NCBI GenBank assembly: GCA_964614945.1
Contig: CAZTNW010000003.1
Span: 72,838 to 136,837 of the forward strand
DNA from: an uncultured bacterium
GTDB taxonomy: Bacteria; Caldisericota; JANLFM01
Length of the DNA stretch: 64,000 nucleotides
Direction of reading: 5' to 3'
Part shown: positions 1 to 64,000 of the stretch, piece by piece
Layout of the letters: each line of letters opens with the position of its first letter
Position numbering within the stretch: the first letter of the stretch is position 1
The notes under the pieces: model-generated
Databases searched by the model: none
What the model was told of the DNA's origin: nothing
Seen by the model: only the letters and a program-made list of their open reading frames with translations
Translations under genes and position numbers: made by a program

Positions 1-193
1 TTTTACATTCGGCGCAATACTTGGCCAGGAATGGCTGATCCGCTGGCTGGCATCCCAAGCAGGCCCAATCCTTAGCTGAATACTTACCGTCCGATAAAGA
101 TTCGGCTAACTGCTCCAGCTCTGATGACTGGTAATCGCTTGTTCCTTTATAAGCGCGGCATTCCTGGCAATTAATTCCGCAATATCCTAACAT
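1..193 (-). CDS. Cys-rich small protein (CxxC...CxxC, possibly DUF3795-like); start codon inside window, 3' end runs off the window start
   Basis: Minus-strand ATG at 191-193 preceded by AAGGGAGAGAGGG RBS; translation MLGYCGINCQECRAYKG...CLGCQ...CAECK stays open to position 1; absent from ORF track because no stop lies in the window. Confidence 0.5.
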   Translation of the reverse strand, partial: MLGYCGINCQECRAYKGTSDYQSSELEQLAESLSDGKYSAKDWACLGCQPADQPFLAKYCAECK

Positions 194-207
194 GCCCTCT
201 CTCCCTT

Positions 208-1125
208 CTAGCGAGAAAATAAAACGCCCAAATTACGGGGCAGCACTTCAAGGTAATCAAGCAAACCGATTTGTTCCAGCTTGCCAGCAGTTTCCGCGGC
301 CAGCTCCTCTCGAGACGCTCCTTTCAGCAGTAATTCCGTCTCTGATTCATCGAAAGTTGCCCGGTCTTCGATCCTATTTTTAAAGGCTTGATTTTGCGGG
401 CAGGACAGTTGGCATTTCATACACCCTACCGGGCAATGATGCCAGGATGGATCCAGCCATGCGGGAAAAGCTTCGGTATCTTCGTTGAGATAGGTCAGGC
501 ATCTCTCAGCATGAATTAAAAACCGGTCATTGTGTATAGCCTTGGTCGGACAATTTTTTTCGCAAGCTCGACAATATTCACAGGCTTCCATGGTGCCTGG
601 TTCAAACCATGGTCCCTCGGCTGCGGGCCAATCGGTGAAAAAACCCTTGAGCCGAAAAAAACTACCCAAGCCTTCAATATAGGAGATATTATTCCTACCA
701 TATTGAGCCAAGCCGCAAGAAACCGCCAACAATTTCAAGGGGAGTACTATCTTTCCGGTCTTGTAACCATGCGGGTTCAGGACTTCTTCCAAAACAGCTC
801 GTACCTGAGCGTCCGTATGGTAAGAATAGGTCGGCGGGATAATAAAGGCATGTAATTTCCTTTTCCACCTAAAGGTCACCCGTATTTGGGGTTGAGGGGC
901 TGCTGTAATGATTATCGATTTTGCCTGTGGCAGTTCCTTGGACACAGTGAATCTGAATTGAGCCAGCCACTTGCGGTAGAAAACCTCATCCAGATACCCT
1001 CCCTGGCGTTTTCCTTCAATTTTCTTGCGCAGATCGGTCAAATGCCGGATGGATGTTGCTCTGGCCTTGATATTATGGCTCTCAAGTCTTGCATAAAGGG
1101 CCTCCGACAAATTATCTTTTTCCAT
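208..1125 (-). CDS. queG: epoxyqueuosine reductase QueG-like protein with two 4Fe-4S motifs (short form, no C-terminal HEAT region)
   Basis: ORF 208..1158; two CxxCxxCxxxCP motifs (CEYCRACEKNCP, CPVGCMKCQLSCP); blocks PQAKSIIITAAPQP, SYHTD, RCLTYL match my recollection of B. subtilis QueG; GGAGG RBS favours ATG at 1123-1125 (MEKDN...) as start. Confidence 0.6.
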   Translation of the reverse strand: MEKDNLSEALYARLESHNIKARATSIRHLTDLRKKIEGKRQGGYLDEVFYRKWLAQFRFTVSKELPQAKSIIITAAPQPQIRVTFRWKRKLHAFIIPPTYSYHTDAQVRAVLEEVLNPHGYKTGKIVLPLKLLAVSCGLAQYGRNNISYIEGLGSFFRLKGFFTDWPAAEGPWFEPGTMEACEYCRACEKNCPTKAIHNDRFLIHAERCLTYLNEDTEAFPAWLDPSWHHCPVGCMKCQLSCPQNQAFKNRIEDRATFDESETELLLKGASREELAAETAGKLEQIGLLDYLEVLPRNLGVLFSR

Positions 1126-1265
1126 TTTCCCTCCTCTATTCATCGATTTAACACCCAAAAAATAAGCTTGTTGTTGACGTGCCTATGTTAACTGGCTAAA
1201 ATGTCTTTATAAGTTATGTTATTATAATCAGACTAACCTGTCAAGTATGTTTAAAGGGTTATATT

Positions 1266-1904
1266 ATGAATGAGATTAAGACAACCGTAGAGGATATCGG
1301 CTTTATCGGCGGCCGCTTGAGTCTAGATTTTACTAATACGATCGAATGGCGAGGACGTGATAACCCAACAGAATTACTGCTGAATTACCAGGACCTTATA
1401 ACTTGGAGCCAACGTCAAGCCATCCTAACCGATCAGAAAGCGCATCAGTTGCTTAAAATTGCCAATAGGCAAACGGACTTAAGCTTTTCAGTTCTAAAGC
1501 GGGCTATTGTCTTGCGCGAAGCTCTGTACCATATTTTTTCCAATATCATTCGGTGTCAGCAGCCCAACCAAACCGACTGGGACATCTTTAATCGGGAACT
1601 TTCTTCAGCTATGGCTCAGTTTCAGGTTCTACCGACTTCCGGTGGCTTTAAATGGGGGTGGACGGCTAAAGAGAATCAGTTAGACCAGATGCTCTGGCCA
1701 ATTGTCCATGATGCTGCGAAATTGCTCACCTCCGAGCTGCTGCCCAGGTTAGGCGTGTGCGCGGATAAAAACTGCGCCTGGCTTTTTTTGGATACCAGCA
1801 AAAGCCACAAGCGTCGCTGGTGCTCCATGAGTGATTGCGGCAATCGGGCCAAAGCCCTACGCCATTACAAACGAAACCGCCTGAATAAAGGGAAAAAGGA
1901 ATGA
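1266..1904 (+). CDS. CGNR zinc-finger (ABATE-domain) protein, putative stress-responsive regulator
   Basis: C-terminal CxxC...SMSDCGNRAKALRHYKRNR matches the CGNR zinc-finger signature; N-terminal ABATE-like region. Confidence 0.75.
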   Translation: MNEIKTTVEDIGFIGGRLSLDFTNTIEWRGRDNPTELLLNYQDLITWSQRQAILTDQKAHQLLKIANRQTDLSFSVLKRAIVLREALYHIFSNIIRCQQPNQTDWDIFNRELSSAMAQFQVLPTSGGFKWGWTAKENQLDQMLWPIVHDAAKLLTSELLPRLGVCADKNCAWLFLDTSKSHKRRWCSMSDCGNRAKALRHYKRNRLNKGKKE

Positions 1905-2021
1905 ACAATCAGGCCGCAATTGTTAATTTGGCCAGTTTTCCCACAGCCGGGATCGGAGCGTCTCTCGGTGGTCAGCCTGAGGGCACAGATACGGCCTTTC
2001 TTAAGCCCTGGCGCGACACTC

Positions 2022-3065
2022 TCAATCTATCTCCCCTTCCCCGGGAATGCCTGGGATATCTTCATAGTACTTTCTCAGCAAGACAAGGATTCTCGTCGTC
2101 CAATCGTACAAGCGGCTCTCTCTTTCTCTCCAATCGGTCGATAATGGCAAGAATGCTATAGAATTCGGCCTTGGCCCAAAGTCCCAGTACCCTTGTGCGT
2201 TTCTCTGCCGCCAAATCCAGTCTATTGATGGCTGGGCAAAATGCCTCCAGGTTGGAAAAAGTCGAGCCAGCATCTCTAACGAAGCCAGCCAACGATCAAC
2301 CTCCCCTGCCTTCATGGGAGGTTCGCGGTTCAGCGAGACTTTCAGGTAGCCTATTCCATATGGCTTTTCCCAGATCCAACGAAGCAATGCTCTCTCAAGC
2401 TCTCTGGATATCGTCCCGGGGACTGAACCGAGGATATTGAGTTGATACTTACCGTTGAGGGCAAGATAGCTGTCCTTCACTGTAACTCCTGTTAATTCTG
2501 CATGCGCCTCTATTTCATCCCTTTCACTGTACTCCCCTGATTGAAATACCCTTCTGGCAATCGCGTGCCATAGTTTCCTGTCCTTGTTCAAAAGAGGGTG
2601 CTCTGGATGGATGAGCGACAGAGTGGAAGCGAGAAACAGCCGCTCCCCCATTTTCCAGCGGTCATTCTTTTCGGGACGATCGGGAAACACTATTGCGCCT
2701 TGCATGATATCGAGGATATAGGCCGAGGCCTGGCACAAGACAGGATCAGATGCGTCTAATCCTAAGGCTAAGGCACGCTCCACACCTACTTCCGTTGAGG
2801 CTACTTTCTGCTTCAATCGGCTACTCCTGGAGTGAAAAGCGCCCCAGCCACCATCTGCCCATTGTTCATCAGCCAGATCCTGGACGCATCGGCTCCGCTT
2901 CAGATCATCTTTCGCCTTTTTTAATTCGGGAGATTCCGGAGCTAACCTCAGCACATCCCGAAGCAAGCGGTAGCGCACCACAGAATCAGGATTGTGCTCC
3001 ATTATTCTAATTGCTGTATCTTCAACGATGCTAATCATCCAGCCCTCCCTGCCAATGACTAACAC
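2022..3065 (-). CDS. hypothetical protein with QW-like motifs (EQWADGGWG, AQGYWDFG)
   Basis: 347-aa ORF, non-repetitive composition; motifs resemble prenyltransferase/terpene-cyclase alpha-alpha toroid repeats but assignment is weak; true start may be an internal Met. Confidence 0.5.
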   Translation of the reverse strand: MLVIGREGWMISIVEDTAIRIMEHNPDSVVRYRLLRDVLRLAPESPELKKAKDDLKRSRCVQDLADEQWADGGWGAFHSRSSRLKQKVASTEVGVERALALGLDASDPVLCQASAYILDIMQGAIVFPDRPEKNDRWKMGERLFLASTLSLIHPEHPLLNKDRKLWHAIARRVFQSGEYSERDEIEAHAELTGVTVKDSYLALNGKYQLNILGSVPGTISRELERALLRWIWEKPYGIGYLKVSLNREPPMKAGEVDRWLASLEMLARLFPTWRHFAQPSIDWIWRQRNAQGYWDFGPRPNSIAFLPLSTDWRERESRLYDWTTRILVLLRKYYEDIPGIPGEGEID

Positions 3066-3575
3066 ACTGTAGCAGCAAAGTCAGGGGAGCCAGCTGCAGA
3101 CCGACGGAGCCGCAAGCAAGTATCTCTGTCTGTGAGTCAGCCTCAAAACTGTAGCTAACTGGTATCTTAAGACAATCTCGAAAGCTACCCCGAGCTGACC
3201 AATAATCTCTATCTTGCCTCTAAGGTCCAGAGCCAACCCTCCTCATCGGAAAAAACAATATCCCGGAAGGGGGTCGAGGTCAAGACGGAGAAATGGCCGC
3301 AATGCCAGCCAGCGACTTCATCTTCCTTGGGTGACGGGAAACCCTCCCGAAAAAAACACTCGGTCCATCAGCACCGAGTGCTGTCACGCTGAAGGCTCTC
3401 GTCGCCTTGACAGGCTCCGAGTCGCGGATTTATGCTTTCTCACGATGGCTGGATGGGACCATTGAGGCGAAAACGCCCTCCTTGGACGGGCACAGCCAAA
3501 AGGAAGCTCATATCTTCCCACTTCAGGAAAATGTGAGCCCTGTGTGATACTGTCATTTCTGGAGGAGAGACAACC

Positions 3576-4997
3576 ATGAAAATGCTCTTGGGCAGCGAGT
3601 GGGTGGATCGCGATAAAAAGATCGAGGTCCGAGACCCCTTTGACAATTCCTTAATCGATACGATTCCACGCGCCACCGTTGAGGACGTGGATGTCGCCAT
3701 GTTCGCTGCAACCAAAGGTTTTGAGGTCGCTCGTAAGCTGACGGTCTACGACAGGGCACAGATCCTGGTTAAGACCGCCAGAATCGTGGAAAACCACCTC
3801 GAGGAGTTCGCCCAAACGATCGCCAGGGAAGGCTCCAAGACCATTCGTGAGGCCCGTAAGGAGGCACGGCGGTGCGTTAATACCCTCACGATTTCGGCCG
3901 AAGAGGCCAAACGCATCCAGGGTGAGACCATTCCTTTCAGTTCCTTCCCTGGGGGGGAGAAACGCCGTGGTTATTACGAAAGGGTGCCCATCGGCGTGGT
4001 GCTGGCGATTACGCCCTTTAACGATCCCCTGAACCTGGTCGCCCATAAGTTGGGCCCGGCCGTTGCGGCGGGGAATTCAGTGATTCTCAAGCCGGCCACC
4101 GTCACGCCGCTTTCGGGCATCAAACTTGTCGAGGCCTTCATGGAGGCTGGCCTCCCGCCTCTGGTCATGCAGGTGATTACTGGTTTTGGAGGCGAGATCG
4201 GCAATGCGATGATTGCCGATCCTCGACCGCGCATGATTTCCTTTACAGGAGGCCTTGAAGCGGGATTGCGCATCACCAAGATTGCCGGCCTAAAAAAGAT
4301 CGGGATGGAGCTGGGATCCAATTCGCCTGTTATCGTTTGGCGAGACGCGGATCTTGAGTGGGCCGCGGAAACTTGTGTTTCCGGCGCTTTCTGGGCAGCA
4401 GGTCAGAACTGTATCGGCGTTCAGCGCATCTATATTCATCAAGACATCTACGAGCCCTTCAAGGAGCGTTTCATGGAGATTACACAGGGATACAAGATAG
4501 GCAACAAGCTGAACGAAGATACAGATATGGGCCCCATGATCAGCGAGGGCGAGGCCAAGAGGCTGGAAGGCTGGATAAAGGAAGCCGAGAATTTAGGAGC
4601 CAGAGTTCTAACAGGAGGGGGTCGCATGGCTGCACTTCTCGAGCCGACGGTCCTGGAGAACGTACCGAAAAAGGCAAGAATTCATAAGGACGAGGTCTTT
4701 GGCCCCACCGTCAACCTTTACCCGGTGTCTGACGCGGAGCAAGCCTTAACAGAGGCCAACAGCGTCGATTACGGCCTTCACGCCGCCCTGTTCACCCGTG
4801 ACATGGACATGGCTTTCAAACTGGCTTACGGCCTGGAGTGTGGCGGAGTGATAATCAATGACTCCACCGATTATCGCCTGGACTCCATGCCCTTTGGCGG
4901 TCTTAAAAACTCCGGCCTCGGCCGGGAGGGTATCAAGTTCTCCCTCCAGGAAATGACCGAACCCAAGGTCATCTGCTGGTATTTGCCGAAATCATAG
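3576..4997 (+). CDS. NAD(P)-dependent aldehyde dehydrogenase family protein
   Basis: 473 aa; ALDH hallmarks: catalytic Cys context AAGQNCIGVQR, ELGSNSP glutamate motif, FTGG; GGAGG RBS upstream of ATG. Confidence 0.9.
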   Translation: MKMLLGSEWVDRDKKIEVRDPFDNSLIDTIPRATVEDVDVAMFAATKGFEVARKLTVYDRAQILVKTARIVENHLEEFAQTIAREGSKTIREARKEARRCVNTLTISAEEAKRIQGETIPFSSFPGGEKRRGYYERVPIGVVLAITPFNDPLNLVAHKLGPAVAAGNSVILKPATVTPLSGIKLVEAFMEAGLPPLVMQVITGFGGEIGNAMIADPRPRMISFTGGLEAGLRITKIAGLKKIGMELGSNSPVIVWRDADLEWAAETCVSGAFWAAGQNCIGVQRIYIHQDIYEPFKERFMEITQGYKIGNKLNEDTDMGPMISEGEAKRLEGWIKEAENLGARVLTGGGRMAALLEPTVLENVPKKARIHKDEVFGPTVNLYPVSDAEQALTEANSVDYGLHAALFTRDMDMAFKLAYGLECGGVIINDSTDYRLDSMPFGGLKNSGLGREGIKFSLQEMTEPKVICWYLPKS

Positions 4998-5094
4998 AAT
5001 GACCGCGATCGACTCCCTCCCTGCTTATATATCTCCGTTTGATCGAGAAAAGAGGGCCTTAGCGTCGTTCAGCGGGTAGTCAGGCTGGGTTCGC

Positions 5095-6255
5095 CTAATT
5101 CATCTGCAGGCGACGGAAAAGCCAGGTACCAGCGGCGAAAAAAAGCACCGTCAATATGAGCAGGGCGGCTAACTCAAAAGCTATCCCGTTCAAGCCTACT
5201 CCAAGATTTAGTACTTTGTTAAGAGCCGTTACAGCATGGCTGGTCGGCAGAAAATCAAACAGTCGAATAGCACGCTCCCCGACATTGAACAGCGGCGGTG
5301 AGGGTACAGGGAAGACGGCACCGGATAAAAACAGTAGCAACAACAAAGGGAAATTGGCAATCACGGCAGCGCGTCCGACCGTACGGGAAAAACAGGCAGT
5401 GATCAATCCTGCCCCGATCGCCGCCGTGGCCGCCATGACACTGATAACGATTGCCAGGACTAAAGAACCAACATAATGATAGCCGAGCGTAATGGCCACT
5501 CCGAAGCTGAGTAATACCGATAACAAGCTAAAGCAACTGTACACCAGGCTTATCCCGCCCATCAGATCGAACGAGCTCATTCTGGTTAGCTTTAGCCGGT
5601 GCAGTGCACCGCTTTCAATCTCCCGTGAGACAGCGATAGCTACAGAAAATATAATCATAGTCAGTGCCGCTACCAGTAAACCGGGTACATAGTTATCAAA
5701 ATCCCGTCTTATAGTTGTGTCTCCAATAAATTCTTCCTGGAGGTTAAAGGGTATTTGCTGTCCTGTAGCCTCCACCACATAGTTTTCCAACTCTGAGACA
5801 ATGAATACGGCAGCTACTACGTAATATGGATGCCCTTGATCACCCATCACAACGGCAGAAGCTTCGGCTGACATTGTGCCGCCGTTATCGTGTACCCGCT
5901 GGATTTCCCGGGTATAACCGGCTGGGAAAATAACCACCGCTACGGCCTGGCGGTCCTTTAGTTTTGACTCGGCCACAGCCTGGGAGTCTAATATTTTAAC
6001 TCGAAGCACAGGTGTACCATCGGTATGTTTCAGGTCGACCAGACGACCAATCACTTCTTCACTGCAATGTTGTTCAATACCGTTTACCTGGTCGTTATTT
6101 ACCACCATTACATCCAGAGGAAGGGCAGCGCCGCTGCCCATGAATATCCAGTAGAGTATGATAAAAAGAGGCGCCAGGGATATGGACAGGATGAGATCCC
6201 ACCTGCTGCGCATCTGCTCTCTAAATGTTTTAACGCAAATCTGCCGCAGTTTCAT
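5095..6255 (-). CDS. ABC-2 family transporter permease
   Basis: 386 aa; N-terminal TM helix, large extracytoplasmic loop, C-terminal cluster of about 5 hydrophobic helices; 4-nt overlap with upstream ATPase gene. Confidence 0.8.
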   Translation of the reverse strand: MKLRQICVKTFREQMRSRWDLILSISLAPLFIILYWIFMGSGAALPLDVMVVNNDQVNGIEQHCSEEVIGRLVDLKHTDGTPVLRVKILDSQAVAESKLKDRQAVAVVIFPAGYTREIQRVHDNGGTMSAEASAVVMGDQGHPYYVVAAVFIVSELENYVVEATGQQIPFNLQEEFIGDTTIRRDFDNYVPGLLVAALTMIIFSVAIAVSREIESGALHRLKLTRMSSFDLMGGISLVYSCFSLLSVLLSFGVAITLGYHYVGSLVLAIVISVMAATAAIGAGLITACFSRTVGRAAVIANFPLLLLLFLSGAVFPVPSPPLFNVGERAIRLFDFLPTSHAVTALNKVLNLGVGLNGIAFELAALLILTVLFFAAGTWLFRRLQMN

Positions 6256-7211
6256 TCGCGTAATCTCCGACCGGTCAGGGCGATAAAGACATCTTCCAGT
6301 GTATTGCCGCGTAATCTGATATCGCCGTGTTTGATACCAATGTCGTTAATCCTCCGGGTGATAGCTGGTAGCAAATCGACAATTCCAAGTGCTCTCATTA
6401 CCAGTATATTGTTTTGCAGGGTAACATTATTAACAATGCTTTTGATTGCCCGGCAGGCGTTCTGCGACAGATCGCCGTTGTTCAAATCTATCTCCAGGAC
6501 ATCTCCCTCACCTAAATTACGCCTCAATGCATTGGGAGTATCCAGCGCCAGTAGAGCCCCGTGGTCTATAATAGCCACCCGGTCGGCCATGCGGTCTGCC
6601 TCATCCATATTATGGGTAGTCAGGATAACAGTGTGTTCTTTATTGGATTTAGCCCAATCCCGTACGTACTCGCGTACCAGCACCCGGCTTTGCGGGTCAA
6701 GCCCTGCCTCAGGTTCGTCAAGGATCAGCAACTTTGGATCATGCATCAACGCTAATGCCAGATTGAGTCGCCGCTGCATACCACCCGAAAGCGTTGCGGC
6801 TAGCTTACGGCGCTTTTCCGTAAGATGAAATATCGCCATCAGGTCTTCGGCGCGTTGCCGGCACATCTTTCGGGGCAGGTCATACATTTCCCCGATGAAG
6901 ACAAGCTGCTCCAGGCAGGTCTGTTTGGGCCAGATTATAATATTTTGCGGACATAGACCGATATCGCTTTTCATCGATTGTTCGAGCGGCTTATCATTAA
7001 AGAAAATGCTACCGCTATCCGGTTTGAGCAGGCCGCACAGCATTGAGATAGTCACTGTCTTTCCAGCACCATTGGGGCCAAGAAGAGCCAGGATTTCACC
7101 GCTTCTGATATCCAGGCTGAGTTCGTTGACTGCCGTGACGTCTCCGAAACGCTTGACCAGTCTTTCGGCTTTTAAAATACACGATACCTTGCCACTAGTT
7201 ATTGGCATCAC
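6252..7211 (-). CDS. ABC transporter ATP-binding protein
   Basis: Walker A GPNGAGKT, ABC signature LSGGMQRR, Walker B LLILDEP. Confidence 0.9.
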   Translation of the reverse strand: MMPITSGKVSCILKAERLVKRFGDVTAVNELSLDIRSGEILALLGPNGAGKTVTISMLCGLLKPDSGSIFFNDKPLEQSMKSDIGLCPQNIIIWPKQTCLEQLVFIGEMYDLPRKMCRQRAEDLMAIFHLTEKRRKLAATLSGGMQRRLNLALALMHDPKLLILDEPEAGLDPQSRVLVREYVRDWAKSNKEHTVILTTHNMDEADRMADRVAIIDHGALLALDTPNALRRNLGEGDVLEIDLNNGDLSQNACRAIKSIVNNVTLQNNILVMRALGIVDLLPAITRRINDIGIKHGDIRLRGNTLEDVFIALTGRRLRE

Positions 7212-7212
7212 T

Positions 7213-7917
7213 TCATCCCTTTAAAGCACTTTCAATAAAAGCCATAAGATTATCCAGAATACGTTCCCGGGCCATGTTTTCATCCGTAAGCTGATAATAC
7301 GTGTTTAAATGTGGCAGTAACTGTGCATCATAGACGGCAATGACCAGTGAATTTACCAAGCGAGCCATTGCCTCAAGGTCGATATCGGTGCGTATTTCAC
7401 CGCGTGATTGCGCCGCTATTAGAATGGATCTGGTCATATCCAACATTACTTGCGCTATGGGTCGTACTATTCTTTCCGTGAGAGCTGGCTCGCCTTGATA
7501 AGCGGCGCGGGTAAAATATCGAATATAACCCTGGTACTCCTTGTCCATTTCATCAGCACCCCGAAGATAGGCTCGCAAAGCATCGAACAGCGGCATTCCT
7601 GTCAAATAAGGTTTGAAATGGGTAAACGCCGCGACCATTTGCCTCGTAGTGATTTCAATGGCGAAGTCAATCAACCCCTGGCGATGGTTGAAATACTGAT
7701 AGAGGGAACCCACAGATACACCGGCTCGTCGCGCCACCTCCTTAATATTGATTAGAGCCGGGCCTTTAAGAGCGGCTTCTTCAAGGATGCTGTTAACGAT
7801 GGATTCACGCCGCGAAGGTTCAAGGCGGAAGAAAGTAGTGGTGATGATACAACTCTTTTGTAAATCGGCAAGTAAGTCTAAATTAAGAAAAGTATTTATC
7901 GATGGATATGAACTCAT
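7213..7917 (-). CDS. TetR/AcrR family transcriptional regulator
   Basis: 234 aa; N-terminal HTH INIKEVARRAGVSVGSLYQYFNHRQGL typical of TetR; directly upstream of and co-directional with the ABC exporter genes. Confidence 0.85.
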   Translation of the reverse strand: MSSYPSINTFLNLDLLADLQKSCIITTTFFRLEPSRRESIVNSILEEAALKGPALINIKEVARRAGVSVGSLYQYFNHRQGLIDFAIEITTRQMVAAFTHFKPYLTGMPLFDALRAYLRGADEMDKEYQGYIRYFTRAAYQGEPALTERIVRPIAQVMLDMTRSILIAAQSRGEIRTDIDLEAMARLVNSLVIAVYDAQLLPHLNTYYQLTDENMARERILDNLMAFIESALKG

Positions 7918-7946
7918 GGTTCATATAATATGAACCATGAGTTCAT
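7908..7946. promoter_or_regulatory. perfect 39-bp palindrome (two 19-bp arms around one central base), candidate TetR operator overlapping the TetR start codon
   Basis: ATGAACTCATGGTTCATAT-A-ATATGAACCATGAGTTCAT read directly; TetR ATG (7915-7917 on minus strand) lies inside the left arm. Confidence 0.6.
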
Positions 7947-8028
7947 AAGTCAAATAGGCTTTCTTTCTGATAAGACTCTCAGGTCATTCATGATTTATTG
8001 GAAGCAATACTTGGAACTTTCTGGAAGT

Positions 8029-8892
8029 CTACATTTTACAAGCGACAACGGCAAACTCTGTGCTCTCCGGGTCAAACGGCGAGCCCGCAACATCCGAGTA
8101 GAAACACTCCACCTTGAATCCGCATTCCAGGAATTCCTTCTCCAGGTCTTCCGGATTGAAATACTGAAGCCAGTTGTAAACAGTCCGGGTGAGATTAGCT
8201 TCTATGATAGTATACTTGTCAAGTATTATCTTTTCCTTTTCATACTTGAAAGTATTTAAAAATCCATAGTATTTATTCGCAGACCAGAAGTTATTTAAAA
8301 GGTTGGTTTCATACATCGCAGTTTCTTTCCGCTGCTCGAATGCTTTCAGTGAATATACATCCAGAAGAACAAACCCTCCGGGTTTTAAAAAACTGTGGAA
8401 TTTAGACAACATTTTATTTCTTTGAGATGGGCTGAGCGCGCAGAAGTCACACATAATCATTAGGATTAGTTCAAACCGGTCATCGGTTTCATATTCCAGG
8501 TAGTTCTGATTGAGATACTTGATGTGTAGTTTCTCTTTACTCGCTACCTCTTGTGCGTACTCAATTGACCTTTTTGAAAAGTCTATTCCGGTTACCACTG
8601 CCTGCTTTCTAGCCAGTCTAGTTGTATATAGTCCTGGGCCGCAACCAAAATCAGCAATCTTTGTTCCAGCACCGATGTTGAATCGAGAAACTATCCAATC
8701 TACCGACTTTTCAATGAATGTTGTCTTACGTGATGAGATATCAATTTCGCCATTCAGGTGGAAGGACAACATCTGTTTTGAGGTGTGATCATCAGTCCAG
8801 AGATCACTTGCTGTATAGAACTCAAATGGTTTAGGACGCGTGTTTATTTTTTCAAGCTCTTCAAACATATGTCTCCATCTTAATACACTCAA
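8029..8892 (-). CDS. class I SAM-dependent methyltransferase
   Basis: 287 aa; motif I DFGCGPGLYT; gene is visibly AT-richer than its neighbours. Confidence 0.85.
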   Translation of the reverse strand: MSVLRWRHMFEELEKINTRPKPFEFYTASDLWTDDHTSKQMLSFHLNGEIDISSRKTTFIEKSVDWIVSRFNIGAGTKIADFGCGPGLYTTRLARKQAVVTGIDFSKRSIEYAQEVASKEKLHIKYLNQNYLEYETDDRFELILMIMCDFCALSPSQRNKMLSKFHSFLKPGGFVLLDVYSLKAFEQRKETAMYETNLLNNFWSANKYYGFLNTFKYEKEKIILDKYTIIEANLTRTVYNWLQYFNPEDLEKEFLECGFKVECFYSDVAGSPFDPESTEFAVVACKM

Positions 8893-9095
8893 TTGTGTCT
8901 GTGAAATATCTTAACAAAGTGGCTGCTACTTTCCATTCACTTAAACTGATACTTTGTCCACCAAGCGACTGTCTTTACTTACGGAAAAGCTAATCTCTGG
9001 CTGCAGTGTAATTCCACGGCGTGTTATTCCTTGTATAACTTTCGAATCACCGGATTGCACCTAATAGTGGATAAAGCCGGCATATACAAAGCCTT

Positions 9096-9399
9096 TTAGC
9101 GGCTGCTTCCAAATTCCGGGGCATTGGTGGTGATTTCGATGGCGAAGTCAAGCAAACCCTGGCGATGGTTGAAATACTGGTAGAGTAAACTCACAGATAC
9201 ACCGGCCTGTCGCGCCACTTCTTTTATATTGATCATGTCAGCCCCTTCAGGGCAGGCTTCTTCGATGATGCTGGCAACGATGGCTTCCCGCCGCGAAACC
9301 TTAAGCCAAATGAAAGTGGTGGTTATAATCCCACGCTGTTGCAGGTCAGTGAGCAAGACCGGGGTCAACAAAAGTGTTGCTTGCGGGATATGAATTCAT
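9096..9399 (-). pseudogene. truncated, frameshifted paralog of the TetR regulator 5' region (HTH domain only)
   Basis: ORF 9096..9371 translation (...IITTTFIWLKVSRREAIVASIIEE...INIKEVARQAGVSVSLLYQYFNHRQGLLDFAIEITT) aligns to residues about 20-90 of the intact TetR; ancestral ATG at 9397-9399 is out of frame and runs into a stop; homology ends near 9128. Confidence 0.7.
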
Positions 9400-9430
9400 G
9401 ATTCATATCATATGAACCTTAGGTTTATAT
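9390..9430. promoter_or_regulatory. degenerate copy of the TetR operator palindrome
   Basis: ATGAATTCATGATTCATATCATATGAACC... matches the left arm of the 7908-7946 palindrome; right arm diverged. Confidence 0.45.
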
Positions 9431-9446
9431 GTCGATTTCACTATTA

Positions 9447-10178
9447 TTATGTGTACCTTTTCCTTTTGAAATCATTGAGTCCGATTCCTGTAAATAAAAT
9501 TCCGGCCAGGGAAAATCCTAATTTTCCGATAATCACTGCTGTTGGAACGATAAAATCCGGTTCGCCGGATGAGCCTACAGGCAGGGTGAGCGGAGCAGTC
9601 CGAAAGAAAGAATCACCCAGCAGATCTAAGGCATAGGGCAAACTAGCTTTCCCCATAAGCAGCAGGAGCAGCATCAGCGCATAAAGCAACGCAGGGTGTA
9701 TCCGTCCAGCCACCATACCAATACCCGTAACAAACAGCATGGACGGCAAGAGGGTCATGATGATCGGATTAACAAAAGCGCCGAAATCGTAAAACCGAAA
9801 GGTATCTGCATAGAACGCAAAGCTGATGCCGATGGTGACACCGGAAATCAGGAGAAAACCGGTCGCTATGGCTAGACATTTAACCGCACCGTATTGCACC
9901 GGATCAATTGGGGTTGCCATGGCCAACACCCGCACCCGCTTTTCTTTTCTGGAATACAGATGGGTGATGAAAAATAGCAGCGTTATAAGGAGCAGCGGTA
10001 GAACTAAAGCCAAGAAAGCGCCATAGCTCCAACTGGAAAATGGTGCGGTATAGGAAACACCTAAAATAATTTCGCCATCCAGGAGCTTCCAGCTGTAGAA
10101 AGCTATGACCAGCAGCAAAACAAGAAAGAATTTATTAAAAATGAGCCTTCTTAGCGCATAGCGAAAGAGTTTACTCAA
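9447..10178 (-). CDS. polytopic membrane protein, probable second permease component
   Basis: 243 aa, about 6 hydrophobic segments; 8-nt overlap with upstream permease-peptidase gene. Confidence 0.6.
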   Translation of the reverse strand: MSKLFRYALRRLIFNKFFLVLLLVIAFYSWKLLDGEIILGVSYTAPFSSWSYGAFLALVLPLLLITLLFFITHLYSRKEKRVRVLAMATPIDPVQYGAVKCLAIATGFLLISGVTIGISFAFYADTFRFYDFGAFVNPIIMTLLPSMLFVTGIGMVAGRIHPALLYALMLLLLLMGKASLPYALDLLGDSFFRTAPLTLPVGSSGEPDFIVPTAVIIGKLGFSLAGILFTGIGLNDFKRKRYT

Positions 10179-12348
10179 CGGAAATCGCCTCCTTTGTCAG
10201 CCCGCAGGCATTCAGAAAATCATTGTAGGTAATGTAGGGCGGCATCTCAGTTCCGCCGTTCTCGTAAAGCTGCGCCAGGACGTTGTCCAGCTTGTCCTCG
10301 CCGCCCATCAATTCGGCTGCCTTCAGGATATTGAGCGGCATGATCTGATACATTTGTGCGCTCTCTTCCTGAGCTCTGATTCTTGCTGTGTATTTCTCGG
10401 GCAGTATATCCATATATTCCGGATGGCGGCGGTAGAAGGAACGGTTCAACGCGTCCAGACCGGCTTTCCACTGATCCAGATAGTATTTCTGGACGTAGGC
10501 CTCACCAAATTTTTCCTTCATCATGCGGTAGGTGGTGTAGACGGTGAGTCCCTCGGAGGACCACGGCTTTTCATCCAAGACGCTTGCGCTCAGCCCCCAC
10601 CATTGATGGATGATTTCATGTGCCAGCACTTCGCTGCTGGTAGCGCCCTCCAGGGAATTGGGATTGTTAAGATGAACGTCGCTGAAAAAGCTCTCTCCCA
10701 TTACACTGAAATTACCGTATGCACCCCCGCCCATTAAATAGGCGGAGGTCTGAATAATTTTGAGAGGGAGATCCTGGCCATAAGGCAGTGGGCCATAATG
10801 CGCGGTACAGTATTCCACCACTTCTGCCATCACCTGCTTTGCGTCCGCGCGCCGCATAGCCTCCTCGTGTTTTTTGCTGTAATAGAATTCAATATGCATT
10901 CCCCCCGCCTCGATGACCTCCATGACATAATCTCCCGCGAAGAGGTTGATCTGGGTTCCTTTGTCGACGGCCAGCCATGTTTTTGTCCCATCCGCGTTGT
11001 CTGAGACCAGTTTGGCGGTATTGCCGGTTGGGATGAGCGTCAGGTTGCTGGGTAGGGTAATGGTACCGATAATCGGGATGTCCTCCGCTTTGGTTCGCAT
11101 GGAGAGCCGCGGCGCAAGGGCGGTACCGCCCAGGTTCACATAGCGGTCACCGACCTCATCGCCCCAGACATCCATTCTGTTCATGGACCATTCCTGTGGG
11201 AATCCGCCGTATTCGACAGCAAGCCTAAGCTCCGGCTCTGCAGGCAGCATGATCGAGACTTCCTTATTGTTATTTGTGTCGTTGTTCAAATCGGTGAACG
11301 GGATGGCTTCGCCATTGACTGTGACCGAGCTAATTTCATATCCGGGATTAACCCGGAAACGGCATTCCTGCGGTTCGGTATTGTCATTTTCGATTTCATA
11401 GACCGCCCTTCCCTGCAGTGTGCCTTTTTTCGTGTTGAGGATTAGATCCACCTTCGTGCTTTTCCAAAACATGTTATCACTATAGATACCCTCAGTTTGC
11501 ACATAGTCCATCGGGCTATGATCGATGTATGGCTGGTAGACGTAGGCAAAGCAACCGCTGCATACCATTAGGGCAGCCAGAAGCGAGAGGCAGATTTTGC
11601 GTGCATTCAAACAAAGAGAGCTAAGAATTCCCCTGCCGTAACGCCGGATACAAAGAAGGGAGAGCAAGTAGCATCCCGACAGCACTGTCAGCCAGAACAG
11701 GCGGTTATAGGTTGCCATGCGGAGGATGCGGACATTGCTGAAATCGTCCGAATAGATGGGGATCAGGGGGTTGACCCAGCGAAGGATGAAATCATCGGAG
11801 AACCACTGGCTCATGCTAAGCAGGGCGAACACGACAAACAAGACGAAGCTGAGATCGACACGGTAGGTGACATGATATAAGGCCGCCGCCGCGAGGATGC
11901 CAAAAAACAAGCTGGGCAGCATCAGCACTAGAAAGCTTGCTATGTACAATTCTGGCACAAAAATATTCTTCATCTCCAGCATGGTATACGGAAGATAAAC
12001 CGTCATGGCCAGCAGTACAGCAACCAGCGCAGGAGCCATTAGTGCCAGTACTCTTGCGCCGTTTAAGGTCAGCGGCGACACGATGGTGTCAGTCAGGGTG
12101 ACGGTCTCGCTTCGATGTACGCGGTCTAATTCATAGAGAGTAAGCAGAGCAAAAAAAACCGCTCCCAAAAGCGCTCCTGTCATAGCAGGATTGGCAATCA
12201 GCGCGGACGCTTTTGTTAAGGTAGGGACCGGTACGTACCACGAATAACCTCCTAGAGGCGCACAGGCGGTCAGCACAAGCGCGAGCCAGGCGCTTTTTGT
12301 TCGGAAGATACGCTTCAGCTCCACAAGAAAAAAAGAGAAGAAGCTCAT
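10171..12348 (-). CDS. ABC transporter permease fused to an M1-family (gluzincin) zinc metallopeptidase domain
   Basis: 725 aa; N-terminal about 260 aa with about 6 TM helices; C-terminal domain carries HEIIHQWWG...WSSEG (HExxHxW...WxxEG M1 zinc signature); ATGA overlap with ATPase gene. Confidence 0.7.
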   Translation of the reverse strand: MSFFSFFLVELKRIFRTKSAWLALVLTACAPLGGYSWYVPVPTLTKASALIANPAMTGALLGAVFFALLTLYELDRVHRSETVTLTDTIVSPLTLNGARVLALMAPALVAVLLAMTVYLPYTMLEMKNIFVPELYIASFLVLMLPSLFFGILAAAALYHVTYRVDLSFVLFVVFALLSMSQWFSDDFILRWVNPLIPIYSDDFSNVRILRMATYNRLFWLTVLSGCYLLSLLCIRRYGRGILSSLCLNARKICLSLLAALMVCSGCFAYVYQPYIDHSPMDYVQTEGIYSDNMFWKSTKVDLILNTKKGTLQGRAVYEIENDNTEPQECRFRVNPGYEISSVTVNGEAIPFTDLNNDTNNNKEVSIMLPAEPELRLAVEYGGFPQEWSMNRMDVWGDEVGDRYVNLGGTALAPRLSMRTKAEDIPIIGTITLPSNLTLIPTGNTAKLVSDNADGTKTWLAVDKGTQINLFAGDYVMEVIEAGGMHIEFYYSKKHEEAMRRADAKQVMAEVVEYCTAHYGPLPYGQDLPLKIIQTSAYLMGGGAYGNFSVMGESFFSDVHLNNPNSLEGATSSEVLAHEIIHQWWGLSASVLDEKPWSSEGLTVYTTYRMMKEKFGEAYVQKYYLDQWKAGLDALNRSFYRRHPEYMDILPEKYTARIRAQEESAQMYQIMPLNILKAAELMGGEDKLDNVLAQLYENGGTEMPPYITYNDFLNACGLTKEAISVE

Positions 12349-13208
12349 CGTTCCGCCTCTTTTGCGATGAGGTAAAGGTATGCATCCTCCAAAGTCGGTT
12401 CCGTCGGCTGCGCGAAGTGAGGAAGATTATCCGCCAGAATCCGGCAGAAGATCCCCTGCGCGGCGTTAACGCGGGCAGTCACCTGATATTGTCTTTCCCG
12501 CGTCTCGCCGATTTGTTCCTCGAATATACCGACATGGCCGCGCGCCTTGAGGATCAATTCGGATGGCTTGCCGTCGAACAGGACAGCCCCGTGATTGATC
12601 ACGATCAGGCGGTTGCAGACCGATTGTACATCTTCAATGATATGAGTGGAGAGCAATACGGTCTTATTTTGCGCGCTGCGTGAGAATAGATTGCGGAAGC
12701 CCAGTCGTTCCTCAGGATCGAGTCCAGCCGTGGGCTCATCAAATATCAACAGTTCCGGATCGCCTAACAGCGCCTGTGCAATGCCCACGCGTTGTTTCTG
12801 GCCACCGGACAGTGTGCCGATGCGGGCTTTTCTTTTTTCATTGAGATTGGTCTCCTCGATAACTTTTAAAATGGCGGACTTGCTGTTTTTTACTCCCTTA
12901 AGGGCTGTCATATAGTCGAGGAATTGGTAAACGGTCAGCTCCTCATAAAGTCCGAAGCTCTGCGGCAGATACCCCAACCTGGATTTAAAATTCTTCTCAA
13001 CCTTCACCAGCAGCTGCCCATCCACCAGAATCCGACCGGAGGTGGGGAGCAGCTCTGCTACCAGCAGTTTCATCAGCGTGCTTTTGCCTGCGCCATTAGG
13101 GCCCAAAAGCCCGGTAAAACTGGGACTTTCCAGCGAGAGCCCCACATCTTTCAGCGCCTCCTTTCCTGTTCTATAGGTCATATTTAGATCCTGTATTTCG
13201 ATTTTCAA
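12345..13208 (-). CDS. ABC transporter ATP-binding protein
   Basis: Walker A GPNGAGKST, signature LSGGQKQR, Walker B LLIFDEP. Confidence 0.9.
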   Translation of the reverse strand: MKIEIQDLNMTYRTGKEALKDVGLSLESPSFTGLLGPNGAGKSTLMKLLVAELLPTSGRILVDGQLLVKVEKNFKSRLGYLPQSFGLYEELTVYQFLDYMTALKGVKNSKSAILKVIEETNLNEKRKARIGTLSGGQKQRVGIAQALLGDPELLIFDEPTAGLDPEERLGFRNLFSRSAQNKTVLLSTHIIEDVQSVCNRLIVINHGAVLFDGKPSELILKARGHVGIFEEQIGETRERQYQVTARVNAAQGIFCRILADNLPHFAQPTEPTLEDAYLYLIAKEAER

Positions 13209-13330
13209 TGTTTTTCACCTTCCATACGTATTGCTGCTCTTAAGACAAACCAAGTACACCTATAGCAAAGTAATTTGGAGCACAAATGAGATAAACTTGT
13301 TTTTTGTGTGAAGAGGAAAAATGGAGTCTT

Positions 13331-14833
13331 TTAGGTCAGCGCAAAGGTGAACTGTACCCCTGCTGCTGTGTTCTCGATTCTGTATTCCGCTTTATGAAGA
13401 TCCAAAATCATCTTGACGATGTAAAGCCCTAAGCCGCTTCCGCCTGTGCCGCGATTGCGTGACTGCTCTACGCGGTAGAAGGCGTTGAACAGCCTGGAAA
13501 TGGCTTCATCCGGGATATGAACACCAGTGTTCTCGATGGTAAAGCACACCACTTTATCGCATCGATGCGCTTTCACGAAAATACTGCTGCCCTCCGGCGA
13601 GTAATGTGCAGCATTGCTGATTAAGTTGCTCAACGCTCTGAGCAGCAGCATTTCATCTCCTTCAACGAACAGATTCTCCTCTATCTCAGTGGATACGGAG
13701 AGATTCTTCAGGGTGAAAAGATCCTGGTGCGCGGACAGGCAGTGGCTGGCTAGCGCACCGAGATCGAGCCGTTTCAGGCGCAGAGCAAAGTTAGGGGATT
13801 CCATGCGGGAAACAGTCAGGAGTTCCTGTACCAATCCCTCCATTCTGTCGGTGACCTTCAGTGATCGTCCCAGATATTTTCCGTGGTCGCGGTAAGCCCC
13901 CACATTGTTGATCATTCCTTCGAGCTGTCCTTTTACGACGGTGATCGGGGTTTTCAGTTCGTGAGACACCGCCGCAAAAAAGTCGAGGCGTTTGCGCTCG
14001 AGCTCCCGTTTCAGATCGATATCTGCCTGCAGAGATGCATTGGCCGTTTTCAGCTCATCCAGCGCGGCACTGAGCTTTTCCGCAAGGTTATTGAGGCTGG
14101 TGGCCAGCACACCAACCTCATCTGAGCGCTTTTCCTTACAGCGCCAGTGAAATTCCATTTCGGACATTCTCTTGGAGATCCGGCTGATATTCACAATGGG
14201 ACGGGTAACATAAAGCGAATAGAGCCACGACCCCAGAAATGACATCAGCAGAATCGCCACGACCAGCAACGGCAGGATGCGGACCAGCGCCTGCGCCGCC
14301 TGGTTAACCGGCTGCATGCTGGCTAAAACCACCAACGTATAGGGCGCGTTTGAGCCAGCAAAAGAAAATGGATAAGACTGTGATGTTGCCACAGAGACAT
14401 AAGAGGCATCGCCGAGGCTCATGTCATCGGTTGTAATCACAGGAGCGTTGAAGTAGTAATCAGAAGTATCGGTGCCTGTGCTTTGGTCAGCCCTGCCTTT
14501 TCCGTATTTCTGGATTTCTATATCTTCCGCCCAAGAAGAAGCATGTCCGGGGATATCCACCACTTTCTCCTGGGCGTCCAGAATCACGACATCCGCATTG
14601 TTTTTTACTACAAATCGGTTGAATAACTCGCCGGAATCCTCTAATTTGGTGCTTGCCAACTGCTCCGTCAATTTAATTGCATTTCTCTCCAGATCGCGGC
14701 TCAGTTCCGCAGAAAAGGTTTTGGGCATAAAGCAGGCAATGAAGATAAAAGTCAGCAAGCAGATGATAATCAGCAGCATGCTGGTGATCAGAAATACCTT
14801 TAGGGTCAGGCTATTTTTGATTCGGCGGATCAA
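13331..14833 (-). CDS. sensor histidine kinase with extracytoplasmic sensor domain between two TM helices
   Basis: 500 aa; two hydrophobic segments, H-box AVSHELKTP, C-terminal HATPase motifs (NLISNA, GTGGSGLGL). Confidence 0.9.
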   Translation of the reverse strand: MIRRIKNSLTLKVFLITSMLLIIICLLTFIFIACFMPKTFSAELSRDLERNAIKLTEQLASTKLEDSGELFNRFVVKNNADVVILDAQEKVVDIPGHASSWAEDIEIQKYGKGRADQSTGTDTSDYYFNAPVITTDDMSLGDASYVSVATSQSYPFSFAGSNAPYTLVVLASMQPVNQAAQALVRILPLLVVAILLMSFLGSWLYSLYVTRPIVNISRISKRMSEMEFHWRCKEKRSDEVGVLATSLNNLAEKLSAALDELKTANASLQADIDLKRELERKRLDFFAAVSHELKTPITVVKGQLEGMINNVGAYRDHGKYLGRSLKVTDRMEGLVQELLTVSRMESPNFALRLKRLDLGALASHCLSAHQDLFTLKNLSVSTEIEENLFVEGDEMLLLRALSNLISNAAHYSPEGSSIFVKAHRCDKVVCFTIENTGVHIPDEAISRLFNAFYRVEQSRNRGTGGSGLGLYIVKMILDLHKAEYRIENTAAGVQFTFALT

Positions 14834-15482
14834 TCCTATACCCTACCCCTCTGATTGTCTCAATGTAATCCACCCCTAATTTTTTCCGCAGGTTTTTGAT
14901 ATGCGTATCCACAACGCGCTCATCCCCGAGAAAATCATGCTTCCACAGCTTATTTAACAGCATCTGGCGGGTCAGCACTTTACCGATATGGGTCAGTAGC
15001 TCGCGTAGCAGTTCGAATTCGCGCTGGGTCAGGTCGACTGCTGTACCACAGATATAAGTCTTGTATCTATCAATATCCAGAACCAGATCCTGATAAACCA
15101 ATCGGTTTTGCTCGCCGGTCACAGAGGGTCGACGCAGGACTGCCGCAATCTTTTTCAGCAAAATTGGCATAGAGAAAGGTTTGATGATGTAGTCATCCAC
15201 TTCCAGATCGAAACCTTTCAATTGATTTTCTTCACTATCCAGCGCGGTCAGCATCACGATTGGCACGTCGGATTCCTTGCGGATCAATTCGCAGACGCCA
15301 TAGCCATCAATCTTCGGCAGCATGATGTCCAATAGCACCAAATCGAACGAACCCTTGGAAAACTGTGAAATGCCTTCCACACCATCGCCAGCCAAAACGA
15401 CCTCATATCCTCCGTCTTTCAGAAAATTCTCCAGCAGCTCCTGAATGTCAACTTCATCCTCAATCACTAAAATTTTCTTCAC
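14811..15482 (-). CDS. OmpR-family response regulator
   Basis: 223 aa; receiver domain (ILVIEDE, LLDIMLP, phospho-acceptor Asp context) and winged-helix C-terminal (GYRI); overlaps HK start. Confidence 0.9.
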   Translation of the reverse strand: MKKILVIEDEVDIQELLENFLKDGGYEVVLAGDGVEGISQFSKGSFDLVLLDIMLPKIDGYGVCELIRKESDVPIVMLTALDSEENQLKGFDLEVDDYIIKPFSMPILLKKIAAVLRRPSVTGEQNRLVYQDLVLDIDRYKTYICGTAVDLTQREFELLRELLTHIGKVLTRQMLLNKLWKHDFLGDERVVDTHIKNLRKKLGVDYIETIRGVGYRIDPPNQK

Positions 15483-15734
15483 ACTATCACCTCAGGTATT
15501 CTACACTTATCCAGTTTCAAGGCCCACCGAGGGCGTGATGTTGTAAGTAGCCAGGGCGAGCTATCGAAAGTCAGTGCTGGAGAAATACCTCTCATAACAC
15601 TGCCAGATGTCAGCAGTGAGTCCCCCCTATAAGCGAAACTCTTTCAATCACCTTCCCCCTGTGCCTCATCTAAGATAGATGGGCAATGTCCTCTTCGATA
15701 CTGCATCCTGCGGTTAGCAACCGCGAATTCTTCT

Positions 15735-16085
15735 TCTCCCGGGTCGAATGTCGAGTCAGCAACATCGGAGTAGAAACTTGCTACTTGGAATCTGCCCCTC
15801 AAAAGCTCCTTTCTAGCTCCTCCAGGCTAAAATACTGCAACCAGTTAACGGTATGTGTGTAACTAGCTTCAATGATCATATTTATCAAGTACTACTCTTT
15901 CTTCTTCGTACTTGAACGTATCAAGAAACCTATAGTACTTTTGCGGGTGGGAGAAGTCCAGTCAACCTAGACTACGCACTCGACCGATCTATCAACAAAT
16001 GCAGCATTACGCGATGAGATCTCGATCTTTCCATTCAGGTGGCAAGAGAGCATCTGCCTGGAAGTATGCTCATCCGTCCATAGTG
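15735..16085 (-). pseudogene. decayed relic of the SAM methyltransferase gene, with a large internal deletion
   Basis: DNA aligns by eye to 8046-8285 and 8690-8795 of the intact gene (e.g. CATCGGAGTAGAAAC vs CATCCGAGTAGAAAC; TTTCCATTCAGGTGGCAAGAGAGCATCTG vs TTCGCCATTCAGGTGGAAGGACAACATCTG); no ORF >=60 aa in the track across 15483-16189. Confidence 0.65.
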
Positions 16086-16189
16086 GCCCTTTTTCCTTTC
16101 TGCTGTCCCATCACAATGTTGTGCTGAGCATAAGCGCTGCGGCTGACTCAGGTCGAAGCGGTTTCACCTCATTCCTGTTCTTGCCCTGC

Positions 16190-16921
16190 TCACTCGCTGC
16201 CCTCATCTCCTTCATGCGGTAAGGTTGAGTCTAAAGGCATTTCGCTGGCTCTCAATTTAGACTCATCGTCGGCGGAGAAGATTCCGCACGACCGCTCGAG
16301 CATCTCCAGGCGCTTCCTTAGTTCTTCCTGCTCTTTCATGAGATAACTCATAGCTTCGGCTACAGGGTCGGGGAGCCTTCCATGCTCAAGGTCCATAAAG
16401 TGCTTGCGTTTATCTTCTACGATTCTTCCTGGAACTCCGACCACTGTGGCTGCAGGGGGGACCGATTTCAGGACCACAGAACAGGCTCCGATTTTAGCAT
16501 CGTCTCCAATGGTAACGGCACCCAGGACAACTGCCCCGGCGCCAATGACTACATTGTTGCCAATCGTGGGGTGGCGTTTTCCTTTTCTCAAGCTTGTTCC
16601 TCCCAGGACAGCGCCCTGATAAATCAGGACATCATCTCCAATCTCGGTAGTCTCCCCGATAACTACGCCAGCTCCGTGGTCGATGAAGAAACGCCTCCCG
16701 ATTTTTGCCCCGGGATGAATTTCAATGCCAGTAAAAAAGCGAGCTAAATGAGAGATAAAGCGCGCCAGAAAAAACAACTTCTTCTGCCAGAGAAAGTGGG
16801 CCAGACGATGGAACCAGAGGGCGTGAACTCCCGGATAACACATTAAAATCTCCAGGGTGCCTCTGGCAGCAGGGTCTCTGGCGAATACTGTCTGGATGTC
16901 TTCTTTCAGAGTTTTAAGCAT
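16190..16921 (-). CDS. cysE: serine O-acetyltransferase with C-terminal extension
   Basis: 243 aa; left-handed beta-helix hexapeptide repeats ([39 protein letters not shown]). Confidence 0.85.
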
Positions 16922-17107
16922 ATATGTTCTCCGTGTGGGAATTCCTCTCTCTTAACCAATCTGAGCTTCAAAGGTCTTGAAAAAGCCAAGTGGAGAGATA
17001 GCGCTCACCTGTATCAGGAAGGATAGCCGTAATAAGTTTCCCCGTGTTTTCTGGCCTTCGGGCTACCTCTAAGGCCGCCCAGACCGCAGCTCCTGAAGAT
17101 ATTCCAG

Positions 17108-17959
17108 CTAATATTCCTTCTTCTCTGGCCAACCTCCTGGCCATGAGTCCGGCGTCGTCGTTGGCGACCCTGATAACTTCATCGAGCAGACCACCTCCAG
17201 CACCTCGGGAATAAAACCGGCCCCAATTCCCTGAATCCTGTGTGTGCCTGGCTTCCCTCCGGAGAGGACGGGGGAACTTTCAGGCTCGACAGCGATGGCT
17301 TTGAATCCCTTTTTCCTCTCTTTCAAAACCTCCGCCGCTCCAGTAATCGTACCTCCAGTTCCCACCCCCGCCACTAAAATATCCACCTTTCCCTCGGTAT
17401 CCCTCCATATCTCCTCAGCAGTAGTCAACCTGTGAATTTCAGGGTTGGCAGGATTCTTAAACTGCTGAAGCAGGAGAGAGTCAGGATTCTCGGCCGCCAG
17501 TTGCTCTGCTTTCCTCACTGCTCCAGATATCCCTTCCAGTCCGGGAGTCAGAACCAGCTCCGCTCCGAACATCGAAAGGAGCTGTCTTCTCTCGAGGGAC
17601 ATCGTGTCAGGCATGGTCAGGATGAGCCTGTATCCTCTGGCAGCGCAGACAGAAGCCAGGGCGATACCTGTATTCCCGCTCGTGGGTTCGACAAGAACCG
17701 TATTTTTATTGATCAACCCTCTTTCTTCGGCATCGGCGATCATGGAAACCCCAATCCTGTCTTTGCCGCTGCCAGTAGGATTGAATGCCTCCAACTTGGC
17801 CACAACAGTTGCCCGCAGCCCCTCTGTTATCCTGTTTAACCTGACGAGCGGAGTGTTCCCTATCAATTCCGCCACATCTCTGGCAATACCCCTGGCTAAC
17901 CTCGGTATGCTCAGGGCTTTATAATGAAGGATGTCCAATTCTTTAGCTTTCTCTCTCAT
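17108..17959 (-). CDS. cysK: cysteine synthase (CysK/CysM, PLP-dependent), interrupted by an apparent frameshift; homologous 3' end continues in another frame to 16968
   Basis: [27 protein letters not shown] motifs; after IPEVLE the ORF frame gives a non-homologous tail, while another frame reads [46 protein letters not shown]... to a stop at 16968-16970. Confidence 0.8.
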
Positions 17960-17985
17960 TTAAACCCTCCTTATGAGCTATCCCT

Positions 17986-18849
17986 TCACAATATGTCACT
18001 TAAGAAAATCCCCCTCCTTTCAATCTTCCCTTTATCCTCGTCAGTTATCGTAGCGCCTCTCTCCCTGTGACGAGCTGACCCTCCGGATGTGCATTCCTTT
18101 ATGAATTTTTCTACTCCCGAGATGCCTGTTTTCTCGTAGAGGTGAATAATATGGCTCCCCACGACAGCGATGTCGGCCAGTCCTTCCAGCTGTCGAACCT
18201 GCACCGCGGAGGATATGCCAAAACCAGCGGCAACTGGCAGCTTGGACCTCTCTCGGATTTCTTTTATAAAATTAATCCCCTCTTCACCTATTCTTTTGAC
18301 TTCACCGGTAATTCCTACCCTTAAGGTAATGTAGATGAAACCCTTTGATATGCGCAAAATTTCCCCGAGCCTTCCTTTCTTAGGGCCGGGAGAAACAACA
18401 TTGATCGGATAAATTCCCACCCGGCGAGCATAGTCGAAATATCCCTCGACCCTTTCGTCGAAGGTCAAATCGGGAATGATGAGCCCGCTGAGGCCGGAGT
18501 CCCTAGACCTCCTCACGAATTTCTCAAGGCCCATCTGGAAAGGAATATTGGCGTAAGTCATGAAGAGGAGAGGAATATTAATCCTCTTTTTCAAACGTTC
18601 GGCAAGCTGAAAACATTGGCAGGGAGTGATACCATGGTCGAGAGCTATCTGGTTAGCTGCCATGATAGTCCGGCCGTCTGCCAGAGGATCGGAAAAAGGG
18701 ATCTGAATCTCGATAAGGTCGACTCCGTACTCTGCCATTGCCAGGGCAATCTCGCCGGATTTTTCGAGGTCTGGATATCCGGCCACAATATGAGTCATGA
18801 GTTTCAATTCCTTCTTCCCGGAGAAAATATGGTCGATAGGATTATCCAC
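17986..18849 (-). CDS. trpA: tryptophan synthase alpha subunit
   Basis: 287 aa; conserved EIQIPFSDPLADGRTI block; follows trpB with overlap. Confidence 0.9.
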   Translation of the reverse strand: MDNPIDHIFSGKKELKLMTHIVAGYPDLEKSGEIALAMAEYGVDLIEIQIPFSDPLADGRTIMAANQIALDHGITPCQCFQLAERLKKRINIPLLFMTYANIPFQMGLEKFVRRSRDSGLSGLIIPDLTFDERVEGYFDYARRVGIYPINVVSPGPKKGRLGEILRISKGFIYITLRVGITGEVKRIGEEGINFIKEIRERSKLPVAAGFGISSAVQVRQLEGLADIAVVGSHIIHLYEKTGISGVEKFIKECTSGGSARHRERGATITDEDKGKIERRGIFLSDIL

Positions 18850-20074
18850 TTTCCGCCTCTTCCCTTAAGAACCGCGCCCAGTTCTCGCGGTCGATCTTCT
18901 TTGCTGTAATAAAAATGTCCTTATCACCCCTCCCGGAGATATTAACGACAATGAGGGTGTCCGGGCCATACTCCCTCGCTTTCCTAAGGGCCCAGGAAAG
19001 TGCGTGTGCGGATTCCAGGGCAGGAATGATCCCTTCCAGGCGGGCCAGCGTCCTGTAGCCGACCATGGCTTCTTCGTCGCTGACTTTTTCAAACATGATG
19101 GTGCCTGCGTCATGAAGGAAGGCAAGCTCAGGCCCGATCCCCGGATAATCCAGGCCAGCGCTTATGGAGTGTGTTGGAGCAAGCTGTCCGTATCTGTCCT
19201 GGATAAAATAGGATTTATAGCCCTGAGCTATTCCGGCCCGGCCGTGCTTGCTGAATCGCAGGGCGTTTTCGCCAAAACCGTTACCTTTCCCTCCCGCTTC
19301 GACAGCTACAAACTGGATGCGCTTTTCCCTCAGAAAGGGATAAAAAAACCCCATGGCATTTGACCCTCCTCCGCAGCAGGCGATCATTACATCGGGGAGC
19401 CTGCCCTCGATTTCGAGCATCTGTTTTTTCACTTCTTTTCCGATGATGGATTGAAAATCTCGCACAATAACCGGGTAGGGATGAGGACCGACAACCGAGC
19501 CCAGGAGGTAATGGGTGTCCCTGAGATTTTCAATCCAGTGCTTCAAAGCCATATTAACTGCATCCTTGAGGGTTTTTGCTCCCTCCTTAACAGGGACGAC
19601 ATCCGCCCCCAGGAGCCTCATAGAGAAGACATTGGGATGCTGCCTTTTCATGTCGACCTCTCCCATGAAAATGGTACATCCGAGGCCAAACTTGGCACAG
19701 ACAGAGGCTGTGGCCAGCCCGTGTTGACCCGCTCCGGTCTCGGCGACAATTTTCTTTTTGCCCATTTTCCTGGCCAGGAGGGCCTGGCCGATGACATTAT
19801 TTATCTTATGCGCTCCGGTATGGGCGAGGCCCTCCAGCTTTAAATAAATCCTGCCTCCTTTATTCGCCGAAGTCAGGTTCTCGGCAAAATAAAGCGGAGT
19901 AGGCCTTCCGCAGTAGTTCCGGAGAAGAAAAGCAAGTTCTTTTTTGAAAGCTCTTTCTTTCTTACAGAAAAAATAAGCCTCCTCTAGTTCATCAAGGGCG
20001 GGGATGAGCATTTCGGGTACGAAGCGGCCTCCGAAGTCGCCGAAATATCTGCAGAATTTTTTAACCTTTTCCAT
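18842..20074 (-). CDS. trpB: tryptophan synthase beta subunit
   Basis: 410 aa; PLP-enzyme motifs (LEGLAHTGAHKINN, GAGQHG, CCGGGSNAMG). Confidence 0.95.
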   Translation of the reverse strand: MEKVKKFCRYFGDFGGRFVPEMLIPALDELEEAYFFCKKERAFKKELAFLLRNYCGRPTPLYFAENLTSANKGGRIYLKLEGLAHTGAHKINNVIGQALLARKMGKKKIVAETGAGQHGLATASVCAKFGLGCTIFMGEVDMKRQHPNVFSMRLLGADVVPVKEGAKTLKDAVNMALKHWIENLRDTHYLLGSVVGPHPYPVIVRDFQSIIGKEVKKQMLEIEGRLPDVMIACCGGGSNAMGFFYPFLREKRIQFVAVEAGGKGNGFGENALRFSKHGRAGIAQGYKSYFIQDRYGQLAPTHSISAGLDYPGIGPELAFLHDAGTIMFEKVSDEEAMVGYRTLARLEGIIPALESAHALSWALRKAREYGPDTLIVVNISGRGDKDIFITAKKIDRENWARFLREEAESG

Positions 20075-20693
20075 TTTCCCCTCTTATTCTTCTGATAATG
20101 GAAAAAAACCTGGTCATCTTCTCAATGCTTTTTTTTCTGGCATGCTCTTCCAGAAAACTTGAAGCGTCAACTCCATATGGTCTCAGGCAGGCAACTTCTT
20201 CAACATTTTCAGAGCTTAGGCCTCCGGCGATGATGATCCGGAATTCTCTCCTGACGGCCTCTTGGGCGATTGCCCAGTCGAAGGGCACAGAGGTTCCGCC
20301 TTGCTTACCTTCTACATATGTATCGAGGAGAAATGTCTCACAGTCGTAGGAATTCATTTGCTCAAGTGATTCCTGGCTCCTGACCCGGATAACTTTCCAG
20401 AAAGGCAGGCCGAGTTTCCGGCAGTAATCCGGCGATTCATCGCCATGAAGCTGGACGATATCGAGCCCGGTCTCATAATATATCCTTCTAATGCCTTCTC
20501 GGGTTTCGTTAACAAAAACCCCGACCTTTTTTACAGGCAAAGAAAATTGTCTGGACAGATTTTTAACGAAAGGAGGGGAAACGTAACGTGGGGATAATCG
20601 GTAAAAGATAAAGCCTGCGAAATCAGCGCCAAATGAAGCGACGGCCAGGTAATCCTCGAGATTGGTGATCCCACAGATCTTCACTTTAAGCAT
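20061..20693 (-). CDS. trpF: phosphoribosylanthranilate isomerase
   Basis: 210 aa; KICGIT N-terminus, VQLHGDE block. Confidence 0.85.
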   Translation of the reverse strand: MLKVKICGITNLEDYLAVASFGADFAGFIFYRLSPRYVSPPFVKNLSRQFSLPVKKVGVFVNETREGIRRIYYETGLDIVQLHGDESPDYCRKLGLPFWKVIRVRSQESLEQMNSYDCETFLLDTYVEGKQGGTSVPFDWAIAQEAVRREFRIIIAGGLSSENVEEVACLRPYGVDASSFLEEHARKKSIEKMTRFFSIIRRIRGENGKG

Positions 20694-21456
20694 TCATCAG
20701 CTCTTCCAATTTTTCCCCGGGAGATAAGGAAGCGCAGAGGGCTTCGCCGACCAGGACACCTGAAAACCCGGCATCTTTCAGCTCCCGAATATGAGACGGG
20801 GAATGAATTCCGGATTCACTGATGACTTTGATGGATTCCGGTATGAGCCTCTTCAAGTTGAACGATGTTTCCCTGTCAATCGCAAAAGTCTCCAGATCCC
20901 TGTTATTGATCCCTATGATCTTCGGATTGAGCTTCAGAGCACGGAAGAGCTCTTCTTCAGTATGAACCTCCATGATAACCTGCAGGTCAAGGTGCAAGGC
21001 CTCCATATAGAGCAGTTTCAGGTTTTCATCATCTAAGCAGGCCACAATGAGAAGAATGAAGTCAGCGCCGAGGTTGTAAGATTCATAAATCTGGTAAGGG
21101 TGAATGAGAAAATCCTTGCGCAGCACAGGAATTCTGATATTCCTTGCAATGGCTTTCAAATCCTCTTTCGAGCCAGAAAAGAAGTTCTTTTCCGTGAGGA
21201 CAGAGATCGCCCCTGCCCCCGCTCTCTCGTATAGTCTGGCCAGATCGAGAGCGTTAAGATCTTCTCGGATCATCCCTTTTGCGGGAGAGGCTTTTTTTAC
21301 TTCGGCGATGAAGAAAAAACCTGTCTCCATCAGTTGAAGGACATCGAGAGGCGGCTTCCTTTCCAGAAGATGGAATGAATCGGGGCGGAATGAATCAAAA
21401 TTCTCCCGCTCTTCGATTAAAATCCGGCTGGTGATCCGTTGCAGGATAACTTTCAT
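20686..21456 (-). CDS. trpC: indole-3-glycerol-phosphate synthase
   Basis: 256 aa; FIAEVKKASPAKG, LRKDF, IGINNRDL blocks. Confidence 0.9.
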   Translation of the reverse strand: MKVILQRITSRILIEERENFDSFRPDSFHLLERKPPLDVLQLMETGFFFIAEVKKASPAKGMIREDLNALDLARLYERAGAGAISVLTEKNFFSGSKEDLKAIARNIRIPVLRKDFLIHPYQIYESYNLGADFILLIVACLDDENLKLLYMEALHLDLQVIMEVHTEEELFRALKLNPKIIGINNRDLETFAIDRETSFNLKRLIPESIKVISESGIHSPSHIRELKDAGFSGVLVGEALCASLSPGEKLEELMNA

Positions 21457-23042
21457 GCGTTTGTAATCCTGATCAGTTCCTCAAGCTTTTTCATGGCGGC
21501 ACCTGAATCTATGGAGGTCTTGGCTTTGCTGATGGCCTCTTCCAGTGTTTGGGCCGCCTTGGCAAGATAGATGGCTGCAGCAGCATTGAGGACAACCACA
21601 TCCCTTCGGGGGCCTTTTTCTCCTCCGAGCACAGAGAGGACAATCTCACAGTTAGTCTTCAGGTCTCCTCCCCTCAGATCTTTTTTCTGGCAATAGGCGA
21701 AGCCGTAATTACGCGGGTCAAAAATCATATGCCGCATCCAGCCCTGGTTAATCTCGACAATCTTTGTCGACCCGTTGAGGGTGATTTCATCGAGGCCATC
21801 GCTTCCATGAACTACCATCGCTCTGGCTGTACCCAGCGATATGAGAGTTCTGGCGATTTTTTCCATGATGGAATCGTCAAACACGCCCATAATCTGGCAG
21901 TCGGCTCCGGCTGGATTGGTCAATGGCCCCAACATGTTGAAGATGGTCCTAATTCCCATTTCCACCCTCACGGGTACGGCATGTTTCATCGAGAGATGGA
22001 GTTTTGGAGCAAAGAGAAAGGCCAGACCTGCGAGCTGGAGGGCTTTCTCGAGAATTTCGGGACCAGGGGTGATATTGACACCGAGAGCTTCCATGAGGTC
22101 AGCGCTTCCACAGCGGGAAGTAATCGACCTGTTTCCGTGCTTTGCAACGCAGACGCCTGCTCCTGCAATAACAAAGGAGGCGCAGGTAGATATGTTAAAA
22201 GTTCCGCTCCCGTCGCCCCCTGTGCCGCAAGTATCGACAAGAATTTTTCCTTCCGGCTTCCTGACAGGGGTAGCCTTCCTCCTCATCACCCGGACAAAGC
22301 CTGTAATTTCGGAGACAGCTTCGCCCTTGATCGCCAGCGCTGTCAGAAAAGAGGCTATCTGGGCAGGAGTAGCAGACCCTGAGGTTATCTCGTTCATGAC
22401 TTTTTCCGCCTCGTCCTCGCTGAGGTCTATTCCGGCCGATACTTTCTTTATCGCTGATTGGATAATGCTTGGAAGAGGTTCCGGGCTCAGAAAGTTCATG
22501 AGGAGCTCAGTGCCATTCTCGGTCCCGATTGATTCCGGATGAAACTGTAGACCCTCGATAGTGTAAAGCTTATGCCGGATGCCCATGATTTCGTTGTCCT
22601 CTGTCCAGGCAGAAATCTCCAGTTCTTCGGGGAGGAAGGTTCGGTCGATGACGAGCGAGTGATAGCGAATTGCCGGAAAAGGACTCTTGATCCTGGCGAA
22701 TATCCCTTTCCCGTCATGGTAAATATCGGAGGATTTTCCGTGGTAAAGTGTGGACGCCTTCACGACTTTCGTTCCGAAAGCGACACCGATAGCCTGATGC
22801 CCCAAGCAAATCCCGAGAATCGGGACTTTTCCGGCAAACTTTCTGATGAGCTCGATGCAGATCCCCGCCTTTTCAGGTCTGCCCGGCCCGGGTGAAAGAA
22901 CGATATGGGAGGGTGCCAGCTCTTCTACCTGGGCGAGGTCGATGGCATCGTTCCGTTTGACCATAACCTCTTGCCCCGTTTTTCTGATCGTCTGATAGAT
23001 ATTGAAGGCGAAAGAATCATAGTTATCTATGAGAAGAATCAT
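21453..23042 (-). CDS. trpGD: fused anthranilate synthase component II (glutamine amidotransferase) / anthranilate phosphoribosyltransferase
   Basis: 529 aa; N-terminal GATase (ILGICLGHQAIG, catalytic Cys) and C-terminal TrpD (GTGGDGSGTFNISTCASFVIAGAG). Confidence 0.9.
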   Translation of the reverse strand: MILLIDNYDSFAFNIYQTIRKTGQEVMVKRNDAIDLAQVEELAPSHIVLSPGPGRPEKAGICIELIRKFAGKVPILGICLGHQAIGVAFGTKVVKASTLYHGKSSDIYHDGKGIFARIKSPFPAIRYHSLVIDRTFLPEELEISAWTEDNEIMGIRHKLYTIEGLQFHPESIGTENGTELLMNFLSPEPLPSIIQSAIKKVSAGIDLSEDEAEKVMNEITSGSATPAQIASFLTALAIKGEAVSEITGFVRVMRRKATPVRKPEGKILVDTCGTGGDGSGTFNISTCASFVIAGAGVCVAKHGNRSITSRCGSADLMEALGVNITPGPEILEKALQLAGLAFLFAPKLHLSMKHAVPVRVEMGIRTIFNMLGPLTNPAGADCQIMGVFDDSIMEKIARTLISLGTARAMVVHGSDGLDEITLNGSTKIVEINQGWMRHMIFDPRNYGFAYCQKKDLRGGDLKTNCEIVLSVLGGEKGPRRDVVVLNAAAAIYLAKAAQTLEEAISKAKTSIDSGAAMKKLEELIRITNA

Positions 23043-24510
23043 GTAGATCTCCTCTGGCGGAATTTTCGATCGCTTTCAAGAGAGCTTTGGCTTTGTTGCA
23101 GGATTCCTCGTATTCTCTTTCCGGAATGGAATCGGCGACGATTCCCGCTCCTGCCTGCACAGTGGCCGTATCGTCTTTGATGAGCATGGTCCTGATTGTA
23201 ATGCAGGAATCCATATTGCCGTTGAAGCCGAGGTTGAAAACTATCCCACCGTATATTCCCCTCCGTTTCGGTTCCAGCTCATGGATGATTTCCATAGCCC
23301 TTATTTTGGGAGCCCCGCTGAGAGTGCCCGCCGGGAAAGCGGCCATGATCACGTCGAAAACATCGTAGGAATCATCCAGTTCGGATTTGACCGTGGAGAC
23401 AATGTGCATGACATGTGAGTACTTCTCGATACTCATGAAATCCGCAACCTCCACGCTTCCTGGCTTCGAGACTTTTCCCAGGTCGTTCCGGGCGAGGTCG
23501 ACAAGCATGATGTGCTCGGCGCGTTCTTTCTCATCGGCGAGCAGCTCCCTCGAGATCAGAGAATCCTCTGACACAGTAGCTCCCCTTTGTCGCGTCCCTG
23601 CAATAGGCTTAACCAAAAGCTCCCTGTTCTGAAGCTTCACCATTACTTCAGGAGAGGAACCTATCAGGAAGAAATCATCAAAATCCATAAAGAAGAGGTA
23701 AGGAGAAGGGTTAATGATTCTCAGGGCTTTATAGATTTCGAACACATCACATTCTAATTTGACCTGAAACTTCTGCGAGAGGACGACCTGAATGATCTCC
23801 CCTTCCTCAATATATCTTTGGCTTTTTCGAACGCATTCCAGGAAATAATCTCTTGTCATATCGCCCTGGAATCCAGACCACCAACCTGGAGGTTCCCGCT
23901 CCGGAAGCTCTAGGTTCTGGGAGAGCATTCTCTTTAAGGCATCAATATTCTGGAGCGCTTGCCTATACTCTTGTTCCGGCCTTTCGCGGGGAAAGGTCAT
24001 GACGATGATGAAGATCGTTCTCTTGACTGAATCGTAAATTAGAAGACTCTCCGGGATGACCATGAGTATGTCAGGAATTCCATCCTCATTCTCTTCGACC
24101 GGGATGTTCTCGAAATATTGGATGGCCTCGTAGCCGATATATCCGATCGCTCCTCCAAAAAAAGGAGGTAGTTCTTCGTAGGAAGGGGCTTTGATTCCTG
24201 AGAAGTACTCTCTGATCGCAAGCAGAGGGTTTTGCATCTCTCTGCAAATTTTCGCAGAGGATTCCCCATTATTTTCAATTATGGAAATGGTGTTCCCTAT
24301 CGCCTTGATCGTGCATTTGTTTCCAAGCGCAATGAAAGAATACCTCCCCACGTTTTCCCCCTTTTCTACAGACTCGAGCAGGAATTTAGCTCGGGATTTT
24401 AAATAGATGGAAAGGGGGGTCTCAAAATCCGCCCGAATTTCAGAATAAACCGGTATGACGGTGTATTGCGCAGAATCTGCAAGATACCTTTGTAGATCAG
24501 GATAGCTCAT
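23023..24510 (-). CDS. trpE: anthranilate synthase component I
   Basis: 495 aa; chorismate-binding enzyme fold blocks (LLESVEKGENVGRYSFIALG, GAIGYIGYE, PAGTLSGAPKIRAMEII). Confidence 0.9.
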   Translation of the reverse strand: MSYPDLQRYLADSAQYTVIPVYSEIRADFETPLSIYLKSRAKFLLESVEKGENVGRYSFIALGNKCTIKAIGNTISIIENNGESSAKICREMQNPLLAIREYFSGIKAPSYEELPPFFGGAIGYIGYEAIQYFENIPVEENEDGIPDILMVIPESLLIYDSVKRTIFIIVMTFPRERPEQEYRQALQNIDALKRMLSQNLELPEREPPGWWSGFQGDMTRDYFLECVRKSQRYIEEGEIIQVVLSQKFQVKLECDVFEIYKALRIINPSPYLFFMDFDDFFLIGSSPEVMVKLQNRELLVKPIAGTRQRGATVSEDSLISRELLADEKERAEHIMLVDLARNDLGKVSKPGSVEVADFMSIEKYSHVMHIVSTVKSELDDSYDVFDVIMAAFPAGTLSGAPKIRAMEIIHELEPKRRGIYGGIVFNLGFNGNMDSCITIRTMLIKDDTATVQAGAGIVADSIPEREYEESCNKAKALLKAIENSARGDLHDSSHR

Positions 24511-24511
24511 T

Positions 24512-25510
24512 TCATCCTCCTTCAGTTCTCCATTCCCATGTCCTCTGGATCAGAATAAGGTCGGCCAGGACGCAGGTAGTAGCTGCTTCGACGATGACGG
24601 GGGCGCGCAGGGCGAAACAGGAATCATGCCGGCCTTGGATGATCAGGTCCTCAACCACGCCGCTGCGAAGATTTACTGTCTTCTGAGGTTTGGGGATACT
24701 GGAGGTCGGCTTGACAGCGACCCGGAAAACGAGGGGGTTCCCGTTGGTCAGTCCTCCGTTGACTCCCCCTGAGTGGTTGGTCAGAGTCTCTCCCTTGACT
24801 TTGACAATCGGATCATTGTGAGTGCTTCCCTTCATCTTTGCCGAGGAAAACCCAGAGCCGAATTCTACACCCTTGATTCCGGGGATGGAGAAGACAAGAT
24901 GGCTAATCATCGATTCCGCGGAATCGAAGAAGGGTTCGCCAAGGCCAGAGGGCATGTTTGTTGAGATGCATTCAATAATCCCACCGATTGAGTCATTACT
25001 CTCCACGGCCTCCTTGGCTGCTCTGTCGATCTCGATCGTGCCCCCAGCCTCGATGAGTCGGGCGTTGACCCTGACGGGAAGGACAATTTTTCTGGCAATG
25101 ACGCCCGCCGCCACAAGAGCAACGGTCATCCGGCCTGAAAAATGTCCTCCTCCCCGATAGTCATTAAACCCGAAGAACTTTTTCGCTGCCGTGAGGTCGG
25201 CATGTCCTGGCCTGGGAAGGTAGCGGATATTTTCATAGTGTTCGCTTCTTGTATCTCTGTTCTCGAATGCAATATGAAGGGGAGCACCTGTGGTCTTGCC
25301 CTCAAAAACCCCACTGAGAAAGAGGGGGATATCCTTTTCCCTTCTTTGGGTAGTACCTGCAGCCCGTAAGCCCCTCCTTTCCAGGTCCTCCTGGAAATCA
25401 CCGCCTGTTAAGGGCAGGCCAGGAGGGCAACCATCGATCACGCATCCCACTCCCCAGCCATGGGATTCTCCATAAATAGAGACCCTGAATATTCTGCCAA
25501 AACTATTCAT
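24512..25510 (-). CDS. aroC: chorismate synthase
   Basis: 332 aa; FGESHG-type N-terminus (YGESHGWGVGCVIDGCPPGL), RPGHAD, GGGHFSGR motifs. Confidence 0.85.
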   Translation of the reverse strand: MNSFGRIFRVSIYGESHGWGVGCVIDGCPPGLPLTGGDFQEDLERRGLRAAGTTQRREKDIPLFLSGVFEGKTTGAPLHIAFENRDTRSEHYENIRYLPRPGHADLTAAKKFFGFNDYRGGGHFSGRMTVALVAAGVIARKIVLPVRVNARLIEAGGTIEIDRAAKEAVESNDSIGGIIECISTNMPSGLGEPFFDSAESMISHLVFSIPGIKGVEFGSGFSSAKMKGSTHNDPIVKVKGETLTNHSGGVNGGLTNGNPLVFRVAVKPTSSIPKPQKTVNLRSGVVEDLIIQGRHDSCFALRAPVIVEAATTCVLADLILIQRTWEWRTEGG

Positions 25511-26768
25511 CGATTACCCCTCCGATTCTGGCGAAGTCCTCAAAGAAATCCGGATAAGACTTCGCCACGCATCCACTTCCTTCAAGGAAAATATCTCCGG
25601 AGGCATTGATGGAAGCTAAGGCCAGGGCCATCGCGATCCTGTGATCGTCGTGCGCGTCCACTTTTCCGCCTCTGAGCCCCGAACATTCTATTTCGAGAGA
25701 ATCCCCTTTCAGACGGACATCTGCTCCTAACCTGGTGAATTCCTCCATCAGCGATCTGGCTCGATCACTTTCTTTGTATCTCAGCCTTCCTGCTCCCCAG
25801 ATCCTGCTTATGCCGCGGCAGTGACAGGCAAGAACAGCTAGGGGAGGAAAAAGGTCCGGACAATCCGTGCAATCGAACTCGAATGCTTCGAGGTGCCTTT
25901 TCCGGATCACTATCCCTGAATTAGTGGCATTGATTTCCGCGCCACTCATTTCAAGAGCCTGAAGGATCTTCCTATCGGCCTGAAAAGAGGTTAGGTCGAG
26001 CCCGCTGACTTCGACTTCTCCTCCGATAGCGGCTGCTACGAGAAGGAAGGAAGCAGAGCTCCAATCTCCTTCGGTCCTGTAAGTAAACGGACGATAGCTT
26101 TGATTTCCCTTTATGGAGATCTCCCTGTCACCCGCCTGAGCGATTGCGATGCCCAGATTTTCCAGGAAGTGCACGGTCATATTAAGATAGGGTCTGCTCT
26201 TTAAATCAATGATTTTCAGGATAGAATCCTTTTTCAATACAGGAAGGGAAATGAGAAGCCCGGTCAGGAACTGAGAGCTGAGCGAACCGTCTACAACGGT
26301 AGCCCCCCCTTGGAGCGGTCCTTTAACCATAATGGGAGGAAATCCGACCTGGCTGTAAAAGGAGACACCCAGGTCGCGAAAAGGTCTCTCCATCATGGAG
26401 ACGGGGCGCCTGATCATGCTACCTGAACCTGTGAGTATGAATCTCCCGGGCCAGATCGAGGCTACGGATGCAAACATTCGCAAAGATAGCCCGGACTCTC
26501 CGCAATCTAAAACTCCGCTCTCCGGCTCCCTCTCTCTCGAGATAACGACCCTGTCGCTTTCGGAAAGAGTTCTCGCTCCGAGGCCACGGGCCACAGAAAG
26601 TGCGGCCAGGGAGTCCTGACAGGTGGACGGGTTTAAAATCTCAGACTTTCCCGGTGCCAGAAGAGATACGGCGATCGCCCTGAGCATCATGCTTTTCGAG
26701 GCCGGAGCCTTAATTTTCCCTTTGATCTTAAAGCAGCTGTGTAACTTCTTCATAAGCTTTCCTGGCAA
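25503..26768 (-). CDS. aroA: 3-phosphoshikimate 1-carboxyvinyltransferase (EPSP synthase)
   Basis: 421 aa; KSMMLRAIAVSLLA, LDCGESGLSLRM, C-terminal DDHRIAMALALA blocks. Confidence 0.9.
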   Translation of the reverse strand: MPGKLMKKLHSCFKIKGKIKAPASKSMMLRAIAVSLLAPGKSEILNPSTCQDSLAALSVARGLGARTLSESDRVVISREREPESGVLDCGESGLSLRMFASVASIWPGRFILTGSGSMIRRPVSMMERPFRDLGVSFYSQVGFPPIMVKGPLQGGATVVDGSLSSQFLTGLLISLPVLKKDSILKIIDLKSRPYLNMTVHFLENLGIAIAQAGDREISIKGNQSYRPFTYRTEGDWSSASFLLVAAAIGGEVEVSGLDLTSFQADRKILQALEMSGAEINATNSGIVIRKRHLEAFEFDCTDCPDLFPPLAVLACHCRGISRIWGAGRLRYKESDRARSLMEEFTRLGADVRLKGDSLEIECSGLRGGKVDAHDDHRIAMALALASINASGDIFLEGSGCVAKSYPDFFEDFARIGGVIDE

Positions 26769-28026
26769 CCTCCTTTATACTTCTCTCTGAAGAGATAATG
26801 AGGTCAGCCGCAAGGAAATATTTATCCTTCCTCTCCTGAAAAATTCTTTCCGCTTGTGCCTTCAGGGCATTCTCCTTGAGAAGCGGCCTCTCTTTACCCC
26901 CTTTTAATCTCCTGCTGGACTCCTCCCATCTAGCGAAGAGCCAGATAATGAAAGAGTTTTTCCTCAGAACCCTCCGGTTTCCCTCATCAAGAACGGCTCC
27001 CCCACCGCAGGCGATAACCATATTTTCCTTGTCCTCCAAGCGAGAAATGACCTCCTTTTCTTTCTCCCTGAAATATGGCTCACCTCTCAGGCGGAAGATG
27101 TTACCGACCGTCATTCCCTCCTCCCTCTCGATCTCACTGTCTGTATCCAGAAAAGAGAATCCGAGTTTCGCGGCGAGCACCTCACCCACAGAGGTCTTAC
27201 CGCAGCCCATGAAGCCAATCAGGCTGACATTTCTTCTGACACCTCTCGAAGCGCAACGATCAAGAGGAAAGGGATGCCATTGATTGTCCTCAGGTTTAAT
27301 TCCTGTAAAAATCTCGAAGCTCCGGCAGGCCTGGCTCAGCAACCATTCTTCCCCAGGGATAAATGAAACGCTTTCTTTAGGGCAGATACCTTCCAGAGCT
27401 GAGGGATTATAGACTGCATCAAAAAATATACACTTGTTTCCCGGCGGAAGATCTTTCCAATATGTCTTGATTTCTCGAATCGTGTTAACAACGATGAAAG
27501 TATCCTTCAAATGAACATTCAGGTTGTCCAGGCCTGAGGCCAGGCAACCAATCCGGTAACCGTAATCCCTGGCTTTTTTCACGTTTCTATTCAGGATGAC
27601 GACATTGGCTCCCATATTTCGAAGAGCAAGAGCAGCGGCCTTACCAGCTCCTCCTGCCCCAAGGACGAGGCCTTTTCTGGCGGTCAGATCGAGGCCCCTG
27701 TTGATAAGAGGCCGGGAGACACCATCGAGGTCTGTGTTGAAGCCTTTCTTCCTTCCCTCTTTAAAGATGATCGTATTCACGCTGCCCGTCTTCTCCACCT
27801 GGTCGTCCCATTCCTCTATGAAGGGAAAAACAGATTCCTTAAAAGGAGAAGTAATATTAAACCCCTCGAGGCCAAGGTATTCAGCCAGAAAGAATAATTC
27901 CTCAGGGTTCTCCGGTCCTATTCGAGTATAGTGGGCATCGATGGAGTGGGCTTTGAAAAGCTCCTTGAAGATGAAAGGGCTCTTACTGGGAAGAATAGGG
28001 CTGCCGGCGACAGCAAAGAGTCTCAT
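26728..28026 (-). CDS. aroEK: fused shikimate dehydrogenase / shikimate kinase
   Basis: 432 aa; N-terminal AroE (NITSPFKE, GAGGAGKAAA Rossmann) and C-terminal P-loop kinase (LIGFMGCGKTSVG). Confidence 0.85.
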   Translation of the reverse strand: MRLFAVAGSPILPSKSPFIFKELFKAHSIDAHYTRIGPENPEELFFLAEYLGLEGFNITSPFKESVFPFIEEWDDQVEKTGSVNTIIFKEGRKKGFNTDLDGVSRPLINRGLDLTARKGLVLGAGGAGKAAALALRNMGANVVILNRNVKKARDYGYRIGCLASGLDNLNVHLKDTFIVVNTIREIKTYWKDLPPGNKCIFFDAVYNPSALEGICPKESVSFIPGEEWLLSQACRSFEIFTGIKPEDNQWHPFPLDRCASRGVRRNVSLIGFMGCGKTSVGEVLAAKLGFSFLDTDSEIEREEGMTVGNIFRLRGEPYFREKEKEVISRLEDKENMVIACGGGAVLDEGNRRVLRKNSFIIWLFARWEESSRRLKGGKERPLLKENALKAQAERIFQERKDKYFLAADLIISSERSIKEVARKAYEEVTQLL

Positions 28027-28679
28027 TCCAGCACCCTGCTTAAGCGAGAAACAAGAACCTGCATCCTCTTAAAAGCCAGCTGGCCTTCAGCAGTTTTTTC
28101 AGACTCCTCCAGGCAAGCATAGGTAAAAGGAGCTCCAAAAAAAGGAGCCACAATCCTCGTCAGAGAGGCTTTAGTCCCAGTTCCCAGGGCAATAATCCTC
28201 CCCCGGAAGTTTTCGAATTCCCCGTAGAGGGAGAGAATCCTCAGCATGTCTCTGACAGAAAGGCAGTTACAGGCAATTTTGCAGAGATCCGCTCCCTCGC
28301 TAAAACATTGCCTGACGATTCTTCTCAGCCGCGTGCCGGGGGGAGTTCCTGACTCATCATGATAGGACATAATCACCCGGCATCCTCTATCCCTGGCCAT
28401 CTTCAGGATCTCCTTCCTCGAGGACGCCGGCGAATCGACCTCAAGGTCCACATAGCCGGCCCCGGAACGGATCGCTTCCTTTAAGAGCAGAATCCTTTCG
28501 GTCTCGTGGAATAAGCCGGGTCGGCAAGTGGCTATAAGATTTGCCCGCGAAGAGAAGATCCGGGCAACTTCTTTTTTATTCAACTTGCACAGGTCGATCC
28601 GGACTTCCGCCAGGTCCACTTCTTTGAGGATCGCTGACAGCCGCTGAAGGTCTTTAATCGCCAGGCTTATGCAGATCAT
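28023..28679 (-). CDS. aroD: type I 3-dehydroquinate dehydratase
   Basis: 218 aa; TIM-barrel DHQase blocks (EVRIDL, GYVDLEVD, KIACN). Confidence 0.8.
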   Translation of the reverse strand: MICISLAIKDLQRLSAILKEVDLAEVRIDLCKLNKKEVARIFSSRANLIATCRPGLFHETERILLLKEAIRSGAGYVDLEVDSPASSRKEILKMARDRGCRVIMSYHDESGTPPGTRLRRIVRQCFSEGADLCKIACNCLSVRDMLRILSLYGEFENFRGRIIALGTGTKASLTRIVAPFFGAPFTYACLEESEKTAEGQLAFKRMQVLVSRLSRVLE

Positions 28680-29670
28680 CCATCACCTCAATAAGTTCAT
28701 CAAACGCAATATTTTCAATAGAAGCCTCCCCGATTGATTTCAGGAGGACGAAATCGATCGTCTCTCCTTTCTTCTTCTTATCTTTCCTGATGGATTCAAG
28801 AATCGCGCTCTTCGGAAAACGCAAGGAGACGGGAAGACGGTATTTAACAAGGAGAGACCGCAAGCGTTCGCGATCCGTTCTATCCATGAGCTTTTTCCTG
28901 ACCGAAAGATCTGCGGCCATCATCATACCCACAGCAACAGCCTCGCCGTGACTGAGCCCGTAATTCTTCTCAAAGGCGTGGGCGAAGCTGTGGCCGAAAT
29001 TAAGCTTTCTTCTTTCCTCTCTTTCTCTCTCGTCGCTTTCTACAATCGAAATTTTAATTTTGACAGTGTCCATGATGATTTTCTCGACGACCTTTCTTTC
29101 CAGGCTCAGGGCCAGCCGGTTGTTTTCTTCAAGGAACTGGAAAAGCCCTGCATCAGCGATTGCGGCGGTTTTGACGACCTCGGCAAATCCGCAGGATCTC
29201 TCTTTCGCGTCAAGCGTCGGGAGAAAAGAAGGGTTGATAAAGACAAAATCCGGCTGATTGAAAACTCCCACCATATTTTTATATCCCCTGAAGTTCACTC
29301 CGTTTTTCCCTCCAATGGCAGCATCCACTTGGGCAAGGAGCGTAGTCGGCACAAAAGCAAAATCCACCCCCCTCATGTAGGTCGAGGCAGCAAAGCCGGC
29401 GATATCACAGACCACGCCGCCGCCAATAGCAAGGATAAAAGACGACCTGTCGACACCCCCGGTTAGAAGCTTTTGATATATCGCCCTTACTGTTAGCAGT
29501 GTTTTAGCCTTTTCTCCGATGCCTATGACGATTTTTTGGCGGCAAAGAGGGAAAAAAACCTCATAAAGCCGGTTTACATTCTCATCAGTAATGAGGACGG
29601 TCCTCTCGCTGTCGATATGCTGCGCAACTTCTTCGAATGGACAGTTAAACAGGACGAGTGTCTTGATCAA
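28654..29670 (-). CDS. aroB: 3-dehydroquinate synthase
   Basis: 338 aa; [44 protein letters not shown] block. Confidence 0.9.
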
Positions 29671-30551
29671 TCTCTCATCTGCCCTTTCATAAAGTCTCTT
29701 AGAGCCGTTATTTTTTTAGCCGCGGCAGCAAACATCACAGGAGGCATAGCCTGTTCCCGGTCGCTTAAAGCCTCTTCGGGCTTGTAATGGACCTCTATGA
29801 TCAGGCCATCTGTTCCCGCTGCTACAGCAGCAAGGCTCATGGGTTCGATAAGACTCAGACGGCCTGTCCCATGAGAAGGATCAACAATCACGGGGAGATG
29901 GCTGATTTCCTTGACAGCTGGAATCATGCTCAAATCCAGGGTGTTTCGCGTATAAGTTTCAAAGGTGCGAATTCCCCTTTCACAGAGGATGACATTCCGA
30001 TTCCCCTCGGCCAGAATGTATTCAGCGCAATTCAGCCACTCTTCAAGAGTGGAATACATGCCCCTTTTGAGCAGAACGGGCTTGCCAATTTTTCCCACTT
30101 CTTTTAAAAGCGAATAATTCTGCATGTTTCGGGCGCCAACCTGGAGAATATCAGCGTACTCACACACCCATCCGGCATCCCGCGTGTCGACGACCTCGGT
30201 AACTACAGGAAGTCCAGTTTCCTCTCGTGCTTTAGCCAGGATTTTTAAGCCCTTAATGCCCAGTCCCTGGAATGAATAAGGAGAGGTTCGAGGTTTGAAT
30301 GCTCCACCGCGAAGCATGTTTGCCCCGGATTCTTTGACCTTCTGAGCGGTAATGATCGTCTGCTTCTCACTCTCCACGCTGCAGGGACCGGCAATAAGCA
30401 CGAAGTCGTCTCCAACCCTTATCCCTCGGACATCGATGATTGTCCTTTCTTTTTGAACGAGAAATGAATAAAGCTCTCGGCTCTCCGGTGAAGTCATCGT
30501 TTTTTGGTCAGATAAGCTTTTGTCTCCAGCAGAACTTCCTGTTAATAACAT
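29667..30551 (-). CDS. aroF: 3-deoxy-7-phosphoheptulonate (DAHP) synthase, class I-beta (KDO8P-synthase-like)
   Basis: 294 aa; [33 protein letters not shown] blocks; GGAGAGGAGG RBS upstream of ATG. Confidence 0.85.
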
Positions 30552-30736
30552 GATGATCGCCTCCTCTCCGCAATTGAGAATGAGATGAACAGGTAAGGGT
30601 TATTAAAAATGTGGTTATTCTAAAAAGGTAGGATTAAAGACTAATCGGGCGGGTTAGACCGCCCAATAAAAGTAAAAGGAAGGGGTCGCCTCAATTTGCT
30701 TCCGCTTGAGCAATTTGTTCTCTCTAAGCATGTGCC

Positions 30737-30766
30737 AATATAACGCAATCATTTTTTAAATGTCAA
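30737..30766 (-). promoter_or_regulatory. candidate sigma70-type promoter of the aro-trp-cys block
   Basis: On minus strand TTGACA (plus 30761-30766), 17-18 nt spacer, TTATAT/TATATT; about 180-nt leader to the DAHP synthase ATG. Confidence 0.4.
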
Positions 30767-30966
30767 GCGAACGAAATACTTGATAAAACTAGAAAAAAAT
30801 GTTTTTATGACAAGGAAATGGAAAAATTCATCCATTCAACAATAAATTCTGCCTTCTCCCATTATTTTTACTATTATGGGCCTCTGGCCCAGTAGAAGCG
30901 TCCTCTCCTTTCAAATCCTTTAAATATAAACCCCATCCTGAGTTTCACAAAAGAGGTGAGCATGGA

Positions 30967-32034
30967 ATGAAACTTGAACAGCTCCGAAAAAAAATCGATC
31001 AGATTGATTACGAGATCCTTCATCTGTTGAGAGAGAGGATGGAGCTCGGCCTTCGAGCTAATAAATTCAAAAAGACAACCCAGGACAAAGCCAGGGAACA
31101 ACAAGTGCTGAGGCGATTGGAAAAGCATTGTCGCCTTCTTCATCTGATTCCAAGCAGCTTCGCGTTGAAACTATTCGGGGAGATTATAAGGGAGAATCGC
31201 AGATTACAGGAACAAAAAAAGATCTTGATCGGGTTTCAGGGGAAGCATGGGGCCTTCGCTGAAGTCGCTGCCAAATACTACGACCCGCACTTGGTGACGA
31301 TCCCCTGTCAGGAATTTGCCGATGTGTGTGTCGGGGTGCAAGAGGGCTATCTGGATCTGGGCATTGTTCCTGTGGAGAACTCGTTGGGAGGACCTGTGGT
31401 CCAGGTAAATGAACAGCTGATAAAAACCGACTTGAAGGTCGTAGCCGCGGTTAAACTGCGGATCAATCATTGTCTCCTCGCTTTGCCTGAAACTAATTTC
31501 AGGGAAATAAGGGTTGTCTATTCTCATCCCCAAGCGCTCTCCCAGTGCCGCTCATTTTTGGAACAGTACCATCTGGAAACCCATCCCTATTACGACATCG
31601 CAGGAGCAGCAATAATGCTCAAGAAAGCAGAATTAAAAGCGGCTGCCGTTATTGCCAACCACCTCTGCGGAGAACTCTATAATCTGAAAATCATCAAGAA
31701 AAATATCGAGGATGACCCCTCCAATTTCACAAGATTTTTCATTCTGGGGAAGGGAGAGAACAGGATCGAGGCCGACAGGTGCTCGATCGTCTTTTCAATA
31801 CCTCACAGGGCGGGAGCATTATTCTCAATCTTCGAGATATTCGCCAGGGCCGATGTCAACCTGACAAGGGTCGAGTCCTTCCCAGAGCGGGGCGACCCGG
31901 ACTCCCATATCTTCCTCCTGGATTTCCAGAGTGAAGCGAAGCCAGATCAGCTCTGCAAGGTTCTTGAAGAGGTCAGAGCGAAAACAAAGACCTTGAAATA
32001 TCTTGGGCGTTACAGGGAAGAGCTATTCCCATGA
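30967..32034 (+). CDS. pheA: bifunctional chorismate mutase / prephenate dehydratase
   Basis: 355 aa; N-terminal chorismate mutase helix (LRKKIDQIDYEILHLLRERMEL), PDT domain, C-terminal ACT domain. Confidence 0.9.
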   Translation: MKLEQLRKKIDQIDYEILHLLRERMELGLRANKFKKTTQDKAREQQVLRRLEKHCRLLHLIPSSFALKLFGEIIRENRRLQEQKKILIGFQGKHGAFAEVAAKYYDPHLVTIPCQEFADVCVGVQEGYLDLGIVPVENSLGGPVVQVNEQLIKTDLKVVAAVKLRINHCLLALPETNFREIRVVYSHPQALSQCRSFLEQYHLETHPYYDIAGAAIMLKKAELKAAAVIANHLCGELYNLKIIKKNIEDDPSNFTRFFILGKGENRIEADRCSIVFSIPHRAGALFSIFEIFARADVNLTRVESFPERGDPDSHIFLLDFQSEAKPDQLCKVLEEVRAKTKTLKYLGRYREELFP

Positions 32035-32810
32035 AGATAGCAATTTTAGGGGCCGGTCATATGGGATCATGGCTTGCCGAAGTGCTGGCGGAAAGGAACA
32101 ACAGGATTGGCATCCATGATCTGGATCTTTCCAAGGTAGAGAAAATCCAGAAGGCCACCGCAATTCTCAGGTCATATGAAGAACTTAAGAAGTTTCAGCC
32201 TGAAATCCTTATCAATGCGGTAAGCCTGCAGAATACTCTCAAGGCCTATAAATCGGCTGAGCCCTATCTTACTTCTGGATGCCTGATAGCTGATGTGGCC
32301 TCGGTAAAATCGGGAATAGTCGGATACTACAGAAGATCCAGATTCCCTTTCGCTTCCGTTCACCCCATGTTTGGCCCGACATTTGCCAATGTGGAAAAAT
32401 TAGAGGATGAAAATGTGATCCTCATCAGTGAGTCTGATAGAGAAGGGATCAGGTTCTTTCGCGAATTATTCGCAGGGATGAGGTTGAATATCTTCGAATA
32501 TTCATTTGAGGAGCACGACCGGATGATCGCCTATTCACTTGTCCTTCCCTTCGCCTCAACCATGGTTTTTGCTACCTGCATGAATAATTCTGCCGTTCCC
32601 GGCAGTACCTTCAAAAAACACAGGGATATCGCGAAAGGCCTTCTCTCCGAGGATGATTATCTTCTGGCAGAAATACTTTTCAGCCCTTATTCTCTCCAAC
32701 AACTGGAACAGGTGACCCGTCGCCTGGAATTTCTCAAACATGTGATAAAGGCCAAGGACATCGAGGAAGCCCGGAAATTCTTCAGTTGCTTAAGAGAGAA
32801 TGTTCTCTAA
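32031..32810 (+). CDS. tyrA: prephenate dehydrogenase
   Basis: 259 aa; N-terminal Rossmann IAILGAGHMGSW, DVASVK block; overlaps pheA stop. Confidence 0.8.
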   Translation: MKIAILGAGHMGSWLAEVLAERNNRIGIHDLDLSKVEKIQKATAILRSYEELKKFQPEILINAVSLQNTLKAYKSAEPYLTSGCLIADVASVKSGIVGYYRRSRFPFASVHPMFGPTFANVEKLEDENVILISESDREGIRFFRELFAGMRLNIFEYSFEEHDRMIAYSLVLPFASTMVFATCMNNSAVPGSTFKKHRDIAKGLLSEDDYLLAEILFSPYSLQQLEQVTRRLEFLKHVIKAKDIEEARKFFSCLRENVL

Positions 32811-32868
32811 AAGAACATCCTGATTTCTATCTGAGTGAATCTGTGAGGTTCGCTCAGAATTAAGCGCT

Positions 32869-33753
32869 TTAGATCGGCGCACCCGCCTCGCGCAGGATCC
32901 TCTTCAGCTCCGCTACGCATGAGTGGTCAAAAGGAAGCAGGGGCTTGCGCGGAAGGCCGCCGCGATAACCCAAAAGGTCCATGGCTTTTTTGACACCGGC
33001 GATTCCCCAGCGGGTTGTAACCGCAGCATTGGCCTCCAAGATGCGCAGCTGAAGGATCCGTGCTTGCTGATAGTCCCCGTTTTCTACTGCGCGATAGGTC
33101 TCCAGGTACAGGTCAGGGAGAACATTGGCTAGAGCGAGAGTGCCTCCCTTCCCTCCAAGAACAAGTGCGGGAACAAGAAAGCTAGCGGAACCAGCAAAGA
33201 CCGAGAAACGATCAGAGGTACCGGCAATGATCTCCGCTATCTGGACGATGTTTCCGCTTGTATCCTTAATGCCCACGATATTTGGATGCCTGGCCAGGCG
33301 GATGACCAGGGAAGAGCTCAAATTGATCCCTGTATTCAGGGGCATGTTATAGAGGAAAATCGGCAGGGTGAGAACATCGGCCAGGCTCAAAAAATGTCTC
33401 TCCAGGAGAGCCTCGTTCATACTGCCCTTGTAATAGTGAGGAGGGAGAAGCAGCACGGCGTCTATTCCGCAGCGGGCGGCCTCCTTGCTCAGCGCGATTG
33501 TCTCGTGGGTAGATTCGGAGCTCGTCCCGGCAATCAACTGTTTGTTCCGCTGAGCGTGTTGACGCACAAACTGGATCAGTTCGACCTTCTCGCCCTTCTG
33601 GATTAGGGGGAACTCGCCATTCGTACCTAAGACGACGTAACCGTCTAAACCAGTAGTATTATAGCGCTCCAGGTTAAATTGCAAACCTTCCCAATCGATA
33701 GACTCATCTTCGCGAAAAGGTGTCACCAGCGGAGAAAAAATTCCCTTCAACAT
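32869..33753 (-). CDS. dapA: dihydrodipicolinate synthase family (DapA/NAL-type class I aldolase)
   Basis: 294 aa; SPLVTPF, GYVVLGTNGE, IPIFLYNMP blocks typical of the DapA family; substrate not determinable. Confidence 0.75.
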   Translation of the reverse strand: MLKGIFSPLVTPFREDESIDWEGLQFNLERYNTTGLDGYVVLGTNGEFPLIQKGEKVELIQFVRQHAQRNKQLIAGTSSESTHETIALSKEAARCGIDAVLLLPPHYYKGSMNEALLERHFLSLADVLTLPIFLYNMPLNTGINLSSSLVIRLARHPNIVGIKDTSGNIVQIAEIIAGTSDRFSVFAGSASFLVPALVLGGKGGTLALANVLPDLYLETYRAVENGDYQQARILQLRILEANAAVTTRWGIAGVKKAMDLLGYRGGLPRKPLLPFDHSCVAELKRILREAGAPI

Positions 33754-33935
33754 TGTCTTGTTGCTTGTCCTCCTTCTTTCACCTGATGAATCTCCTCCTT
33801 ATGGTGTGCCTGAGCTGTCTGTCTTTGTCAAGCTCGCTCGCGGAGAGTGCGAACTCACCCTTTCGAGGAATAACCCGAGGGACAACCTCTTGCTTTATCC
33901 AAGTCCTGGCCTTAGACTAAAGAGCAGGAAAAGCC

Positions 33936-34229
33936 ATGGTGAAAGACTTTGACAAGGGAATTGTAAAGACAGACCCCTCCCGCAAGGTCGGGAAGGCCAC
34001 CATGCGCGTAATTATCTTCACCGAGCGCCACAGGGTAGAAGGTCGCGTACACGCGATCCCGGGCTCCCGTCTGATAGACTTTTTGAATGCGCCCGCTGAA
34101 TTTATCCCTTTGACCGACGCCGTCATTTTCAATTTAGATGATGAAAAGGAGCTCGGTCGTCAGCCCTTCGTGGCTGTGCGCAAACATTCCATCAACCTGC
34201 TCGTGGAAGCTGGCCAACCGGGGCTGTAG
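33936..34229 (+). CDS. hypothetical small protein
   Basis: 97-aa ORF with balanced composition and weak AGGA RBS; 3' end overlaps the tRNA-Ala start by 10 nt, so the reading frame is uncertain. Confidence 0.35.
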   Translation: MVKDFDKGIVKTDPSRKVGKATMRVIIFTERHRVEGRVHAIPGSRLIDFLNAPAEFIPLTDAVIFNLDDEKELGRQPFVAVRKHSINLLVEAGQPGL

Positions 34230-34294
34230 CTCAGCGGGAGAGCACCTCGCTTGCACCGAGGGGGTCAGGGGTTCAAATCCCCTCAGCTCCACCA
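34220..34294 (+). tRNA. tRNA-Ala (anticodon TGC)
   Basis: GGGGCTGTAGCTCAGC...CCTCG-CTTGCAC-CGAGG...GGGGTTCAAATCCCC...CAGCTCC-A-CCA; G3:U70 Ala identity pair; anticodon loop CTTGCAC; encoded CCA. Confidence 0.9.
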
Positions 34295-34523
34295 ATGGAA
34301 ATCGGATAGAATTTACTTCCCTTGCTTTCATGGGGTCAGGCTGAGAAGTTTCATTCTCTACCCGTGCCCTTAATTTAAATCGGTCTTAACACAATTAATG
34401 TAAAAAAGTTCTTATGGGAACCGTATATTTCTCGCATTTGATCTCGGCCTCTCTAACCAGCTTTGACATTTCTCCCTCTGAGGTAGGAAAATATCATTCA
34501 GCCTTGTGGGAAAAGGGGATGAG

Positions 34524-35567
34524 ATGAGAAAGGATTTCATAGATATACAGGACTTCTCGTCGCAGGAACTCTTCTCTCTGCTCGAACTCATAAAAGTGGT
34601 GAAAGCCGCGGGTAAGGAAAGAGCCCTGCCCGACCTCTTGCGCAAGGCCTCCCTGGCGATGATCTTCGAAGAACCATCCACCCGCACAAGGGTTTCTTTC
34701 GAAGTAGCGATGAGCAATCTCGGTGGCCATGCCCTGTATTTGCGCCCGGGGGAAATCCATCTGGGAGCGCGGGAAACTATCGCGGACACTGCCAGGGTCC
34801 TGAGCCGGATGGTGAATGGGATCGAGGCCCGCTTACTTCGCCATACAGACATCCTGGAGTTGGCCAAGTACGCTACAGTTCCGGTAATCAACGGCCTGAC
34901 TGATCTGCAGCATCCCACTCAGGTCCTCTGCGATGCCTTCACTATGCTTGAACACTCAGGGCGCCTTAAAGGCTTGAACCTTGCCTTTATCGGAGACTCT
35001 ACCAACGTCTGCAACTCTCTCCTGGTCATCGCAACAAAGTTAGGGATCAACTTCCTAATGGCCTCGCCCAAACGTTATCAGCCGGTGCCTTCCCTGCTTA
35101 GGCAGGCTGAGGAGAACGCCAGGAAAAGCGGCTCTCGCATCCTGATTGGTGAGGGTGTCGCCAATGCGGTTCAAGCAGCGGATTTCATCTATACGGATCT
35201 CTGGTGGTGGGTGGGCCAGGAGGCGGAAATCGATGATCGGATGAAGGCTTTCATGCCGCAGTATCAGGTGAATGCCAATCTGGCCAAAATAGCGCCGGCC
35301 CATGCCCATTTTATGCATTGTCTTCCTGCCTCGCGCGGCCTGGAGATCACCGACGAAATTATGGATGGAGCGCAGTCAATAGTGTTCGACCAGGCGGAAA
35401 ACCGCCTACACACCGAGGAAGCCCTGCTCATCGCCTTCCTGAGGCCTTATCTAAAGGGAAGCGGAGGACAAAGGGAAGCGGATTTTCAGACTCGAATCGA
35501 GCAAATCCTCTCGGATTTAGGGAATTTCCCCGGGAAAGGAGGTGCATATGGCACAAGAGAAGTTTAA
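34524..35567 (+). CDS. ornithine-carbamoyltransferase-fold transcarbamylase with atypical substrate loop
   Basis: STRTR, HPTQ and HCLPA motifs present; canonical OTC DxxxSMG loop reads TDLWWWVG; AAGGGG RBS favours ATG at 34524 (MRKDF...). Confidence 0.8.
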   Translation: MRKDFIDIQDFSSQELFSLLELIKVVKAAGKERALPDLLRKASLAMIFEEPSTRTRVSFEVAMSNLGGHALYLRPGEIHLGARETIADTARVLSRMVNGIEARLLRHTDILELAKYATVPVINGLTDLQHPTQVLCDAFTMLEHSGRLKGLNLAFIGDSTNVCNSLLVIATKLGINFLMASPKRYQPVPSLLRQAEENARKSGSRILIGEGVANAVQAADFIYTDLWWWVGQEAEIDDRMKAFMPQYQVNANLAKIAPAHAHFMHCLPASRGLEITDEIMDGAQSIVFDQAENRLHTEEALLIAFLRPYLKGSGGQREADFQTRIEQILSDLGNFPGKGGAYGTREV

Positions 35568-36942
35568 ACGGGTTTTGAATTATTGGGATCTTTTCTTCTT
35601 CACGGTTTGCGCAATTTTGGTGATGGATACCGTGGCCTCTTCGGCCGCCATCGGAAATCAATCATTTTTCTGGTGGTTGATCACTCTTTTTTTCTTTTTC
35701 CTTCCTTATGGCCTGATCACTGCTGAACTGGGGTCGGCCTGGCCATCCCAGGGCGGAATATATCTCTGGGTGAAGGAGGCACTCGGCGACGGGTGGGGGG
35801 TAATGACTTCCTGGCTCTACTGGATCAACGTGGCATTCTGGATGCCCTCGGTTTATCTTCTCTTTGCTGGGACCCTGGCGACCTTATTTTTCCCTGAAAT
35901 GAGCACCTGGGGTCAAGTGTTCATCGCCATCGGAATGACCTGGCTCACAGTTTTTCTGGGGATTATCGCCTTGGAAAAATCAAAATGGATCCCCAACCTG
36001 GGAGCGATATTCAAGGCCTTGATCATGCTTTTCCTCGGTGCGCTGGGAATCAGCTGGATAATCAGTAGGGGCTATGCCAATCCCTCCGCTTTCGCGGACT
36101 TCACCCCCTCCTGGTCCAACACACTCGCTTTTCTTCCCGTGGTGGTCTACAACTACATGGGCTTTGAGCTGATGAGCTCGGCCGGGGAGGAGATCAAACA
36201 TCCGCAGAGGAATGTCCCCAAGGCCATCATCTTCTCGGGGATCGCCATCTTCGTCCTCTACATCCTCGGCACTTTCGGCATACTCGCCATTTTGCCCCTG
36301 GACCAGATCTCCATTGTCACAGGGATTATTGACGCCATCAAAGCAGTGATGGTGGATTTGGGGACGACAGGAGAGATCCTATCTATCGTCTTCGGCATTG
36401 CAATCCTGTACTCCTTCCTCGCCAATATGATGACCTGGTCCATTGGAGCGAACAGGGTTGTGGCGGCGACGGCGGGTGAGAAAAAACTTCCCCTCTTCCT
36501 CGGCCATCTGAACCGGAAGTTCCGCACTCCCGATTTCGCCTTCATCGCCATGGGGATCCTGGGGACACTGCTTCTTGTGGGAAATGGTTTTCTCGCTGAG
36601 AACCCGGAGAATATTTTCTGGCAGCTATTCGCCCTCTCCAGCCTGCTCTTCCTCCTTCCCTACCTCCTCATGTTCCCGGCATTTTTACGCTTGCGCTACA
36701 CTCGTCCGGCCGTCTCCCGCCCCTACAGAGTGCCCGGGGGAAAGAGTCTGGCCTGGATCCTGGCGACTTTAGGTGAGTTTCTCATCCTTCTTTCCTGTAT
36801 CTTTTTCTTCCTTCCGCCAGAGGGAACGGAGAATGTCCTCATTTATGAACTCCAATTAGGCGGGGTCACGGTCATCGTACTGTTCTTGGGGCTGATCCTC
36901 TATCTTTGGCGAAAAACAGCGAGCAAATCGTCGAGAGGGTAG
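35548..36942 (+). CDS. APC-superfamily amino acid permease / antiporter
   Basis: about 12 hydrophobic segments; AAAGGAGG RBS before ATG at 35548; overlaps carbamoyltransferase stop. Confidence 0.85.
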   Translation: MAQEKFKRVLNYWDLFFFTVCAILVMDTVASSAAIGNQSFFWWLITLFFFFLPYGLITAELGSAWPSQGGIYLWVKEALGDGWGVMTSWLYWINVAFWMPSVYLLFAGTLATLFFPEMSTWGQVFIAIGMTWLTVFLGIIALEKSKWIPNLGAIFKALIMLFLGALGISWIISRGYANPSAFADFTPSWSNTLAFLPVVVYNYMGFELMSSAGEEIKHPQRNVPKAIIFSGIAIFVLYILGTFGILAILPLDQISIVTGIIDAIKAVMVDLGTTGEILSIVFGIAILYSFLANMMTWSIGANRVVAATAGEKKLPLFLGHLNRKFRTPDFAFIAMGILGTLLLVGNGFLAENPENIFWQLFALSSLLFLLPYLLMFPAFLRLRYTRPAVSRPYRVPGGKSLAWILATLGEFLILLSCIFFFLPPEGTENVLIYELQLGGVTVIVLFLGLILYLWRKTASKSSRG

Positions 36943-36951
36943 GAAAACAGG

Positions 36952-38178
36952 ATGATAAGAATTTTGCCCACACAAAGCAGCGAGTGGGAGAAAGTGGAGA
37001 TCGTCCTCCTCGCCAGACCGGGTCTCGAGACCCTTTTCGGCATTCTGGAGACAAACTCAGCCAATTTCCTCTATCCATTTGATCTGAAGAAAGCAGGGGA
37101 CGAGCACTCAGCTTTCCGCAGGCTGCTCGAGAGTTTTGGAGCAACCGTGATCGACATCCGCGAAGCCCTGACCGCCGGAACAACCGGGGAGGATAGTTCG
37201 TCGCTCGAGGGCCGGGCCCTCGAATCGCTCCGCGCCCTCGCAGAGAGAAGCCTGTCCTACCTGTACGATGAGGCCCTGGCCACGGAGGATCGGGAAATGC
37301 TGAGGGAAAATAAAGGGCGGACGATAAGAACCCTCCATCCCACAGCACTTGCGGAGATCGCTTTGCTGCGCCCCACCCTCTCGATCAGTTACAATCCGAA
37401 GGCCCTGGATCCAACGAGCCGCTTCATCTCGACTTTCCAACTAGAGCCAGCCACGAACCAGTATTTCATGCGCGACGGGATGATCACTACCCGGGCGGGC
37501 TGCGTAATAGGCAACCTCACGCTCGATGTGCGCAAAATCGAGAATGACCTGGTGGAATTCGCGCTCAAGCAACTGGGGATCAAGCCCATCTTCAGGGTGG
37601 AGCCCCCCGGACATTTAGAGGGCGGCGATTTTCTTCCCGCAGGAACACTCGTCCTCCAGGGGCAGGGCCTCCTCTCCGATGAAGAAGGCGTGAAGCAACT
37701 CCTGGAAAAGAAAGCCTACGGCTTCGTAGAGGTAGGGGTAATCAGAGACCCCCGTTCCCAGATGGATGAAATGCATCTCGACACCTATTTCAATTTTCTC
37801 TCGAGGAGAGAAGCGATACTATGCGAGGACAGGATGAAAGGTGATGCGGAACCTTCGGTCGATGTCTGGCTCCCCGAAGGTTCAGTGGATGATTACGTCT
37901 ATCGCAAGAGAAAAACTATCGCCTTCTCAAATTATCTGGAGGAGAAGGGAATCCGGGTGATCCCTTTCTCCAAGGAGGAACAGGGAAACTTCGCTCCTAA
38001 TTACCTTCTGCTCGGCGAGCGCAGGCTTATCGGGGTAAGCAGGGCCGGGGCTGAATTCTGGCGTAGAATCAGGGAGCGTGGAGTGGAGGCGCATCTTCTC
38101 GATTTCGATTCCCTAACGGGTGGGTACGGCGGCCCTCACTGCATGAGCCAGGTGATTCGCCGGACCCCTGAAATGTGA
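36952..38178 (+). CDS. arginine deiminase family (amidinotransferase superfamily) protein
   Basis: 408 aa; EMHLDT block and C-terminal GGPHCMSQ catalytic-Cys motif as in arginine deiminases. Confidence 0.8.
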   Translation: MIRILPTQSSEWEKVEIVLLARPGLETLFGILETNSANFLYPFDLKKAGDEHSAFRRLLESFGATVIDIREALTAGTTGEDSSSLEGRALESLRALAERSLSYLYDEALATEDREMLRENKGRTIRTLHPTALAEIALLRPTLSISYNPKALDPTSRFISTFQLEPATNQYFMRDGMITTRAGCVIGNLTLDVRKIENDLVEFALKQLGIKPIFRVEPPGHLEGGDFLPAGTLVLQGQGLLSDEEGVKQLLEKKAYGFVEVGVIRDPRSQMDEMHLDTYFNFLSRREAILCEDRMKGDAEPSVDVWLPEGSVDDYVYRKRKTIAFSNYLEEKGIRVIPFSKEEQGNFAPNYLLLGERRLIGVSRAGAEFWRRIRERGVEAHLLDFDSLTGGYGGPHCMSQVIRRTPEM

Positions 38179-38184
38179 TCAACC

Positions 38185-39309
38185 TCAGCCCAGCACTTCC
38201 TCGAGGAAAGCCATGATGACGGACATGGATTCCTTTATGGAAGAAATCTCCACGGATTCGTTAGGCTGGTGGGCCAGGCGTACGTCACCCGGACCGTAGA
38301 TCGCAAAAGGCGGCAGGTGCTGGGGAAAGAGGGTGGGGAGATCGGTGCAGAAAGTGGCGGTGCGCAGCGCCATGTTTCGTTTGGTCTCGCGCTCGAAAGC
38401 CCTGCAGAAAGACTGGACCATTCCTGAATTGAAATCTGAGAGGAGTGGCCTTTTGTAACTGATAATGTCACAGCTCATATTGGCACCTTCTCGCTCAGTC
38501 GCTCTCTGATTGAGAAGGTGCATCACCCAATCTTTCTCCTCCTCGGCCCCGAGGCGAAAATCCAGGTCGGCCCTGCAAAAGTCCGGTACGATATTGATGC
38601 GCCTTCCGCCCTCGATCCTCCCTATATTCAGGCTAGGTGATCCAAAGTAAGGTCTGGGGGGCGCATTCCTCACTTTCTCAGCCAGGGAGAGCAGGAAATG
38701 GCTGCAGGCGAGGATGGCGTTGACTCCTTCGCCCGGGATAGAACCGTGAGCCTCCTTGCCGGAGAATTTCAGGGAGATCCACAACTCCGCCTTCTCGCCG
38801 AAGAGGATTTCTCCACCTGTGGGCTCCGCCTCCAGAACGAAGAGAGCGTCATCCAAAAAGCCTGCTTCGGCAAACGAGGCCGCACCGCGGTACTGGTTCT
38901 CCTCGTCGGCTGTAAGCAGAATCTTCAAAGACAGGCGGGGTTTACCTTTTGCTTTTATTTCCTTCGCACACTGTAAGAGAAGCGCAACCCCAGCCTTCAT
39001 ATCGGAGGCGCCGAGGCCGTAAATTCGACTGGATCGTTCCTGTGCATGAAATGGATCGGAGAGCCATCCCTCAGCCGGCTCCACCGTATCCAAGTGACCG
39101 GTGAGGACGACGGAGCCTCTTTCCCTCCCTTCAATCTGGCAAAAGAGGGATGTGCGGCCGGGCGCTAAGGAAAAAAGGGATGAAGAGAGACCCCACTCCT
39201 TCAGCAAAGCCTGGATATACCTGCAGATTTGCTCTTCGTTTCCGGGAGGGTTGGCCGTATTTATGGAAATAAGCTTCTTCAGCAGTTCACAAGCATTATC
39301 CGGCATTTT
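38185..39309 (-). CDS. M20 family metallo-hydrolase (ArgE/DapE-type deacylase)
   Basis: HLDTVEPAEGW, GASDMKAG, EENQ metal-binding blocks; likely start at Met 17 of ORF 38185..39357. Confidence 0.8.
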   Translation of the reverse strand, partial: KMPDNACELLKKLISINTANPPGNEEQICRYIQALLKEWGLSSSLFSLAPGRTSLFCQIEGRERGSVVLTGHLDTVEPAEGWLSDPFHAQERSSRIYGLGASDMKAGVALLLQCAKEIKAKGKPRLSLKILLTADEENQYRGAASFAEAGFLDDALFVLEAEPTGGEILFGEKAELWISLKFSGKEAHGSIPGEGVNAILACSHFLLSLAEKVRNAPPRPYFGSPSLNIGRIEGGRRINIVPDFCRADLDFRLGAEEEKDWVMHLLNQRATEREGANMSCDIISYKRPLLSDFNSGMVQSFCRAFERETKRNMALRTATFCTDLPTLFPQHLPPFAIYGPGDVRLAHQPNESVEISSIKESMSVIMAFLEEVLG

Positions 39310-39736
39310 TTGAACGCTCGAAAATCCTCTCCACAGCGTAACGCACGAGCTTAACACAACATTCGGAATGTATTTTTTCCTTGTAGAGCTTCAAGTCATC
39401 AGACCGGGAAAAGTCCATTCCGCTCAGCTCAAAACAATTAATCGAGCCGAATTTTTGCTGGAAATCATTAATGAAGCGGGAGGCTTCAGCATAGCATTTA
39501 TCCTTGCTCTCATTGCTTTGGTCACGGCCCCAGAGAAGGTCGAGGGCGATTAGGGCGCCGGTAACAGCTCCGCAGACATTTTTCGTGCGCGACATACCGC
39601 CCCCGAAAGCAGTGGCTATGCGAGGTATAATTTCGTTCTTCCGGTCAAGATATCTTGCCAGGGCGGTCAAGGTGGACTCGGCGCAATTGAGCCCGTCATC
39701 GAAGATGGACTGGGCGAAATCCTGAATCTCTGACAT
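39296..39736 (-). CDS. C_GCAxxG_C_C family protein (putative redox-active)
   Basis: 146 aa; NCAES...CGAVTG...C...CC cysteine pattern. Confidence 0.7.
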   Translation of the reverse strand: MSEIQDFAQSIFDDGLNCAESTLTALARYLDRKNEIIPRIATAFGGGMSRTKNVCGAVTGALIALDLLWGRDQSNESKDKCYAEASRFINDFQQKFGSINCFELSGMDFSRSDDLKLYKEKIHSECCVKLVRYAVERIFERSKNAG

Positions 39737-39990
39737 TATCCATCCTTTTCCTTTCTCGCTGAGTTCAGCGTTAATTGTCCCAATTTTTGCTCGAGTTGGG
39801 AAGCAAAAAATCTAAATTCGCTGAATTTCTTGTTAAAACTATTGACAAACATCCGTTCTATTTTCTAAAATGCAAGTACAGTTGCACCGAAGGAATAGGC
39901 CTCTCCCGCCTACTTCGGTCTACCGCGGAGAGCCAGGGACAATGCAGTCCTTGGCTCTCAACCTTTCCCGGCGTAAAATCTGAATGGAAA

Positions 39991-41661
39991 ATGGAAGAGT
40001 TGGCCGGAGTATTAGAGCGAGTCTCTCAAACTTCGAGGACAGGTGAGAAAACAGCCCTCGTCTCAGATTATCTGAGACGACTGAACTACAGGGAACTATC
40101 CCTTGCCGCCCTCTATCTCAGCGGAAGGCTCCTCCCACACGGCGCTCCTTTTAAATTAAATGTGGGCTGGAAGCTAATCCTTGACTCTCTGGATAAACTG
40201 AACAGGCTAATCGACGACTCTTTCGGTGAAACTTACAGGCGGTTCGGAGACCTGGGTCAGACGGCCTGGTTTCTTCTGCATGATCGAGGTGTCCTCCCCT
40301 CTTTCTCATCACTCGCCCTCTCGGAGCTGGCTGACGAGTTGGAGAAGATTGCCCTAATCAGCGGGAAGAGCTCGAGGAAAGAGAAAGACATCCGCCTCGA
40401 AGAAATCTTCCGCCGGTTGAGCCCGCTGGGATTGAAGTACCTGATTCGCCTCTTGCTCGGAGATCTACGTGTCGGCCTGAAAGAGAGTCTAGTGGAAAAG
40501 GCTATCGCTCTCGCCTTTTCAGAACCCCTCTCTTCCATCCGCCGAGCTAATCTGCTCCTGAGTGATATCGGGGAGGTCGCTCTGCTGGCACAAGCTCAAA
40601 AGACGAGGGAAGCGTCTTTGCGACCACTTCGTCCCCTTCATTTCATGCTGGCGGACACCCTGCTTGATACCGCAGAACCCTTCAGAAAAGGATCCGGGCT
40701 GCTTCTAGCCGAGGATAAGTACGATGGGATCCGCGCCCAGTTGCATTACTACAAAGGCGAGGTGGCGATCTTCTCCAGGAACTTAGAGAAGATCGGGCCT
40801 CATTTTCCTGAGATCGAAGAGAGCGCAAAAGCATGGGGCCACGACCTGATCCTGGATGGGGAAATTATCTCTCTGAAAGATGAGGTCGCCCAGCCTTTTT
40901 CTCTGCTTCAGCAGAGGCTGCACCGGAAAAAAGTGGAGAGATGGAAAGAGGTCGTCCCCGTCTCTTACATCGCTTTCGATCTTCTTTATCTCGACGGTAC
41001 CAGCCTTCTTGGCTCGCCGCTCGAGAGCCGGCAAGCGTTACTGCGAGGGCTGAGCTGGCCGCCGGGCTTTCAAATGGTTCACCAGATCGAGGTCGGCACC
41101 GAGCAGGAGCTCAGGTGTGCTTTTAACAATGCGCGGGAGCGGGGAAATGAGGGATTGATGCTGAAGGAGATAAGATCCCTCTACTCTCCGGGGAGCAGAG
41201 GGAAGCAGTGGTTGAAATTTAAAAAAGAGCTCACTACCCTGGATTGCCTGATCGTGACTGTGGAATGGGGGCACGGAAAGCGAGCGGGCCTTCTCTCCGA
41301 TTACACCTTTGCTGTGAAAGGACACGGCGGTGATTTGCTCACCATCGGCAAAGCCTACTCCGGCCTAACCGACAGGGAGATTAAATCGATGACCGCCTGG
41401 TTCCTCGAGCATTGTCTGCAGGATGAAGGCTGGCGGCTTCAGGTGGAACCGAAGATAGTCGTAGAGATTGCCTTCAATCAGATCCAAAGGAGTCCCCGGC
41501 ACACGAGCGGCTTCGCCCTGCGCTTCCCTCGCATCAAAAGAATCCGCGATGATAAACTGCCTGAGGAAATCGACACGATCGAGACAGTGGAAAAATTTTT
41601 CTTGAAGGAGAAAAGAGACCATGAAGATCGAGGAGTTTGCGGCGTACAGGGAGCGGATTAA
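39991..41661 (+). CDS. lig: ATP-dependent DNA ligase
   Basis: Adenylation motif KYDGIRAQ (KxDGxR) plus downstream OB-fold region; ORF track start 39775 extended, ATG at 39991 (MEELAGV...) fits ligase N-terminus. Confidence 0.85.
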   Translation: MEELAGVLERVSQTSRTGEKTALVSDYLRRLNYRELSLAALYLSGRLLPHGAPFKLNVGWKLILDSLDKLNRLIDDSFGETYRRFGDLGQTAWFLLHDRGVLPSFSSLALSELADELEKIALISGKSSRKEKDIRLEEIFRRLSPLGLKYLIRLLLGDLRVGLKESLVEKAIALAFSEPLSSIRRANLLLSDIGEVALLAQAQKTREASLRPLRPLHFMLADTLLDTAEPFRKGSGLLLAEDKYDGIRAQLHYYKGEVAIFSRNLEKIGPHFPEIEESAKAWGHDLILDGEIISLKDEVAQPFSLLQQRLHRKKVERWKEVVPVSYIAFDLLYLDGTSLLGSPLESRQALLRGLSWPPGFQMVHQIEVGTEQELRCAFNNARERGNEGLMLKEIRSLYSPGSRGKQWLKFKKELTTLDCLIVTVEWGHGKRAGLLSDYTFAVKGHGGDLLTIGKAYSGLTDREIKSMTAWFLEHCLQDEGWRLQVEPKIVVEIAFNQIQRSPRHTSGFALRFPRIKRIRDDKLPEEIDTIETVEKFFLKEKRDHEDRGVCGVQGAD

Positions 41662-41956
41662 TTCGATAATCTTAGAGCAGGGTACTATTGGAGTGAAGCG
41701 CTTTTTTAGCCTGGACTCGGCTGCCTACCGGAGCGGTGTCCTCCCGGCGAGAACAAAAGAGCTCTTGGGACTTGTCGCCTCGATGGTGCTCCGCTGCAAC
41801 GACTGCATCCTTTATCATTTAATTCAGTGCCGGAAAGAGGGATTGTCGGACGAGGAAATGTGGGAAGCCTGGGGCATCGCTCTGATGGTGGGGGGTTCCA
41901 TCGTCATCCCCCACCTTCGCTTCGCCGTTGAGAAATGGACTGAACTCAAGGTCTGA
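41621..41956 (+). CDS. carboxymuconolactone decarboxylase (AhpD-like) family protein
   Basis: 111 aa; CxxC-containing CMD core (RCNDCILYHL); GGAG RBS; 41-nt overlap with ligase 3' end. Confidence 0.8.
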   Translation: MKIEEFAAYRERINSIILEQGTIGVKRFFSLDSAAYRSGVLPARTKELLGLVASMVLRCNDCILYHLIQCRKEGLSDEEMWEAWGIALMVGGSIVIPHLRFAVEKWTELKV

Positions 41957-42063
41957 AAGAACGCTCGCTCTCCCCCTCGGGCATTGACGCGAAGGATGGG
42001 ACATCGGCATAACTTTTCTTGAGGTATTGACCGGTTGGTGGGCGACGGCGTGCTGGAGTTCCT

Positions 42064-44286
42064 TCAGCGAATAAGCCTGTCCCTTAAAATCGAGTGAAGG
42101 GCCTCTGGTTGTGCCGGGAGAGACTGAGGGAAAGAACCGAGAGCATCCCGAATGGCATTGAAGACAGCGGGGGCCACCCCGATCATGGTCATTTCACCCA
42201 CTCCCTTGGCTCCATAAGGACCTACCGGGTCAGGTACCTGAACGATTAAAGGTATGATCTCGGCGGGCATGTCCTGGACTGCGGGGATAATATAGGTGCC
42301 GAGGTTTGGAGTCAGGATGCGCCCATGCGCGAGCTTGAATTCTTCCATCAGGGCGAACCCCTGGCCCATTAACACCCCTCCGTAGAACTGCCCGAGAACA
42401 ATTTGCGGGTTCACGGCCTTGCCCAGGTCAGCGGCAGCGACTATCCTCAAGATCTCCACTTCTCCCGTTAAAGTATCCACTTCCAGTTCAACGATGTCGG
42501 TCGCATAGCCATAGCTCTGATGTGGCACGCATTGTCCTTGATTATTCATAGGAGTCGTGGGCCTGACTGCCTGCGTGCGATGCAGATATTCGGCATCGAC
42601 GATACCCCTCTTCCCTGCTGCTATTTGCGCTTGCAGAGCCTTTGCTGCCTCCAGAACAGCTCGTCCGGTGACAAAAACCTGCCTAGAAGCGGAGTTTGAT
42701 CCGCCATCAGGCGTACAGCAAGTATCGGGCTGGCGGAATTCGATCTTGCTCAAGGGGAGAGTGAGGGTTTCTGCCGCGATCTGACATAAGGCCGTGTGCA
42801 ACCCCTGGCCGCTGTCTGTAACGCCGACCATCAGTGAGGCCGTTTCGATCTGGCCCGAGGGCGCCACCTGCGCTTGGATCCTCACGCGGGATTGATCGTC
42901 GTAGCCGAAACTGTAACCGATATTCTTGTATACGCAAGCCACTCCCCTACCCCGGATCCGATCGGGCCGCACAGGCGATTTTGCCAGCGGAGCGACCCAG
43001 CCGGAATTTCCATTACTCCAGCCAGCCTTTGAGGCTGCCTGGAGTAATGTCTCCTTTATTCCCACCCCGGGTGGAATCCGGTTCCCCGTAGGGAGAATTG
43101 CTCCTTCCTCCAGTAAATTTCGCAGACGGAATCCCACCGGGTCCATATTCAAGGCCCGCGAGGCCTCCTCGACGAGGCTTTCGTGAATCAAGGGCACCTG
43201 GGCTGAGCCGAAACCCCGCATGGCCATAGTCGAAATGTTATTGGTGTAGACGGTCCTTCCGCGAACATGTACGTTTGGGATGTCGTAAGGCCCGCAGGCG
43301 TAAGAGACCGCATTGGCGAGGACGGCGATAGAGGTGGAGGCGTAAGCGCCGGCATCAGTGAGAAGGTCAATCTCCATTGCCATAATCCTTCCTCCTCTCA
43401 CTCCAATTTTCCCTTTCATATAGAAAGGGTGGCGCTTTCCGTGACCACGAATGGACTCCTCCCGAGAATAGACAAGCTTAACCGGACAGCGCAGCCGGAA
43501 TGCTGCTAAGGCTGTAAGGATCTGCAGGGAAATATCCTCCCGGCCGCCGAAAGCACCGCCTGTTGGCATCAATATCACCCGCACTTCTTCTTCAGATAGA
43601 TTTAGGGCGTGGGCGATCTGGCGCCTATCATCGAAAATCCACTGGGAGCCGACATAAACCGTGATCCTGCCTTCATCATCGATCAGGCCGACCGCTGCCT
43701 CCGGCTGAAGGAAGGCGTGTTCGTTGAATGGAGTGCTGATCTCCCTCTCCAGGACAAGATCTGCCCGGGCGAAGGCCTCTTTCACCTCTCCGTGCCTGAG
43801 CTCGAAGGCTTGGAGAAGGTTCGATCCTGTCTGCTCGTGTACCAGGGGTGCGCTTTCCTCTAGAGCCTCGCCGGGGTGGAATACTCCCGGGAGGACCTCG
43901 TAACTAACCTTGATTCTCTCCAGGGCCAGGGATGCCTGCTGCTCAGTTTCAGCTACTATAAGAGCAACCGGGTCTCCGATGGACCGTACCTTCTTTCCCG
44001 CCAGCACCTCCTGATCGTAAACTAAGATGCCGAACTCGTTGCGGGGAACATCCAGGTAGGTGAACACCTTCCTCACTCCCGGCATCGCTTCTGCTTCGGA
44101 GAGGTCAATGCCAAGAATTCGGGCATGTGAGTGAGCGGAGAAAAGGACTTTGGCGTATAACATATTCGGGAAGTAAAGGTCTCCGGAAAACCTCGTCTCT
44201 CCGGATACTTTTCCCGGGGCATCCACCTTAGGGAACTCCTTGCCCAAGTAACTCATTGGCATCCGCGGTTCCTCTTTCACCTGCAT
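42064..44286 (-). CDS. xanthine dehydrogenase / aldehyde oxidase family molybdopterin-binding subunit
   Basis: 740 aa; MPTGGAFGGRED and C-terminal GAKGVGE active-site-type blocks typical of Mo hydroxylase large subunits. Confidence 0.85.
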   Translation of the reverse strand: MQVKEEPRMPMSYLGKEFPKVDAPGKVSGETRFSGDLYFPNMLYAKVLFSAHSHARILGIDLSEAEAMPGVRKVFTYLDVPRNEFGILVYDQEVLAGKKVRSIGDPVALIVAETEQQASLALERIKVSYEVLPGVFHPGEALEESAPLVHEQTGSNLLQAFELRHGEVKEAFARADLVLEREISTPFNEHAFLQPEAAVGLIDDEGRITVYVGSQWIFDDRRQIAHALNLSEEEVRVILMPTGGAFGGREDISLQILTALAAFRLRCPVKLVYSREESIRGHGKRHPFYMKGKIGVRGGRIMAMEIDLLTDAGAYASTSIAVLANAVSYACGPYDIPNVHVRGRTVYTNNISTMAMRGFGSAQVPLIHESLVEEASRALNMDPVGFRLRNLLEEGAILPTGNRIPPGVGIKETLLQAASKAGWSNGNSGWVAPLAKSPVRPDRIRGRGVACVYKNIGYSFGYDDQSRVRIQAQVAPSGQIETASLMVGVTDSGQGLHTALCQIAAETLTLPLSKIEFRQPDTCCTPDGGSNSASRQVFVTGRAVLEAAKALQAQIAAGKRGIVDAEYLHRTQAVRPTTPMNNQGQCVPHQSYGYATDIVELEVDTLTGEVEILRIVAAADLGKAVNPQIVLGQFYGGVLMGQGFALMEEFKLAHGRILTPNLGTYIIPAVQDMPAEIIPLIVQVPDPVGPYGAKGVGEMTMIGVAPAVFNAIRDALGSFPQSLPAQPEALHSILRDRLIR

Positions 44287-44413
44287 TGTAGGTTCGTTTC
44301 TGAAAAAGCGTCAAGTAAGGAAGGGAGAGACAAATCCCCAAAATTCGCTTGAATAAAGGAATAGGCGGCTTTAGACTTGACAAAGCTATCCGGAGGATAC
44401 TATCCTACCGCCC

Positions 44414-45025
44414 ATGTGTCCAAAAAAGAGGTTCGAGCGAGGGACACTTCTCTTGCTTGTAATCTTCTTATTGCTCTTTGGTTGCCAGGCAATGGCGACA
44501 CAAATAGAGAGGACCGGAATACTGAGCGCACCTATTGCTTCGGGACAATACACCGGCGCTTCCAATCGGATTGTGCTGGAAAGGGAGATACTGGTAGAGA
44601 CGGATTTTCCAGCCCACCCCCAAGCCCATGAGGTAATCTCGCTTCGAAAAATTCTGAAGGAAGTAAACGCGGATCCCTCAGGAGATCCTCTCCTCGTTGG
44701 AACATACCATAAAGAGGGGTGCTTTGAATTTCTATCTGCTCTTTTTTATCTGGCCGGGATTGACTTCAGATCAGCTCTGAGCGGGGCGCACGATGTATCC
44801 TCACTCGAGAACGGCGACATCGTGAAAATCGAGAATTCCACCTATTACGGCCTGCCGCATTGGGGCATTTTTCTCGATGGCCTGGTCTTTCATAACTGGG
44901 ATGGCTACCGCGCCGAGTTTTTCGCCGATTTTCTCGAAACTTACATGCTTCCCGGCTCCGCACATTTAATTCTGCGGCCGAGCTATCATCTTCCCTCAGC
45001 CTCGGCCCTCATCTACCCCCGATGA
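44414..45025 (+). CDS. hypothetical lipoprotein
   Basis: 203 aa; signal peptide with lipobox-like LLLFGC. Confidence 0.5.
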   Translation: MCPKKRFERGTLLLLVIFLLLFGCQAMATQIERTGILSAPIASGQYTGASNRIVLEREILVETDFPAHPQAHEVISLRKILKEVNADPSGDPLLVGTYHKEGCFEFLSALFYLAGIDFRSALSGAHDVSSLENGDIVKIENSTYYGLPHWGIFLDGLVFHNWDGYRAEFFADFLETYMLPGSAHLILRPSYHLPSASALIYPR

Positions 45026-45030
45026 ACGAA

Positions 45031-46119
45031 TTACCAGGATCCTCCCGACTTCACTAGGGTCATGAGCTGCTCCCCGGTCAAATTATCGATTCCCAGTTTC
45101 TCCACTGTTCGCCCGCTGGCCCAATAGTCTACCTGATGGAGAATGGAGGCCAAATGGATGAAGACGGAAAAGGTAGGAACGCTCACCCCGTACTTCATCC
45201 CAATTGAAGCAATAGGAACAAGGCTCATCGGGATATCTTCCGTTAGGTAGCGAGTCTGTAGCGTTGGAGGTGCCTGAATCCCGTAATAACCGACATTGTT
45301 CTGCATGGCCTCGAAAAGATTAGAACCACTGGCGTCGTAGGCCATCTCGAGCCAATCCCGCGCAGAGAGAGCATCAATCCCGAGGGCCTTCGCTACATTC
45401 AGGCGTTCGGCATCGAGGGTCTCCAGGATCCTGGAGACAGTGGGTGAATTGCCCTCGATATAATATTGAAAATCCCCGCGCGTGTTCTCGATCCGCGCGG
45501 CGTTAAGGATGGTCAAGGTGGGATGGAAAATGGCCCCGATATTATCCAGGCTCGTCCTTAAAACATTCTGGGCAGGGACAAACTCTGGATAGGCCTGGCG
45601 GACCACGGACAGGACATGCGCCGTATCCGTAGCGGGGAGAGCGGCAACGGGAATAGAATTTTTGATTCGAAAGATTTTCACCTGGGCAGGGTTTAGCGCT
45701 CTGCTGGCGTAGATAAAGGTCTGCGCTTCTGCGACAAAAACATCTGCCCGGCAGCCCTCCTCGCGCAAGACGTTGCGGAACTCAATCGCCCCTCCGGTTC
45801 TCCCTGGATTCAACAGGACAATTTGACCATCTTTCAAGTGAGGAGCGGCCTTCTCTGCCATGAAGCGGTGGCCGTTTGCCGGCACCACCACCATCAGTAC
45901 ATCTGCATCACGAATGGCCAGGGCAGGATCGGTAGTTGCAAGGGAAATCGGGGCAAAACCCTGCACTTCTCCCTCTATCTCAATTCCCCCTCTTGCGGTC
46001 ACAGGCTCCAAGCGAAATTGACTGCGATTGAAGAGCGAGACTTCAAAACCCTTGAGCACCAGGTGCGCGGCCATAGCCAAACCACCATTCCCCGCACCTA
46101 AGACACAGAATCTGGGCAT
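45031..46119 (-). CDS. NAD(P)-dependent opine-dehydrogenase / ketopantoate-reductase-like oxidoreductase
   Basis: 362 aa; N-terminal Rossmann FCVLGAGNGGLAMA; overall resemblance to octopine/nopaline dehydrogenase family. Confidence 0.6.
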   Translation of the reverse strand: MPRFCVLGAGNGGLAMAAHLVLKGFEVSLFNRSQFRLEPVTARGGIEIEGEVQGFAPISLATTDPALAIRDADVLMVVVPANGHRFMAEKAAPHLKDGQIVLLNPGRTGGAIEFRNVLREEGCRADVFVAEAQTFIYASRALNPAQVKIFRIKNSIPVAALPATDTAHVLSVVRQAYPEFVPAQNVLRTSLDNIGAIFHPTLTILNAARIENTRGDFQYYIEGNSPTVSRILETLDAERLNVAKALGIDALSARDWLEMAYDASGSNLFEAMQNNVGYYGIQAPPTLQTRYLTEDIPMSLVPIASIGMKYGVSVPTFSVFIHLASILHQVDYWASGRTVEKLGIDNLTGEQLMTLVKSGGSW

Positions 46120-46185
46120 CTATACCTCCTCAGCAAAAAGAGCGAGCTCCCATGCAAAAAATATTCCCGATAAAATAGCCAGATT

Positions 46186-46428
46186 TTAGCTTTCTTTGAG
46201 CTCGGCCTTTTTCTCTTCCAGTAAATCCTTGCCCTTGTGCAGTAAATCCTTCGTCTCCCGCTTGATCACTTCGGGTAAATGCTCTGCCTTCTCTTTCAGC
46301 TCCAGCGCTTTTTCTTTTAAGAAAGCCCTTGTCTCCTCACCGGATTGAGGCGCGAAAAGCAAGGCGATTCCTGCCCCGATCAGGCCTCCGATGATTAATC
46401 CGGCGAAGAAGTCACCCCGGCTTGACAT
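46186..46428 (-). CDS. YtxH-like small membrane-anchored stress protein
   Basis: 80 aa; N-terminal glycine-zipper helix FFAGLIIGGLIGAGIALLFAP followed by charged helical region. Confidence 0.7.
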   Translation of the reverse strand: MSSRGDFFAGLIIGGLIGAGIALLFAPQSGEETRAFLKEKALELKEKAEHLPEVIKRETKDLLHKGKDLLEEKKAELKES

Positions 46429-46535
46429 GGTCCTTTACCTCCATCGTAGGATAAAAATTATTATGAAGCAGGGAATGAATAAAGGCAACCTTTGCCATTA
46501 CAGCCAAAGCAGGCTAAAATTGGCCTCGTGTTTAG

Positions 46536-48650
46536 ATGAAAACCCTCGTTATTACTGAAAAACCAAGCGTGGCAAGTGATATCGCAAAGAGCCTGGGGGG
46601 GTTCCGGAAGCAGGCGGAATTCTATGAAAGCGAGGATACCTTCATCACCTGGGCCCTGGGCCACCTGGTCACACTGGCTGAGCCGGAGGACTACGACAAG
46701 AAATACAAAATGTGGCTGCTCGAACATTTACCGATCATCCCTGACCAGTTCAAACTTAAGGTTATTTCCAGGACCGAGCCTCGCTTCCACGCCATCGCTC
46801 GCTTGCTGAAAAAGAAGGATGTTACCGGTGTAATAAACGCTTGCGACGCGGGGAGGGAGGGAGAGCTTATCTTTCGCAACATCATGGAGGCCGTACGAAC
46901 CAATAAACCAATCCAGCGATTGTGGCTCTCCTCAATGACCGCGGCTTCCATCCGCCAGGGGTTCCAGAATCTCCATCCGGGGGAAGATATGGAGCTTCTC
47001 TCCCAGGCAGCGAAGAGCAGGTCGGAAAGCGATTGGCTCATCGGAATCAATGCCACGCGCGCCTTCACGCGAAGATTTGGCACCCTGCTCTCCATCGGAC
47101 GCGTGCAGACGCCTACCCTGGCCATTCTCGTGCAGCGAGAAAGGGAGATCTCCTCCTTTTCGCCGGAAAAGTATTTCGAGCTCTTCTCCCAATTTTCCTC
47201 TAGGAACGGCAAGTACACCGGCAAGTGGTTCACGCGAGGGCGCGATCGGTTTTTCTCCAGGGAAGAAGCAGAAAAAGTAAGGGACAAGGTGCTCGGCAAT
47301 GCAGGTATCATCGTGGAACTGGACAAGAGAGAGAGTAAACAAATTCCGCCATTGCTCTTCGACCTGACGGAGCTCCAGAGGGAGGCTAACAGGCGCTTCG
47401 GCTATACCGCTCGTCGTACACTCGACTGCGCGCAGAGGCTGTACGAAGAATACAAATTGGTCACCTATCCGCGCACGGACTGCCAATATCTCTCGAGCGA
47501 CATGATCCCTCATCTCAAGGAAATTATCAGCCAGGTCGCCGTGGGCGAATGGCAAGCTTTCGCTCTCTCCCTCCTCTCGCTTGCCAAGCTCCCCCTGAGC
47601 AAAAGGATCGTCGATGACTCTCGCATCACTGATCATCATGCCATCATCCCCACTCCCACGCGCCCGGAGATCTCCAAATTGAAGCCCGAGGAGAGCAGGA
47701 TCTACAACCTTATCGTTAGGCGGTTCCTCGCTGTATTTTTCCCTCCCGCGCTCTGGGAGCATACTCGATTAGTCACGGAGGTTAAAAAGGAAAGCTTCCG
47801 CAGCGAGGGGAAAAAATTACTCGATCAGGGCTGGCTGCAGGTTCTCGAACGGTCCACCGCTGAGGAATTTCTCCCGCGGTTGGAAAAGGGGGAGAGCGTG
47901 GAGATGGAGAAGACGGTGATCGAGGAGAAGGAAACGGTACCCCCTCCCCGCTATACTGACGCTACCCTTCTTTCGGCGATGGAAGGAGCCGGAAAGCTAA
48001 TTGAGGATGAGGAACTCAAACAGGCCATGAAGGAGAGAGGGCTGGGCACCCCCGCAACCCGAGCAGCCATCATTGAACGCCTGATAGAAGTAGGATACCT
48101 GGAGCGCGAGGAGAAGGCCCTTCATCCCACCCCCAAGGGGTTGGAATTAATAAAAACTATCGAGACGATACCCATTCCGGAAATCACCTCTCCTGAGCTG
48201 ACGGGTGAATGGGAAAGCAAACTGGTCCGCATGGAAAAGGGAGAGCTGGCACGGAAACAGTTCATGAAAGAGATAGAGGAGCTGGCACGCGAGATCGTGG
48301 GAAAGGTTAAGAAAGCCGAGAATGTATCCGGCGTTCGACAGGCCGCATCAGCTGCGGTGGGCACCTGTCCCCTCTGCGGGGGAGAGGTGAAGGAGAACAG
48401 GATGGCCTTCTCCTGCCAGAACTGGAAGGAAAAAGGGTGCAAGTTCGCCATCTGGAAGAAGATTGCTCGCAAGACAATCACCCGCAGCCAGGCGGAGAGC
48501 CTACTCAAAAAAGGGCGAACCAATCTCATCTCTGGATTTAAATCAAAATCGGGCAAGCCGTTCCGTGCCTATTTGAAGCTTGAGGGAGGGAAAGTAATTT
48601 TTGAGTTTCCCCAGATCGGGCGAAGAGAAAGCGGGAGCTGGGACAAATGA
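46536..48650 (+). CDS. topB: type IA DNA topoisomerase (topoisomerase III-like) with C-terminal zinc ribbon
   Basis: 704 aa; Toprim N-terminus (LVITEKPSVA), active-site Tyr context VTYPRTDCQYLS, CPLCGG...C..C zinc ribbon. Confidence 0.75.
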   Translation: MKTLVITEKPSVASDIAKSLGGFRKQAEFYESEDTFITWALGHLVTLAEPEDYDKKYKMWLLEHLPIIPDQFKLKVISRTEPRFHAIARLLKKKDVTGVINACDAGREGELIFRNIMEAVRTNKPIQRLWLSSMTAASIRQGFQNLHPGEDMELLSQAAKSRSESDWLIGINATRAFTRRFGTLLSIGRVQTPTLAILVQREREISSFSPEKYFELFSQFSSRNGKYTGKWFTRGRDRFFSREEAEKVRDKVLGNAGIIVELDKRESKQIPPLLFDLTELQREANRRFGYTARRTLDCAQRLYEEYKLVTYPRTDCQYLSSDMIPHLKEIISQVAVGEWQAFALSLLSLAKLPLSKRIVDDSRITDHHAIIPTPTRPEISKLKPEESRIYNLIVRRFLAVFFPPALWEHTRLVTEVKKESFRSEGKKLLDQGWLQVLERSTAEEFLPRLEKGESVEMEKTVIEEKETVPPPRYTDATLLSAMEGAGKLIEDEELKQAMKERGLGTPATRAAIIERLIEVGYLEREEKALHPTPKGLELIKTIETIPIPEITSPELTGEWESKLVRMEKGELARKQFMKEIEELAREIVGKVKKAENVSGVRQAASAAVGTCPLCGGEVKENRMAFSCQNWKEKGCKFAIWKKIARKTITRSQAESLLKKGRTNLISGFKSKSGKPFRAYLKLEGGKVIFEFPQIGRRESGSWDK

Positions 48651-49462
48651 ATCTGCCCCAGGTTTTGATTCTGGCTCTGGTGCAGGGACTCACAGAGTTT
48701 CTTCCCATTTCCTCCTCAGCCCATCTGATCATCGTCCCTTACTTCCTCGGCTGGCCGGCGGCACCTGTATCGTTTGATGTGGCGCTCCACCTGGGCACTC
48801 TTCTCGCCCTGGTCCTCTACTTTTTCCGCGACCTGAGCAAGATCATCAAGAACTGGGTGTATTCTCTCTCGCGAAGGAAGAACGATCTTTCGGAGGAAAA
48901 CCTTTTCTATAGCCGTCTATTCTATTTTATCCTCCTCGGCACTATCCCTGCAGTCGTGCTGGCCCTCCTCTTCAAGCAGTCGATCGAAACAGCCTTTTGC
49001 TCCACCCTGGCCAGCGCCACATTGCTCCTGGTTAATGGAGTGTACCTTGCTTTAGCGGATGTCTTCGCCACACCCAGAAAACTCATGCGCGAGCTGAAAG
49101 GGGCGAGCGCTTTCGTAATTGGAGTAGCGCAGGCCGCCGCTCTTCTACCGGGTATCTCTCGCTCGGGAGCGACCATATCTACTGGCATTTTATTCGGTCT
49201 GAAACGCGAGGAAGCTGCCAGATTCTCCTTCCTCCTCTCCATCCCGATCGTCCTGGGAGCAGCTATCCTGGAATTTCTGACTCTTTCCTGGGAGGGGATG
49301 AATGTGCTGCTCTTCCTCGTAGGGATTTTTACCTCTTTTATTGTCGGCATCCTCTGCGTTCATTTCTTCCTTCGCTTTATCAGACGCAGTCGTCTTATCT
49401 GGTTTGCCCTCTATTCCTGGGCACTGGGGCTTTTTGCCCTATATCAAATCTTTCTGGCATAG
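48647..49462 (+). CDS. uppP: undecaprenyl-diphosphate phosphatase
   Basis: 271 aa; TEFLPISSSAHL and PGISRSG motifs, about 8 TM segments. Confidence 0.9.
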   Translation: MNLPQVLILALVQGLTEFLPISSSAHLIIVPYFLGWPAAPVSFDVALHLGTLLALVLYFFRDLSKIIKNWVYSLSRRKNDLSEENLFYSRLFYFILLGTIPAVVLALLFKQSIETAFCSTLASATLLLVNGVYLALADVFATPRKLMRELKGASAFVIGVAQAAALLPGISRSGATISTGILFGLKREEAARFSFLLSIPIVLGAAILEFLTLSWEGMNVLLFLVGIFTSFIVGILCVHFFLRFIRRSRLIWFALYSWALGLFALYQIFLA

Positions 49463-49468
49463 GAGGGA

Positions 49469-50293
49469 ATGATGAGAGTTTTTATCTCCGTGGACCTTGA
49501 AGGCATTTCTGGCGTTGTTTCGTGGGAGCAGGTAATGGAGAACAATCCGGAATATGCAAAAGCGGCGGAGCTGATGCTGAAGGAAGTGAACGCGGCGGTA
49601 GAAGGAGCTTTAGAGGGAGGGGCCGATTATATCCTGGTTAACGACAGCCATTCTTTCATGAGAAATTTACCCGCTGAAGGGCTGCACCCGAAGGCCGACC
49701 TCATTTCCGGAAGCATTAAGCCCTTGAGCATGGCGCAGGGAGTGGAGGGCGGATTCGACCTGGCCTTCTTCATTGGTTATCACGCCGCTGCAGGAAGCAG
49801 ATGGGGTATCTGCAACCATACCTACTCCAGCCGGTCGGTATTTCAGGTAAGGTGGAACGGGATGGAGATGAACGAAACTGCTATCAACGCAGCAGTGTGC
49901 GGCTACTTCGGCGCTCCCGTAGCCCTGGTGAGTGGAGATGAGGAGACGGTGAAGCAAGCGAAAGAACTGCTCCCGCAAATTGAGACAGTGACCAGTAAAA
50001 AGGCCGTCTCCTCTTTCTCCGCTATTTGCCGCCCGCCCTCCTCCATCCGTCAGGAAATCAAGAGCAAGGCAAAAACTGCCATCGGGAGAGCTTGCGACCT
50101 CAAACCTTTCCTCCTGGGAAAGCCAGTCCAGCTCGAAATCACGATGACCCAATCAGCAAAGGCCGACGTGGCTGAGCTCGTGCCCGAGACGGAGAGAATC
50201 GACGGCCGGACGATCGCCTACCGGGCTGAGGATATCCTCCAGGCTTTCCGGGTGATGCAAGTCTATCTTCTGCTGGCAAGGGTAATCCCTTAG
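49469..50293 (+). CDS. dppA: M55 family D-aminopeptidase
   Basis: 274 aa; N-terminal VFISVDLEGISGV typical of DppA. Confidence 0.8.
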   Translation: MMRVFISVDLEGISGVVSWEQVMENNPEYAKAAELMLKEVNAAVEGALEGGADYILVNDSHSFMRNLPAEGLHPKADLISGSIKPLSMAQGVEGGFDLAFFIGYHAAAGSRWGICNHTYSSRSVFQVRWNGMEMNETAINAAVCGYFGAPVALVSGDEETVKQAKELLPQIETVTSKKAVSSFSAICRPPSSIRQEIKSKAKTAIGRACDLKPFLLGKPVQLEITMTQSAKADVAELVPETERIDGRTIAYRAEDILQAFRVMQVYLLLARVIP

Positions 50294-50305
50294 GGCAGAG
50301 AATAT

Positions 50306-50329
50306 CTTTGAGCAAGGACAAACTTCAAG
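50306..50329. promoter_or_regulatory. imperfect inverted repeat resembling an HspR-associated inverted repeat (HAIR)
   Basis: CTTTGAGC-AAGGACAA-ACTTCAAG about 130 nt upstream of hspR; compared with CTTGAGT-N7-ACTCAAG consensus from memory; match is imperfect. Confidence 0.25.
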
Positions 50330-50458
50330 AAGAGGCGCACCTCATAAAGCTCCCTCCCTGTCCTTTAATGTGGCGTTCCCTGTCGGTTACTCTCTAATAA
50401 ATCACGCAATTCGGGAATAAAACTTAACGGAAAAATGTAAATAATTTAGAGAAGGAAA

Positions 50459-50755
50459 ATGAGGACCATGAAGATCCAGGAGCCGGTATATACCATATCC
50501 ATCGCGGCAAGACTCGTCGGGGTACAACCGCGAGCCCTTCGATTATACGAGGAGCTGGGACTTGTCACCCCCAGAAGAAGGAAAGCGGGCCATCGTATCT
50601 ACAGCCCGGAGGAAGTCGAGCTCTTGATTTTCATCAGGCGCCTCATTGAGACAAGAAGAGTGAATCTGGCGGGGATCAAGCTCGTCCTGGAAATAACGCG
50701 TCATTTCAATATCGAGCTGGATTCCCTGCTGGAGATAAAAATGGAAAGGAGGTAG
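50459..50755 (+). CDS. hspR: MerR-family heat-shock repressor HspR-like
   Basis: 98 aa; HTH YTISIAARLVGVQPRALRLYEELGLV and NLAGIKLVLEI block as in HspR; heads a chaperone operon. Confidence 0.75.
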   Translation: MRTMKIQEPVYTISIAARLVGVQPRALRLYEELGLVTPRRRKAGHRIYSPEEVELLIFIRRLIETRRVNLAGIKLVLEITRHFNIELDSLLEIKMERR

Positions 50756-50759
50756 AAAC

Positions 50760-51212
50760 ATGACCAGTATCATACGTTGGGACCCTTTAGCGGAATTTGA
50801 GTCGTTCCGCCATGAGATGGAAAAGCTTTTCAGGGAGTCTTTCGGTCGCCGAAAGCTTCTGCCGGAATCAGTCCATGAGACAATTTGGTCTCCCGCCATC
50901 GACATGTTCGAGGCCGAAAATGAAGTCGTGGTCAAGGCGATGCTTCCAGGGCTGAAAAAAGAGGACCTCGAGCTCTCTTTCGCCGACGACACTCTGACCA
51001 TCAAGGGAGAAAGCAAGCTCGCAGAAGAGACCAAGAAGAAGAATTATTACAGGCGAGAGATCGCTTACGGCCAATTCCTGCGCACCATCCCCATTCCTGT
51101 TCCCGTAAAGGACGACCAGATAGAAGCTGAGTTCAAGAATGGAATCCTCGAAGTACGACTGCCGAAAAGCGAGGAAGCCAAGCCGAAAATCCACAAAGTG
51201 GAAGTCAAGTAA
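50760..51212 (+). CDS. Hsp20 / alpha-crystallin family small heat-shock protein
   Basis: 150 aa; alpha-crystallin domain ending GILEVRLPK. Confidence 0.9.
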   Translation: MTSIIRWDPLAEFESFRHEMEKLFRESFGRRKLLPESVHETIWSPAIDMFEAENEVVVKAMLPGLKKEDLELSFADDTLTIKGESKLAEETKKKNYYRREIAYGQFLRTIPIPVPVKDDQIEAEFKNGILEVRLPKSEEAKPKIHKVEVK

Positions 51213-51217
51213 AGCAT

Positions 51218-51253
51218 TTCTTAGCAGCCGGGGGATCCCCCGGCTGCTAAGAA
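51218..51253. repeat. perfect 36-bp palindrome (stem-loop) between hsp20 and cbpA
   Basis: TTCTTAGCAGCCGGGGGA|TCCCCCGGCTGCTAAGAA, starts 6 nt after hsp20 stop, ends 23 nt before cbpA ATG; no U-tract follows. Confidence 0.6.
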
Positions 51254-51276
51254 TCAAGATCGGAAGGCTCGAATAG

Positions 51277-52185
51277 ATGGAATTCAAAGACTACTATCAA
51301 ATTCTTGGTGTTCCCCGAAATGCCGACGAGAAAACTATAAAACGTGCATACCGTGAACTGGCGCGTAAATATCATCCCGACACAAATGCCAAGGACAAGA
51401 GCTTAGAGGAAAAATTCCGGGAGATCAATGAGGCTTACCAGGTCCTTTCCAATCCAGACAAAAGGGCTAAATACGACCAGTTGGGCTCGAACTGGGAGGA
51501 ATTATCTCAGCGCACAGCTTATACGGGTGGAGAACCCTTCGCAGATTTCGATATCGGGCAGGCTCCCTTTTCCGATTTTTTCCGCGTCTTCTTCGGGGGA
51601 AATGACGTCATGTCGGGCTTTACCCAAGCAAAACGGAGGGCTCGTCGGATCAAGGGTGAGGACGCGCTCGTAAGAGTCGAGATCACCCTGGAAGAGGCCT
51701 TCAATGGATCTACTCGCTCCCTCGACCTGAGGATGAACAGAAAGCAGAAGAGGCTGGAGGTTAAAATTCCAGCAGGTGTCGAGAATGGAACGAGAATCCG
51801 TCTGCGAGGACAGGGCTATCCCTCTTCGAGCGGAGGTGAGGCTGGAGATCTTTACCTGGAAGTAAAAATCTTGCCTCATCCCTACTTCGAAAGAAAGGGT
51901 GCCGATGTGTATATCGAGATCCCTGTCACCCTGGCGGAAGCGGTCCTGGGGGCAAAAATCGAGGTTCCCAGCCTGAAAGATAAGGTTCTACTCTCCATTC
52001 CTCCAGAGACTCAGAATGGAGCACTGATCCGTCTCAAGGGTCTCGGTTTTCCTCCTGCCGGGGCAGAATACGTGAAGGTAAAGGTCGTCCTGCCAGACCA
52101 TCTGAGCATGGAGGAAAAGAAGCTCTTCGAGGAGCTCAAAAAACACGAAAGTAAGAATCCTCGGGCTCACATGGGTCTGGCATAA
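51277..52185 (+). CDS. cbpA: J-domain co-chaperone, CbpA type (no zinc-finger domain)
   Basis: 302 aa; J domain (DYYQILGV...[14 protein letters not shown]), G/F-rich linker, two C-terminal substrate-binding domains; no CxxCxGxG repeats. Confidence 0.85.
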
Positions 52186-52206
52186 TACCCGAATCAATTT
52201 TCAGAG

Positions 52207-54822
52207 GTGATTTATATGGCTTTTCAGATGGATCAATTCACGATTAAAGCGCAGGAGTCGATCGCGGAAGCGCAAGCTCTCGCCGAAAAAAAACACAATC
52301 CCTCCTTAGAGCCCGAGCATCTGCTTCAGGCTCTTCTGGGCCAGGCCGACGGCTTAGTTCTACCTATATTCCAGCGGCTAGGGATCGATGTTCCTGCCTT
52401 TCAAACTCAACTTGAGGCGGAATTGTCCTCGCTGCCGCAGATATACGGCCCGGGTCAGCTCTATTTAGGACCGCGGTTGAAACGAGTACTGGATGCGGCT
52501 GCGGTTGAGGCGGAAAAGCTCAGGGACAGGTACATCTCCACGGAACACCTACTCCTATCAATGTCTGAAGAAAGAGAGGGCGGCGTGTCCCGGCTCTACA
52601 AAAAATTCGGCCTCACCCGGGACAATCTCCTGCAGGCCTTGGCCCGAATCCGCGGGAGTCAGAGGGTGCTTGATCAAACTCCCGAGGACAAATACCAGGT
52701 CTTGGAGAAGTACGGGAGGGACCTCACCCAGCTCGCTAAGCGAGGCAAGCTAGATCCGGTGATCGGCCGCGATGAGGAGATCCGCCGCGTGATCCAGGTC
52801 CTGTCACGTCGAACAAAGAACAACCCCGTCCTGATTGGAGAGCCTGGGGTAGGAAAGACGGCGATTGTGGAAGGTCTCGCGCAAAGGATCGCTTCCTCCG
52901 ATGTGCCAGAGGGCCTTAAGAATAAAAGAGTGGTCGCGCTGGATATAGGAGCATTGGTTGCTGGCGCCAAATTTCGCGGGGAATTCGAGGAACGCCTGAA
53001 GGCGGTCTTGAAAGAGGTAACCTCTTCCGAAGGAAAGGTAATTCTATTTATCGACGAGCTCCATACCCTGGTCGGTGCAGGTGCGGCAGAGGGAGCAGTA
53101 GACGCTTCCAATATGCTCAAGCCGGCCCTGGCGCGAGGAGAGTTGAGAGCGGTCGGCGCCACTACCCTGGATGAGTATCGCAAGCGCATTGAGAAGGACC
53201 CGGCCTTAGAGCGCAGGTTCCAGCCGGTGTTCGTGGGTGAGCCGACCGTGGAGGACACAATTGCTATTCTCAGGGGCCTGAAGGAGCGCTATGAGGTCCA
53301 CCACGGGGTGAAGATCAAGGACGCAGCGCTGGTGGCTGCCGCCATTCTTTCCCACCGCTATATCAGCGACCGATTTCTCCCCGACAAAGCCATTGACCTC
53401 GTGGACGAAGCCGCAGCCAGACTGCGGATGGAAATCGACAGCCTGCCGACGGAACTGGACGAAGTGGAAAGACACCTGAGGCAACTGGAGATCGAGAGAC
53501 AGGCGGTGAAAAAAGACAAAGATCCCGGATCGGTCGCCCACCTGGAGAAAATCGAGGGGGAAATTACCGAGCTCCGGGAAAAGGCTCAGGCCATGAGAGC
53601 CCAATGGCAGGCAGAAAAAACGTTCCTGGAGAAAATCCGCGAGACCAAGGAGAAAATCGAGGCGACGAAGAGGGAAGAGCAACAGGCTGAACTGCGGGGA
53701 GATCTGGACAAGGCAGCGGAATTGCGCTTCGGCATCCGTCCGGCTCTACTGAAGGAGCTAGATGAGCATAACAGGAAACTCAGTGAAATTCAGAAGGAGC
53801 AGAAAATGCTCAAGGAAGAGGTGGATGAGGAAGATATCGCCGAAATAGTCTCCAAGTGGACAGGGATCCCTCTTACCCGATTGATGGAAGGAGAGATCCA
53901 GAAGCTCGTGCAGATGGAAGATCGTCTGCGGTTGCGGGTTGTTGGGCAGGAGGAGGCGATCGAAAAAGTTTCCAATGCCGTGCGTCGTGCACGCTCGGGC
54001 CTGGCCGATCCCAACAGGCCGTTAGGCTCATTCATCTTCCTCGGCCCCACGGGGGTGGGAAAGACTGAACTGGCCAGGACACTGGCCGAATTCCTCTTTG
54101 ATGACGAGAGGGCCATGGTGCGCCTGGATATGTCGGAGTACATGGAAAGGCATACCGTTTCGCGCCTGATCGGCGCTCCCCCCGGTTATGTAGGGTATGA
54201 AGAGGGAGGGCAGCTCACCGAGGCGGTGCGGCGCCGGCCTTACTCGGTTCTGTTGCTCGACGAGATCGAGAAAGCCCATTCAGATGTTTTCAATATTCTG
54301 CTGCAGATCCTGGAGGACGGTCGGCTCACCAACGGACAGGGAAGGACAGTAGATTTCAAGAACACGGTCGTGATCATGACCTCTAATATAGGCAGTCAAT
54401 TCATACAGGATCTCTCGCACGATGCCGAGGAGATGAAAAGACGTGTTCAGGACGCCTTGCGTCTTCAGTTCCGCCCGGAGTTTCTCAATCGGATCGACGA
54501 GATCATCGTCTTCAACAGCCTGGGCAAAGAGGAGACCAAGAAGATAGTGGATATTCAAATCATGGAATTGGAGAAACGCCTAGAGACAAAAGGCATTCAG
54601 CTGAAAGTTTCCGATGCTGCGCGGGGGCTTCTGGCCGACCTGGGCTTCGACCCGGATTACGGGGCTCGTCCGCTCAAGCGCACGATGCAGCGAGAGATCA
54701 TGGACAACCTCGCCAGGAAAGTGTTGGAGGGGGAATTTAAAGAGGGGGACACTGTCCTGATCGGGGAAAAGCAGGGAAATCTAACTTTCGAAAAGGAACC
54801 CCCTACCGCTACTCCCCGATAA
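52207..54822 (+). CDS. clpB: ATP-dependent chaperone ClpB
   Basis: 871 aa; two AAA+ modules ([16 protein letters not shown] Walker A) separated by long coiled-coil middle domain. Confidence 0.95.
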
Positions 54823-55216
54823 TCGTCACAACGATTTCGCGCTGACGGGGACCGTCCAGCTCCAAGAAAAATACGCTTTGCCAGGTTCCGATCCCTAACG
54901 AACCGTTAATAACCGGGATGATGCGAGAATTTCCCAGGATGAAGGATTTAAGATGGGCATGGGCATTGTGCCCATGAGACCAGCCTTCCCCCCTTTTTAT
55001 CCAGCCAGAGAGAAGGCGGAGAAGATCCTGTTTCAAGGCTGGCTCATTTTCGTTGACCAGGATAGCTGTTGTCGTGTGTCCGCTGTGGACATGGCAGATT
55101 CCACGCTGGATACCACCTGCCTTCACCAATTTTTCCACCTCCTGAGTAATGTCGACCAATTCCTGCACTTCCCTGGTCCTAATTGAGAAAGATTTAAATA
55201 GAACCATCTGCGCCAT
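54809..55216 (-). CDS. yjbQ: YjbQ family protein (UPF0047, secondary thiamine-phosphate synthase)
   Basis: ORF 54809..55255; [18 protein letters not shown] and [10 protein letters not shown] blocks; likely start at internal Met; convergent overlap with clpB stop. Confidence 0.8.
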
Positions 55217-55218
55217 CC

Positions 55219-56283
55219 TCAAAACATATCGTAATCGCCCGAAGTAATGTACCAATTTTCCAGGGACGCCAGGTCATTGTGGGGAATGCTCTGATCGGGC
55301 GAGACAGCAATCAGTGGCTGGTGCTTCGATCTCAGGCGGAACCCGGCATCCCGATAAGCTGGGAGAAAGGGCGAATGGGGCAAAAGCCAGGAAGCGACGA
55401 TCCCCACTTTCTTCGCTTTCAGATAGCTTAAAATCAGGCCCAGTAGAAAAGCAGCGAGCACCGGGTTCCAGCCCAGCGTGAAAAGCTCGCCGATAGAAGC
55501 CAGACGATACTGAAGGTCGACAGTACGGACTACCGTCATACCCAAAATCTGGCGGTCATCTTTACGGGTCAGGTAAAAGGCCTCGTAGCCGGCGGAGGGA
55601 TGATCGAGGTAGCGCCAGTTCAGGTATGCCGAGGTCCTCTCGATCATGAAGGGGAAGCGATCTCTCGCCTTCTCCCAGAATTCGTCCATTTCGGGCCCAA
55701 ACCGCTCAACCCTTTTCAGGACATACGGACCTGCCTTTTCTCTGCCCCAGAAATAAAGGCGGAGAAAAGGGGAAGCGAGAGCGCCGATCAAGCAACACAG
55801 TCTCGGGGAAGCAAGACGAGCCTGCAAGGCTTGGGGAAGGTCGAGGACTTTGATCAGGCGCCAGACTTTACCCACCTCCGCCCAGCCGAAACGGCTGACG
55901 TAGCCCTTGTAGGAATTCTTGTTGGGGAAACCGTAATAAAGGGGAACACCCTTCCTTTTTCCCTCCTCAAGCGAAAGCATGGCCAGCCGCTTAAAAATTC
56001 CTCGTCCGCGGAAGGCCGGTTCCGTCATCGTGTCTACGGACTGCGCCCCAATAACCGAGCCCCCCGGAGTTTTCACCGGCACAAAAAAGAGGGCTTCCTG
56101 GGCGACAATACGATCCTGGAAGCGCGCCAAGCAGATAATCGGGGAGTCAAAGGGGTTCGCCTCGTACTCCCACTTCCAGTCGCTCAGGTCGCGCTGGATT
56201 TTCGGGAAAATCTTGCTATAGAGGGCAAGAATCCCTTCCTCGTCCCCGGGGTGGTAAAATCCAAAATCGATATCCTCGCTCAT
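55219..56283 (-). CDS. GNAT-like acyltransferase family protein (FemAB/Acetyltransf_6-like)
   Basis: 354 aa; general resemblance to large GNAT-fold proteins; function unassigned. Confidence 0.55.
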   Translation of the reverse strand: MSEDIDFGFYHPGDEEGILALYSKIFPKIQRDLSDWKWEYEANPFDSPIICLARFQDRIVAQEALFFVPVKTPGGSVIGAQSVDTMTEPAFRGRGIFKRLAMLSLEEGKRKGVPLYYGFPNKNSYKGYVSRFGWAEVGKVWRLIKVLDLPQALQARLASPRLCCLIGALASPFLRLYFWGREKAGPYVLKRVERFGPEMDEFWEKARDRFPFMIERTSAYLNWRYLDHPSAGYEAFYLTRKDDRQILGMTVVRTVDLQYRLASIGELFTLGWNPVLAAFLLGLILSYLKAKKVGIVASWLLPHSPFLPAYRDAGFRLRSKHQPLIAVSPDQSIPHNDLASLENWYITSGDYDMF

Positions 56284-56362
56284 TAGCTCTATTATACGAA
56301 AAATCAGGATTCATACCGCTTTCAGAATAAAGATACTTATGCGAAGATAGTGGTCAAAGAAG

Positions 56363-57208
56363 ATGATCCCTGACTATCATGTACATTCGGACCTATCTAT
56401 TGATGCGCGAGGGTCAATCTGTGATTACGCTCGGAAAGCTACAACGCTCGGGCTCGAAGAGATTTGCTTCACCCCCCATTTGGATCTCGACCCGGAGCGC
56501 TCCCCGAAGGACGGATGGGTCAGAATCAACGGCGGCTACATTCCCAACAGTGACCTGGATTGGGTCTCTGCTTACTTTGAGGAAATTGAAAAAGCAGAGG
56601 ATGAGACGAGCCTGATCATCAGGAAAGGGCTGGAGGTAGACTATTTTCCCAGTGTGGAGAAATGGCTGCTTCCTTTCTTTCAGTTTCCCTGGGATTTCGT
56701 GCTCGGCTCAGTACACTGCCTGGAGCACCTTGATCTGGTCAATCGCCAAGAGGGCCTGCGGTTACTTGAGCGGCACAGCCTCGAGAAAATCGCGGAGCTC
56801 TTTATCAGCGCCACCGCAGAAGCCATTCGATCGGGCCTGTTTAATGCTATCGCCCATCTCGATAGCTTTCGGCGATCCAAATTGTCCGGTTTCAACCATG
56901 ATTTCAGGGAAAACTTCCTGCAACACTCACAGGAAGTTTTAGTCTTGCTCAAAGAAAGGGCGGTGGCTTTAGAAATAAATACGAGTGGATTCGGGAAATA
57001 CCGCATGGAGGAAACCTTTCCCGGCCTGGAGCTGCTCAAGAAAGCTAAATCCTGCGGAATAGAACTGATCACCTTCGGGTCAGACAGCCACTCTGTCAGC
57101 GATCTGGCTTGCGGTTTCCCTCAGGCGATCAGCCTCGCTCATCGAGCCGGGTTTGAGGGAACCTGTACTTATAAAGGAGGAAAAGTTGAATCGGTCATCT
57201 CTTTCTGA
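56363..57208 (+). CDS. PHP-family histidinol-phosphatase-like hydrolase
   Basis: 281 aa; N-terminal DYHVHS metal-binding motif and further His/Asp-rich PHP blocks. Confidence 0.75.
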   Translation: MIPDYHVHSDLSIDARGSICDYARKATTLGLEEICFTPHLDLDPERSPKDGWVRINGGYIPNSDLDWVSAYFEEIEKAEDETSLIIRKGLEVDYFPSVEKWLLPFFQFPWDFVLGSVHCLEHLDLVNRQEGLRLLERHSLEKIAELFISATAEAIRSGLFNAIAHLDSFRRSKLSGFNHDFRENFLQHSQEVLVLLKERAVALEINTSGFGKYRMEETFPGLELLKKAKSCGIELITFGSDSHSVSDLACGFPQAISLAHRAGFEGTCTYKGGKVESVISF

Positions 57209-58154
57209 AAGATTGCAGCTGAGCAGTTTCCCTACCCCTCTGGAGAGGATGGAAAACCTATCACGTGTTTTCCAGTCGGAAATTTACGTAAAACGGGATG
57301 ACCTGATCTCCCCGGCCGGAGGAGGAAACAAGGTACGCAAGCTGGAATTCCTTCTGGCCGACGCCCTTCGGAAGGGCGCGAGGTCGGTACTCACAATCGG
57401 GGCCATGCAGTCCAATCACTGCCGCCAGACCGCCCTCCTCGCCTCCCGTCTGGGAATGAAACCACATCTGATTCTCATGGGAGAAAAACCTGATTCGAAA
57501 CAGGGAAACTTCCTTCTCTTCTCCCTGGCCGAAGCAACTCTGCATTTCAGGACAAAAGACCTCAAAGAGGGTGAAAAAGTCCTCGCCGATGTGCGGAGGA
57601 CATTGCAAGAAGAGGGTGAGGAACCATATTTGATTCCTTACGGTGGTTCCAATCACCTGGGGGTACAGGGCTACACCTTCGCCTGGAAAGAGCTACTCTC
57701 CCAGAGCGAGCGCAAGAAGCTCTACTTCGACTTCATAATCATCGCAGCAAGTTCAGGGGGAACCCAGGCGGGACTCCTTCTCGGCCAGGAACTGTTCGGA
57801 GGAGAGGGGAAAATAATCGGGATCAGTGTGGGACCGTCCGCCCTAGAGCTGGAGAGAAAAGTAGAGAGTCTGTATTCCGGGACAGCCGAGTTTCTCAAAA
57901 AGACTCCAAAGGAGAAGAGCGCAGATATTCGCGATGAATTCGTCGGGCCGGGCTACGGACAGCTCGATCCAAGAACAAAAGAGGCTATTTCCGTGGGAGT
58001 CAAGCAAGAAGCGCTGCTTCTCGATCCGGTGTACACGGGAAAAGCATTCGCGGGCATGCTCAGCCTCCTGAAGGAGAAGGAGATAGGAGGGAGAGTATTG
58101 TTCTGGCACACAGGAGGGATACCGGCCCTTTATAATTACGCTTCATCCTTTTAA
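57186..58154 (+). CDS. PLP-dependent D-cysteine desulfhydrase / ACC deaminase family protein
   Basis: ORF 57153..58154; GGNKVRKLEFLLADAL block; GGAGG RBS favours TTG at 57186 as start. Confidence 0.8.
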   Translation: MNRSSLSERLQLSSFPTPLERMENLSRVFQSEIYVKRDDLISPAGGGNKVRKLEFLLADALRKGARSVLTIGAMQSNHCRQTALLASRLGMKPHLILMGEKPDSKQGNFLLFSLAEATLHFRTKDLKEGEKVLADVRRTLQEEGEEPYLIPYGGSNHLGVQGYTFAWKELLSQSERKKLYFDFIIIAASSGGTQAGLLLGQELFGGEGKIIGISVGPSALELERKVESLYSGTAEFLKKTPKEKSADIRDEFVGPGYGQLDPRTKEAISVGVKQEALLLDPVYTGKAFAGMLSLLKEKEIGGRVLFWHTGGIPALYNYASSF

Positions 58155-58194
58155 GTTCATGTGATATGGTCAAGGGAGAGGAGATTTTCTGACG

Positions 58195-59051
58195 ATGAGC
58201 ACTGCGGAGACATTGACTCTCTTATTCTGGGTTTTATTGCTCCTTGCCCTATTTGTCCCCTTCTTCCGCCAGAGAATCAAACAGCTTGAGAGGTTCCGGG
58301 CTCTGCGTGAGCTGGAAATGCAAAGAGGGTCGAGAGTCATCACCTTAATCCATCGCCAGGAGGCTCTCTCCTTTCTGGGGATCCCCCTATTTCGCTTCAT
58401 GGATATAGAGGACTCCGAGCAAATCCTGCGCGCCATCCGCCTGACCCCTGAAGCGATGCCTATTGATTTAATCATTCATACTCCCGGGGGGCTGGTCCTC
58501 GCCGCGGAGCAAATTGCCCACGCCCTGAAGGCCCATAGGGGAAAAATCTGCGTGATGGTTCCTCATTATGCCATGTCGGGAGGAACTTTGATCGCACTCG
58601 GCGCCCACGAGATTCGCCTGGATGAGAACGCCGTCCTCGGCCCGGTTGATCCCCAGTTGGGATCCCGGGACGGAGGATTTTATCCAGCCAATTCCATCCT
58701 CAAGGTTTTGGAACAAAAACCGATCAAGGAGATCGAAGACAGCACATTGATCCTGGCGGATATCGCACGAAAAGCTATCAACCAGGTCAAGTCCTTCATT
58801 CAATGGCTACTGGAGGATAGAGTACCTGGCGAGAAAGCCAGGGAAATTGCCTCCATCCTGGCTGAGGGTTACTGGACGCATGACGCCCCTTTAACAGTGG
58901 AGGCCTTACGGGAAATAGGATTACCAGTGGAGACAGGGCTGCCCCAGAAAGTCTACAAGTTAATGGAGCTCTACCCTCAGTCCGCAGGCAGACGACCCTC
59001 CGTTCAATACGTCCCCATTCCCTATACAGAAAAAGGAGGGGAGCGAAAGCG

Positions 59052-59055
<4 letters not shown>
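58195..59055 (+). CDS. membrane-anchored SDH-family Clp-fold serine proteinase
   Basis: 286 aa; N-terminal TM helix; IIHTPGG and HYAMSGGTLIALG blocks. Confidence 0.7.
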
Positions 59056-61198
<2,143 letters not shown>

Positions 61199-62059
61199 TC
61201 AAGAGCTCGGCGGAAGAAAGTCCTCCAGAGCGACGAATCTGTAGCCTCTCCCGCTAATTTCTTTGATCAGTTCGTCGAGAACCAAATGAGAGGATTCGCT
61301 GGCTAAGTGAAAGAGCACAATTGCCCCATCCTCTAATCGATCCATCACCCGCTCTCGCACTGACTCCGGCGTGCTCTCGACCTGCCAATCCAGGGAATCT
61401 ATCGTCCAGTACATACTCACATACCCTTCTTCCTGTAATAGCTCAAGGATTCGCCCATCTCGCTCCCCGTAAGGAGGTCGGAAAAACGGCCTGGTACTTA
61501 CACCCAGGAGATCCTGGATGCGATCCTCCACTGCCTGAATCTCCTCTACGACCTCCTCGTCCGATAGTTCGGTCAGATGAGGGTGAGTCAGGGTGTGATT
61601 GCCGAGGTTGAAACCTCGGTCATGGATAGCCTCGACCGCATCCGGGAATTGATCAATCCAAGTTCCGGTAAGGAAGAAAGTGGCCGGCACTTCATTATCA
61701 TCCAATATGGCCAGGATCTCCTCCACGTAACCTCGCCCGGCACCGCCATCGAAGGTGAAGGCGATCCGATTGCCTCCTTGAGGTCCTCGAGAAATCTCGA
61801 GCGGCTCCGAGGGAGAGTAATTCTGGTCGGGGCTGGGCGACGGGCTTCGTGTGGAGGGGAGAGAAGAAGAGGTCGATTCACTTGAGGGGCTCGGCGAAAC
61901 TGACGGGGTCATCGAGGGTGTCGGTGTTGCTCTGTCAGTAGGCATGGTCGAAGTTGTGCTCTCCCGGGAAGAGCCTGAAGGCAGCGGAGGTAGAAATTGA
62001 CAAGATACTAACGCTAGCCCCAAAAGTAGCAGGGAGAAATAGAGCAATTTTCTCTTCAT
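61199..62059 (-). CDS. polysaccharide deacetylase (NodB-homology) lipoprotein with Ser/Pro/Thr-rich linker
   Basis: 286 aa; signal peptide with lipobox-like LVSC; low-complexity S/P/T stretch; NodB blocks FTFDGG and NHTLTHPHL. Confidence 0.8.
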   Translation of the reverse strand: MKRKLLYFSLLLLGLALVSCQFLPPLPSGSSRESTTSTMPTDRATPTPSMTPSVSPSPSSESTSSSLPSTRSPSPSPDQNYSPSEPLEISRGPQGGNRIAFTFDGGAGRGYVEEILAILDDNEVPATFFLTGTWIDQFPDAVEAIHDRGFNLGNHTLTHPHLTELSDEEVVEEIQAVEDRIQDLLGVSTRPFFRPPYGERDGRILELLQEEGYVSMYWTIDSLDWQVESTPESVRERVMDRLEDGAIVLFHLASESSHLVLDELIKEISGRGYRFVALEDFLPPSS

Positions 62060-62126
62060 TTTTGCAGTATATCATTGAAAGGAAAAATGTTTGAGCATGG
62101 AGCTCAAGTAGCATAGAATATTAGCT

Positions 62127-62975
62127 ATGAAGGATATCAGCGTCGTAGTCGATAGTGTTGCCGATTTGCCCCAGAAGATCGTGGACGAATACGGCCTCGA
62201 ATTGGTAAATTTCCCTGTGGTCTTTGGCGAGCGTAGCTTCCTGGACAAGTTCGATCTGTCTCCCAAGCATTTTTTCAGCATGTTGCGCAGTCAACACGAT
62301 TTCCCCAAAACTGCCGCTCCGCCAGCCGGTGCTTACCTCGAGGTCTTCCGGCGTCTCATTCAATTGGGCAAATCCGTCCTCTCCTTCACCACTACCTCAA
62401 GGCACAGTGCGGCATACCAGTCCGCGGTCCTGGCCCGTTCCATGATTCCGGAGGGCGAGGTGGAAGTGATCGATTCAGGCAGTGTCTCCATGGGCCTTGG
62501 CTTCGTAGCAATGGAAGCCGTAGAGGAATCAGGGAGAAAAAGCCCGAAAGAGAAAATCATTGAGCGGGTGAAAGAGGTGATCCAGCGAGTACAGATCCTC
62601 GCCTTAATCCCGGATGTGAAATACGCCGAGCGTTCGGGGCGGATCTCTCAAGCCGTAGCCAAAATCGCCGTCCTCCTGAACATTAAGCCGATCATCCGCC
62701 TCCGCCATGGCATCATTGAATTCGTCAGCAAGGCCTCCAACTACCGCATGGCGATGGACAAGATCGTAAATAGAATAAGAAATGTCCTGGCAGAAAAGAA
62801 AGGGCGGATCGCGGTAATGCACGCCGATGCCTTAGACCAAGCACTGGAGTTAAAGGAAAGGGTCATGAGGGAATTCTTCCTCGAGGGCGAGACTATCCTC
62901 TCGGAAGTAGGGCCTGCCCTGGGATCTCATTCCGGGCCTGGTGCACTGGCTGTTGCTTTCTATCCTGTGCCCTGA
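62127..62975 (+). CDS. degV: DegV family fatty-acid-binding protein
   Basis: 282 aa; N-terminal ISVVVDSVADLP and overall DegV architecture. Confidence 0.85.
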   Translation: MKDISVVVDSVADLPQKIVDEYGLELVNFPVVFGERSFLDKFDLSPKHFFSMLRSQHDFPKTAAPPAGAYLEVFRRLIQLGKSVLSFTTTSRHSAAYQSAVLARSMIPEGEVEVIDSGSVSMGLGFVAMEAVEESGRKSPKEKIIERVKEVIQRVQILALIPDVKYAERSGRISQAVAKIAVLLNIKPIIRLRHGIIEFVSKASNYRMAMDKIVNRIRNVLAEKKGRIAVMHADALDQALELKERVMREFFLEGETILSEVGPALGSHSGPGALAVAFYPVP

Positions 62976-63007
62976 TCCCGAGACTTCTCCCTCTTGAATC
63001 ATCCTGA

Positions 63008-64000
63008 ATGATGGATGCAGGAGCGGAACAGCGTTCAAATATTTTAGGCAGAGCTTTTTCCTCTTTAAGGCATCGAAATTATCGCCTCTATTGGCTGGGT
63101 CAATCCGTCTCCCTGGTCGGGACATGGATGCAGTCAGTAGCCCAAGGCTGGCTGGTCCTCCAATTGACGGATTCGTCATTTTACCTCGGCCTGGTTTCCG
63201 CTCTCGGCACTTTGCCGGTCCTTTTATTTTCCCTCTTTGGCGGAGCTCTCGCCGACCGAATCCCGAAGAAGAACCTGCTGATTATCAGCCAGAGCATGCT
63301 GGCTCTGGAGGCTTTCATCCTGGGAGGACTCGTGCTTTCCAGCCTGATTCAGACATGGCATGTCATGCTACTTTCCTTCTTCATGGGCACCATGAATGCT
63401 TTAGATATGCCCACCCGGCAGTCTTTCATTGTGGAAATGGTAGGAAAGGAGGACCTGATGAATGCTATCGGTTTGAACTCAACGAGCTTCAATGCCGCTC
63501 GCATCGTTGGACCGGTCCTTGCCGGACTCCTGATCTCACTGGCGGGCATCGGGGTCTGCTTTGTCGTGAATGGAGCGAGCTACTTCGCTACCCTGGCCGC
63601 CCTATTTCTCATCCGCCTTCCAGCTAAGGGAACTGAAAGAGTGGGGATTCCCGTTCTTTCCAGCATGAAAGAGGGGCTGCGCTACGCTTGGCAGGAACGC
63701 AATATTTTCGCCTTCCTTTCCATCGCGGCCATCACTTCTATTTTCGCATACAGCTACCTCCCCCTGATGCCCGTCTTCGCTCGGGACGTCCTTTCCAGTG
63801 GGGCCTTCGGCCTGGGAGGACTGATGTCCGCTATTGGTGCAGGGGCGTTGGTTGGAGCCCTCGGCGTCACCACAATGTCCTCTCAAGGAAATAAAGGCCG
63901 GTTGGTCATGGTAGGGAACCTGATCCTCGGCTTGGCTCTGATAGCTTTCTCTCTCTCGCAAAATTATTTGATCAGCATGGCATTCCTGGCCTGGGCGGGT
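63008..64000 (+). CDS. MFS transporter (EntS/MFS_3-like), 5' portion only; gene runs off the window end
   Basis: Frame from ATG ATG at 63008 translates MMDAGAEQRSNILGRAFSSLRHRNYRLYWLGQSVSLVGTWMQ... with successive hydrophobic helices and no stop to the window end; ORF track lists only a different-frame ORF (63091..63627). Confidence 0.75.
   Translation, partial: MMDAGAEQRSNILGRAFSSLRHRNYRLYWLGQSVSLVGTWMQSVAQGWLVLQLTDSSFYLGLVSALGTLPVLLFSLFGGALADRIPKKNLLIISQSMLALEAFILGGLVLSSLIQTWHVMLLSFFMGTMNALDMPTRQSFIVEMVGKEDLMNAIGLNSTSFNAARIVGPVLAGLLISLAGIGVCFVVNGASYFATLAALFLIRLPAKGTERVGIPVLSSMKEGLRYAWQERNIFAFLSIAAITSIFAYSYLPLMPVFARDVLSSGAFGLGGLMSAIGAGALVGALGVTTMSSQGNKGRLVMVGNLILGLALIAFSLSQNYLISMAFLAWAG

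Follow-up and report, generated by a model that had tools for sequence, protein, structure and literature searches.

In the classical switches built on TetR of Tn10 and Tn1721, QacR and CgmR, autoregulation goes together with control of an export pump, and the substrate of the pump is the inducer. The tetA and tetR genes are read from divergent promoters, and the QacR site IR1 is one long overlapping site. The target of HlyIIR is a toxin gene and not a leaderless operon of its own. A usual TetR operator holds one dimer per ca. 15 bp, with inverted repeats of ca. 5 bp (PMC9210681). Two dimers at one promoter are described for the tandem tetO of Tn10/Tn1721 TetR, for QacR and for CgmR, and RolR from Corynebacterium glutamicum places paired TetR homodimers on a 29-bp operator of short perfect palindromes, TGAAC-N4-GTTCA and TTCAT-N2-ATGAA (as summarised in PMC9210681). 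HlyIIR, also of the TetR family, was reported with two dimers per operator on a long perfect inverted repeat, going by the title of Rodikova et al. 2007 as listed in PMC3566180. BioQ from Corynebacterium/Mycobacterium is a TetR-type regulator with a TGAAC-type half-site; its 13-bp motif, printed as TGAAC-N3-GTTAC, serves as a single site in the biotin regulon (PMC9210681). AcuR from Rhodobacter sphaeroides is encoded first in the operon that it represses, acuR-acuI-dddL, with an inverted-repeat operator over the promoter and an AUG-start transcript lacking a Shine-Dalgarno sequence, an arrangement conserved in diverse bacteria (PMC3017554).

Here, we analyze a perfect palindrome at the start of a TetR-family gene in 64 kb of DNA from an uncultured bacterium (henceforth the window, meaning this whole stretch), whose genome we place in the Chloroflexota by the names of its protein relatives. 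The window sequence is also matched in Logan assemblies DRR438493/4. By analogy, the predicted function resembles the classical TetR/pump switches and the layout the leaderless AcuR operon. In contrast to the former, a single promoter has its -10 flanked by two separate sites, and the exporter is of the ABC type instead of MFS. The AcuR operator is one 8-N6-8 repeat, TAATAGAC-N6-GTCTATTA, located upstream of the ATG, and its cargo consists of acrylate/DMSP genes, whereas the window has two 5-N5-5 sites, the second with the ATG inside it, and an ABC-2 exporter; the two proteins are related only as TetR-family members. The RolR half-sites recur here as TGAAC-N5-GTTCA and, across the palindrome centre, TTCAT-N5-ATGAA, but with N5/N5 instead of N4/N2 spacing, and RolR is not among the PDB sequence matches of the window protein. 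HlyIIR likewise has a long perfect inverted repeat but is unrelated in sequence, and BioQ has no detected sequence relationship to the window. Two complete sites set 22 bp apart would be compatible with two-dimer operators of the QacR/CgmR/RolR/HlyIIR type. The motif TGAAC-N5-GTTCA itself was not found in the literature collection that we searched.

Anatomy of the palindrome and its predicted promoter

The palindrome occupies positions 7907-7947 as 20+1+20 bp without mismatch, by direct reading and by a repeat finder. The arms, 7907-7926 and 7928-7947, pair over their full length (100%) with only A7927 between them, and the symmetry is broken at the next outward pair (7906/7948, A/A). A first-pass annotation of this DNA had called 19-bp arms with one central base at 7908-7946, correctly but one pair short on each side. 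By our own arithmetic, a perfect palindrome with 20-bp arms is expected by chance ca. 4^-20 x 64,000 = 6e-8 times in 64 kb. Each arm is itself a smaller palindrome, ATGAAC-N5-GTTCAT, present without mismatch at 7908-7924 and 7930-7946. Within these lie two 15-bp sites TGAAC-N5-GTTCA, termed O1 and O2, with centres 22 bp apart. Their 5-bp half-sites, spaced 10 bp centre to centre, have the geometry of most TetR operators (PMC9210681). The first-pass annotation described the element as longer and more perfect than typical TetR operators; what appeared to be one oversized operator consists of two ordinary 15-bp TetR-type sites. The features of the promoter and the operon behind it are, in gene order:

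7948..7953, minus strand: -35-like hexamer TTGACT (promoter scan); the conserved counterpart in relatives is TTGACA
7907..7947, no strand: perfect palindrome, arms 100% complementary, 1 nt between them
7931..7945, minus strand: putative site O1 (TGAACTCATGGTTCA on the gene strand), filling the -35/-10 spacer; also 2 nt after the -35 in relatives, with variable N5
7925..7930, minus strand: -10-like hexamer TATTAT (promoter scan) at the palindrome centre; the family consensus between the sites is TATAAT(A/G)
7909..7923, minus strand: putative site O2 (TGAACCATGAGTTCA on the gene strand), over the predicted transcription start, with the TetR ATG at its centre
7213..7917, minus strand: TetR-family repressor gene, 234 aa (Pfam TetR_N), first gene of the operon
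6252..7211, minus strand: ABC transporter ATPase gene (Pfam ABC_tran, E = 1.5e-32), which follows the TetR gene in most family loci
5095..6255, minus strand: ABC-2 type permease gene (Pfam ABC2_membrane_3, E = 3e-30), third operon gene and conserved partner

The promoter scan returned a sigma-70-type match in which TTGACT and TATTAT, separated by a 17-nt spacer, agree with the consensus at 10 of 12 positions; the hexamers are consensus matches only, in a host phylum whose promoters are little studied. The -35 box ends 2 bp upstream of O1, and O2 starts one base after the -10. The candidate site therefore overlaps the predicted core promoter, and -35, 17-nt spacer and -10 keep their register with the two sites in the window and in ca. 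30 relatives. A divergent plus-strand promoter was considered and rejected: TATAAT is present at 7924-7929, yet the corresponding -35 position reads GATGGA. When the whole 64 kb were scanned for TGAAC-N5-GTTCA with at most one mismatch, the sole extra match lay at 36509, which is chance level.

The TetR ATG falls within the left arm, as first annotated; the sole in-frame start is 7917-7915, at the dyad centre of O2. Because this ATG comes only 7 nt after the -10 and no Shine-Dalgarno sequence precedes it (the stretch from -10 to ATG reads ATGAACC and has no purine-rich element), the TetR mRNA is probably leaderless, with its 5' end at or beside the AUG. Leaderless precedents include the acuR-acuI-dddL operon, with a 5' end mapped to the AUG, and tetR of Tn1721 (PMC3017554). 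The right half-site of O2 doubles as the codons for residues 2 and 3 of the repressor. Further downstream, the ATPase reading frame overlaps the TetR stop codon, for which reason the ATPase is probably co-transcribed with TetR.

The gene product belongs to an uncharacterised TetR subfamily. Pfam TetR_N is matched at E = 1.9e-7, scoring 31.2 bits where the cut-off is 24, and C-terminal TetR profiles match weakly; the 374 detectable relatives are mostly 230-236 aa long and mostly from Chloroflexota/Anaerolineales metagenome bins. The confident AlphaFold model (pLDDT 87.7, pTM 0.82) predicts an all-helical TetR fold and, ahead of it, an additional helical stretch (residues 7-30); T26, T28, F29, L32 and R36 are invariant in the family. 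Top Foldseek matches to the model are TetR proteins such as LuxR/HapR, KstR and EilR. No close solved structure was found: the best PDB sequence match has E = 8e-8, and the structural neighbours are at most 22% identical.

Taken as a sequence-based reading, the palindrome is very probably the promoter-operator of the tetR/ABC ATPase/ABC-2 permease operon, with two putative TetR sites that would make it a self-regulating switch. One TetR dimer would bind each of O1 and O2, whose 22-bp centre-to-centre distance corresponds to about two helical turns, and together the dimers would exclude RNA polymerase from the promoter. A small-molecule ligand, plausibly the substrate of the downstream exporter, would free the operator of repressor. 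In this way the repressor would set its own synthesis and that of the exporter.

Conservation of the double site in a TetR subfamily

We collected upstream DNA of relatives by exact-protein look-up, by a metagenome scan with the family alignment and by a DNA-pattern scan of 185,579 species genomes; the comparison was made without the DNA of P0015, P0018 and one P0006 contig. On the gene strand, the family layout is cTTGACA, 2 nt, TGAAC-N5-GTTCA, TATAAT(A/G), TGAAC-N5-GTTCA. This layout precedes more than 30 related TetR genes from Chloroflexota, Spirochaetota and Actinomycetota, usually with the ABC-2 exporter next in line. TetR proteins of the aligned relatives are 31-75% identical to that of the window. 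Almost no variation is seen in the -10 or in the ten half-site positions of each site, whereas both N5 centres vary; O2 is the best-conserved site of the family.

Upstream DNA is available for 21 loci of the metagenome set, which was chosen on protein similarity and not on DNA. In 15 of them, or 17 if L026 and L028 are re-registered on their TATAAT, a perfect site follows the -10 immediately, and both sites are present with at most one mismatch in 11. Several members (L013, L018, L022, L026-L028) have O2 alone or O2 with a site further downstream, O2 of L011 is broken by an indel, and no motif was found upstream of L025 (42% identity). Among 58 other TetR loci that share the recognition-helix motif GSLYQYF, there was no site within -150..+30 of the projected start.

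The exact double-site pattern (20 specified bases) has 66 genomic matches in the 596 Gb of the 185,579 species genomes, versus about one expected. A family TetR gene (HTH profile, E <= 1e-20) lies within 2 kb of 13 of these 66 and of none of the 53 others. Ten of the 13 family matches have a TATAAT-like spacer and a TTGACA-type -35; in the three high-GC actinobacterial loci L096, L114 and L132, the -10 has diverged and no clear -35 is seen. Family matches come from Anaerolineales, Thermoflexales, Chloroflexia, three spirochaete MAGs, two Propionibacteriaceae MAGs and one other Actinomycetota MAG, and the AT-rich site is retained in six family genomes of 68-74% G+C. Among the non-family matches, one Prevotella MAG contributes short arrays, spread over many of its contigs, with a 22-bp period and G+C-rich spacers; archaeal MAGs contain arrays of a similar kind, and the rest are singletons. 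The bare double-site motif is thus not unique to the TetR element.

After de-duplication by clustering on flanks and centres, 22 non-redundant two-site promoters remained, and in 13 of these the start codon falls in the O2 centre at offset 6 or 7, as it does in five more close homologs. Offset 6 (xATGx) gives the N-termini M-S-S or M-G-S and offset 7 (xxATG) M-V-H or M-V-Q, such that residues 2 and 3 match in both registers exactly what the half-site GTTCA dictates. One lineage (L157) uses a GTG start. In the remaining members the ATG comes 19-21 nt past the start of O2, and the O2 centre is an SD-like AAAGG, TAAGG or AGAGG.

The genes behind the site are less constant. The TetR-ABC ATPase-ABC-2 permease module recurs in most family loci with enough downstream DNA, but L003 carries a nitroreductase gene instead, and L110 and L122 a gene for a flavodoxin-like 4Fe-4S protein. 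The TetR gene is the sole constant partner of the site while the cargo varies, which is a signature of autoregulation. The early proposal of an autoregulatory operator for the adjacent TetR is therefore very probably correct, given that the motif keeps its position before the related genes of three phyla and is missing at the 58 other TetR loci. On every feature tested the element is of the TetR operator class, and the neighbouring repressor would bind it.

A candidate other than the adjacent TetR, for example a LexA-like global repressor, was also weighed. The Gram-positive SOS box, found upstream of DNA-repair genes, has the sequence GAAC-N4-GTTC, and the GAAC/GTTC half-sites of the present element resemble it. 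Spacing is strictly N5 in every site, however, and not the N4 of that box; the neighbours are TetR and ABC genes, which likewise departs from a LexA (Cheo-type) SOS box. The site moreover co-occurs with a single TetR subfamily over three phyla while the cargo changes, and it is not found at other promoters of the window. We consider binding by such a foreign regulator very improbable.

The degenerate copy and the methyltransferase gene

Every gene of the region is encoded by the minus strand; in its 5' to 3' direction, an M1-peptidase-like membrane protein and a 243-aa membrane protein (12348-9447) are followed by a degenerate palindrome, a TetR fragment, a methyltransferase, the perfect palindrome, TetR, the ABC ATPase and the ABC-2 permease. 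The upstream features are:

9389..9435, minus strand: degenerate promoter/operator with -35 TCGACA (9435-9430), 17 nt, and -10 TATGAT (9412-9407)
9413-9427, minus strand: O1', 1 mismatch
9391-9405, minus strand: O2', 2 symmetric mismatches, TGAAT...ATTCA
9096..9399, minus strand: TetR paralogue remnant, ATG 9399-9397 in O2'; 91-codon N-terminal fragment at 9371-9096
8029..8892, minus strand: SAM-dependent methyltransferase gene (Pfam Methyltransf_25, E = 4.6e-20), probable start ATG 8868 after GGAGA

The degenerate second copy noticed in the first-pass annotation is real. It extends over 9389-9430, 1.48 kb from the perfect palindrome and 83% complementary to it, and 9367-9433 matches 7885-7951 directly at 78%. 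ATGAAC-N5-GTTCAT recurs with one or two mismatches at 9390-9406 and 9412-9428, and the C-to-T change at the fifth half-site position of O2' is also seen singly in natural sites, e.g., L010, L014 and L017. The similarity reaches beyond the sites: region 9081-9441 aligns with the intact -35/promoter and the first ca. 91 TetR codons, as a diverged duplication. The remnant carries a 1-nt insertion ca. 14 codons in, and homology stops abruptly near 9127, at about codon 91. After frameshift repair it is 69% identical to TetR residues 1-91, with the family-invariant residues G52, P53, G70 and S71 replaced. By its sequence, the fragment behind the second copy is a decayed TetR paralogue.

This duplication bears on another reading, in which the palindrome would be a recombination site, a dispersed repeat or the end of a mobile element, and its place beside TetR genes a coincidence. 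Two copies 1.48 kb apart in one window might suggest as much, as might the bare double-site arrays with a 22-bp period in one Prevotella MAG and several archaeal MAGs. Those arrays, however, have G+C-rich or different spacers in place of TATAAT and no TetR nearby. Both window copies are homologous TetR 5' regions, one intact and one decayed, and no further good copy exists within the 64 kb, where a dispersed repeat or MITE should be present in many context-independent copies. In more than 30 other genomes, the element also keeps a fixed distance to the TetR start codon with the promoter hexamers in register. A dispersed motif unrelated to TetR genes, raised at the outset as an observation that would speak against an operator, is thus not what we find, since the family matches sit at TetR genes; among the alternatives considered, this one has next to no probability.

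The methyltransferase gene had been proposed as a second target of the palindrome, as a divergent or upstream gene. It is indeed upstream, but not divergent: it is encoded on the same strand as TetR and ends 82 bp upstream of the palindrome. Since the gene lies upstream on the same strand, with the palindrome behind it, the perfect palindrome cannot control methyltransferase initiation, and the proposal does not hold for this copy. The methyltransferase was absent from all other family loci compared, so that it never accompanies TetR elsewhere. A leaderless methyltransferase transcript from TTCACA-17-TAAGAT was also considered and discarded, as GGAGA precedes ATG 8868.

The palindrome might instead act in RNA, as a 19-20-bp hairpin that terminates or processes read-through from the methyltransferase gene. 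Folding of minus-strand 8040-7880 does give a 19-bp perfect stem (MFE -44.9 kcal/mol, z = -6.45), located 82 nt past the methyltransferase stop codon. Of the marks of a Rho-independent terminator, however, only the stem is present; the sequence directly after it (UAUCCAUCGAUAAAUAC) has no U-rich tract, and the terminator scan did not report the hairpin. Rfam gave a chance hairpin match only, at 22 bits versus a gathering score of 90. The O1 centre varies freely in relatives and without compensation. Other family loci lack the methyltransferase, and in L003 the upstream gene is divergent, which leaves nothing to terminate, yet the site is conserved. Transcripts from the TetR promoter would start within O2 and would thus be unable to form the stem. 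A role in RNA is accordingly a very remote prospect.

The promoter-operator reading leaves one route to the methyltransferase: only the degenerate copy, which stands upstream of the TetR fragment and then the methyltransferase, could place this gene under the same repressor. It is a conjecture, possible in our view but doubtful, that the methyltransferase is still transcribed from the relic promoter under TetR control.

Whole-length symmetry and significance of the element

With two such sites placed around TATAATA, 27 of the 37 core positions are symmetric from the outset, and full perfection requires only that the O1 centre be the reverse complement of the O2 centre. Four of the 22 non-redundant promoters are perfect palindromes (window, L110, L111 and L023), with three different sequences among them. 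Elsewhere the arms differ at one position in L015, at two in L148 and at three to six in the rest. Chance perfection, with centres paired across loci, amounts to 1.5% per locus (permutation p = 1.2e-4). Five further close relatives have two to six arm mismatches each, and the window alone is perfect within its own clade. As most family promoters are imperfect, whole-length perfection is lineage-specific and not needed for the conserved layout.

An excess of perfect arms could mean that the 41-bp palindrome functions as one unit. In that case a tetramer, built as a dimer of dimers with its two-fold axis through the -10, would read the arms together with the 5-bp centres, and selection would keep the arms identical. 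Besides the over-representation of perfect symmetry, the two sites of L023 point in this direction, as they mirror each other though neither is itself palindromic: both half-site pairs are off consensus (TGAAA...ATTCA and TGAAT...TTTCA), and each deviation in one arm has its mirror image in the other. The identity of window and L122 over 45 bp despite ca. 30% TetR identity would likewise fit, as would the two HlyIIR dimers reported, at least by title, on their inverted repeat. Against this stand the two to six arm mismatches of most family promoters, confined to the centres and found in the eight closest relatives as well, and the members cited above that keep only O2 or O2 with a further-downstream site. 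The bimodal distribution of zero to one versus two to six mismatches also fits conversion followed by decay better than steady selection. Because most members are without whole-length symmetry, we rate selection for tetramer reading below arm copying and think it rather unlikely.

Template switching at quasi-palindromes turns imperfect inverted repeats into perfect ones (PMC7202029). Most likely, the perfection of the window palindrome arose by such arm-to-arm copying, i.e., quasi-palindrome correction on a nearly symmetric sequence; the bimodal mismatch pattern and the mirrored deviations of L023 favour occasional copying of this kind.

From the -35 through O2, the window and the spirochaete locus L122 share 45 identical bp, and L110 differs there by one base, while the TetR proteins of L122 and L110 are just ca. 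29-31% identical to that of the window. The 45-bp identity of L122 with the window is accounted for neither by arm copying nor by tetramer selection. As a tentative idea, with the odds against it, a ca. 45-bp cross-phylum cassette of TetR gene, promoter and operator, with the ATG on the dyad, may have been perfected repeatedly by template switching or by tetramer reading. If true, this would account for identical 45 bp in Chloroflexota and high-GC spirochaete genomes. The bimodality of perfect and imperfect members also provides a small set of natural examples of how near-palindromes that bind protein turn into perfect ones.

The probable double operator does not change the understanding of TetR regulation, as it would be an ordinary switch. 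Its interest is modest: the layout is deeply conserved across phyla, the start codon lies on the dyad of the operator, and the palindrome has repeatedly become perfect. It provides a concrete candidate operator (TGAAC-N5-GTTCA, twice) and a promoter layout for a TetR subfamily without a characterised member. This subfamily is widespread in Anaerolineae-type Chloroflexota and also occurs in Spirochaetota and Actinomycetota, mostly with an ABC-2 exporter of unknown substrate. The layout may serve as a compact repressible promoter part. Little has been documented on promoters and leaderless translation in these lineages, most of them uncultured, which makes a promoter kept in more than 30 genomes a useful reference.

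Repeat arrays carrying the operator half-sites

In one Prevotella MAG, short arrays of about three copies of a 22-bp unit, TGAACTATTAGTTCAGCGGCCT, are spread across more than 25 contigs, and no TetR gene lies near them (Prevotella sp. RUI320 and CM_BacPre2364.104; loci L089, L091, L097, L101, L103, L106, L108, L116, L117, L127, L129, L131, L137, L140, L147, L152 and others). These arrays are a dispersed tandem-repeat element with no relation to the TetR operator of the window.

A second type of array, also of 22-bp period, alternates GTTCA-N7-TGAAC-N5 (unit ATTTCGTTCATGATTTGTGAAC) and occurs in archaeal and a few candidate-phylum MAGs, as in the following example:

L090, 4821-4887: GTTCA-N7-TGAAC-N5 array

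Further loci with arrays of this unit type are L099, L102, L123, L125, L138, L139, L141, L143, L145 and L149, and L119, L128 and L144 were grouped with them; the archaeal hosts are Thermococcus, Archaeoglobales, Methanomassiliicoccales and Thermoplasmata MAGs. Half-sites and period are identical to those of the TetR double site, whereas the context differs. TGAAC-N5-GTTCA sites are also clustered in Actinosynnema pretiosum, where an 8-kb region (L134, 1-8000) that is rich in other short tandem repeats holds nine exact copies; none of the nine has a TetR of the window's subfamily nearby.

Start codons and a shared promoter/operator

At the centre of O2, the proximal operator site directly after the -10 element, GTG replaces ATG as the apparent start in one close homolog (L157 395-409, L158 213-227), which would be an unusual leaderless start if the transcript is leaderless. 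Family members with the ATG 19-21 nt downstream of the first base of O2 (L009, L010, L013, L014, L015, L017, L018, L021, L027, L111) have AAAGG, TAAGG or AGAGG as the variable centre of this site, and in them the operator appears to contain the Shine-Dalgarno sequence.

Two spirochaete loci resemble the window's promoter/operator:

L122, 4362-4418: promoter/operator, Spirochaetales/Spirochaetaceae MAG, about 70% G+C
L110, 4681-4737: promoter/operator, Spirochaetales/Spirochaetaceae MAG, about 70% G+C

L122 and the window share exactly 45 bp, composed of TTGACTTA, TGAACTCATGGTTCA, TATTATA and TGAACCATGAGTTCA, and L110 differs from this stretch at one base. The TetR proteins of both loci are only about 29-31% identical to that of the window, and the gene downstream of TetR is not the same. 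The 45-bp likeness may stem from convergence or, alternatively, from transfer.

The relic TetR paralogue and its surroundings

Window 9096-9435, minus strand: decayed TetR paralogue; promoter/operator and first ~91 codons remain
Window 9447-13208, minus strand: second putative transporter-like cluster, upstream of the relic promoter

The relic carries a 1-nt insertion and has lost family-invariant residues, and its TetR homology ends abruptly near 9127, just upstream of the methyltransferase gene. A methyltransferase gene beside a family TetR was seen in the window and nowhere else, and the junction resembles the outcome of an ancient rearrangement or insertion. The cluster comprises a 287-aa ORF and two membrane proteins, one of 725 aa that weakly matches an M1-peptidase domain and one of 243 aa whose weak match is to ABC-2.

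An N-terminal extension of the TetR subfamily

Window 7917-7813, minus strand: N-terminal region of the TetR protein, residues 1-35

Conserved across the subfamily is an N-terminal extension of ~33 residues that precedes helix alpha-1, for which a helical structure is predicted (pLDDT about 92), with T26, T28, F29, L32 and R36 invariant. This extension might aid DNA recognition, and such a contribution could account for the absence of the operator from 58 other TetRs that share the GSLYQYF helix motif.

Follow-up and report, generated by a model that had tools for sequence, protein, structure and literature searches.

The locus described here extends from position 5095 to position 16083 of the window, the whole 64-kb stretch of DNA that was analysed, and all of its listed parts lie on the (-) strand (Table 1). 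Read along that strand, it begins with the relic of a methyltransferase (MTase) gene, hereafter M', and continues with a five-gene two-component/ABC/M1 module, the stub of a tetR gene (T'), an intact MTase gene (M) and an intact tetR gene (T), which is followed by the genes of an ABC-2 exporter. The first-pass annotation had described a TetR-operator-methyltransferase unit, but M lies upstream of tetR and is co-directional with it, not divergent from it, and the supposed operator is the tetR promoter itself. The coordinates that it gave for the two relics were accurate to within ~30 nt.

Table 1. Genes, relics, and control regions of the locus, in order of window coordinates.
Feature	Position	Strand	Remarks
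ABC-2 permease	5095-6255	-	conserved partner of this TetR clade
DrrA-like ABC ATPase	6252-7211	-	conserved partner of this TetR clade
Intact TetR-family repressor (T), 234 aa	7213-7917	-	PF00440
Intact tetR promoter with dual operator	7907-7953	-	TTGACT, 17-nt spacer, TATTAT
Orphan 84-nt spacer, right part of low-GC insert	7952-8035	-	GC 0.35, without terminator
M module: intact low-GC MTase gene and 92 nt upstream	8036-8960	-	CDS 8868-8029
Orphan 166 nt, left part of low-GC insert	8961-9126	-	no homology, RNA family, or significant fold
T', tetR stub, codons 1-91 (HTH domain)	9127-9399	-	+1 frameshift near codon 11
Relic tetR promoter with dual operator	9389-9435	-	TCGACA, 17-nt spacer, TATGAT
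243-aa polytopic membrane protein, last module gene	9447-10178	-	probably second permease subunit
725-aa protein with ~6-7 N-terminal TM segments and C-terminal M1-like metallopeptidase domain	10171-12348	-	
Module ABC transporter ATPase	12345-13208	-	domain scans
Sensor histidine kinase, HAMP-HisKA-HATPase	13331-14833	-	extracytoplasmic loop of ~150 aa
OmpR-type response regulator, first module gene	14811-15482	-	domain scans
220 nt upstream of response-regulator gene	15483-15703	-	presumably module promoter region
M', dead relic of class I SAM methyltransferase	15704-16083	-	aa 23-60 at 16083-15970; aa 193-279 at 15958-15704

The intact repressor carries an N-terminal TetR HTH domain (E 1.9e-7, 31.2 bits versus a cutoff of 24), and its promoter sits within a perfect 20+1+20 palindrome that consists of two ATGAAC-N5-GTTCAT sites. 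The same layout of dual site and promoter is found at four other loci (L004, L008, L105, and L104). From this architecture, TetR is predicted to be an autoregulated repressor that acts on an operator overlapping its own promoter, and the position of the tetR ATG (7917) in the centre of operator site 2 would imply a leaderless mRNA. The natural unit, promoter/operator-tetR-ABC-ABC2 with ABC proteins of 319 and 386 aa, occurs without an MTase gene in four of five homolog contexts, and none of the other TetR-homolog contexts examined has an MTase gene immediately before the tetR promoter. No NCBIfam equivalog reached the cutoff for this exporter unit. It resembles autoregulated TetR systems with DrrAB-type ABC-2 exporters in its TetR_N HTH, its tetR-ABC-ABC2 order, and its two 6-N5-6 palindromes, which are placed 22 nt apart in the -35/-10 spacer and over the start site; it differs from them in that the start codon lies at the centre of operator 2.

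The five genes between M' and T' form a conserved, self-contained module that recurs in Bacillota, and the same five genes are found as a unit in Tissierella carlieri and on two other contigs, in unrelated neighbourhoods. The 725-aa permease gives weak matches to ABC-2 permeases and to M1 peptidases and has no FtsX domain; of 58 homologs, 55 retain the HEXXH...E motif of its M1-like domain. Two-component-regulated ABC detoxification modules of Bacillota include the BceRS-BceAB and LnrJK-LnrLMN types, the former with an FtsX-type BceB permease that has a large extracellular domain and with an intramembrane-sensing histidine kinase. Like these, the module combines an OmpR-type response regulator and a histidine kinase with an ABC transporter in one transferable block. 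Its permease, however, is not FtsX/BceB-like, an ABC-2-like membrane part being fused to an M1-type zinc peptidase domain; it has a second membrane subunit, of 243 aa, and its kinase, with a loop of ~150 aa and a HAMP domain, is not an intramembrane sensor. The GC content of the module is 0.501, versus a window mean of 0.513, and the z-scores of its genes range from -1.5 to +0.2. It is thus not compositionally foreign and need not have been inserted. The fragments that flank it belong to two different genes and are not short direct repeats of the att type, and the 220 nt upstream of the response-regulator gene have no homology to the MTase-tetR spacer. The idea that the tetR operon and the M1 module are generally linked was also considered and rejected, co-occurrence being limited to L101, one of the four other contexts.

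BLASTN of positions 7100-9000 against the window shows that the two relics proposed by the first-pass annotation exist, on the same strand and in the same order. Positions 7646-7951 match 9127-9433 with 76.3% identity over 308 nt (E 1.2e-57), and 8046-8274 and 8690-8802 match 15718-15940 and 15971-16083 with 70.4% (E 1e-20) and 72.6% (E 4.9e-12) identity, respectively. Self-BLAST of the whole window (E<1e-6) revealed no repeats besides these two pairs. The tetR relic retains the promoter, both operator sites, and tetR codons 1-91, and is frameshifted as had been noted, since a +1 insertion near codon 11 leads to a stop after 17 codons. The open reading frame at 9096-9371 (91 aa) is the shifted HTH frame of T' and should not be named a TetR gene. 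Homology between T' and T stops abruptly at 9127. The relic promoter, with its 17-nt spacer, matches the sigma-70 consensus at 10 of 12 positions and keeps two near-consensus TetR sites, site 1' (ATAAAC-N5-GTTCAT) within the promoter spacer and site 2' (ATGAAT-N5-ATTCAT) around the former ATG at 9399; RNA folding of the relic operator gave nothing significant. The MTase relic does have the large internal deletion that had been reported, ~133 core codons (aa 61-192, the whole SAM-binding fold) being gone. It has also lost codons 1-22 and the stop codon, and its C-terminal part bears two frameshifts and a one-codon deletion. The stretch 15704-16083 is a pseudogene.

M had been described as AT-richer than the rest of the region, and its GC content (0.407, versus 0.50 for the block) is indeed the lowest among 52 genes (z = -3.2). 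The segment that carries it, 7952-9126 (1,175 nt, GC 0.406), is the lowest in the window and is directly flanked by the T'/T direct repeats; a GC content this low is reached by just 0.4% of windows of that size, all of them overlapping it. Over 8036-8960, M is 89% identical at the nucleotide level to a gene of another organism (L089), which adjoins uvrC, has no tetR neighbour, and is also low in GC (0.40, versus 0.55 for the adjacent uvrC). Upstream of M are an RBS (GGAG) and a promoter-like TTCACA-17-TAAGAT. When the MTase was used as a query, the best match in plasmids was 45% at the amino acid level, and no match was found in viral contigs. Neither a terminator scan nor RNA folding gave anything significant for the two orphan spacers, and Smith-Waterman alignments of the junction and spacer pieces with all candidate partners, including the flanks of M' and T', all gave z < 1 versus shuffles. 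Along M-T-ABC-ABC2 the composition has no sharp breakpoint, the third-position GC change-point being weak, with a support interval of 6912-8620. The relics are weakly GC-richer than the intact copies (86 versus 62 sites, p = 0.058 in a paired test). Most likely, M is foreign and 7952-9126 is the foreign-looking DNA of the locus.

Both relics had been taken for decayed copies of the neighbouring genes, which holds for T' and not for M'. At third codon positions T and T' are sisters, with a difference of 0.33 versus 0.44-0.57 to four outgroups (bootstrap 0.88). Polarised changes by codon position are uniform on the T' branch (9/6/9) and amount to 5/1/11 on the T branch, these branch-specific counts being small (72 codons compared; Fisher test of branch by position class, p = 0.12). 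T' thus looks like a neutrally decaying partial duplicate of the ancestor of the neighbouring tetR. M' is 61.2% identical to M, no closer than the family in general (median, 62.0%; bootstrap CI for the difference between the two values, -0.07 to +0.05). Of 17 M-derived residues M' carries 3, against a chance expectation of 1.8, and at 12 it has the family consensus. In the tree, ((M,L089),M'), M pairs with L089, from which it differs by 0.16-0.20 at third positions; M and M' differ by 0.52, a deeper divergence than that of T' from T (Fisher p = 0.015). Changes on the M' branch and its stem are not uniform over codon positions (22/18/45, chi-square p = 0.0006), indicating that M' was under selection for most of its divergence. 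Judged by these comparisons, M' is not a decayed copy of M and belongs to a separate lineage. An initial interpretation, drawn from a pooled codon-position bias and a star-like pattern at the protein level, had both relics derive from a separately evolved functional cassette. Branch-polarised analysis of the DNA proved it wrong for T', whose star pattern is due to accelerated change on its own branch, and it stands for M'.

The absence of a transposase or integrase, noted at first reading, was borne out by Pfam and NCBIfam scans, which found no transposase, integrase, or recombinase domain in the genes of 5095-16921. There is no tRNA gene near the locus, the sole one in the window being at 34220, and Rfam searches of 4500-17500 returned chance-level matches only. 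Among 80 cysE loci retrieved for synteny (best CysE, 72%), none had the MTase, TetR, or module genes. A TetR scan of species-representative genomes found no relative, and the best match in a metagenome scan with the T' ORF, aimed at an intact relative of the relic, was 68%. No papers citing the source sequencing runs were found. The homologies, lesions, composition, relationships of T' and M', conservation of the module, and promoter/operator layout are shown, whereas the order of events and their mechanism are inferred, the representative-genome, cysE-locus, and metagenome scans having turned up no close relative in the ancestral state.

With moderate confidence, we consider it most likely that the relics mark the arrival of a foreign MTase gene, followed by the decay of the resident one. 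The ancestral order would have been cysE, a functional resident MTase gene (M'), the five-gene module, and promoter/operator-tetR-ABC-ABC2. A ~1.2-kb low-GC segment (7952-9126) with the xenologous M would then have been inserted at tetR codon 91, accompanied by a 306-nt direct duplication of the promoter, the operators, and codons 1-91. The downstream copy would have remained attached to the rest of tetR, leaving the operon expressed and autoregulated, and the upstream copy, T', would have become a dead stub subject to neutral drift. The duplication may have formed in situ or been carried on the incoming DNA, in the latter case by Campbell-type integration or homology-facilitated illegitimate recombination. 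Once M had arrived, the resident M' is proposed to have become redundant and then to have been destroyed by deletions and frameshifts, which would constitute xenologous displacement. The module would merely sit between M' and T', its insertion not being required. Of the past duplication and insertion in an accessory region that the first-pass annotation had suggested, the duplication and the accessory region hold up; insertion of the module, which has background GC, is not supported. Similarly, the relics said to bracket the block are colinear, true homologs, but the T'/T repeats that bracket the MTase segment offer the more direct reading.

A few observations are at odds with such an insertion of M. 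A target duplication of 306 nt is unusually long, and the locus lacks any recombinase or mobility gene. The incoming gene would by coincidence be homologous to, and co-oriented with, a resident gene 6.8 kb away. The low third-position GC of the intact tetR, the lack of a sharp compositional breakpoint, and the p value obtained for relic GC also speak against it.

The colinear order is more simply explained by a single tandem duplication of MTase, operator, and the 5' part of tetR. In that scenario, the two-component/ABC/M1 block would later have been inserted between the upstream MTase copy and the operator, the upstream copies would have decayed neutrally, and, for the data to fit, the downstream MTase gene would also have to have been replaced subsequently by a foreign allele. 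One event would then cover the M'...T'-M-T order and the end of T' at codon 91, the neutral behaviour of T' as a copy of the ancestor of T would be accounted for, and the adjacency of MTase and tetR promoter, absent elsewhere and occurring twice here, would suggest common descent. We nevertheless hold this history to be unlikely. M' has no affinity to M, M groups with a gene situated in another context, and the unequal third-position divergences of the two pairs, together with the selection on M', do not fit a joint duplication of both units. The homology that it predicts at the junctions and spacers is missing as well: the 84-nt spacer between M and the operator matches neither the flank of M' nor that of the relic operator, and the regions upstream of M and M' do not match each other (z < 1 in all cases). 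The composition of the block is that of the background, mobility genes are lacking, and three major events would be required, two of them horizontal transfers.

Replacement of a whole cassette by xenologous DNA is a further candidate, in which a related but diverged donor supplied M-promoter/operator-tetR, possibly with ABC-ABC2, through homologous recombination at the downstream end and illegitimate recombination at codon 91 of the resident tetR. T' and M' would then be native leftovers of the 5' side, and the 5' end of the intact tetR would be donor DNA. Consistent with this, the intact tetR is the second-lowest-GC gene, with a third-position GC (z = -2.1) as low as that of M, and the third-position GC of T' (0.58) is near the host mean (0.574). 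At the protein level T resembles homologs elsewhere (78%) more closely than it does T' (73%), and there is documentation of homology-facilitated illegitimate recombination leaving orphaned remnants behind (PMC5361080, PMC3240628). On the other hand, synonymous sites place T and T' as sisters, change on the T' branch looks like neutral drift and not like selection, and no compositional breakpoint is seen within or after tetR. In addition, M is found elsewhere without tetR and members of the tetR clade without M, and no donor with the M-tetR adjacency is known; on balance, cassette replacement seems improbable. The idea that the contig is a chimera fusing two strain variants of the locus draws on the fact that the source is represented by no more than two sequencing runs and a single NCBI record. 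The arrangement is, however, 100% identical between independent assemblies of the two runs, across 11-15 kb, the copies (70-76% identical) are too diverged to confuse an assembler, and the deletions and frameshifts of the relics are typical of pseudogenes, which makes an assembly artefact extremely improbable.

The favoured history, arrival of M and decay of M', can be compared with documented processes. Xenologous gene displacement, in which the resident homolog decays, is a concept of comparative genomics that is discussed, for example, in PMC1274311 and PMC9425974. The locus resembles it in that an acquired homolog, low in GC and with its nearest relative elsewhere, is found a few kb from a broken resident gene. 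It differs in that M landed 6.8 kb downstream of the resident gene and not at its position, and displacement is here inferred from decay. Homology-facilitated illegitimate recombination and Campbell-type insertion-duplication leave orphaned gene fragments (PMC3240628), as exemplified by T6SS effector displacement in Vibrio cholerae (PMC5361080). As in those cases, a partial duplicate of the target gene flanks the foreign DNA, an intact copy is accompanied by an orphan stub, and there is no integrase. Unlike in those cases, what was duplicated is the 5' end along with promoter and operator, and the event is old (24% divergence) and seen in one genome.

The best model, held with the same moderate confidence, is that the locus is a mosaic scar produced by ordinary bacterial genome history rather than an active system, and nothing in it points to a new mechanism. 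It is chiefly of use as a worked example and as a warning. Relics that seemingly bracket an island have unlike histories, one being a neutral partial duplicate and the other a displaced resident homolog, and the truly foreign DNA is a small MTase segment rather than the large operon block. Codon-position statistics that are pooled can give a false picture if outgroups are not used to assign the substitutions to branches.

The control region of T' may have some bearing on the present function of M. Given that the relic promoter and its TetR sites are retained, and that a terminator scan found no terminator between them and the acquired MTase gene, there is a slim chance that this promoter still fires, under repression by the intact TetR, and drives the foreign MTase gene. 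The same region could also pass read-through from the two-component-controlled transporter to the MTase gene. If the relic promoter does fire, the MTase would join the ligand-responsive regulon of the ABC-2 exporter, a case of regulatory capture by the control region of a pseudogene, and chemical modification and efflux of one compound would be coupled.

The region from 16921 to 5095 carries genes on the minus strand only, in an arrangement that is 100% identical between the assemblies of two independent runs. Domains were assigned with Pfam and NCBIfam. The cysK gene (16968-17959, minus strand), which adjoins the relics, is broken by a 1-nt frameshift: its 283-aa open reading frame (17959-17108) stops out of frame past '...GFIPEVLE', and the conserved C-terminus (LLDEVIRV...STWLFQDL) runs on in a different frame to 16968. 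Since independent assemblies agree fully on this sequence, cysK is probably a true pseudogene.

Features of the locus, in the direction of transcription, with the coordinates of homologous loci on other contigs (L numbers)
Feature	Position	Strand	Remarks or homologous loci
cysE	16921-16190	minus	First in the direction of transcription
M', relic of a methyltransferase (MTase) gene	16083-15704	minus	After cysE
Five-gene module: response regulator (RR), histidine kinase (HK), ABC ATPase, permease with a fused M1-like peptidase domain (725 aa), 243-aa membrane protein	15482-9447	minus	L102 5856-11917; L107 5672-11896; L106 766-6787
Relic promoter/operator and tetR stub T'	9435-9127	minus	
Orphan nucleotides, 166	Between T' and M	minus	
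M, intact MTase (class I SAM methyltransferase, 279 aa)	CDS 8868-8029	minus	L089 192-1061
Orphan nucleotides, 84	Between M and the tetR promoter/operator	minus	
tetR promoter/operator, start codon in site 2	7953-7907	minus	L004 ~4265-4310; L008 ~78-123; L105 ~1900-1946; L104 ~5895-5941
T, intact tetR	7917-7213	minus	
ABC ATPase and ABC-2 permease	7211-5095	minus	

The similarities of both relics to the TetR/MTase region, as claimed in the first-pass annotation, were all confirmed by BLASTN, between 7646-7951 and 9127-9433 for tetR (76.3%, E 1e-57), and between 8046-8274 and 15718-15940 (70%, E 1e-20) and 8690-8802 and 15971-16083 (73%, E 5e-12) for the MTase. Besides these two pairs, no internal repeats were found in the 64-kb window. 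T' retains codons 1-91 and carries the reported frameshift, a single +1 insertion near codon 11. M' has two frameshifts and has lost codons 1-22, its stop codon and the entire Rossmann core (~133 codons), the large internal deletion described earlier. Gene callers have annotated the T' stub in public assemblies as a 91-aa "protein" (9096-9371, minus strand) with a weak TetR_N match; this frame, shifted and with a TTG start lacking a ribosome-binding site, is best regarded as a piece of a pseudogene. In agreement with the annotation, Pfam/NCBIfam scans of the genes in 5095-16921 revealed no integrase or transposase domain, and no tRNA lies close to the locus.

That the relics are decayed copies of their neighbors holds in part for T' but not for M'. 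At the protein level, neither looked closer to its neighbor than to homologs elsewhere, and the pooled differences are biased to third codon positions. Changes were assigned to the T and T' branches using the DNA of four outgroups. Third positions differ by 33% between T and T', versus 44-57% between each and the outgroups, and 88% of bootstraps group the two as sisters. On the T' branch, changes are distributed over codon positions in a neutral-like fashion (9/6/9), and those on the T branch (5/1/11) indicate purifying selection. Sisterhood and the neutral-like branch thus make T' plausibly a partial duplicate, in decay, of the ancestor of T. The idea that both relics are remnants of a separately evolved cassette was ruled out for T' by the branch assignment.

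In the case of M', only 3 of 17 M-derived residues are present, with the family consensus at 12, and P0002/L089 has 8 of the 17. The tree is ((M,L089),M'), third-position differences being 0.16-0.20 between M and L089 versus 0.52 between M and M'. Changes on the M' plus stem branch depart strongly from uniformity across codon positions (22/18/45, p = 0.0006), and the split between M' and M lies deeper than that between T' and T (p = 0.015). Altogether, this argues that M' was a separate, functional MTase during most of its evolution; as judged from these comparisons, it is not a copy of M.

Two ATGAAC-N5-GTTCAT sites, spaced by 22 nt, make up the perfect 20+1+20 palindrome. The homologous loci L004, L008, L105 and L104 have the same layout as this one, TTGACA, site 1 within the 17-nt spacer, TATAAT and site 2, with the tetR ATG at the center of site 2, which identifies the palindrome as the autoregulated promoter of tetR. 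An operator common to tetR and the MTase was rejected on the same grounds. Members of this TetR clade place their start codon within the 5 central nucleotides of site 2, 7 nt past the -10 box, as is conserved in five loci. The tetR mRNA is probably leaderless, with a predicted start at the codon inside site 2. The natural unit of the clade is tetR-ABC(319 aa)-ABC2(386 aa), which four of the five contexts have, and this MTase precedes it in none of the homolog contexts. The relic promoter still matches the sigma-70 consensus at 10 of 12 positions. The relic operator has changed at 7 of 41 positions, about the same rate as T' overall (~24%), and thus there is no sign of selection keeping it. In site 2' (9390-9406), both half-sites have changed symmetrically (ATGAAT-N5-ATTCAT vs ATGAAC-N5-GTTCAT); a paired change of this kind has a chance of roughly 3% and may be fortuitous or a remnant of earlier co-evolution with the repressor.

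The AT-richness claimed for M was borne out, as it has the lowest GC of 52 genes (0.407, z = -3.2). The segment 7952-9126, directly flanked by the T'/T repeats, has the lowest GC (0.406) among the 1,175-nt stretches of the window. The low-GC foreign DNA is thus the M segment instead of the presumed island, whose GC (0.501) equals background. M is 89% nt identical to L089 over 8036-8960; there the MTase adjoins uvrC and is also low-GC (0.40 vs 0.55 for uvrC). In each of its two different host contexts, the gene is lower in GC than the surroundings. Conservation is high in this very large family, which has at least 7,999 matches at E <= 1e-20, the best 120 of which are 75-88% identical and include Planctomycetota/Sedimentisphaerales proteins. 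Such cross-phylum conservation suggests frequent transfer. No NCBIfam model reached cutoff for the MTase, and in the PDB it is closest to a UbiG-like O-methyltransferase (E 3e-21).

The module encodes an OmpR-type RR, an HK, an ABC ATPase and membrane proteins of ~725 and ~243 aa, for which no Pfam/NCBIfam model reached cutoff. Of 58 homologs, 55 retain the M1-type HEXXH...E motif of the former. All five genes recur together as a unit in Tissierella carlieri (71/51/70/54/53% identity) and on two further contigs, with unrelated surroundings, and named homologs belong to Bacillota in every case. By these comparisons, the module is a conserved unit, mainly in Bacillota. It has background GC and recurs as a unit, and there is no evidence here for its proposed insertion between the relics. 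On the Tissierella-like JGI contig L103, Tn7-like tnsA/tnsB (18747-20196) lie ~7 kb downstream of the module; the NCBI contig L102, identical in other respects, lacks them. A metagenome contig of 63% GC (L101, 4962-11905) has a homologous tetR (46%)-ABC (56%)-ABC2 (41%) operon with the ABC-M1-permease-membrane trio (72/61/53%) following directly downstream; RR/HK are missing. Both transporter systems are thus neighbors in a second, unrelated genome; this adjacency was not seen in three other contexts.

A two-step history accounts for the locus most economically. A low-GC segment of ~1.2 kb with M would have been inserted at codon 91 of tetR, accompanied by a 306-nt duplication (promoter, operators and the 5' part of the coding sequence) that either arose in situ or came with the incoming DNA. 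Campbell-type integration and homology-facilitated illegitimate recombination are routes of this kind (PMC3240628, PMC5361080). The exporter operon would stay expressed only if the downstream copy kept a complete promoter, which would account for the start of the duplication at the -35 box. The resident M', made redundant, would then have decayed. The first-pass annotation favored a tandem duplication of M, operator and tetR 5' part followed by insertion of the island, which would explain the colinear order in one step but is unlikely: the M'/M relationships speak against it, as do the unequal divergence of the T/T' and M/M' pairs and the spacers and junctions devoid of homology. Since no close relative was found in the collections searched, we infer the order of events in the two-step history.

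No terminators were found between the module, M and tetR-exporter units. The features are real, but the locus is an ordinary mosaic scar. As for present-day function, we infer that the module is a two-component-regulated ABC transporter with a conserved HEXXH...E zinc-peptidase domain, that M is an MTase served by a promoter-like site and a ribosome-binding site of its own, and that the tetR operon is a TetR-autoregulated DrrAB-like exporter.

What the first reader, a model, noticed from the sequence alone, without database searches (positions are those of the whole stretch)
16190..32810. Collinear aromatic amino acid supraoperon ending in cysK-cysE
Fourteen co-directional, mostly overlapping genes follow biosynthetic order: DAHP synthase, aroB, aroD, aroE-aroK fusion, aroA, aroC, then trpE, trpG-trpD fusion, trpC, trpF, trpB, trpA, then cysK and cysE. 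pheA-tyrA are transcribed divergently from the same intergenic region. Including cysteine-synthesis genes after trpA is unusual. The leader (30552-30736) shows no T-box core that I could recognise.
Basis: partly seen in the sequence, partly recalled or inferred. Interest (0 to 1): 0.45.

Follow-up and report, generated by a model that had tools for sequence, protein, structure and literature searches.

The report
Leader-peptide-controlled aromatic amino acid supraoperon
A real 14.5-kb gene block runs from the first shikimate step to tryptophan and is very probably switched on by ribosomes stalling in a tiny upstream reading frame rich in Phe, Tyr and Trp codons; this is a known kind of control in an unusual form, and the two cysteine genes at its end are a deletion remnant.

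Summary
Fourteen co-directional genes on the minus strand (30551 to 16190) encode DAHP synthase, AroB, AroD, AroE-AroK, AroA, AroC, TrpE, TrpG-TrpD, TrpC, TrpF, TrpB, TrpA, CysK and CysE. All eleven junctions from DAHPS to trpA overlap or leave 1 nt. pheA-tyrA diverge from the same intergenic region.

- The leader holds no T-box. It holds a promoter followed 5 nt later by a 25-codon ORF, MLRENKLLKRKQIEATPSFYFYWAV*, whose end forms a GC hairpin across the stop codon.
- A second such ORF (…HYFYYYGPLAQ*) precedes pheA. Both are conserved in relatives. Aromatic-rich leader ORFs precede the same aro block in Syntrophorhabdus and Aminicenantes genomes, and in Syntrophorhabdus they carry a textbook terminator/antiterminator.
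- cysK-cysE are not an adaptive addition. Relatives have trpA, then a separate promoter, a Cys/Met-codon leader ORF and a cystathionine-lyase-like gene, then cysK-cysE. The window has lost that segment, and its cysK carries a 1-nt frameshift.

How the hairpin turns the operon off is unresolved: it has no U-tract. I favour Rho-type attenuation blocked by a ribosome parked on the aromatic codons. This is a new variant of a known kind and of moderate interest.

The parts
30737..30766 (-). Promoter of the aro-trp supraoperon: -35 TTGACA (30766-30761), 18-nt spacer, -10 TATATT (30742-30737)
   Evidence: This is the best sigma-70 match in 15400-33000, at 11 of 12 positions. The distance from TTGACA to the leader ATG is 35-37 nt in 8 related loci.
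30654..30731 (-). Aro-side leader ORF MLRENKLLKRKQIEATPSFYFYWAV*. Its ATG lies 5 nt after the -10 box with no Shine-Dalgarno sequence, so it is inferred to be leaderless
   Evidence: Seen directly in the sequence. Homologous ORFs with the same aromatic run are present in L002, L003, L006, L008, L098, L100, L101, L102 and L104.
30644..30667 (-). Hairpin spanning the leader stop codon. The core is GGGCGG-UCUAAC-CCGCCC, and the stem extends into the last Tyr codon. The stop codon UAA sits in the loop
   Evidence: It is the top terminator-like hit, with dG about -15.7 kcal/mol. The GC core is invariant in nine relatives and altered by a bulge in L104. The 10-nt tail has only 5 U.
30572..30643 (-). 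G-depleted spacer (rut-like) containing the C-rich box and U-run CCUACCUUUUU
   Evidence: G content is 9% against a window mean of 25.7% and a 1st percentile of 11.4%. The C-box plus U-run recurs in relatives and in Aminicenantes-type leaders.
30560..30569 (-). Shine-Dalgarno sequence GGAGAGGAGG of the DAHPS gene
29667..30551 (-). DAHP synthase, type I-beta, catalytic domain only with no N-terminal regulatory domain
   Evidence: PF00793. NF006421 matches profile positions 62-336 of 338 only.
28654..29670 (-). aroB, 3-dehydroquinate synthase
28023..28679 (-). aroD, type I dehydroquinase
26728..28026 (-). aroE-aroK fusion (shikimate dehydrogenase and shikimate kinase)
25503..26768 (-). aroA, EPSP synthase
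24512..25510 (-). aroC, chorismate synthase
23023..24510 (-). trpE. It starts 1 nt after the aroC stop, which leaves no room for a trp-specific leader
21453..23042 (-). trpG-trpD fusion
20686..21456 (-). trpC
20061..20693 (-). trpF
18842..20074 (-). trpB
17986..18849 (-). trpA with a roughly 30-aa non-homologous C-terminal tail, interpreted as a deletion scar
16968..17959 (-). cysK pseudogene with a 1-nt deletion at 17190/17191. The translated ORF ends at 17108
   Evidence: The truncated product is present on 6 contigs of the public collection.
16190..16921 (-). cysE, serine O-acetyltransferase, intact
   Evidence: TIGR01172, 247.6 bits against a cutoff of 210.65
30780..30808 (+). Promoter of the pheA-tyrA operon: -35 TTGATA (30780-30785), 17-nt spacer, -10 TTTTAT (30803-30808). 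It lies back-to-back with the aro promoter
   Evidence: The equivalent TTGACA-17-TTTTAT arrangement is present in relatives.
30818..30895 (+). pheA-side leader ORF MEKFIHSTINSAFSHYFYYYGPLAQ*. Its ATG lies 9 nt after the -10 box
   Evidence: It is conserved in L002, L003, L006, L008, L100 and L101.
30878..30890 (+). Hairpin GGGCC-UCU-GGCCC at the end of the pheA-side leader ORF
   Evidence: In L101 it is replaced by a different hairpin sequence, CAGGCGGC...GCCGCCUG.
30967..32034 (+). pheA (chorismate mutase, prephenate dehydratase and ACT domains)
32031..32810 (+). tyrA-family dehydrogenase, with weak family matches

Best explanation
**Transcription unit.** Positions 30766 to 16190 on the minus strand form one transcription unit, an aromatic supraoperon. 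A single strong promoter fires a transcript whose first codons, with essentially no 5' UTR, encode a 25-residue leader peptide ending in Phe-Tyr-Phe-Tyr-Trp-Ala-Val. The DAHP synthase has no allosteric domain, and no intergenic space exists before trpE. Expression of the whole pathway from DAHP to tryptophan is therefore set at this leader.

**ON state.** When charged tRNA-Phe, -Tyr or -Trp is scarce, the ribosome stalls on the aromatic codons. These codons are themselves the lower 5' arm of a GC-rich hairpin that spans the stop codon. The parked ribosome prevents the hairpin from forming and covers the pyrimidine-rich tract, and transcription proceeds into the operon.

**OFF state.** When the amino acids are plentiful, the ribosome finishes and leaves. 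The hairpin forms between two G-poor, C/U-rich tracts, and transcription is ended prematurely. The most likely agent is Rho loading on these tracts, because no U-tract follows the hairpin.

**Divergent operon.** pheA-tyrA has its own leader of the same design, with Tyr and Phe codons only.

**cysK-cysE.** These genes are a remnant of a neighbouring, separately attenuated sulfur-amino-acid operon. A deletion joined them to trpA, and cysK has since been inactivated.

**Status of each step.**
- Shown: the genes, the junctions, the leader ORFs and their conservation, the hairpin, and the deletion.
- Inferred: leaderless translation, stalling as the signal, and Rho as the effector.
For: **Genes and tight packing.**

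**Promoter and hairpin.** They are the best promoter-like and the best terminator-like sites of the region.

**Conservation of the leader ORF.**
- The leader ORF with an aromatic run is conserved in ten loci of the clade. The rest of the peptide and the synonymous codons vary: FYFYW, SYIYW, LYFYW, FYYYW, ILFYW, FFFFYYFW, FCFYFW, FFFYFW.
- The ATG lies 35-37 nt after the start of TTGACA in the 8 loci measured.
- 20 of 24 DAHPS-led loci carry an ATG-initiated ORF of 10-60 codons with at least 4 aromatic residues in 6, against 4% in shuffles. 14 of 24 have at least 5 in 6, against 0.3%.

**Distant relatives.** Syntrophorhabdus leaders carry a canonical terminator (GGCCAUGGGUG...CACCCAUGGCC followed by U7) and an antiterminator (GCUACACCC complementary to GGGUGUAGC). 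The sensor is therefore part of a bona fide attenuator family.

**Match between codons and operon content.**
- Every aro-side leader of the window clade has a Trp codon (ten loci). So do the five Syntrophorhabdus- or Syntrophus-type leaders, four of which have trp genes visible in the fetched operon.
- All seven pheA-side leaders, and the Aminicenantes leaders of operons without trp genes (L015, L017, L020, L025), lack a Trp codon.
- The same lineage uses a Cys/Met-codon leader (..CMIMCSPSTG*) ahead of its cys operon.

**Evidence for a Rho-type output.**
- The hairpin flanks hold 0-12% G, against a window mean of 25.7%.
- The 10-nt tails of 17 such hairpins hold only 2-5 U.
- None of about 20 gene ends in the window shows a hairpin plus U-run terminator.

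**Deletion and pseudogene.**

**Precedents.**
- The C. glutamicum aroR leader (Phe-Tyr-Phe) lies ahead of the DAHPS gene aroF (PMC11802643, PMC7356990).
- Deinococcus deserti has leaderless leader peptides (PMC4007540).
Against: - No transcript data exist. The TSS, and so leaderless translation, is inferred from promoter spacing alone.
- No mutually exclusive antiterminator structure was found in the window clade.
- The hairpin core is invariant in nine of the ten clade loci, so there is no covariation inside the clade.
- A Rho site is suggested by base composition only. C is just about 25% of the tracts, and nothing in the window shows that the organism has Rho.
- A stalled ribosome leaves the downstream G-poor tract exposed, so blocking Rho requires the upstream tract to be essential for loading.
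- The Trp codon is also part of the hairpin (UGG-GCG-G), so its presence may be structural.
- L021 has a Trp codon in its leader but no trp gene in the 870 nt available downstream.
Confidence: 0.6

Rival explanations
1. The leader-peptide sensor is the same, but the stop-codon hairpin is itself a factor-independent or NusA/NusG-assisted terminator with a degenerate U-tract. A ribosome stalled on the aromatic codons simply occludes its 5' arm.
For: - The hairpin is the top terminator-like site in the region, and in the window its tail has 5 U in 10.
- The hairpin is stable, at -10 to -20 kcal/mol.
- Stalling on codons that form the lower stem must disrupt it, which follows directly from the sequence.
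Against: - The tails of the relatives have only 2-5 U in 10 and are A-rich.
- The U content is not conserved, whereas the sequence GAUAAGUCU is.
- A non-stalled ribosome reading to a stop inside or just after the hairpin would also occlude it, unless translation lags far behind transcription.
- The window shows no use of hairpin plus U-run terminators at gene ends.
Confidence: 0.2
2. Translational attenuation. The pyrimidine-rich regulatory-codon tract pairs with the purine-rich Shine-Dalgarno region of the DAHPS gene. A stalled ribosome frees the SD, and polarity then spreads the effect down the operon.
For: - In L003 and L008 there is a perfect 12-bp duplex, UCCUCCUUUUAU with AUAAAAGGAGGA, at -16.9 kcal/mol, which is better than 98-99% of shuffles.
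- One paper describes C. glutamicum aroR as a translational regulatory leader peptide (PMC7356990).
Against: - In the window the best ORF-SD duplex is no better than shuffles: -13.6 kcal/mol against a mean of -15.0.
- It is also not significant in L002, L006 and L100.
- Modelled SD accessibility does not rise consistently when a ribosome is placed on the aromatic codons in 7 leaders.
Confidence: 0.12
3. The small ORFs are not functional sensors. The two back-to-back promoters are controlled by a DNA-binding repressor, and the hairpins are incidental.
For: - In relatives the two -35 boxes form an inverted repeat, TGTCAAG-N4/5-CTTGACA, that could serve as an operator.
- Protein repressors of aro genes (TyrR, TrpR) are well known; this rests on general knowledge.
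Against: - Aromatic-codon ORFs are enriched far above chance.
- They are conserved as codon identity rather than as sequence.
- They occur with unrelated promoter contexts in distant lineages, and with a classical terminator in Syntrophorhabdus.
- In the window the inverted repeat is spread apart by 13 bp.
Confidence: 0.05
4. The block is not one unit. The trp genes or cysK-cysE have their own internal promoters, and cysK-cysE are a functional, selected addition linked to tryptophan synthesis through serine.
For: - A 10-of-12 promoter-like match lies at 24425-24396.
- A good SD, AAGGAGGG, precedes cysK.
- cysE is intact.
- cysK-cysE follow trpA on the same strand in two relatives.
Against: - The promoter-like site lies inside trpE, downstream of its start.
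- Promoter-like matches in the region are near the chance level: 19 found against 14.1 +/- 3.5 expected.
- Eleven junctions overlap or leave 1 nt.
- Relatives separate trpA from cysK by a promoter, a leader ORF and another gene.
- cysK is frameshifted in all six contigs that carry it.
Confidence: 0.1

Closest known systems
Corynebacterium glutamicum aroR leader ahead of aroF (DAHP synthase); Neshat et al. 2014, as summarised in PMC11802643 and PMC7356990
   Same: A short leader ORF with a Phe-Tyr-Phe run lies directly upstream of the DAHPS gene. Expression rises when ribosomes stall on aromatic codons.
   Different: Here the leader governs the whole pathway to tryptophan (12 further enzymes plus cys remnants) and includes a Trp codon. 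It is paired with a second divergent leader for pheA-tyrA. It ends in a stop-codon-spanning hairpin with no U-tract. The organism is unrelated; by ClpB similarity it is probably Caldisericota-like.
Escherichia coli trpL and pheL attenuators (Yanofsky model; general knowledge, summarised in PMC11802643)
   Same: A leader peptide carries codons for the end product, and ribosome position decides whether transcription continues.
   Different: The E. coli leaders have a Shine-Dalgarno sequence, four pairing segments, and a terminator with a U-tract. The window leader has no SD, a single conserved hairpin, no antiterminator partner and no U-tract. The Syntrophorhabdus relatives of this operon do fit the E. 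coli scheme.
Bacillus subtilis aromatic supraoperon, and the Desulfovibrio vulgaris aroA'-aroB'-pheA-aroF-tyrA-[trp operon] cluster with a putative attenuator (PMC1173090)
   Same: The trp operon is joined co-directionally to common-pathway aro genes, so one region serves several aromatic branches.
   Different: The Bacillus version contains only some aro genes, has hisC-tyrA-aroE downstream, and uses TRAP. No TRAP-type triplet array is present here. The window has all seven common-pathway steps in pathway order followed directly by trpE. Syntrophorhabdus has an even fuller version with pheA-tyrA between aroC and trpE.
Leaderless leader peptides of Deinococcus deserti (PMC4007540)
   Same: The start codon of the leader peptide lies at or next to the transcription start, and the ORFs sit ahead of amino-acid biosynthesis or tRNA synthetase genes.
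   Different: In D. deserti the start sites were mapped by RNA-seq. Here the leaderless state is inferred from the fixed 35-37 nt distance from the -35 box to the ATG.
Escherichia coli tnaC-tnaA and phage lambda tR1 (general knowledge)
   Same: These illustrate the proposed output. In tna, a ribosome parked on a leader ORF hides a Rho loading site. In tR1, a hairpin sits between two rut halves.
   Different: tna is catabolic and senses free tryptophan at the stop codon, not tRNA charging. Rho dependence here is only inferred from composition.

Membership tests
Ribosome-mediated (leader-peptide) attenuator | Short ORF between the promoter and the first structural gene | tested here: met
   The ORF at 30731-30654 lies between the promoter (30766-30737) and the DAHPS start at 30551.
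Ribosome-mediated (leader-peptide) attenuator | Cluster of codons for the amino acids made by the operon, conserved as codon identity in relatives | tested here: met
   The run is FYFYW. Ten clade loci and about 14 distant loci carry aromatic runs. 20 of 24 loci meet the criterion against 4% expected.
Ribosome-mediated (leader-peptide) attenuator | Mutually exclusive terminator and antiterminator structures, with the terminator followed by a U-tract | tested here: not met
   Only one conserved hairpin was found, with no alternative partner, and its tails have 2-5 U in 10. The Syntrophorhabdus homologues do meet this feature by inspection.
Ribosome-mediated (leader-peptide) attenuator | Expression responds to the supply of charged tRNA | not testable with these tools
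   This needs starvation experiments or reporter fusions.
Leaderless mRNA | Transcription start at or within a few nt of the start codon, and no Shine-Dalgarno sequence | tested here: inconclusive
   The ATG lies 5-7 nt after the -10 box in 8 clade loci and 6-11 nt after it in distant ones, with no SD. No 5'-end data exist.
T-box riboswitch | Match to the T-box covariance model (specifier loop, T-box sequence, terminator/antiterminator) | tested here: not met
   There is no Rfam hit at gathering score in the whole window. There is none at E<=10 in 30450-31050.
TRAP-regulated trp leader (Bacillus type) | Nine to eleven (G/U)AG triplets spaced by 2-3 nt | tested here: not met
   The leader has nine irregularly scattered triplets, and there is no intergenic space before trpE.
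Rho-dependent leader attenuator | C-rich, G-poor unstructured tract next to the leader ORF | tested here: inconclusive
   G is 0-12% in both flanks, against 25.7% background, but C is only about 25%.
Rho-dependent leader attenuator | Termination requires Rho | not testable with these tools
   This needs a Rho inhibitor, Rho depletion or in vitro transcription. No rho gene can be checked within 64 kb.
Aromatic (aro/trp) supraoperon | Common-pathway aro genes and the trp operon are co-directional and contiguous, with no intervening terminator or divergent gene | tested here: met
   Junctions run from -41 to +1 nt. The same order occurs in L002, L003, L006, L008, L102 and L104.
Aromatic (aro/trp) supraoperon | A single transcript spans the block | not testable with these tools
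   No transcript data are available.

The most novel reading that the evidence does not exclude
The window clade, and the Aminicenantes-type leaders, use a distinct class of amino-acid attenuator. It consists of a leaderless leader peptide whose regulatory codons are themselves part of a Rho loading site and of a stop-codon-spanning hairpin. A ribosome stalled by tRNA shortage switches the operon on by hiding that site, and no intrinsic terminator or antiterminator is involved. The same design would serve aromatic operons in several uncultured phyla. The Cys/Met leader of the relatives shares the leaderless sensor but has extra pairing segments.
Probability: 0.3. Interest if true: 0.6.

Novelty: new variant of a known kind. 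Interest (0 to 1): 0.42.

Why it matters
- One promoter and one 25-codon sensor appear to set expression of the entire route from DAHP to tryptophan. The organism's first enzyme lacks an allosteric domain, so this is a compact example of whole-pathway control by tRNA charging.
- The same sensor occurs with a textbook terminator in Syntrophorhabdus and without one in this clade and in Aminicenantes. That gives a natural series for asking how attenuators change their output mechanism.
- It extends leaderless leader peptides beyond Actinobacteria and Deinococcus.
- For annotation, it shows that the cysK-cysE "inclusion" is genome decay rather than metabolic design.

Tried and rejected
- **T-box, riboswitch or any Rfam family in the leader.** None was found at gathering score or at E<=10. 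Nothing was found in the trpA-cysK interval of relatives either.
- **TRAP-type triplet array.** Absent.
- **Classical four-segment attenuator in the window.** Single-sequence folds and RNAalifold on 8 leaders give only the hairpin. A 5' helix also appears, but it is present in relatives and not in the window. The fold of the whole leader is no more stable than shuffles (z = -0.5).
- **Anti-SD pairing.** Significant only in L003 and L008. Modelled SD accessibility shows no consistent change on stalling.
- **Canonical intrinsic terminator.** The tails are U-poor.
- **cysK frameshift as an assembly error.** Rejected for two reasons. The truncated product is found on six contigs, the same number as DAHPS. 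The deletion is not in a homopolymer run.
- **Taxonomy from record titles.** The label "uncultured Eubacteriales" is attached to loci with Aminicenantes-type operons and is not informative. Cluster look-up gave no names. ClpB points tentatively to Caldiserica-labelled MAGs, at 76% identity against a plateau of about 68% from many phyla.
- **Other leaderless leader ORFs in the window.** A scan found only the two described here, plus two with no evident amino-acid codon run.

Full report
**1. What is in the sequence**

The minus strand from 30551 to 16190 carries fourteen consecutive ORFs. Pfam and NCBIfam identify them as follows:

| Gene product | Coordinates |
|---|---|
| Type I-beta DAHP synthase | 29667-30551 |
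| 3-dehydroquinate synthase (AroB) | 28654-29670 |
| Type I dehydroquinase (AroD) | 28023-28679 |
| Shikimate dehydrogenase-shikimate kinase fusion (AroE-AroK) | 26728-28026 |
| EPSP synthase (AroA) | 25503-26768 |
| Chorismate synthase (AroC) | 24512-25510 |
| TrpE | 23023-24510 |
| TrpG-TrpD fusion | 21453-23042 |
| TrpC | 20686-21456 |
| TrpF | 20061-20693 |
| TrpB | 18842-20074 |
| TrpA | 17986-18849 |
| CysK | 17108-17959 |
| CysE | 16190-16921 |

On the plus strand, pheA (chorismate mutase, prephenate dehydratase and ACT domains; 30967-32034) and a TyrA-family gene (32031-32810) diverge from the same 415-bp intergenic region.

- The eleven junctions from DAHPS to trpA range from a 41-nt overlap to a 1-nt gap. 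trpA to cysK is 26 nt and cysK to cysE is 46 nt.
- The aro half is in exact pathway order. The trp half is in the usual operon order.
- The DAHP synthase matches only the catalytic part of its family model (profile positions 62-336 of 338). It therefore lacks the N-terminal regulatory domain found in relatives such as the Thermotoga enzyme; that comparison rests on general knowledge.
- trpE starts one base after the aroC stop, so there is no room for a separate trp control region.

**2. The arrangement is conserved and widespread**

- Contigs encoding DAHPS proteins 72-89% identical to the window's keep the order DAHPS-aroB-aroD-aroEK-aroA-aroC-trpE-trpGD-trpC-trpF-trpB. Most also have pheA-tyrA divergent upstream.
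- A scan of one genome per species with an AroE-AroK alignment found only one close species representative, L008. It also found many distant genomes (AroEK 31-38% identical) with the same DAHPS-aroB-aroD-aroEK-aroA-aroC core.
- Syntrophorhabdus continues that core with pheA-tyrA-trpE-trpG-trpD-trpC-trpF-trpB, all co-directional. Aminicenantes continue it with pheA-tyrA.
- The window clade is therefore a variant in which pheA-tyrA point the other way and trp follows aroC directly.
- Aro/trp supraoperons as a class are already described for Bacillus, and for Desulfovibrio with a putative attenuator (PMC1173090).
Its ClpB is 76% identical to proteins of MAGs labelled Caldiserica, against about 68% for many other phyla. 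That is only a tentative placement.

**3. The leader**

Rfam finds nothing in the window except a tRNA-Ala at 34220-34294. It finds nothing in 30450-31050 even at E<=10.

Reading the minus strand shows the following:
- The best promoter match of the region is TTGACA, 18 nt, TATATT at 30766-30737, matching 11 of 12 positions.
- Five bases later comes an ATG with no Shine-Dalgarno sequence. It opens the ORF MLRENKLLKRKQIEATPSFYFYWAV* (30731-30654).
- The last codons, UAU UGG GCG GUC UAA, together with the next bases CCCGCCCGAU, form a hairpin whose loop holds the stop codon (30667-30644). This is the best terminator-like site of the region.

On the other strand, a second promoter (TTGATA, 17 nt, TTTTAT at 30780-30808) is followed nine bases later by MEKFIHSTINSAFSHYFYYYGPLAQ* (30818-30895). 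Its end forms GGGCC-UCU-GGCCC.

**4. Are the small ORFs real?**

In ten loci of the clade the aro-side ORF is present with the same layout. The peptide upstream of the run differs freely, while the run stays aromatic with changing order and synonymous codons: FYFYW, SYIYW, LYFYW, FYYYW, ILFYW, FFFFYYFW, FCFYFW, FFFYFW. The ATG is always 35-37 nt from the start of the -35 box.

The pheA-side ORF is conserved in six relatives. In L101 its hairpin has a different sequence but the same position.

Aromatic leader ORFs also precede DAHPS in distant genomes:
- Syntrophorhabdus: MDKSDTHRPISSLDYFGYWYIYAMLHPCPL*
- A Syntrophus MAG: ..FNFYYWYFYG..
- Aminicenantes: ..SYSYLFYFGR* and ..FYTYFYFWA*

Across 24 loci, 20 have an ATG-initiated ORF of 10-60 codons with at least four aromatic residues in six, against 4% in shuffled sequence. 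Fourteen have at least five in six, against 0.3%. The loci are related, so these are not independent trials, but at least five unrelated leader sequences are involved.

In Syntrophorhabdus the ORF is followed by a canonical terminator (a 10-11 bp GC stem and seven or more U). The ORF also contains a segment complementary to the terminator's 5' arm. That is a classical attenuator.

Codon content tracks operon content:
- Every aro-side leader of the window clade contains a Trp codon, as do the Syntrophorhabdus- and Syntrophus-type leaders, four of which show trp genes in the fetched operon.
- The seven pheA-side leaders do not, and neither do the Aminicenantes leaders of operons without trp genes.
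- One exception or unknown remains: L021.

Downstream of trpA, relatives also carry a promoter and a leader ORF ending ..CMIMCSPSTG* ahead of a sulfur amino-acid operon. This lineage therefore uses the device repeatedly.

**5. How the output works**

This part is inferred. The immediate effect of a ribosome stalled on the aromatic codons is clear from the sequence. Those codons are the lower 5' arm of the hairpin, and the Trp codon begins its GC core, so the hairpin cannot form. Hairpin formation must therefore correspond to the off state.

(a) *Intrinsic terminator.* The hairpins are stable (-10 to -20 kcal/mol). However, the ten bases after them hold only 2-5 U in 17 leaders and are A-rich. 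In addition, about twenty gene ends in the window show no hairpin plus U-run terminators.

(b) *Release of the DAHPS ribosome-binding site.* A perfect 12-bp duplex between the regulatory codons and the SD region exists in L003 and L008. It is not better than chance in the window or in four other leaders. Modelled SD accessibility does not rise consistently when a ribosome is placed on the aromatic codons.

(c) *Rho-type termination.*
- The 32 nt before the hairpin contain 0-12% G, and the 59-79 nt after it contain 6-12% G. The window mean is 25.7% and its first percentile is 11.4%.
- A C-rich box followed by a U-run lies 15-30 nt after the hairpin in the window (CCUACCUUUUU), in several relatives and in the Aminicenantes leaders. 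It has no G-rich partner anywhere nearby.

I favour (c). When the leader ORF has been read and vacated, Rho loads on the two pyrimidine-rich tracts held together by the hairpin, and it ends transcription near the U-run. A ribosome parked on the upstream tract prevents this.

My rough weights:

| Mechanism | Weight |
|---|---|
| Rho-type termination | 0.35 |
| Hairpin-directed termination without Rho | 0.2 |
| Translational control | 0.12 |
| Something else | remainder |

The sensor itself (leader peptide, stalling) I put at about 0.75.

No alternative pairing partner was found for either hairpin arm. A 5' helix joins codons 3-6 to the tract just before the aromatic run in most relatives and in the Aminicenantes leaders. 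In the window it is replaced by a local hairpin. It may pause the polymerase or limit translation to one round, but this is speculation.

**6. The cysteine genes**

Two metagenomic relatives, L088 and L090 (TrpA 79% and 69% identical), have the following after trpA:
- a 265-650 bp non-coding stretch with its own TTGACA promoter;
- the Cys/Met leader ORF and a multi-stem RNA;
- a 399-residue Cys/Met-metabolism PLP enzyme, cystathionine-lyase-like by its sequence (not scanned against the family libraries);
- an intact 330-residue CysK;
- CysE.

In the window, homology to the relatives stops at TrpA residue 257. About 30 unrelated codons follow. Homology resumes about 24 nt before the cysK start codon. 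A deletion of roughly 1.5-2 kb therefore joined cysK to trpA.

Compared with L088, the window's cysK also lacks one base between 17191 and 17190. That shifts the frame after residue 256. The truncated 283-residue product is recorded on six contigs of the public collection, the same number as the DAHPS protein. The frameshift is therefore real in this population. cysE is intact.

The "unusual inclusion" is thus a scar of gene loss. It is not evidence of a serine-based functional link, although cysE may now be co-transcribed with trpA.

**7. Comparison with what is known, and verdict**

The closest experimentally studied case is the C. glutamicum aroR leader (Phe-Tyr-Phe) ahead of the DAHPS gene aroF (PMC11802643, PMC7356990). 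Leaderless leader peptides have been mapped in Deinococcus deserti (PMC4007540). Full-text searches found no paper that links Syntrophorhabdus or Aminicenantes with leader-peptide attenuation, and none holding all four terms "leader peptide", Desulfovibrio, "aromatic amino acid" and attenuator.

- The supraoperon is a complete and tidy member of a known class.
- The twin divergent leaders are new members of a known class.
- Their stop-codon hairpin without a U-tract is a variant whose mechanism is open.
- Interest is moderate, at 0.42. It would be higher if the Rho-occlusion design were confirmed.

Noticed in passing
window 17190-17191 (minus strand): There is a 1-nt deletion in cysK relative to L088, in the sequence GGAGGTGG-TCTGC, which is not a homopolymer run. 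The C-terminal 70 residues continue in another frame to a stop at 16970-16968. The truncated product is present on six public contigs.
   Followed up: yes
window 17986-18080 (minus strand): TrpA carries a roughly 30-residue C-terminal tail, SGGSARHRERGATITDEDKGKIERRGIFLSDIL*, that has no counterpart in relatives. It appears to be the scar of the deletion that removed the neighbouring leader and the cystathionine-lyase-like gene.
   Followed up: partly
L088 4325-4579; L090 2554-2801: Downstream of trpA, relatives have a TTGACA promoter followed 37-38 nt later by a leader ORF, MSRKGLNHNHTEPAIYCMIMCSPSTG* or MIRGFIYLAQNATFCMIMCSPSTG*. The end of that ORF, CCCGAGCACAGGG, has both a nearby imperfect complement and a distant perfect 13-nt complement, CCCUGUGCUCGGG. 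This is a probable Cys/Met-sensing attenuator with no Rfam match.
   Followed up: partly
window 15483-16189: A 707-nt stretch between cysE and a response-regulator gene has no ORF of 80 aa or more on the minus strand, no Rfam match and no recognisable terminator.
   Followed up: no
L006 about 3340-3362; L008 about 7213-7235; window 30761-30785: In relatives the two divergent -35 boxes form a near-perfect inverted repeat, TGTCAAG-N4/5-CTTGACA, that could double as an operator for a dimeric regulator. In the window the two boxes are 13 bp apart.
   Followed up: no
window, about 20 gene ends (for example 32811-32868, 16100-16189): No gene end examined has a GC hairpin followed by a U-run. This suggests the organism makes little use of canonical intrinsic terminators.
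   Followed up: partly
window 30610-30625 (minus strand); L015, L021, L025, L101, L102, L104 leaders: A C-rich box followed by a U-run (CCUACCUUUUU, CACCCUUUUUUU, CCACCCAUUUUU and similar) recurs 15-30 nt after the stop-codon hairpin in unrelated leader families. It has no G-rich pairing partner and its role is unknown.
   Followed up: partly
L002-L008, L098-L101, L015-L022 leaders (5' ends): A helix joins the first few codons of the leader ORF (for example AGAGAAAAGG) to the pyrimidine tract just before the aromatic codons (CCUUUUCUCU). It occurs in most relatives and, with different sequences, in Aminicenantes leaders. The window has only a local 5' hairpin instead.
   Followed up: partly
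L020-L087 record titles: Several MAG records titled 'uncultured Eubacteriales' or 'Candidatus Micrarchaeota archaeon' carry the same bacterial aro operon and leader types as Aminicenantes records. Those taxonomic labels look unreliable.
   Followed up: no
window 34220-34294 (+): tRNA-Ala (UGC), the only Rfam or ARAGORN RNA gene detected in the region. It lies between dapA and an ORF (34506-35567) that precedes an amino-acid permease gene.
   Followed up: yes

Follow-up and report, generated by a model that had tools for sequence, protein, structure and literature searches.

An operon resembling an arginine deiminase pathway

Which compound is acted on by an operon that has the gene order of an arginine deiminase (ADI) pathway, but whose transcarbamylase has neither the lysine nor the substrate loop with which ornithine is bound? 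The genes concerned and the elements beside them are located as follows in the window, by which we mean the whole 64-kb stretch of DNA that was analyzed.

34220-34294, + strand: tRNA-Ala(TGC), found by Rfam (RF00005, 70.2 bits) and ARAGORN; upstream boundary of the operon
34463-34492, + strand: promoter-like site TTGACA-18-GAAAAT ahead of the operon, from a consensus scan alone and weak as evidence
34524-35567, + strand: transcarbamylase, 347 aa, with OTCace_N and OTCace domains
35542-36942, + strand: APC permease, 466 aa; the ATG at 35548 is a possible alternative start
36952-38178, + strand: ADI-fold deiminase, 408 aa, PF02274 (ADI), a member of the group A clade described below
38185-39357, probably 38185-39306, - strand: M20 ArgE/DapE-family deacylase (TIGR01910, 223 bits)
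39296-39736, - strand: C_GCAxxG_C_C protein (PF09719, 95.7 bits), co-oriented with the M20 gene

The initial annotation had described a carbamoyltransferase, an APC permease and a deiminase in that order, with M20 and C_GCAxxG_C_C genes converging on them, and this layout is borne out at the coordinates above, the last two genes both lying on the - strand and running toward the operon. The spacing of the three + strand genes, with a 26-nt overlap between transcarbamylase and permease and a 9-nt gap between permease and deiminase, fits a single operon, and a Shine-Dalgarno-like AAGGGGA run lies directly 5' of the transcarbamylase ATG at 34524. Consensus scans for promoters and terminators gave site numbers not above shuffled expectation, and an Rfam search found no riboswitch upstream of the operon, the tRNA being its sole match. 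Pfam scans of approximately 50 ORFs in the window returned housekeeping genes only (aromatic amino acid and trp genes, topoisomerase, ClpB, enolase), with no arginine decarboxylase among them.

The transcarbamylase is probably of the PTC type

The STRTR, HPTQ, HCLP and TDLWWWVG motifs reported for the transcarbamylase are all present, within the series EEPSTRTR, HPTQ, GDSTNV, YTDLWWWVGQE and HCLPASRG (MHCLPASRG). The published signature of putrescine carbamoyltransferase (PTC; Polo et al. 2012, PMC3282769) consists of the STRT carbamoyl-phosphate and HCLP motifs, the absence of a lysine two residues before STRT that in ornithine carbamoyltransferase (OTC) pairs with the ornithine carboxylate, a 230-loop of the form (Y/W)(G/W)(V/L/I)X where OTC has XSMG, and a C-terminal extension of ~20 residues with the pattern (L/f/v/i)XX(F/Y/L/M/v)(L/i/m). 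The window protein contains the first two motifs (EEPSTRTR, MHCLPASRG), has Glu two residues before STRTR, where in the same alignment the OTCs have Lys and the Enterococcus faecalis PTC has Gln, and has a 230-loop, D-L-W-W-W-V-G, that reads as W, W, V, G and agrees with the published pattern. Both OTC markers, the DxxxSMG loop and the lysine before STRTR, are thus replaced, by WWVG and Glu respectively. The protein also has GDxT, versus GDGN, and a C-terminal extension of ~35 aa with the motif I-E-Q-I-L, in which the Ile at position 4 is outside the published PTC set. The loop that had been flagged as altered is therefore indeed not of the OTC type, but it is not novel either, since together with the loss of the OTC lysine it corresponds to a signature already described for PTC.

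The best NCBIfam model for the protein is TIGR04384 (PTC), which matches over the full length at 451.6 bits, below its cutoff of 500; the PTCs of two canonical AguA operons (L009 and L010) score 544 and 525 bits with this model, above the cutoff. The OTC model TIGR00658 matches at 379 bits and exceeds its cutoff of 280.85, so that pipelines would name the protein an OTC. A link to YgeW and purine catabolism, prompted by the nearby Mo-hydroxylase and M20 genes, was rejected on a YgeW model score of 61-67 bits. The initial annotation had allowed that WWWVG might be a common loop in bona fide OTCs; it is instead common in the protein's own PTC-type family, occurring as such or as a near variant, with a single exception, throughout the 120 best homologues, and the closest relatives sit with AguA. 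The window PTC is 61-63% identical over its full length to PTCs of verified AguA operons and has active-site motifs identical to theirs. These comparisons support a PTC-like enzyme rather than an ornithine enzyme, and the idea of a non-ornithine substrate is upheld to that extent, with N-carbamoylputrescine as the likelier candidate.

The N-acylated or other ureido compound suggested at first, which the M20 deacylase and the C_GCAxxG_C_C protein would help to process, is unsupported. It is true that both genes converge on the operon in every Caldisericota-like locus, and that in the window the stop codons of the M20 gene and the operon are 6 nt apart, but they accompany the operon in those loci only. 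The synteny there also takes in DNA ligase, CMD and Mo-hydroxylase genes, which points to a gene order that is conserved in general between close relatives; neither of the two genes occurs in the versions of the cluster from Korarchaeota, Bacillota and other archaea, and the M20 gene is absent in L005, L016, L093 and L094. Such a restricted distribution makes them neighbors and not partners, and the M20 protein was rejected as a pathway partner on this basis; we judge the two genes to be lineage-specific neighbors outside the conserved module. As the transcarbamylase also scores only 158.9 bits with the N-acetylornithine model, far below the PTC model, we consider an N-acyl substrate very improbable.

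The deiminase belongs to the ADI family and not to AguA

AguA, the usual first enzyme of agmatine deiminase systems, is a member of the PAD_porph family, and ADI has the pentein superfamily fold in common with it, though it is assigned to another family. The AguA models (PF04371/TIGR03380) do not match the window deiminase, and there is no AguA-like ORF in the 64-kb window. The protein matches PF02274 at 119.8 bits and the arcA model TIGR01078 at 66.6 bits, against a cutoff of 489.1. Its AF2 model (pLDDT 96.8) has the pentein fold and the ADI-specific helical insert, the best PDB matches being ADIs (TM 0.75, 17-22% identity), and residue mapping indicates that the catalytic residues C397, H275, E223, D175 and D277 are kept. 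In Mycoplasma arginini ADI, R180 and R232 bind the substrate alpha-carboxylate (PMC3474736). The first of these is kept in the window deiminase as R194 (ADI R185/R180), but the other (P. aeruginosa R243, M. arginini R232) is replaced with Leu241, so that the pair of alpha-carboxylate arginines typical of ADI is incomplete, and the ADI Leu at Leu41/Leu44 is replaced with Asn38.

These replacements are characteristic of a clade (group A, 88% bootstrap) that has Leu/Phe at the ADI Arg position, Asn/Ser at Leu41/Leu44 and a clade-specific Asp153. Its sister clade, group B (43 loci), keeps both Leu and Arg, and some of its members adjoin an SMG-type OTC or a carbamate kinase (CK). Of the 150 top-ranking representatives out of 1.84 billion, ~112 have the Leu/Arg combination and only about 6-8 have Asn/Leu. 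The clusters of group B are mostly unnamed; one is a green-algal protein, in keeping with the archaeal/eukaryotic ADI clan, but this is not proof. In one locus (L034), a group A gene adjoins a complete canonical arc operon, which argues against its being a redundant ADI. The loss of the alpha-carboxylate Arg in the clade, and its retention in the sister clade, supports the earlier suggestion that the deiminase acts on a guanidino compound other than free arginine, and the window protein probably does not function as an arginine deiminase.

An ordinary archaeal-type ADI pathway, in which the deiminase would convert arginine to citrulline and the transcarbamylase would be a catabolic OTC, has to be weighed against this. 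In fold, size and helical insert the deiminase matches ADI, it retains the catalytic residues and one carboxylate-binding Arg, the literature treats the Korarchaeum gene as arcA (PMC11032458, PMC5052871), and E. faecalis PTC shows weak OTC activity (PMC3282769). However, the Arg and Leu that touch arginine at its amino-acid end, which the sister clade keeps, are specifically lost in group A, the arcA score falls far short of its cutoff, and the transcarbamylase has neither the OTC lysine nor the SMG loop, the introduction of which into the 230-loop of E. faecalis PTC shifts specificity toward ornithine (PMC3282769); its closest relatives, moreover, are found with AguA. We therefore regard an arginine pathway as quite unlikely.

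The ADI-fold protein occupies the AguA position in several phyla

Among 80 metagenome loci with a window-type PTC, AguA is present in 58 and an ADI-fold deiminase in 4, and no locus has both. L009 and L010 likewise carry AguA, which matches TIGR03380 at 610 and 582 bits, and L010 also has CK. The window permease (Pfam AA_permease_2) shares 48% full-length identity with the permeases situated between PTC and AguA in these two operons, and 63-78% identity with those of the Korarchaeota and Caldisericota clusters; it is predicted to be an agmatine/putrescine antiporter. The order of PTC and permease in the window is that of the AguA operons, and the third gene alone differs. Linkage of deiminase, PTC and permease is found in 12/42 group A loci and 0/43 group B loci, in Caldisericota, Bacillota, Korarchaeota, Nitrososphaerota and 'Thermococci' MAGs, and in three gene orders (transcarbamylase-permease-deiminase, permease-deiminase-transcarbamylase and deiminase-transcarbamylase-permease). 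In the window, as in MAGs of Caldisericota, Bacillota, Korarchaeota and other archaea, an ADI-fold protein fills the slot of AguA. In the other 30/42 group A loci the gene stands alone, with no PTC in its vicinity, which speaks against the reading proposed below, as the clade may have a function that does not depend on PTC.

The initial annotation noted that no carbamate kinase adjoins the cluster, and the same holds for the whole window, with no CK-like ORF in the 64 kb by tblastn (E<=1e-3) or by phmmer with five CK queries (E<=10). That CK does not adjoin the operon is not diagnostic, because CK is adjacent in just 13/58 canonical AguA-PTC loci within the flank covered; the figure for ADI-fold-type clusters is 0/14 (p=0.06).

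A second reading takes the substrate to be another guanidino-amine without an alpha-carboxylate, such as N1-aminopropylagmatine, homoagmatine, arcaine or N1,N9-bis(guanidino)homospermidine, which would be converted to a carbamoyl-amine and then to the amine and carbamoyl phosphate. All that follows from the loss of one carboxylate-binding Arg is that the substrate is no alpha-amino acid, AguA homologues are known to accept the bis-guanidino compound (PMC13625781), and a deoxyhypusine-synthase-family gene and an AR-fold decarboxylase border the cluster in Korarchaeum. Against it, the PTC active-site motifs do not differ from those in AguA operons, the permease has its full-length counterpart there, and polyamine-type neighbors occur in some archaeal loci only, with weak model matches; this reading is rather unlikely. 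The Korarchaeum synthase-family gene itself scores 317 bits against a cutoff of 350, and 152 bits with the 1,9-bis(guanidino)-5-aza-nonane synthase model. Polyamine neighbors were also considered as support for putrescine and dropped, as the saccharopine-DH-like gene of L094 and the AR-fold decarboxylase of L005 match the carboxynorspermidine synthase and decarboxylase models weakly, at 66 and 45 bits. It is unlikely that the deiminase and its PTC-like partner serve phosphorolytic salvage of a larger guanidino-polyamine instead of agmatine; if they did, the conversion of N1-aminopropylagmatine or bis(guanidino)homospermidine to spermidine or homospermidine plus carbamoyl phosphate would be a pathway without known precedent.

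A proposed agmatine deiminase system

The reading that we favor, with some reserve, is that the operon encodes an agmatine deiminase system and that a recruit from the ADI family has displaced AguA in it, with agmatine and N-carbamoylputrescine as the likely substrates on the evidence of sequence and gene context. The APC permease would exchange external agmatine for internal putrescine, and the ADI-fold deiminase would turn agmatine into N-carbamoylputrescine, releasing ammonia, with Cys397 as the nucleophile acting together with His275 and Glu223, and the guanidinium held by Asp175 and Asp277. The PTC would then phosphorolyze N-carbamoylputrescine to putrescine and carbamoyl phosphate, which may yield ATP through a carbamate kinase encoded elsewhere or enter biosynthesis; we infer this catabolic, energy-conserving direction.

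Several observations count against agmatine. With agmatine's ammonium group beside it, the retained R194 is unexpected. The score of the window PTC stays under the TIGR04384 cutoff, and in NJ trees the WWW-loop clade groups with E. faecalis PTC, the sole biochemically characterized PTC in the comparison, at 53% bootstrap, which is not firm. Korarchaeal PTC-like proteins lack the C-terminal extension and its helix, and CK is found at none of the 14 ADI-fold-type clusters.

The unusual element of the locus is the deiminase and not the loop. All routes from agmatine to N-carbamoylputrescine in the surveyed literature proceed via the AguA family (PMC12283126, 2025), and literature searches found no ADI-family agmatine deiminase. 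The window protein may well function like an agmatine deiminase without being a member of the AguA family, and a second, ADI-derived family of such enzymes common to bacteria and archaea is fairly likely. This would be another functional replacement in polyamine metabolism, with a simple switch of specificity in which Arg becomes Leu and Leu becomes Asn, and would correct the names "arginine deiminase" and "ornithine carbamoyltransferase" that pipelines give such genes. It would also mean that uncultured Caldisericota and Korarchaeota ferment agmatine or produce putrescine.

Comparison with known systems

ArcA (P. aeruginosa 1RXX/2A9G, M. arginini 1LXY) and the archaeal/eukaryotic ADI clan share with the window deiminase the fold (TM 0.75), length and helical domain, the Cys-His-Glu triad, the two guanidinium-binding Asp residues and one carboxylate-binding Arg (the R185/R180 equivalent). 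The differences are the 17-22% identity, the replacement of R243/R232 with Leu and of Leu41/44 with Asn, a score far under the arcA cutoff, and a transcarbamylase partner of the PTC type rather than the SMG type.

The E. faecalis PTC (PDB 3TXX, 4A8H) resembles the window enzyme in having no lysine before STRTR, an aromatic/hydrophobic 230-loop, GDxT and a C-terminal extension. Its identity to the window protein is 46%, about the same as that between the window protein and P. furiosus OTC (50%), its loop is YGLY with a one-residue shift, whereas the window has WWVG at OTC length, and the helix-13 motif of the window PTC, IEQIL, does not exactly follow the published pattern.

The agmatine deiminase system aguBDAC of E. 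faecalis, Streptococcus mutans and Listeria (EC 2.1.3.6, 3.5.3.12, 2.7.2.2) includes a carbamate kinase, which neither the operon nor the 64-kb window encodes. Its deiminase is AguA (PF04371/TIGR03380), whereas the window deiminase is an ADI-family protein (PF02274) that contains the helical insert of ADI, and the window order of PTC, APC antiporter and deiminase is that of many environmental AguA operons, including L009, L010 and the 58 metagenome loci.

Gene content of the cluster

The cluster proposed in the initial annotation, at 34524-39736, was confirmed, and five genes are found there:

34524-35567, + strand: transcarbamylase with a WWWVG loop, PTC-like
35542-36942, + strand: APC permease
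36952-38178, + strand: deiminase of the arginine deiminase (ADI) family, PF02274
38185-39357, - strand: M20 deacylase of the ArgE/DapE type, convergent on the + strand trio
39296-39736, - strand: C_GCAxxG_C_C protein, convergent on the + strand trio

The trio is tightly spaced (a 26-nt overlap, then a 9-nt gap), with a tRNA-Ala 230 nt upstream of the operon, and the true start of the M20 deacylase is probably 39306, judging from the identical gene called in comparison locus L001. The annotated lack of an adjacent carbamate kinase (CK) is borne out across the 64-kb window, in which neither tblastn nor phmmer with five CK queries (E ≤ 10) detected one.

The remainder of the window consists of housekeeping genes. 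A small DUF6812 ORF (97 aa, PF20660), in the 33936-34294 region with the tRNA-Ala(TGC), overlaps the 5' end of the tRNA by 10 nt; in the Caldisericota-like loci L003 and L095, DUF6812 also lies upstream of the PTC gene, after a multi-PAS protein of >1000 aa. The ATP-dependent DNA ligase ORF (39775-41661) has a TTG start and ~72 extra N-terminal residues relative to the 541-553-aa orthologues in L003 and L004, and its true start is probably near Met73. The region 42064-46119 encodes a molybdopterin subunit of the xanthine dehydrogenase type (740 aa), which lacks neighboring genes for FAD or Fe-S subunits and is present as two tandem copies in relatives. Next come a 203-aa protein that matches no family and a gene resembling octopine/nopaline dehydrogenase. 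Between 17108 and 32810 lies an extended supercluster for aromatic amino acids: DAHP synthase through chorismate synthase, then trpE, a fused TrpG-TrpD (529 aa), trpC, trpF, trpB and trpA, followed by divergent pheA- and tyrA-like genes. Among its members is a shikimate dehydrogenase-kinase fusion (432 aa). No Pfam family matches three sizeable ORFs at 2022-3065 and 9447-12348 (347, 243 and 725 aa), of which the 243- and 725-aa ORFs adjoin genes for an ABC ATPase and a two-component system.

Identity of the transcarbamylase

By most sequence criteria, the transcarbamylase appears to be a putrescine carbamoyltransferase (PTC). Of the NCBIfam models, TIGR04384 (PTC) scores highest, aligning along its entire length at 451.6 bits against a curated cutoff of 500, with 379 bits for ornithine carbamoyltransferase (OTC), 159 for N-acetylornithine carbamoyltransferase, 154 for ATCase and 67 for YgeW. 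PTCs are characterized by STRT and HCLP motifs, a residue other than the OTC lysine at the second position upstream of STRT, (Y/W)(G/W)(V/L/I)X in place of XSMG, and a C-terminal helix (Polo et al. 2012, PMC3282769). The window protein contains all of the annotated motifs (STRTR, HPTQ, HCLP and TDLWWWVG), and it has Glu at the OTC-lysine position, a W-W-V-G loop, GDST where OTC has GDGN, and a C-terminal tail of ~35 residues containing IEQIL. The altered loop emphasized by the initial annotation is therefore real but not novel, as it matches the published PTC signature and is common in homologues, with 119 of the 120 closest database proteins, many already named PTC, carrying WWW[VI]G or a loop close to it. 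A neighbor-joining tree places the protein within a bacterial WWW-loop clade (84% bootstrap), together with Caldisericota and Aerophobetes sequences (99%); this clade joins the E. faecalis PTC, the only biochemically characterized one, weakly (53%), and identity to that enzyme (46%) is about equal to the 50% for P. furiosus OTC. At 312-316 aa, the archaeal PTC-like proteins of L005 (7682-8620), L016 and L094 (4676-5614) show the complete PTC loop and Glu signature without the C-terminal helix-13 extension, which has been reported as invariant in PTCs and unique to them; the PTC and OTC models score these proteins about equally (424 versus 416 bits).

The deiminase and its binding pocket

From its sequence, the deiminase is an ADI-family member very remote from canonical ArcA. 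It scores 66.6 bits on TIGR01078 (cutoff 489) and matches PDB ADIs with a phmmer E-value of ~1e-6, or 1e-19 once a family profile is used, and neither the protein nor the window gives a PF04371/TIGR03380 signal for canonical agmatine deiminase (AguA). Its AlphaFold model (118 homologues, pLDDT 96.8) most resembles ADIs along its whole length, helical insert included (TM 0.75, 17-22% identity), with DDAH and amidinotransferases far lower; its homologues come almost solely from uncultured lineages.

In M. arginini ADI, Leu44, Asn155, Arg180, Arg232 and Gly392 contact the substrate α-amino and α-carboxylate groups, with Arg180 and Arg232 binding the carboxylate (PMC3474736). In a profile alignment of the window deiminase to P. 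aeruginosa ADI, C397 (C406 in P. aeruginosa), H275 (H278), D277 (D280), E223 (E224), D175 (D166), N169 (N160) and R194 (R185) are kept, and two positions are changed, L241 for R243 and N38 for L41. The P. aeruginosa equivalents of the contact residues are Leu41, Asn160, Arg185 and Arg243, an assignment that draws on the conserved G-x-G-E-R motif.

Aligned homologues from 80 genome loci and extra loci divide cleanly into two groups. Apart from L044 (39%), group A sequences (n=42, 88% bootstrap) share 45% identity or more with the window protein. Group A carries Asn/Ser at position 38, Leu/Phe at position 241 and Asp at position 153, and its genes mostly stand alone, chiefly in Chloroflexota. 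Group B (n=43, at most 39% identity) has Leu and Arg, like bacterial ADIs, and includes members adjoining an SMG/Lys-type OTC (L080) or a CK (L083, L084), as well as one representative from a green alga. All PTC-linked deiminases fall in group A (12/42, compared with 0/43 in group B; p=8e-5). When 1.84 billion representatives were searched exhaustively by HMM, 305 proteins reached E ≤ 1e-30; of the best 150, ~112 have Leu/Arg and just ~6-8, the top-ranked matches, have Asn/Leu, which indicates that group A is a small derived clade in a large ADI-like family. This family probably corresponds to the ADI clan that Novak et al. (PMC5052871) describe as "Archaea plus Eukaryota". Group A has lost half of the carboxylate clamp, as expected if its substrate became decarboxylated arginine, that is, agmatine. 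The signature of the transcarbamylase and the loss of Arg and Leu in the deiminase both contradict a true archaeal-type ADI pathway, which we regard as quite improbable. An Actinomycetes MAG (L034:2773-11185) has a complete canonical arcD-arcA-arcB(SMG,Lys)-arcC cluster and, ~2.4 kb downstream, a group A (Asn/Leu) deiminase, suggesting that its two deiminases are not redundant.

Linkage of the trio across phyla

Loci that combine a PTC (WWWVG, EEPSTRTR) with a permease and an ADI-fold deiminase are widespread, occurring in Caldisericota (L003, L012, L013, L095-L099), Korarchaeota (L005/L006, L016, L018), a metagenome contig whose genes cluster with Korarchaeota sequences (L094), a Nitrososphaerota MAG (L019), a "Thermococci" MAG (L015, in the order permease-deiminase-PTC) and a Bacillota MAG (L093, deiminase-PTC-permease). 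Linkage kept through rearrangement in two domains is good evidence for functional coupling. A CK is adjacent in none of the ~14 ADI-fold-type clusters. In an Aerophobetes locus (L011:8001-11149), where the cluster may be in decay or have been rewired, a PTC-like gene with the loop LWYWIG and no permease adjoins an Amidohydro_3 gene and a 71-aa remnant similar to the ADI-fold deiminase.

Among trio loci, the M20 and C_GCAxxG pair is confined to Caldisericota-like loci, where synteny also covers the genes for DNA ligase, CMD and Mo-hydroxylase, so the pairing reflects relatedness rather than function; the proposal that the pair are pathway partners is not upheld, and the associated idea of an N-acyl substrate processed by M20 is extremely unlikely.

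The Korarchaeum cluster is flanked convergently (L005:11171-13142) by a 344-aa alanine-racemase-fold decarboxylase with weak lysA and nspC similarity and a deoxyhypusine-synthase-family gene scoring slightly under the DHS cutoff, a possible link to polyamines. These neighbors hint that the deiminase and PTC-like enzyme might use another guanidino-amine without a carboxylate, as does the promiscuity of AguA toward bis(guanidino)homospermidine (PMC13625781), although we consider this unlikely.

Proposed pathway and comparison with AguA operons

In the agmatine pathway that we favor, agmatine would be imported in exchange for putrescine, the ADI-fold enzyme would convert it to N-carbamoylputrescine, and phosphorolysis by PTC would yield putrescine and carbamoyl phosphate, from which a CK encoded elsewhere could make ATP; K. 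cryptofilum is among the archaea listed with an arcC homologue (PMC11032458). These steps go beyond gene content, signatures and linkage, and several points call for caution: Arg194 is retained, group A genes mostly stand alone, the window PTC lies under its curated cutoff, the archaeal PTC-like proteins have no helix 13, and none of the ~14 clusters has a CK next to it.

Both known routes from agmatine to N-carbamoylputrescine use the same AguA (PMC12283126), and our searches of the accessible literature did not turn up an agmatine deiminase from the ADI family. The Korarchaeum arcA homologue, handled as arcA in the literature (PMC11032458, PMC5052871), is probably the ADI-fold deiminase of the trio.

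Canonical operons whose PTC has the loop type of the window protein, in the order PTC, permease, AguA, occur in Thermanaerothrix (L009) and an alphaproteobacterium (L010, which additionally has a CK), with AguA scoring 610 and 582 bits, respectively, on TIGR03380 and both PTCs exceeding the cutoff. Among the 80 metagenome loci closest to the window PTC, AguA is present in 58 (13 of them also with a CK) and the ADI-fold deiminase in 4; none has both, and 18 are too short or empty. The window permease is 63-78% identical to Korarchaeota and Caldisericota cluster permeases and 48% identical over its full length to those of L009 and L010. Compared with the AguA operons, the window PTC and its permease, the predicted antiporter, are ordinary, whereas the deiminase belongs to the ADI family rather than to AguA. 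This apparently recruited enzyme, in which a simple change may have switched specificity, is the part that merits experiment.
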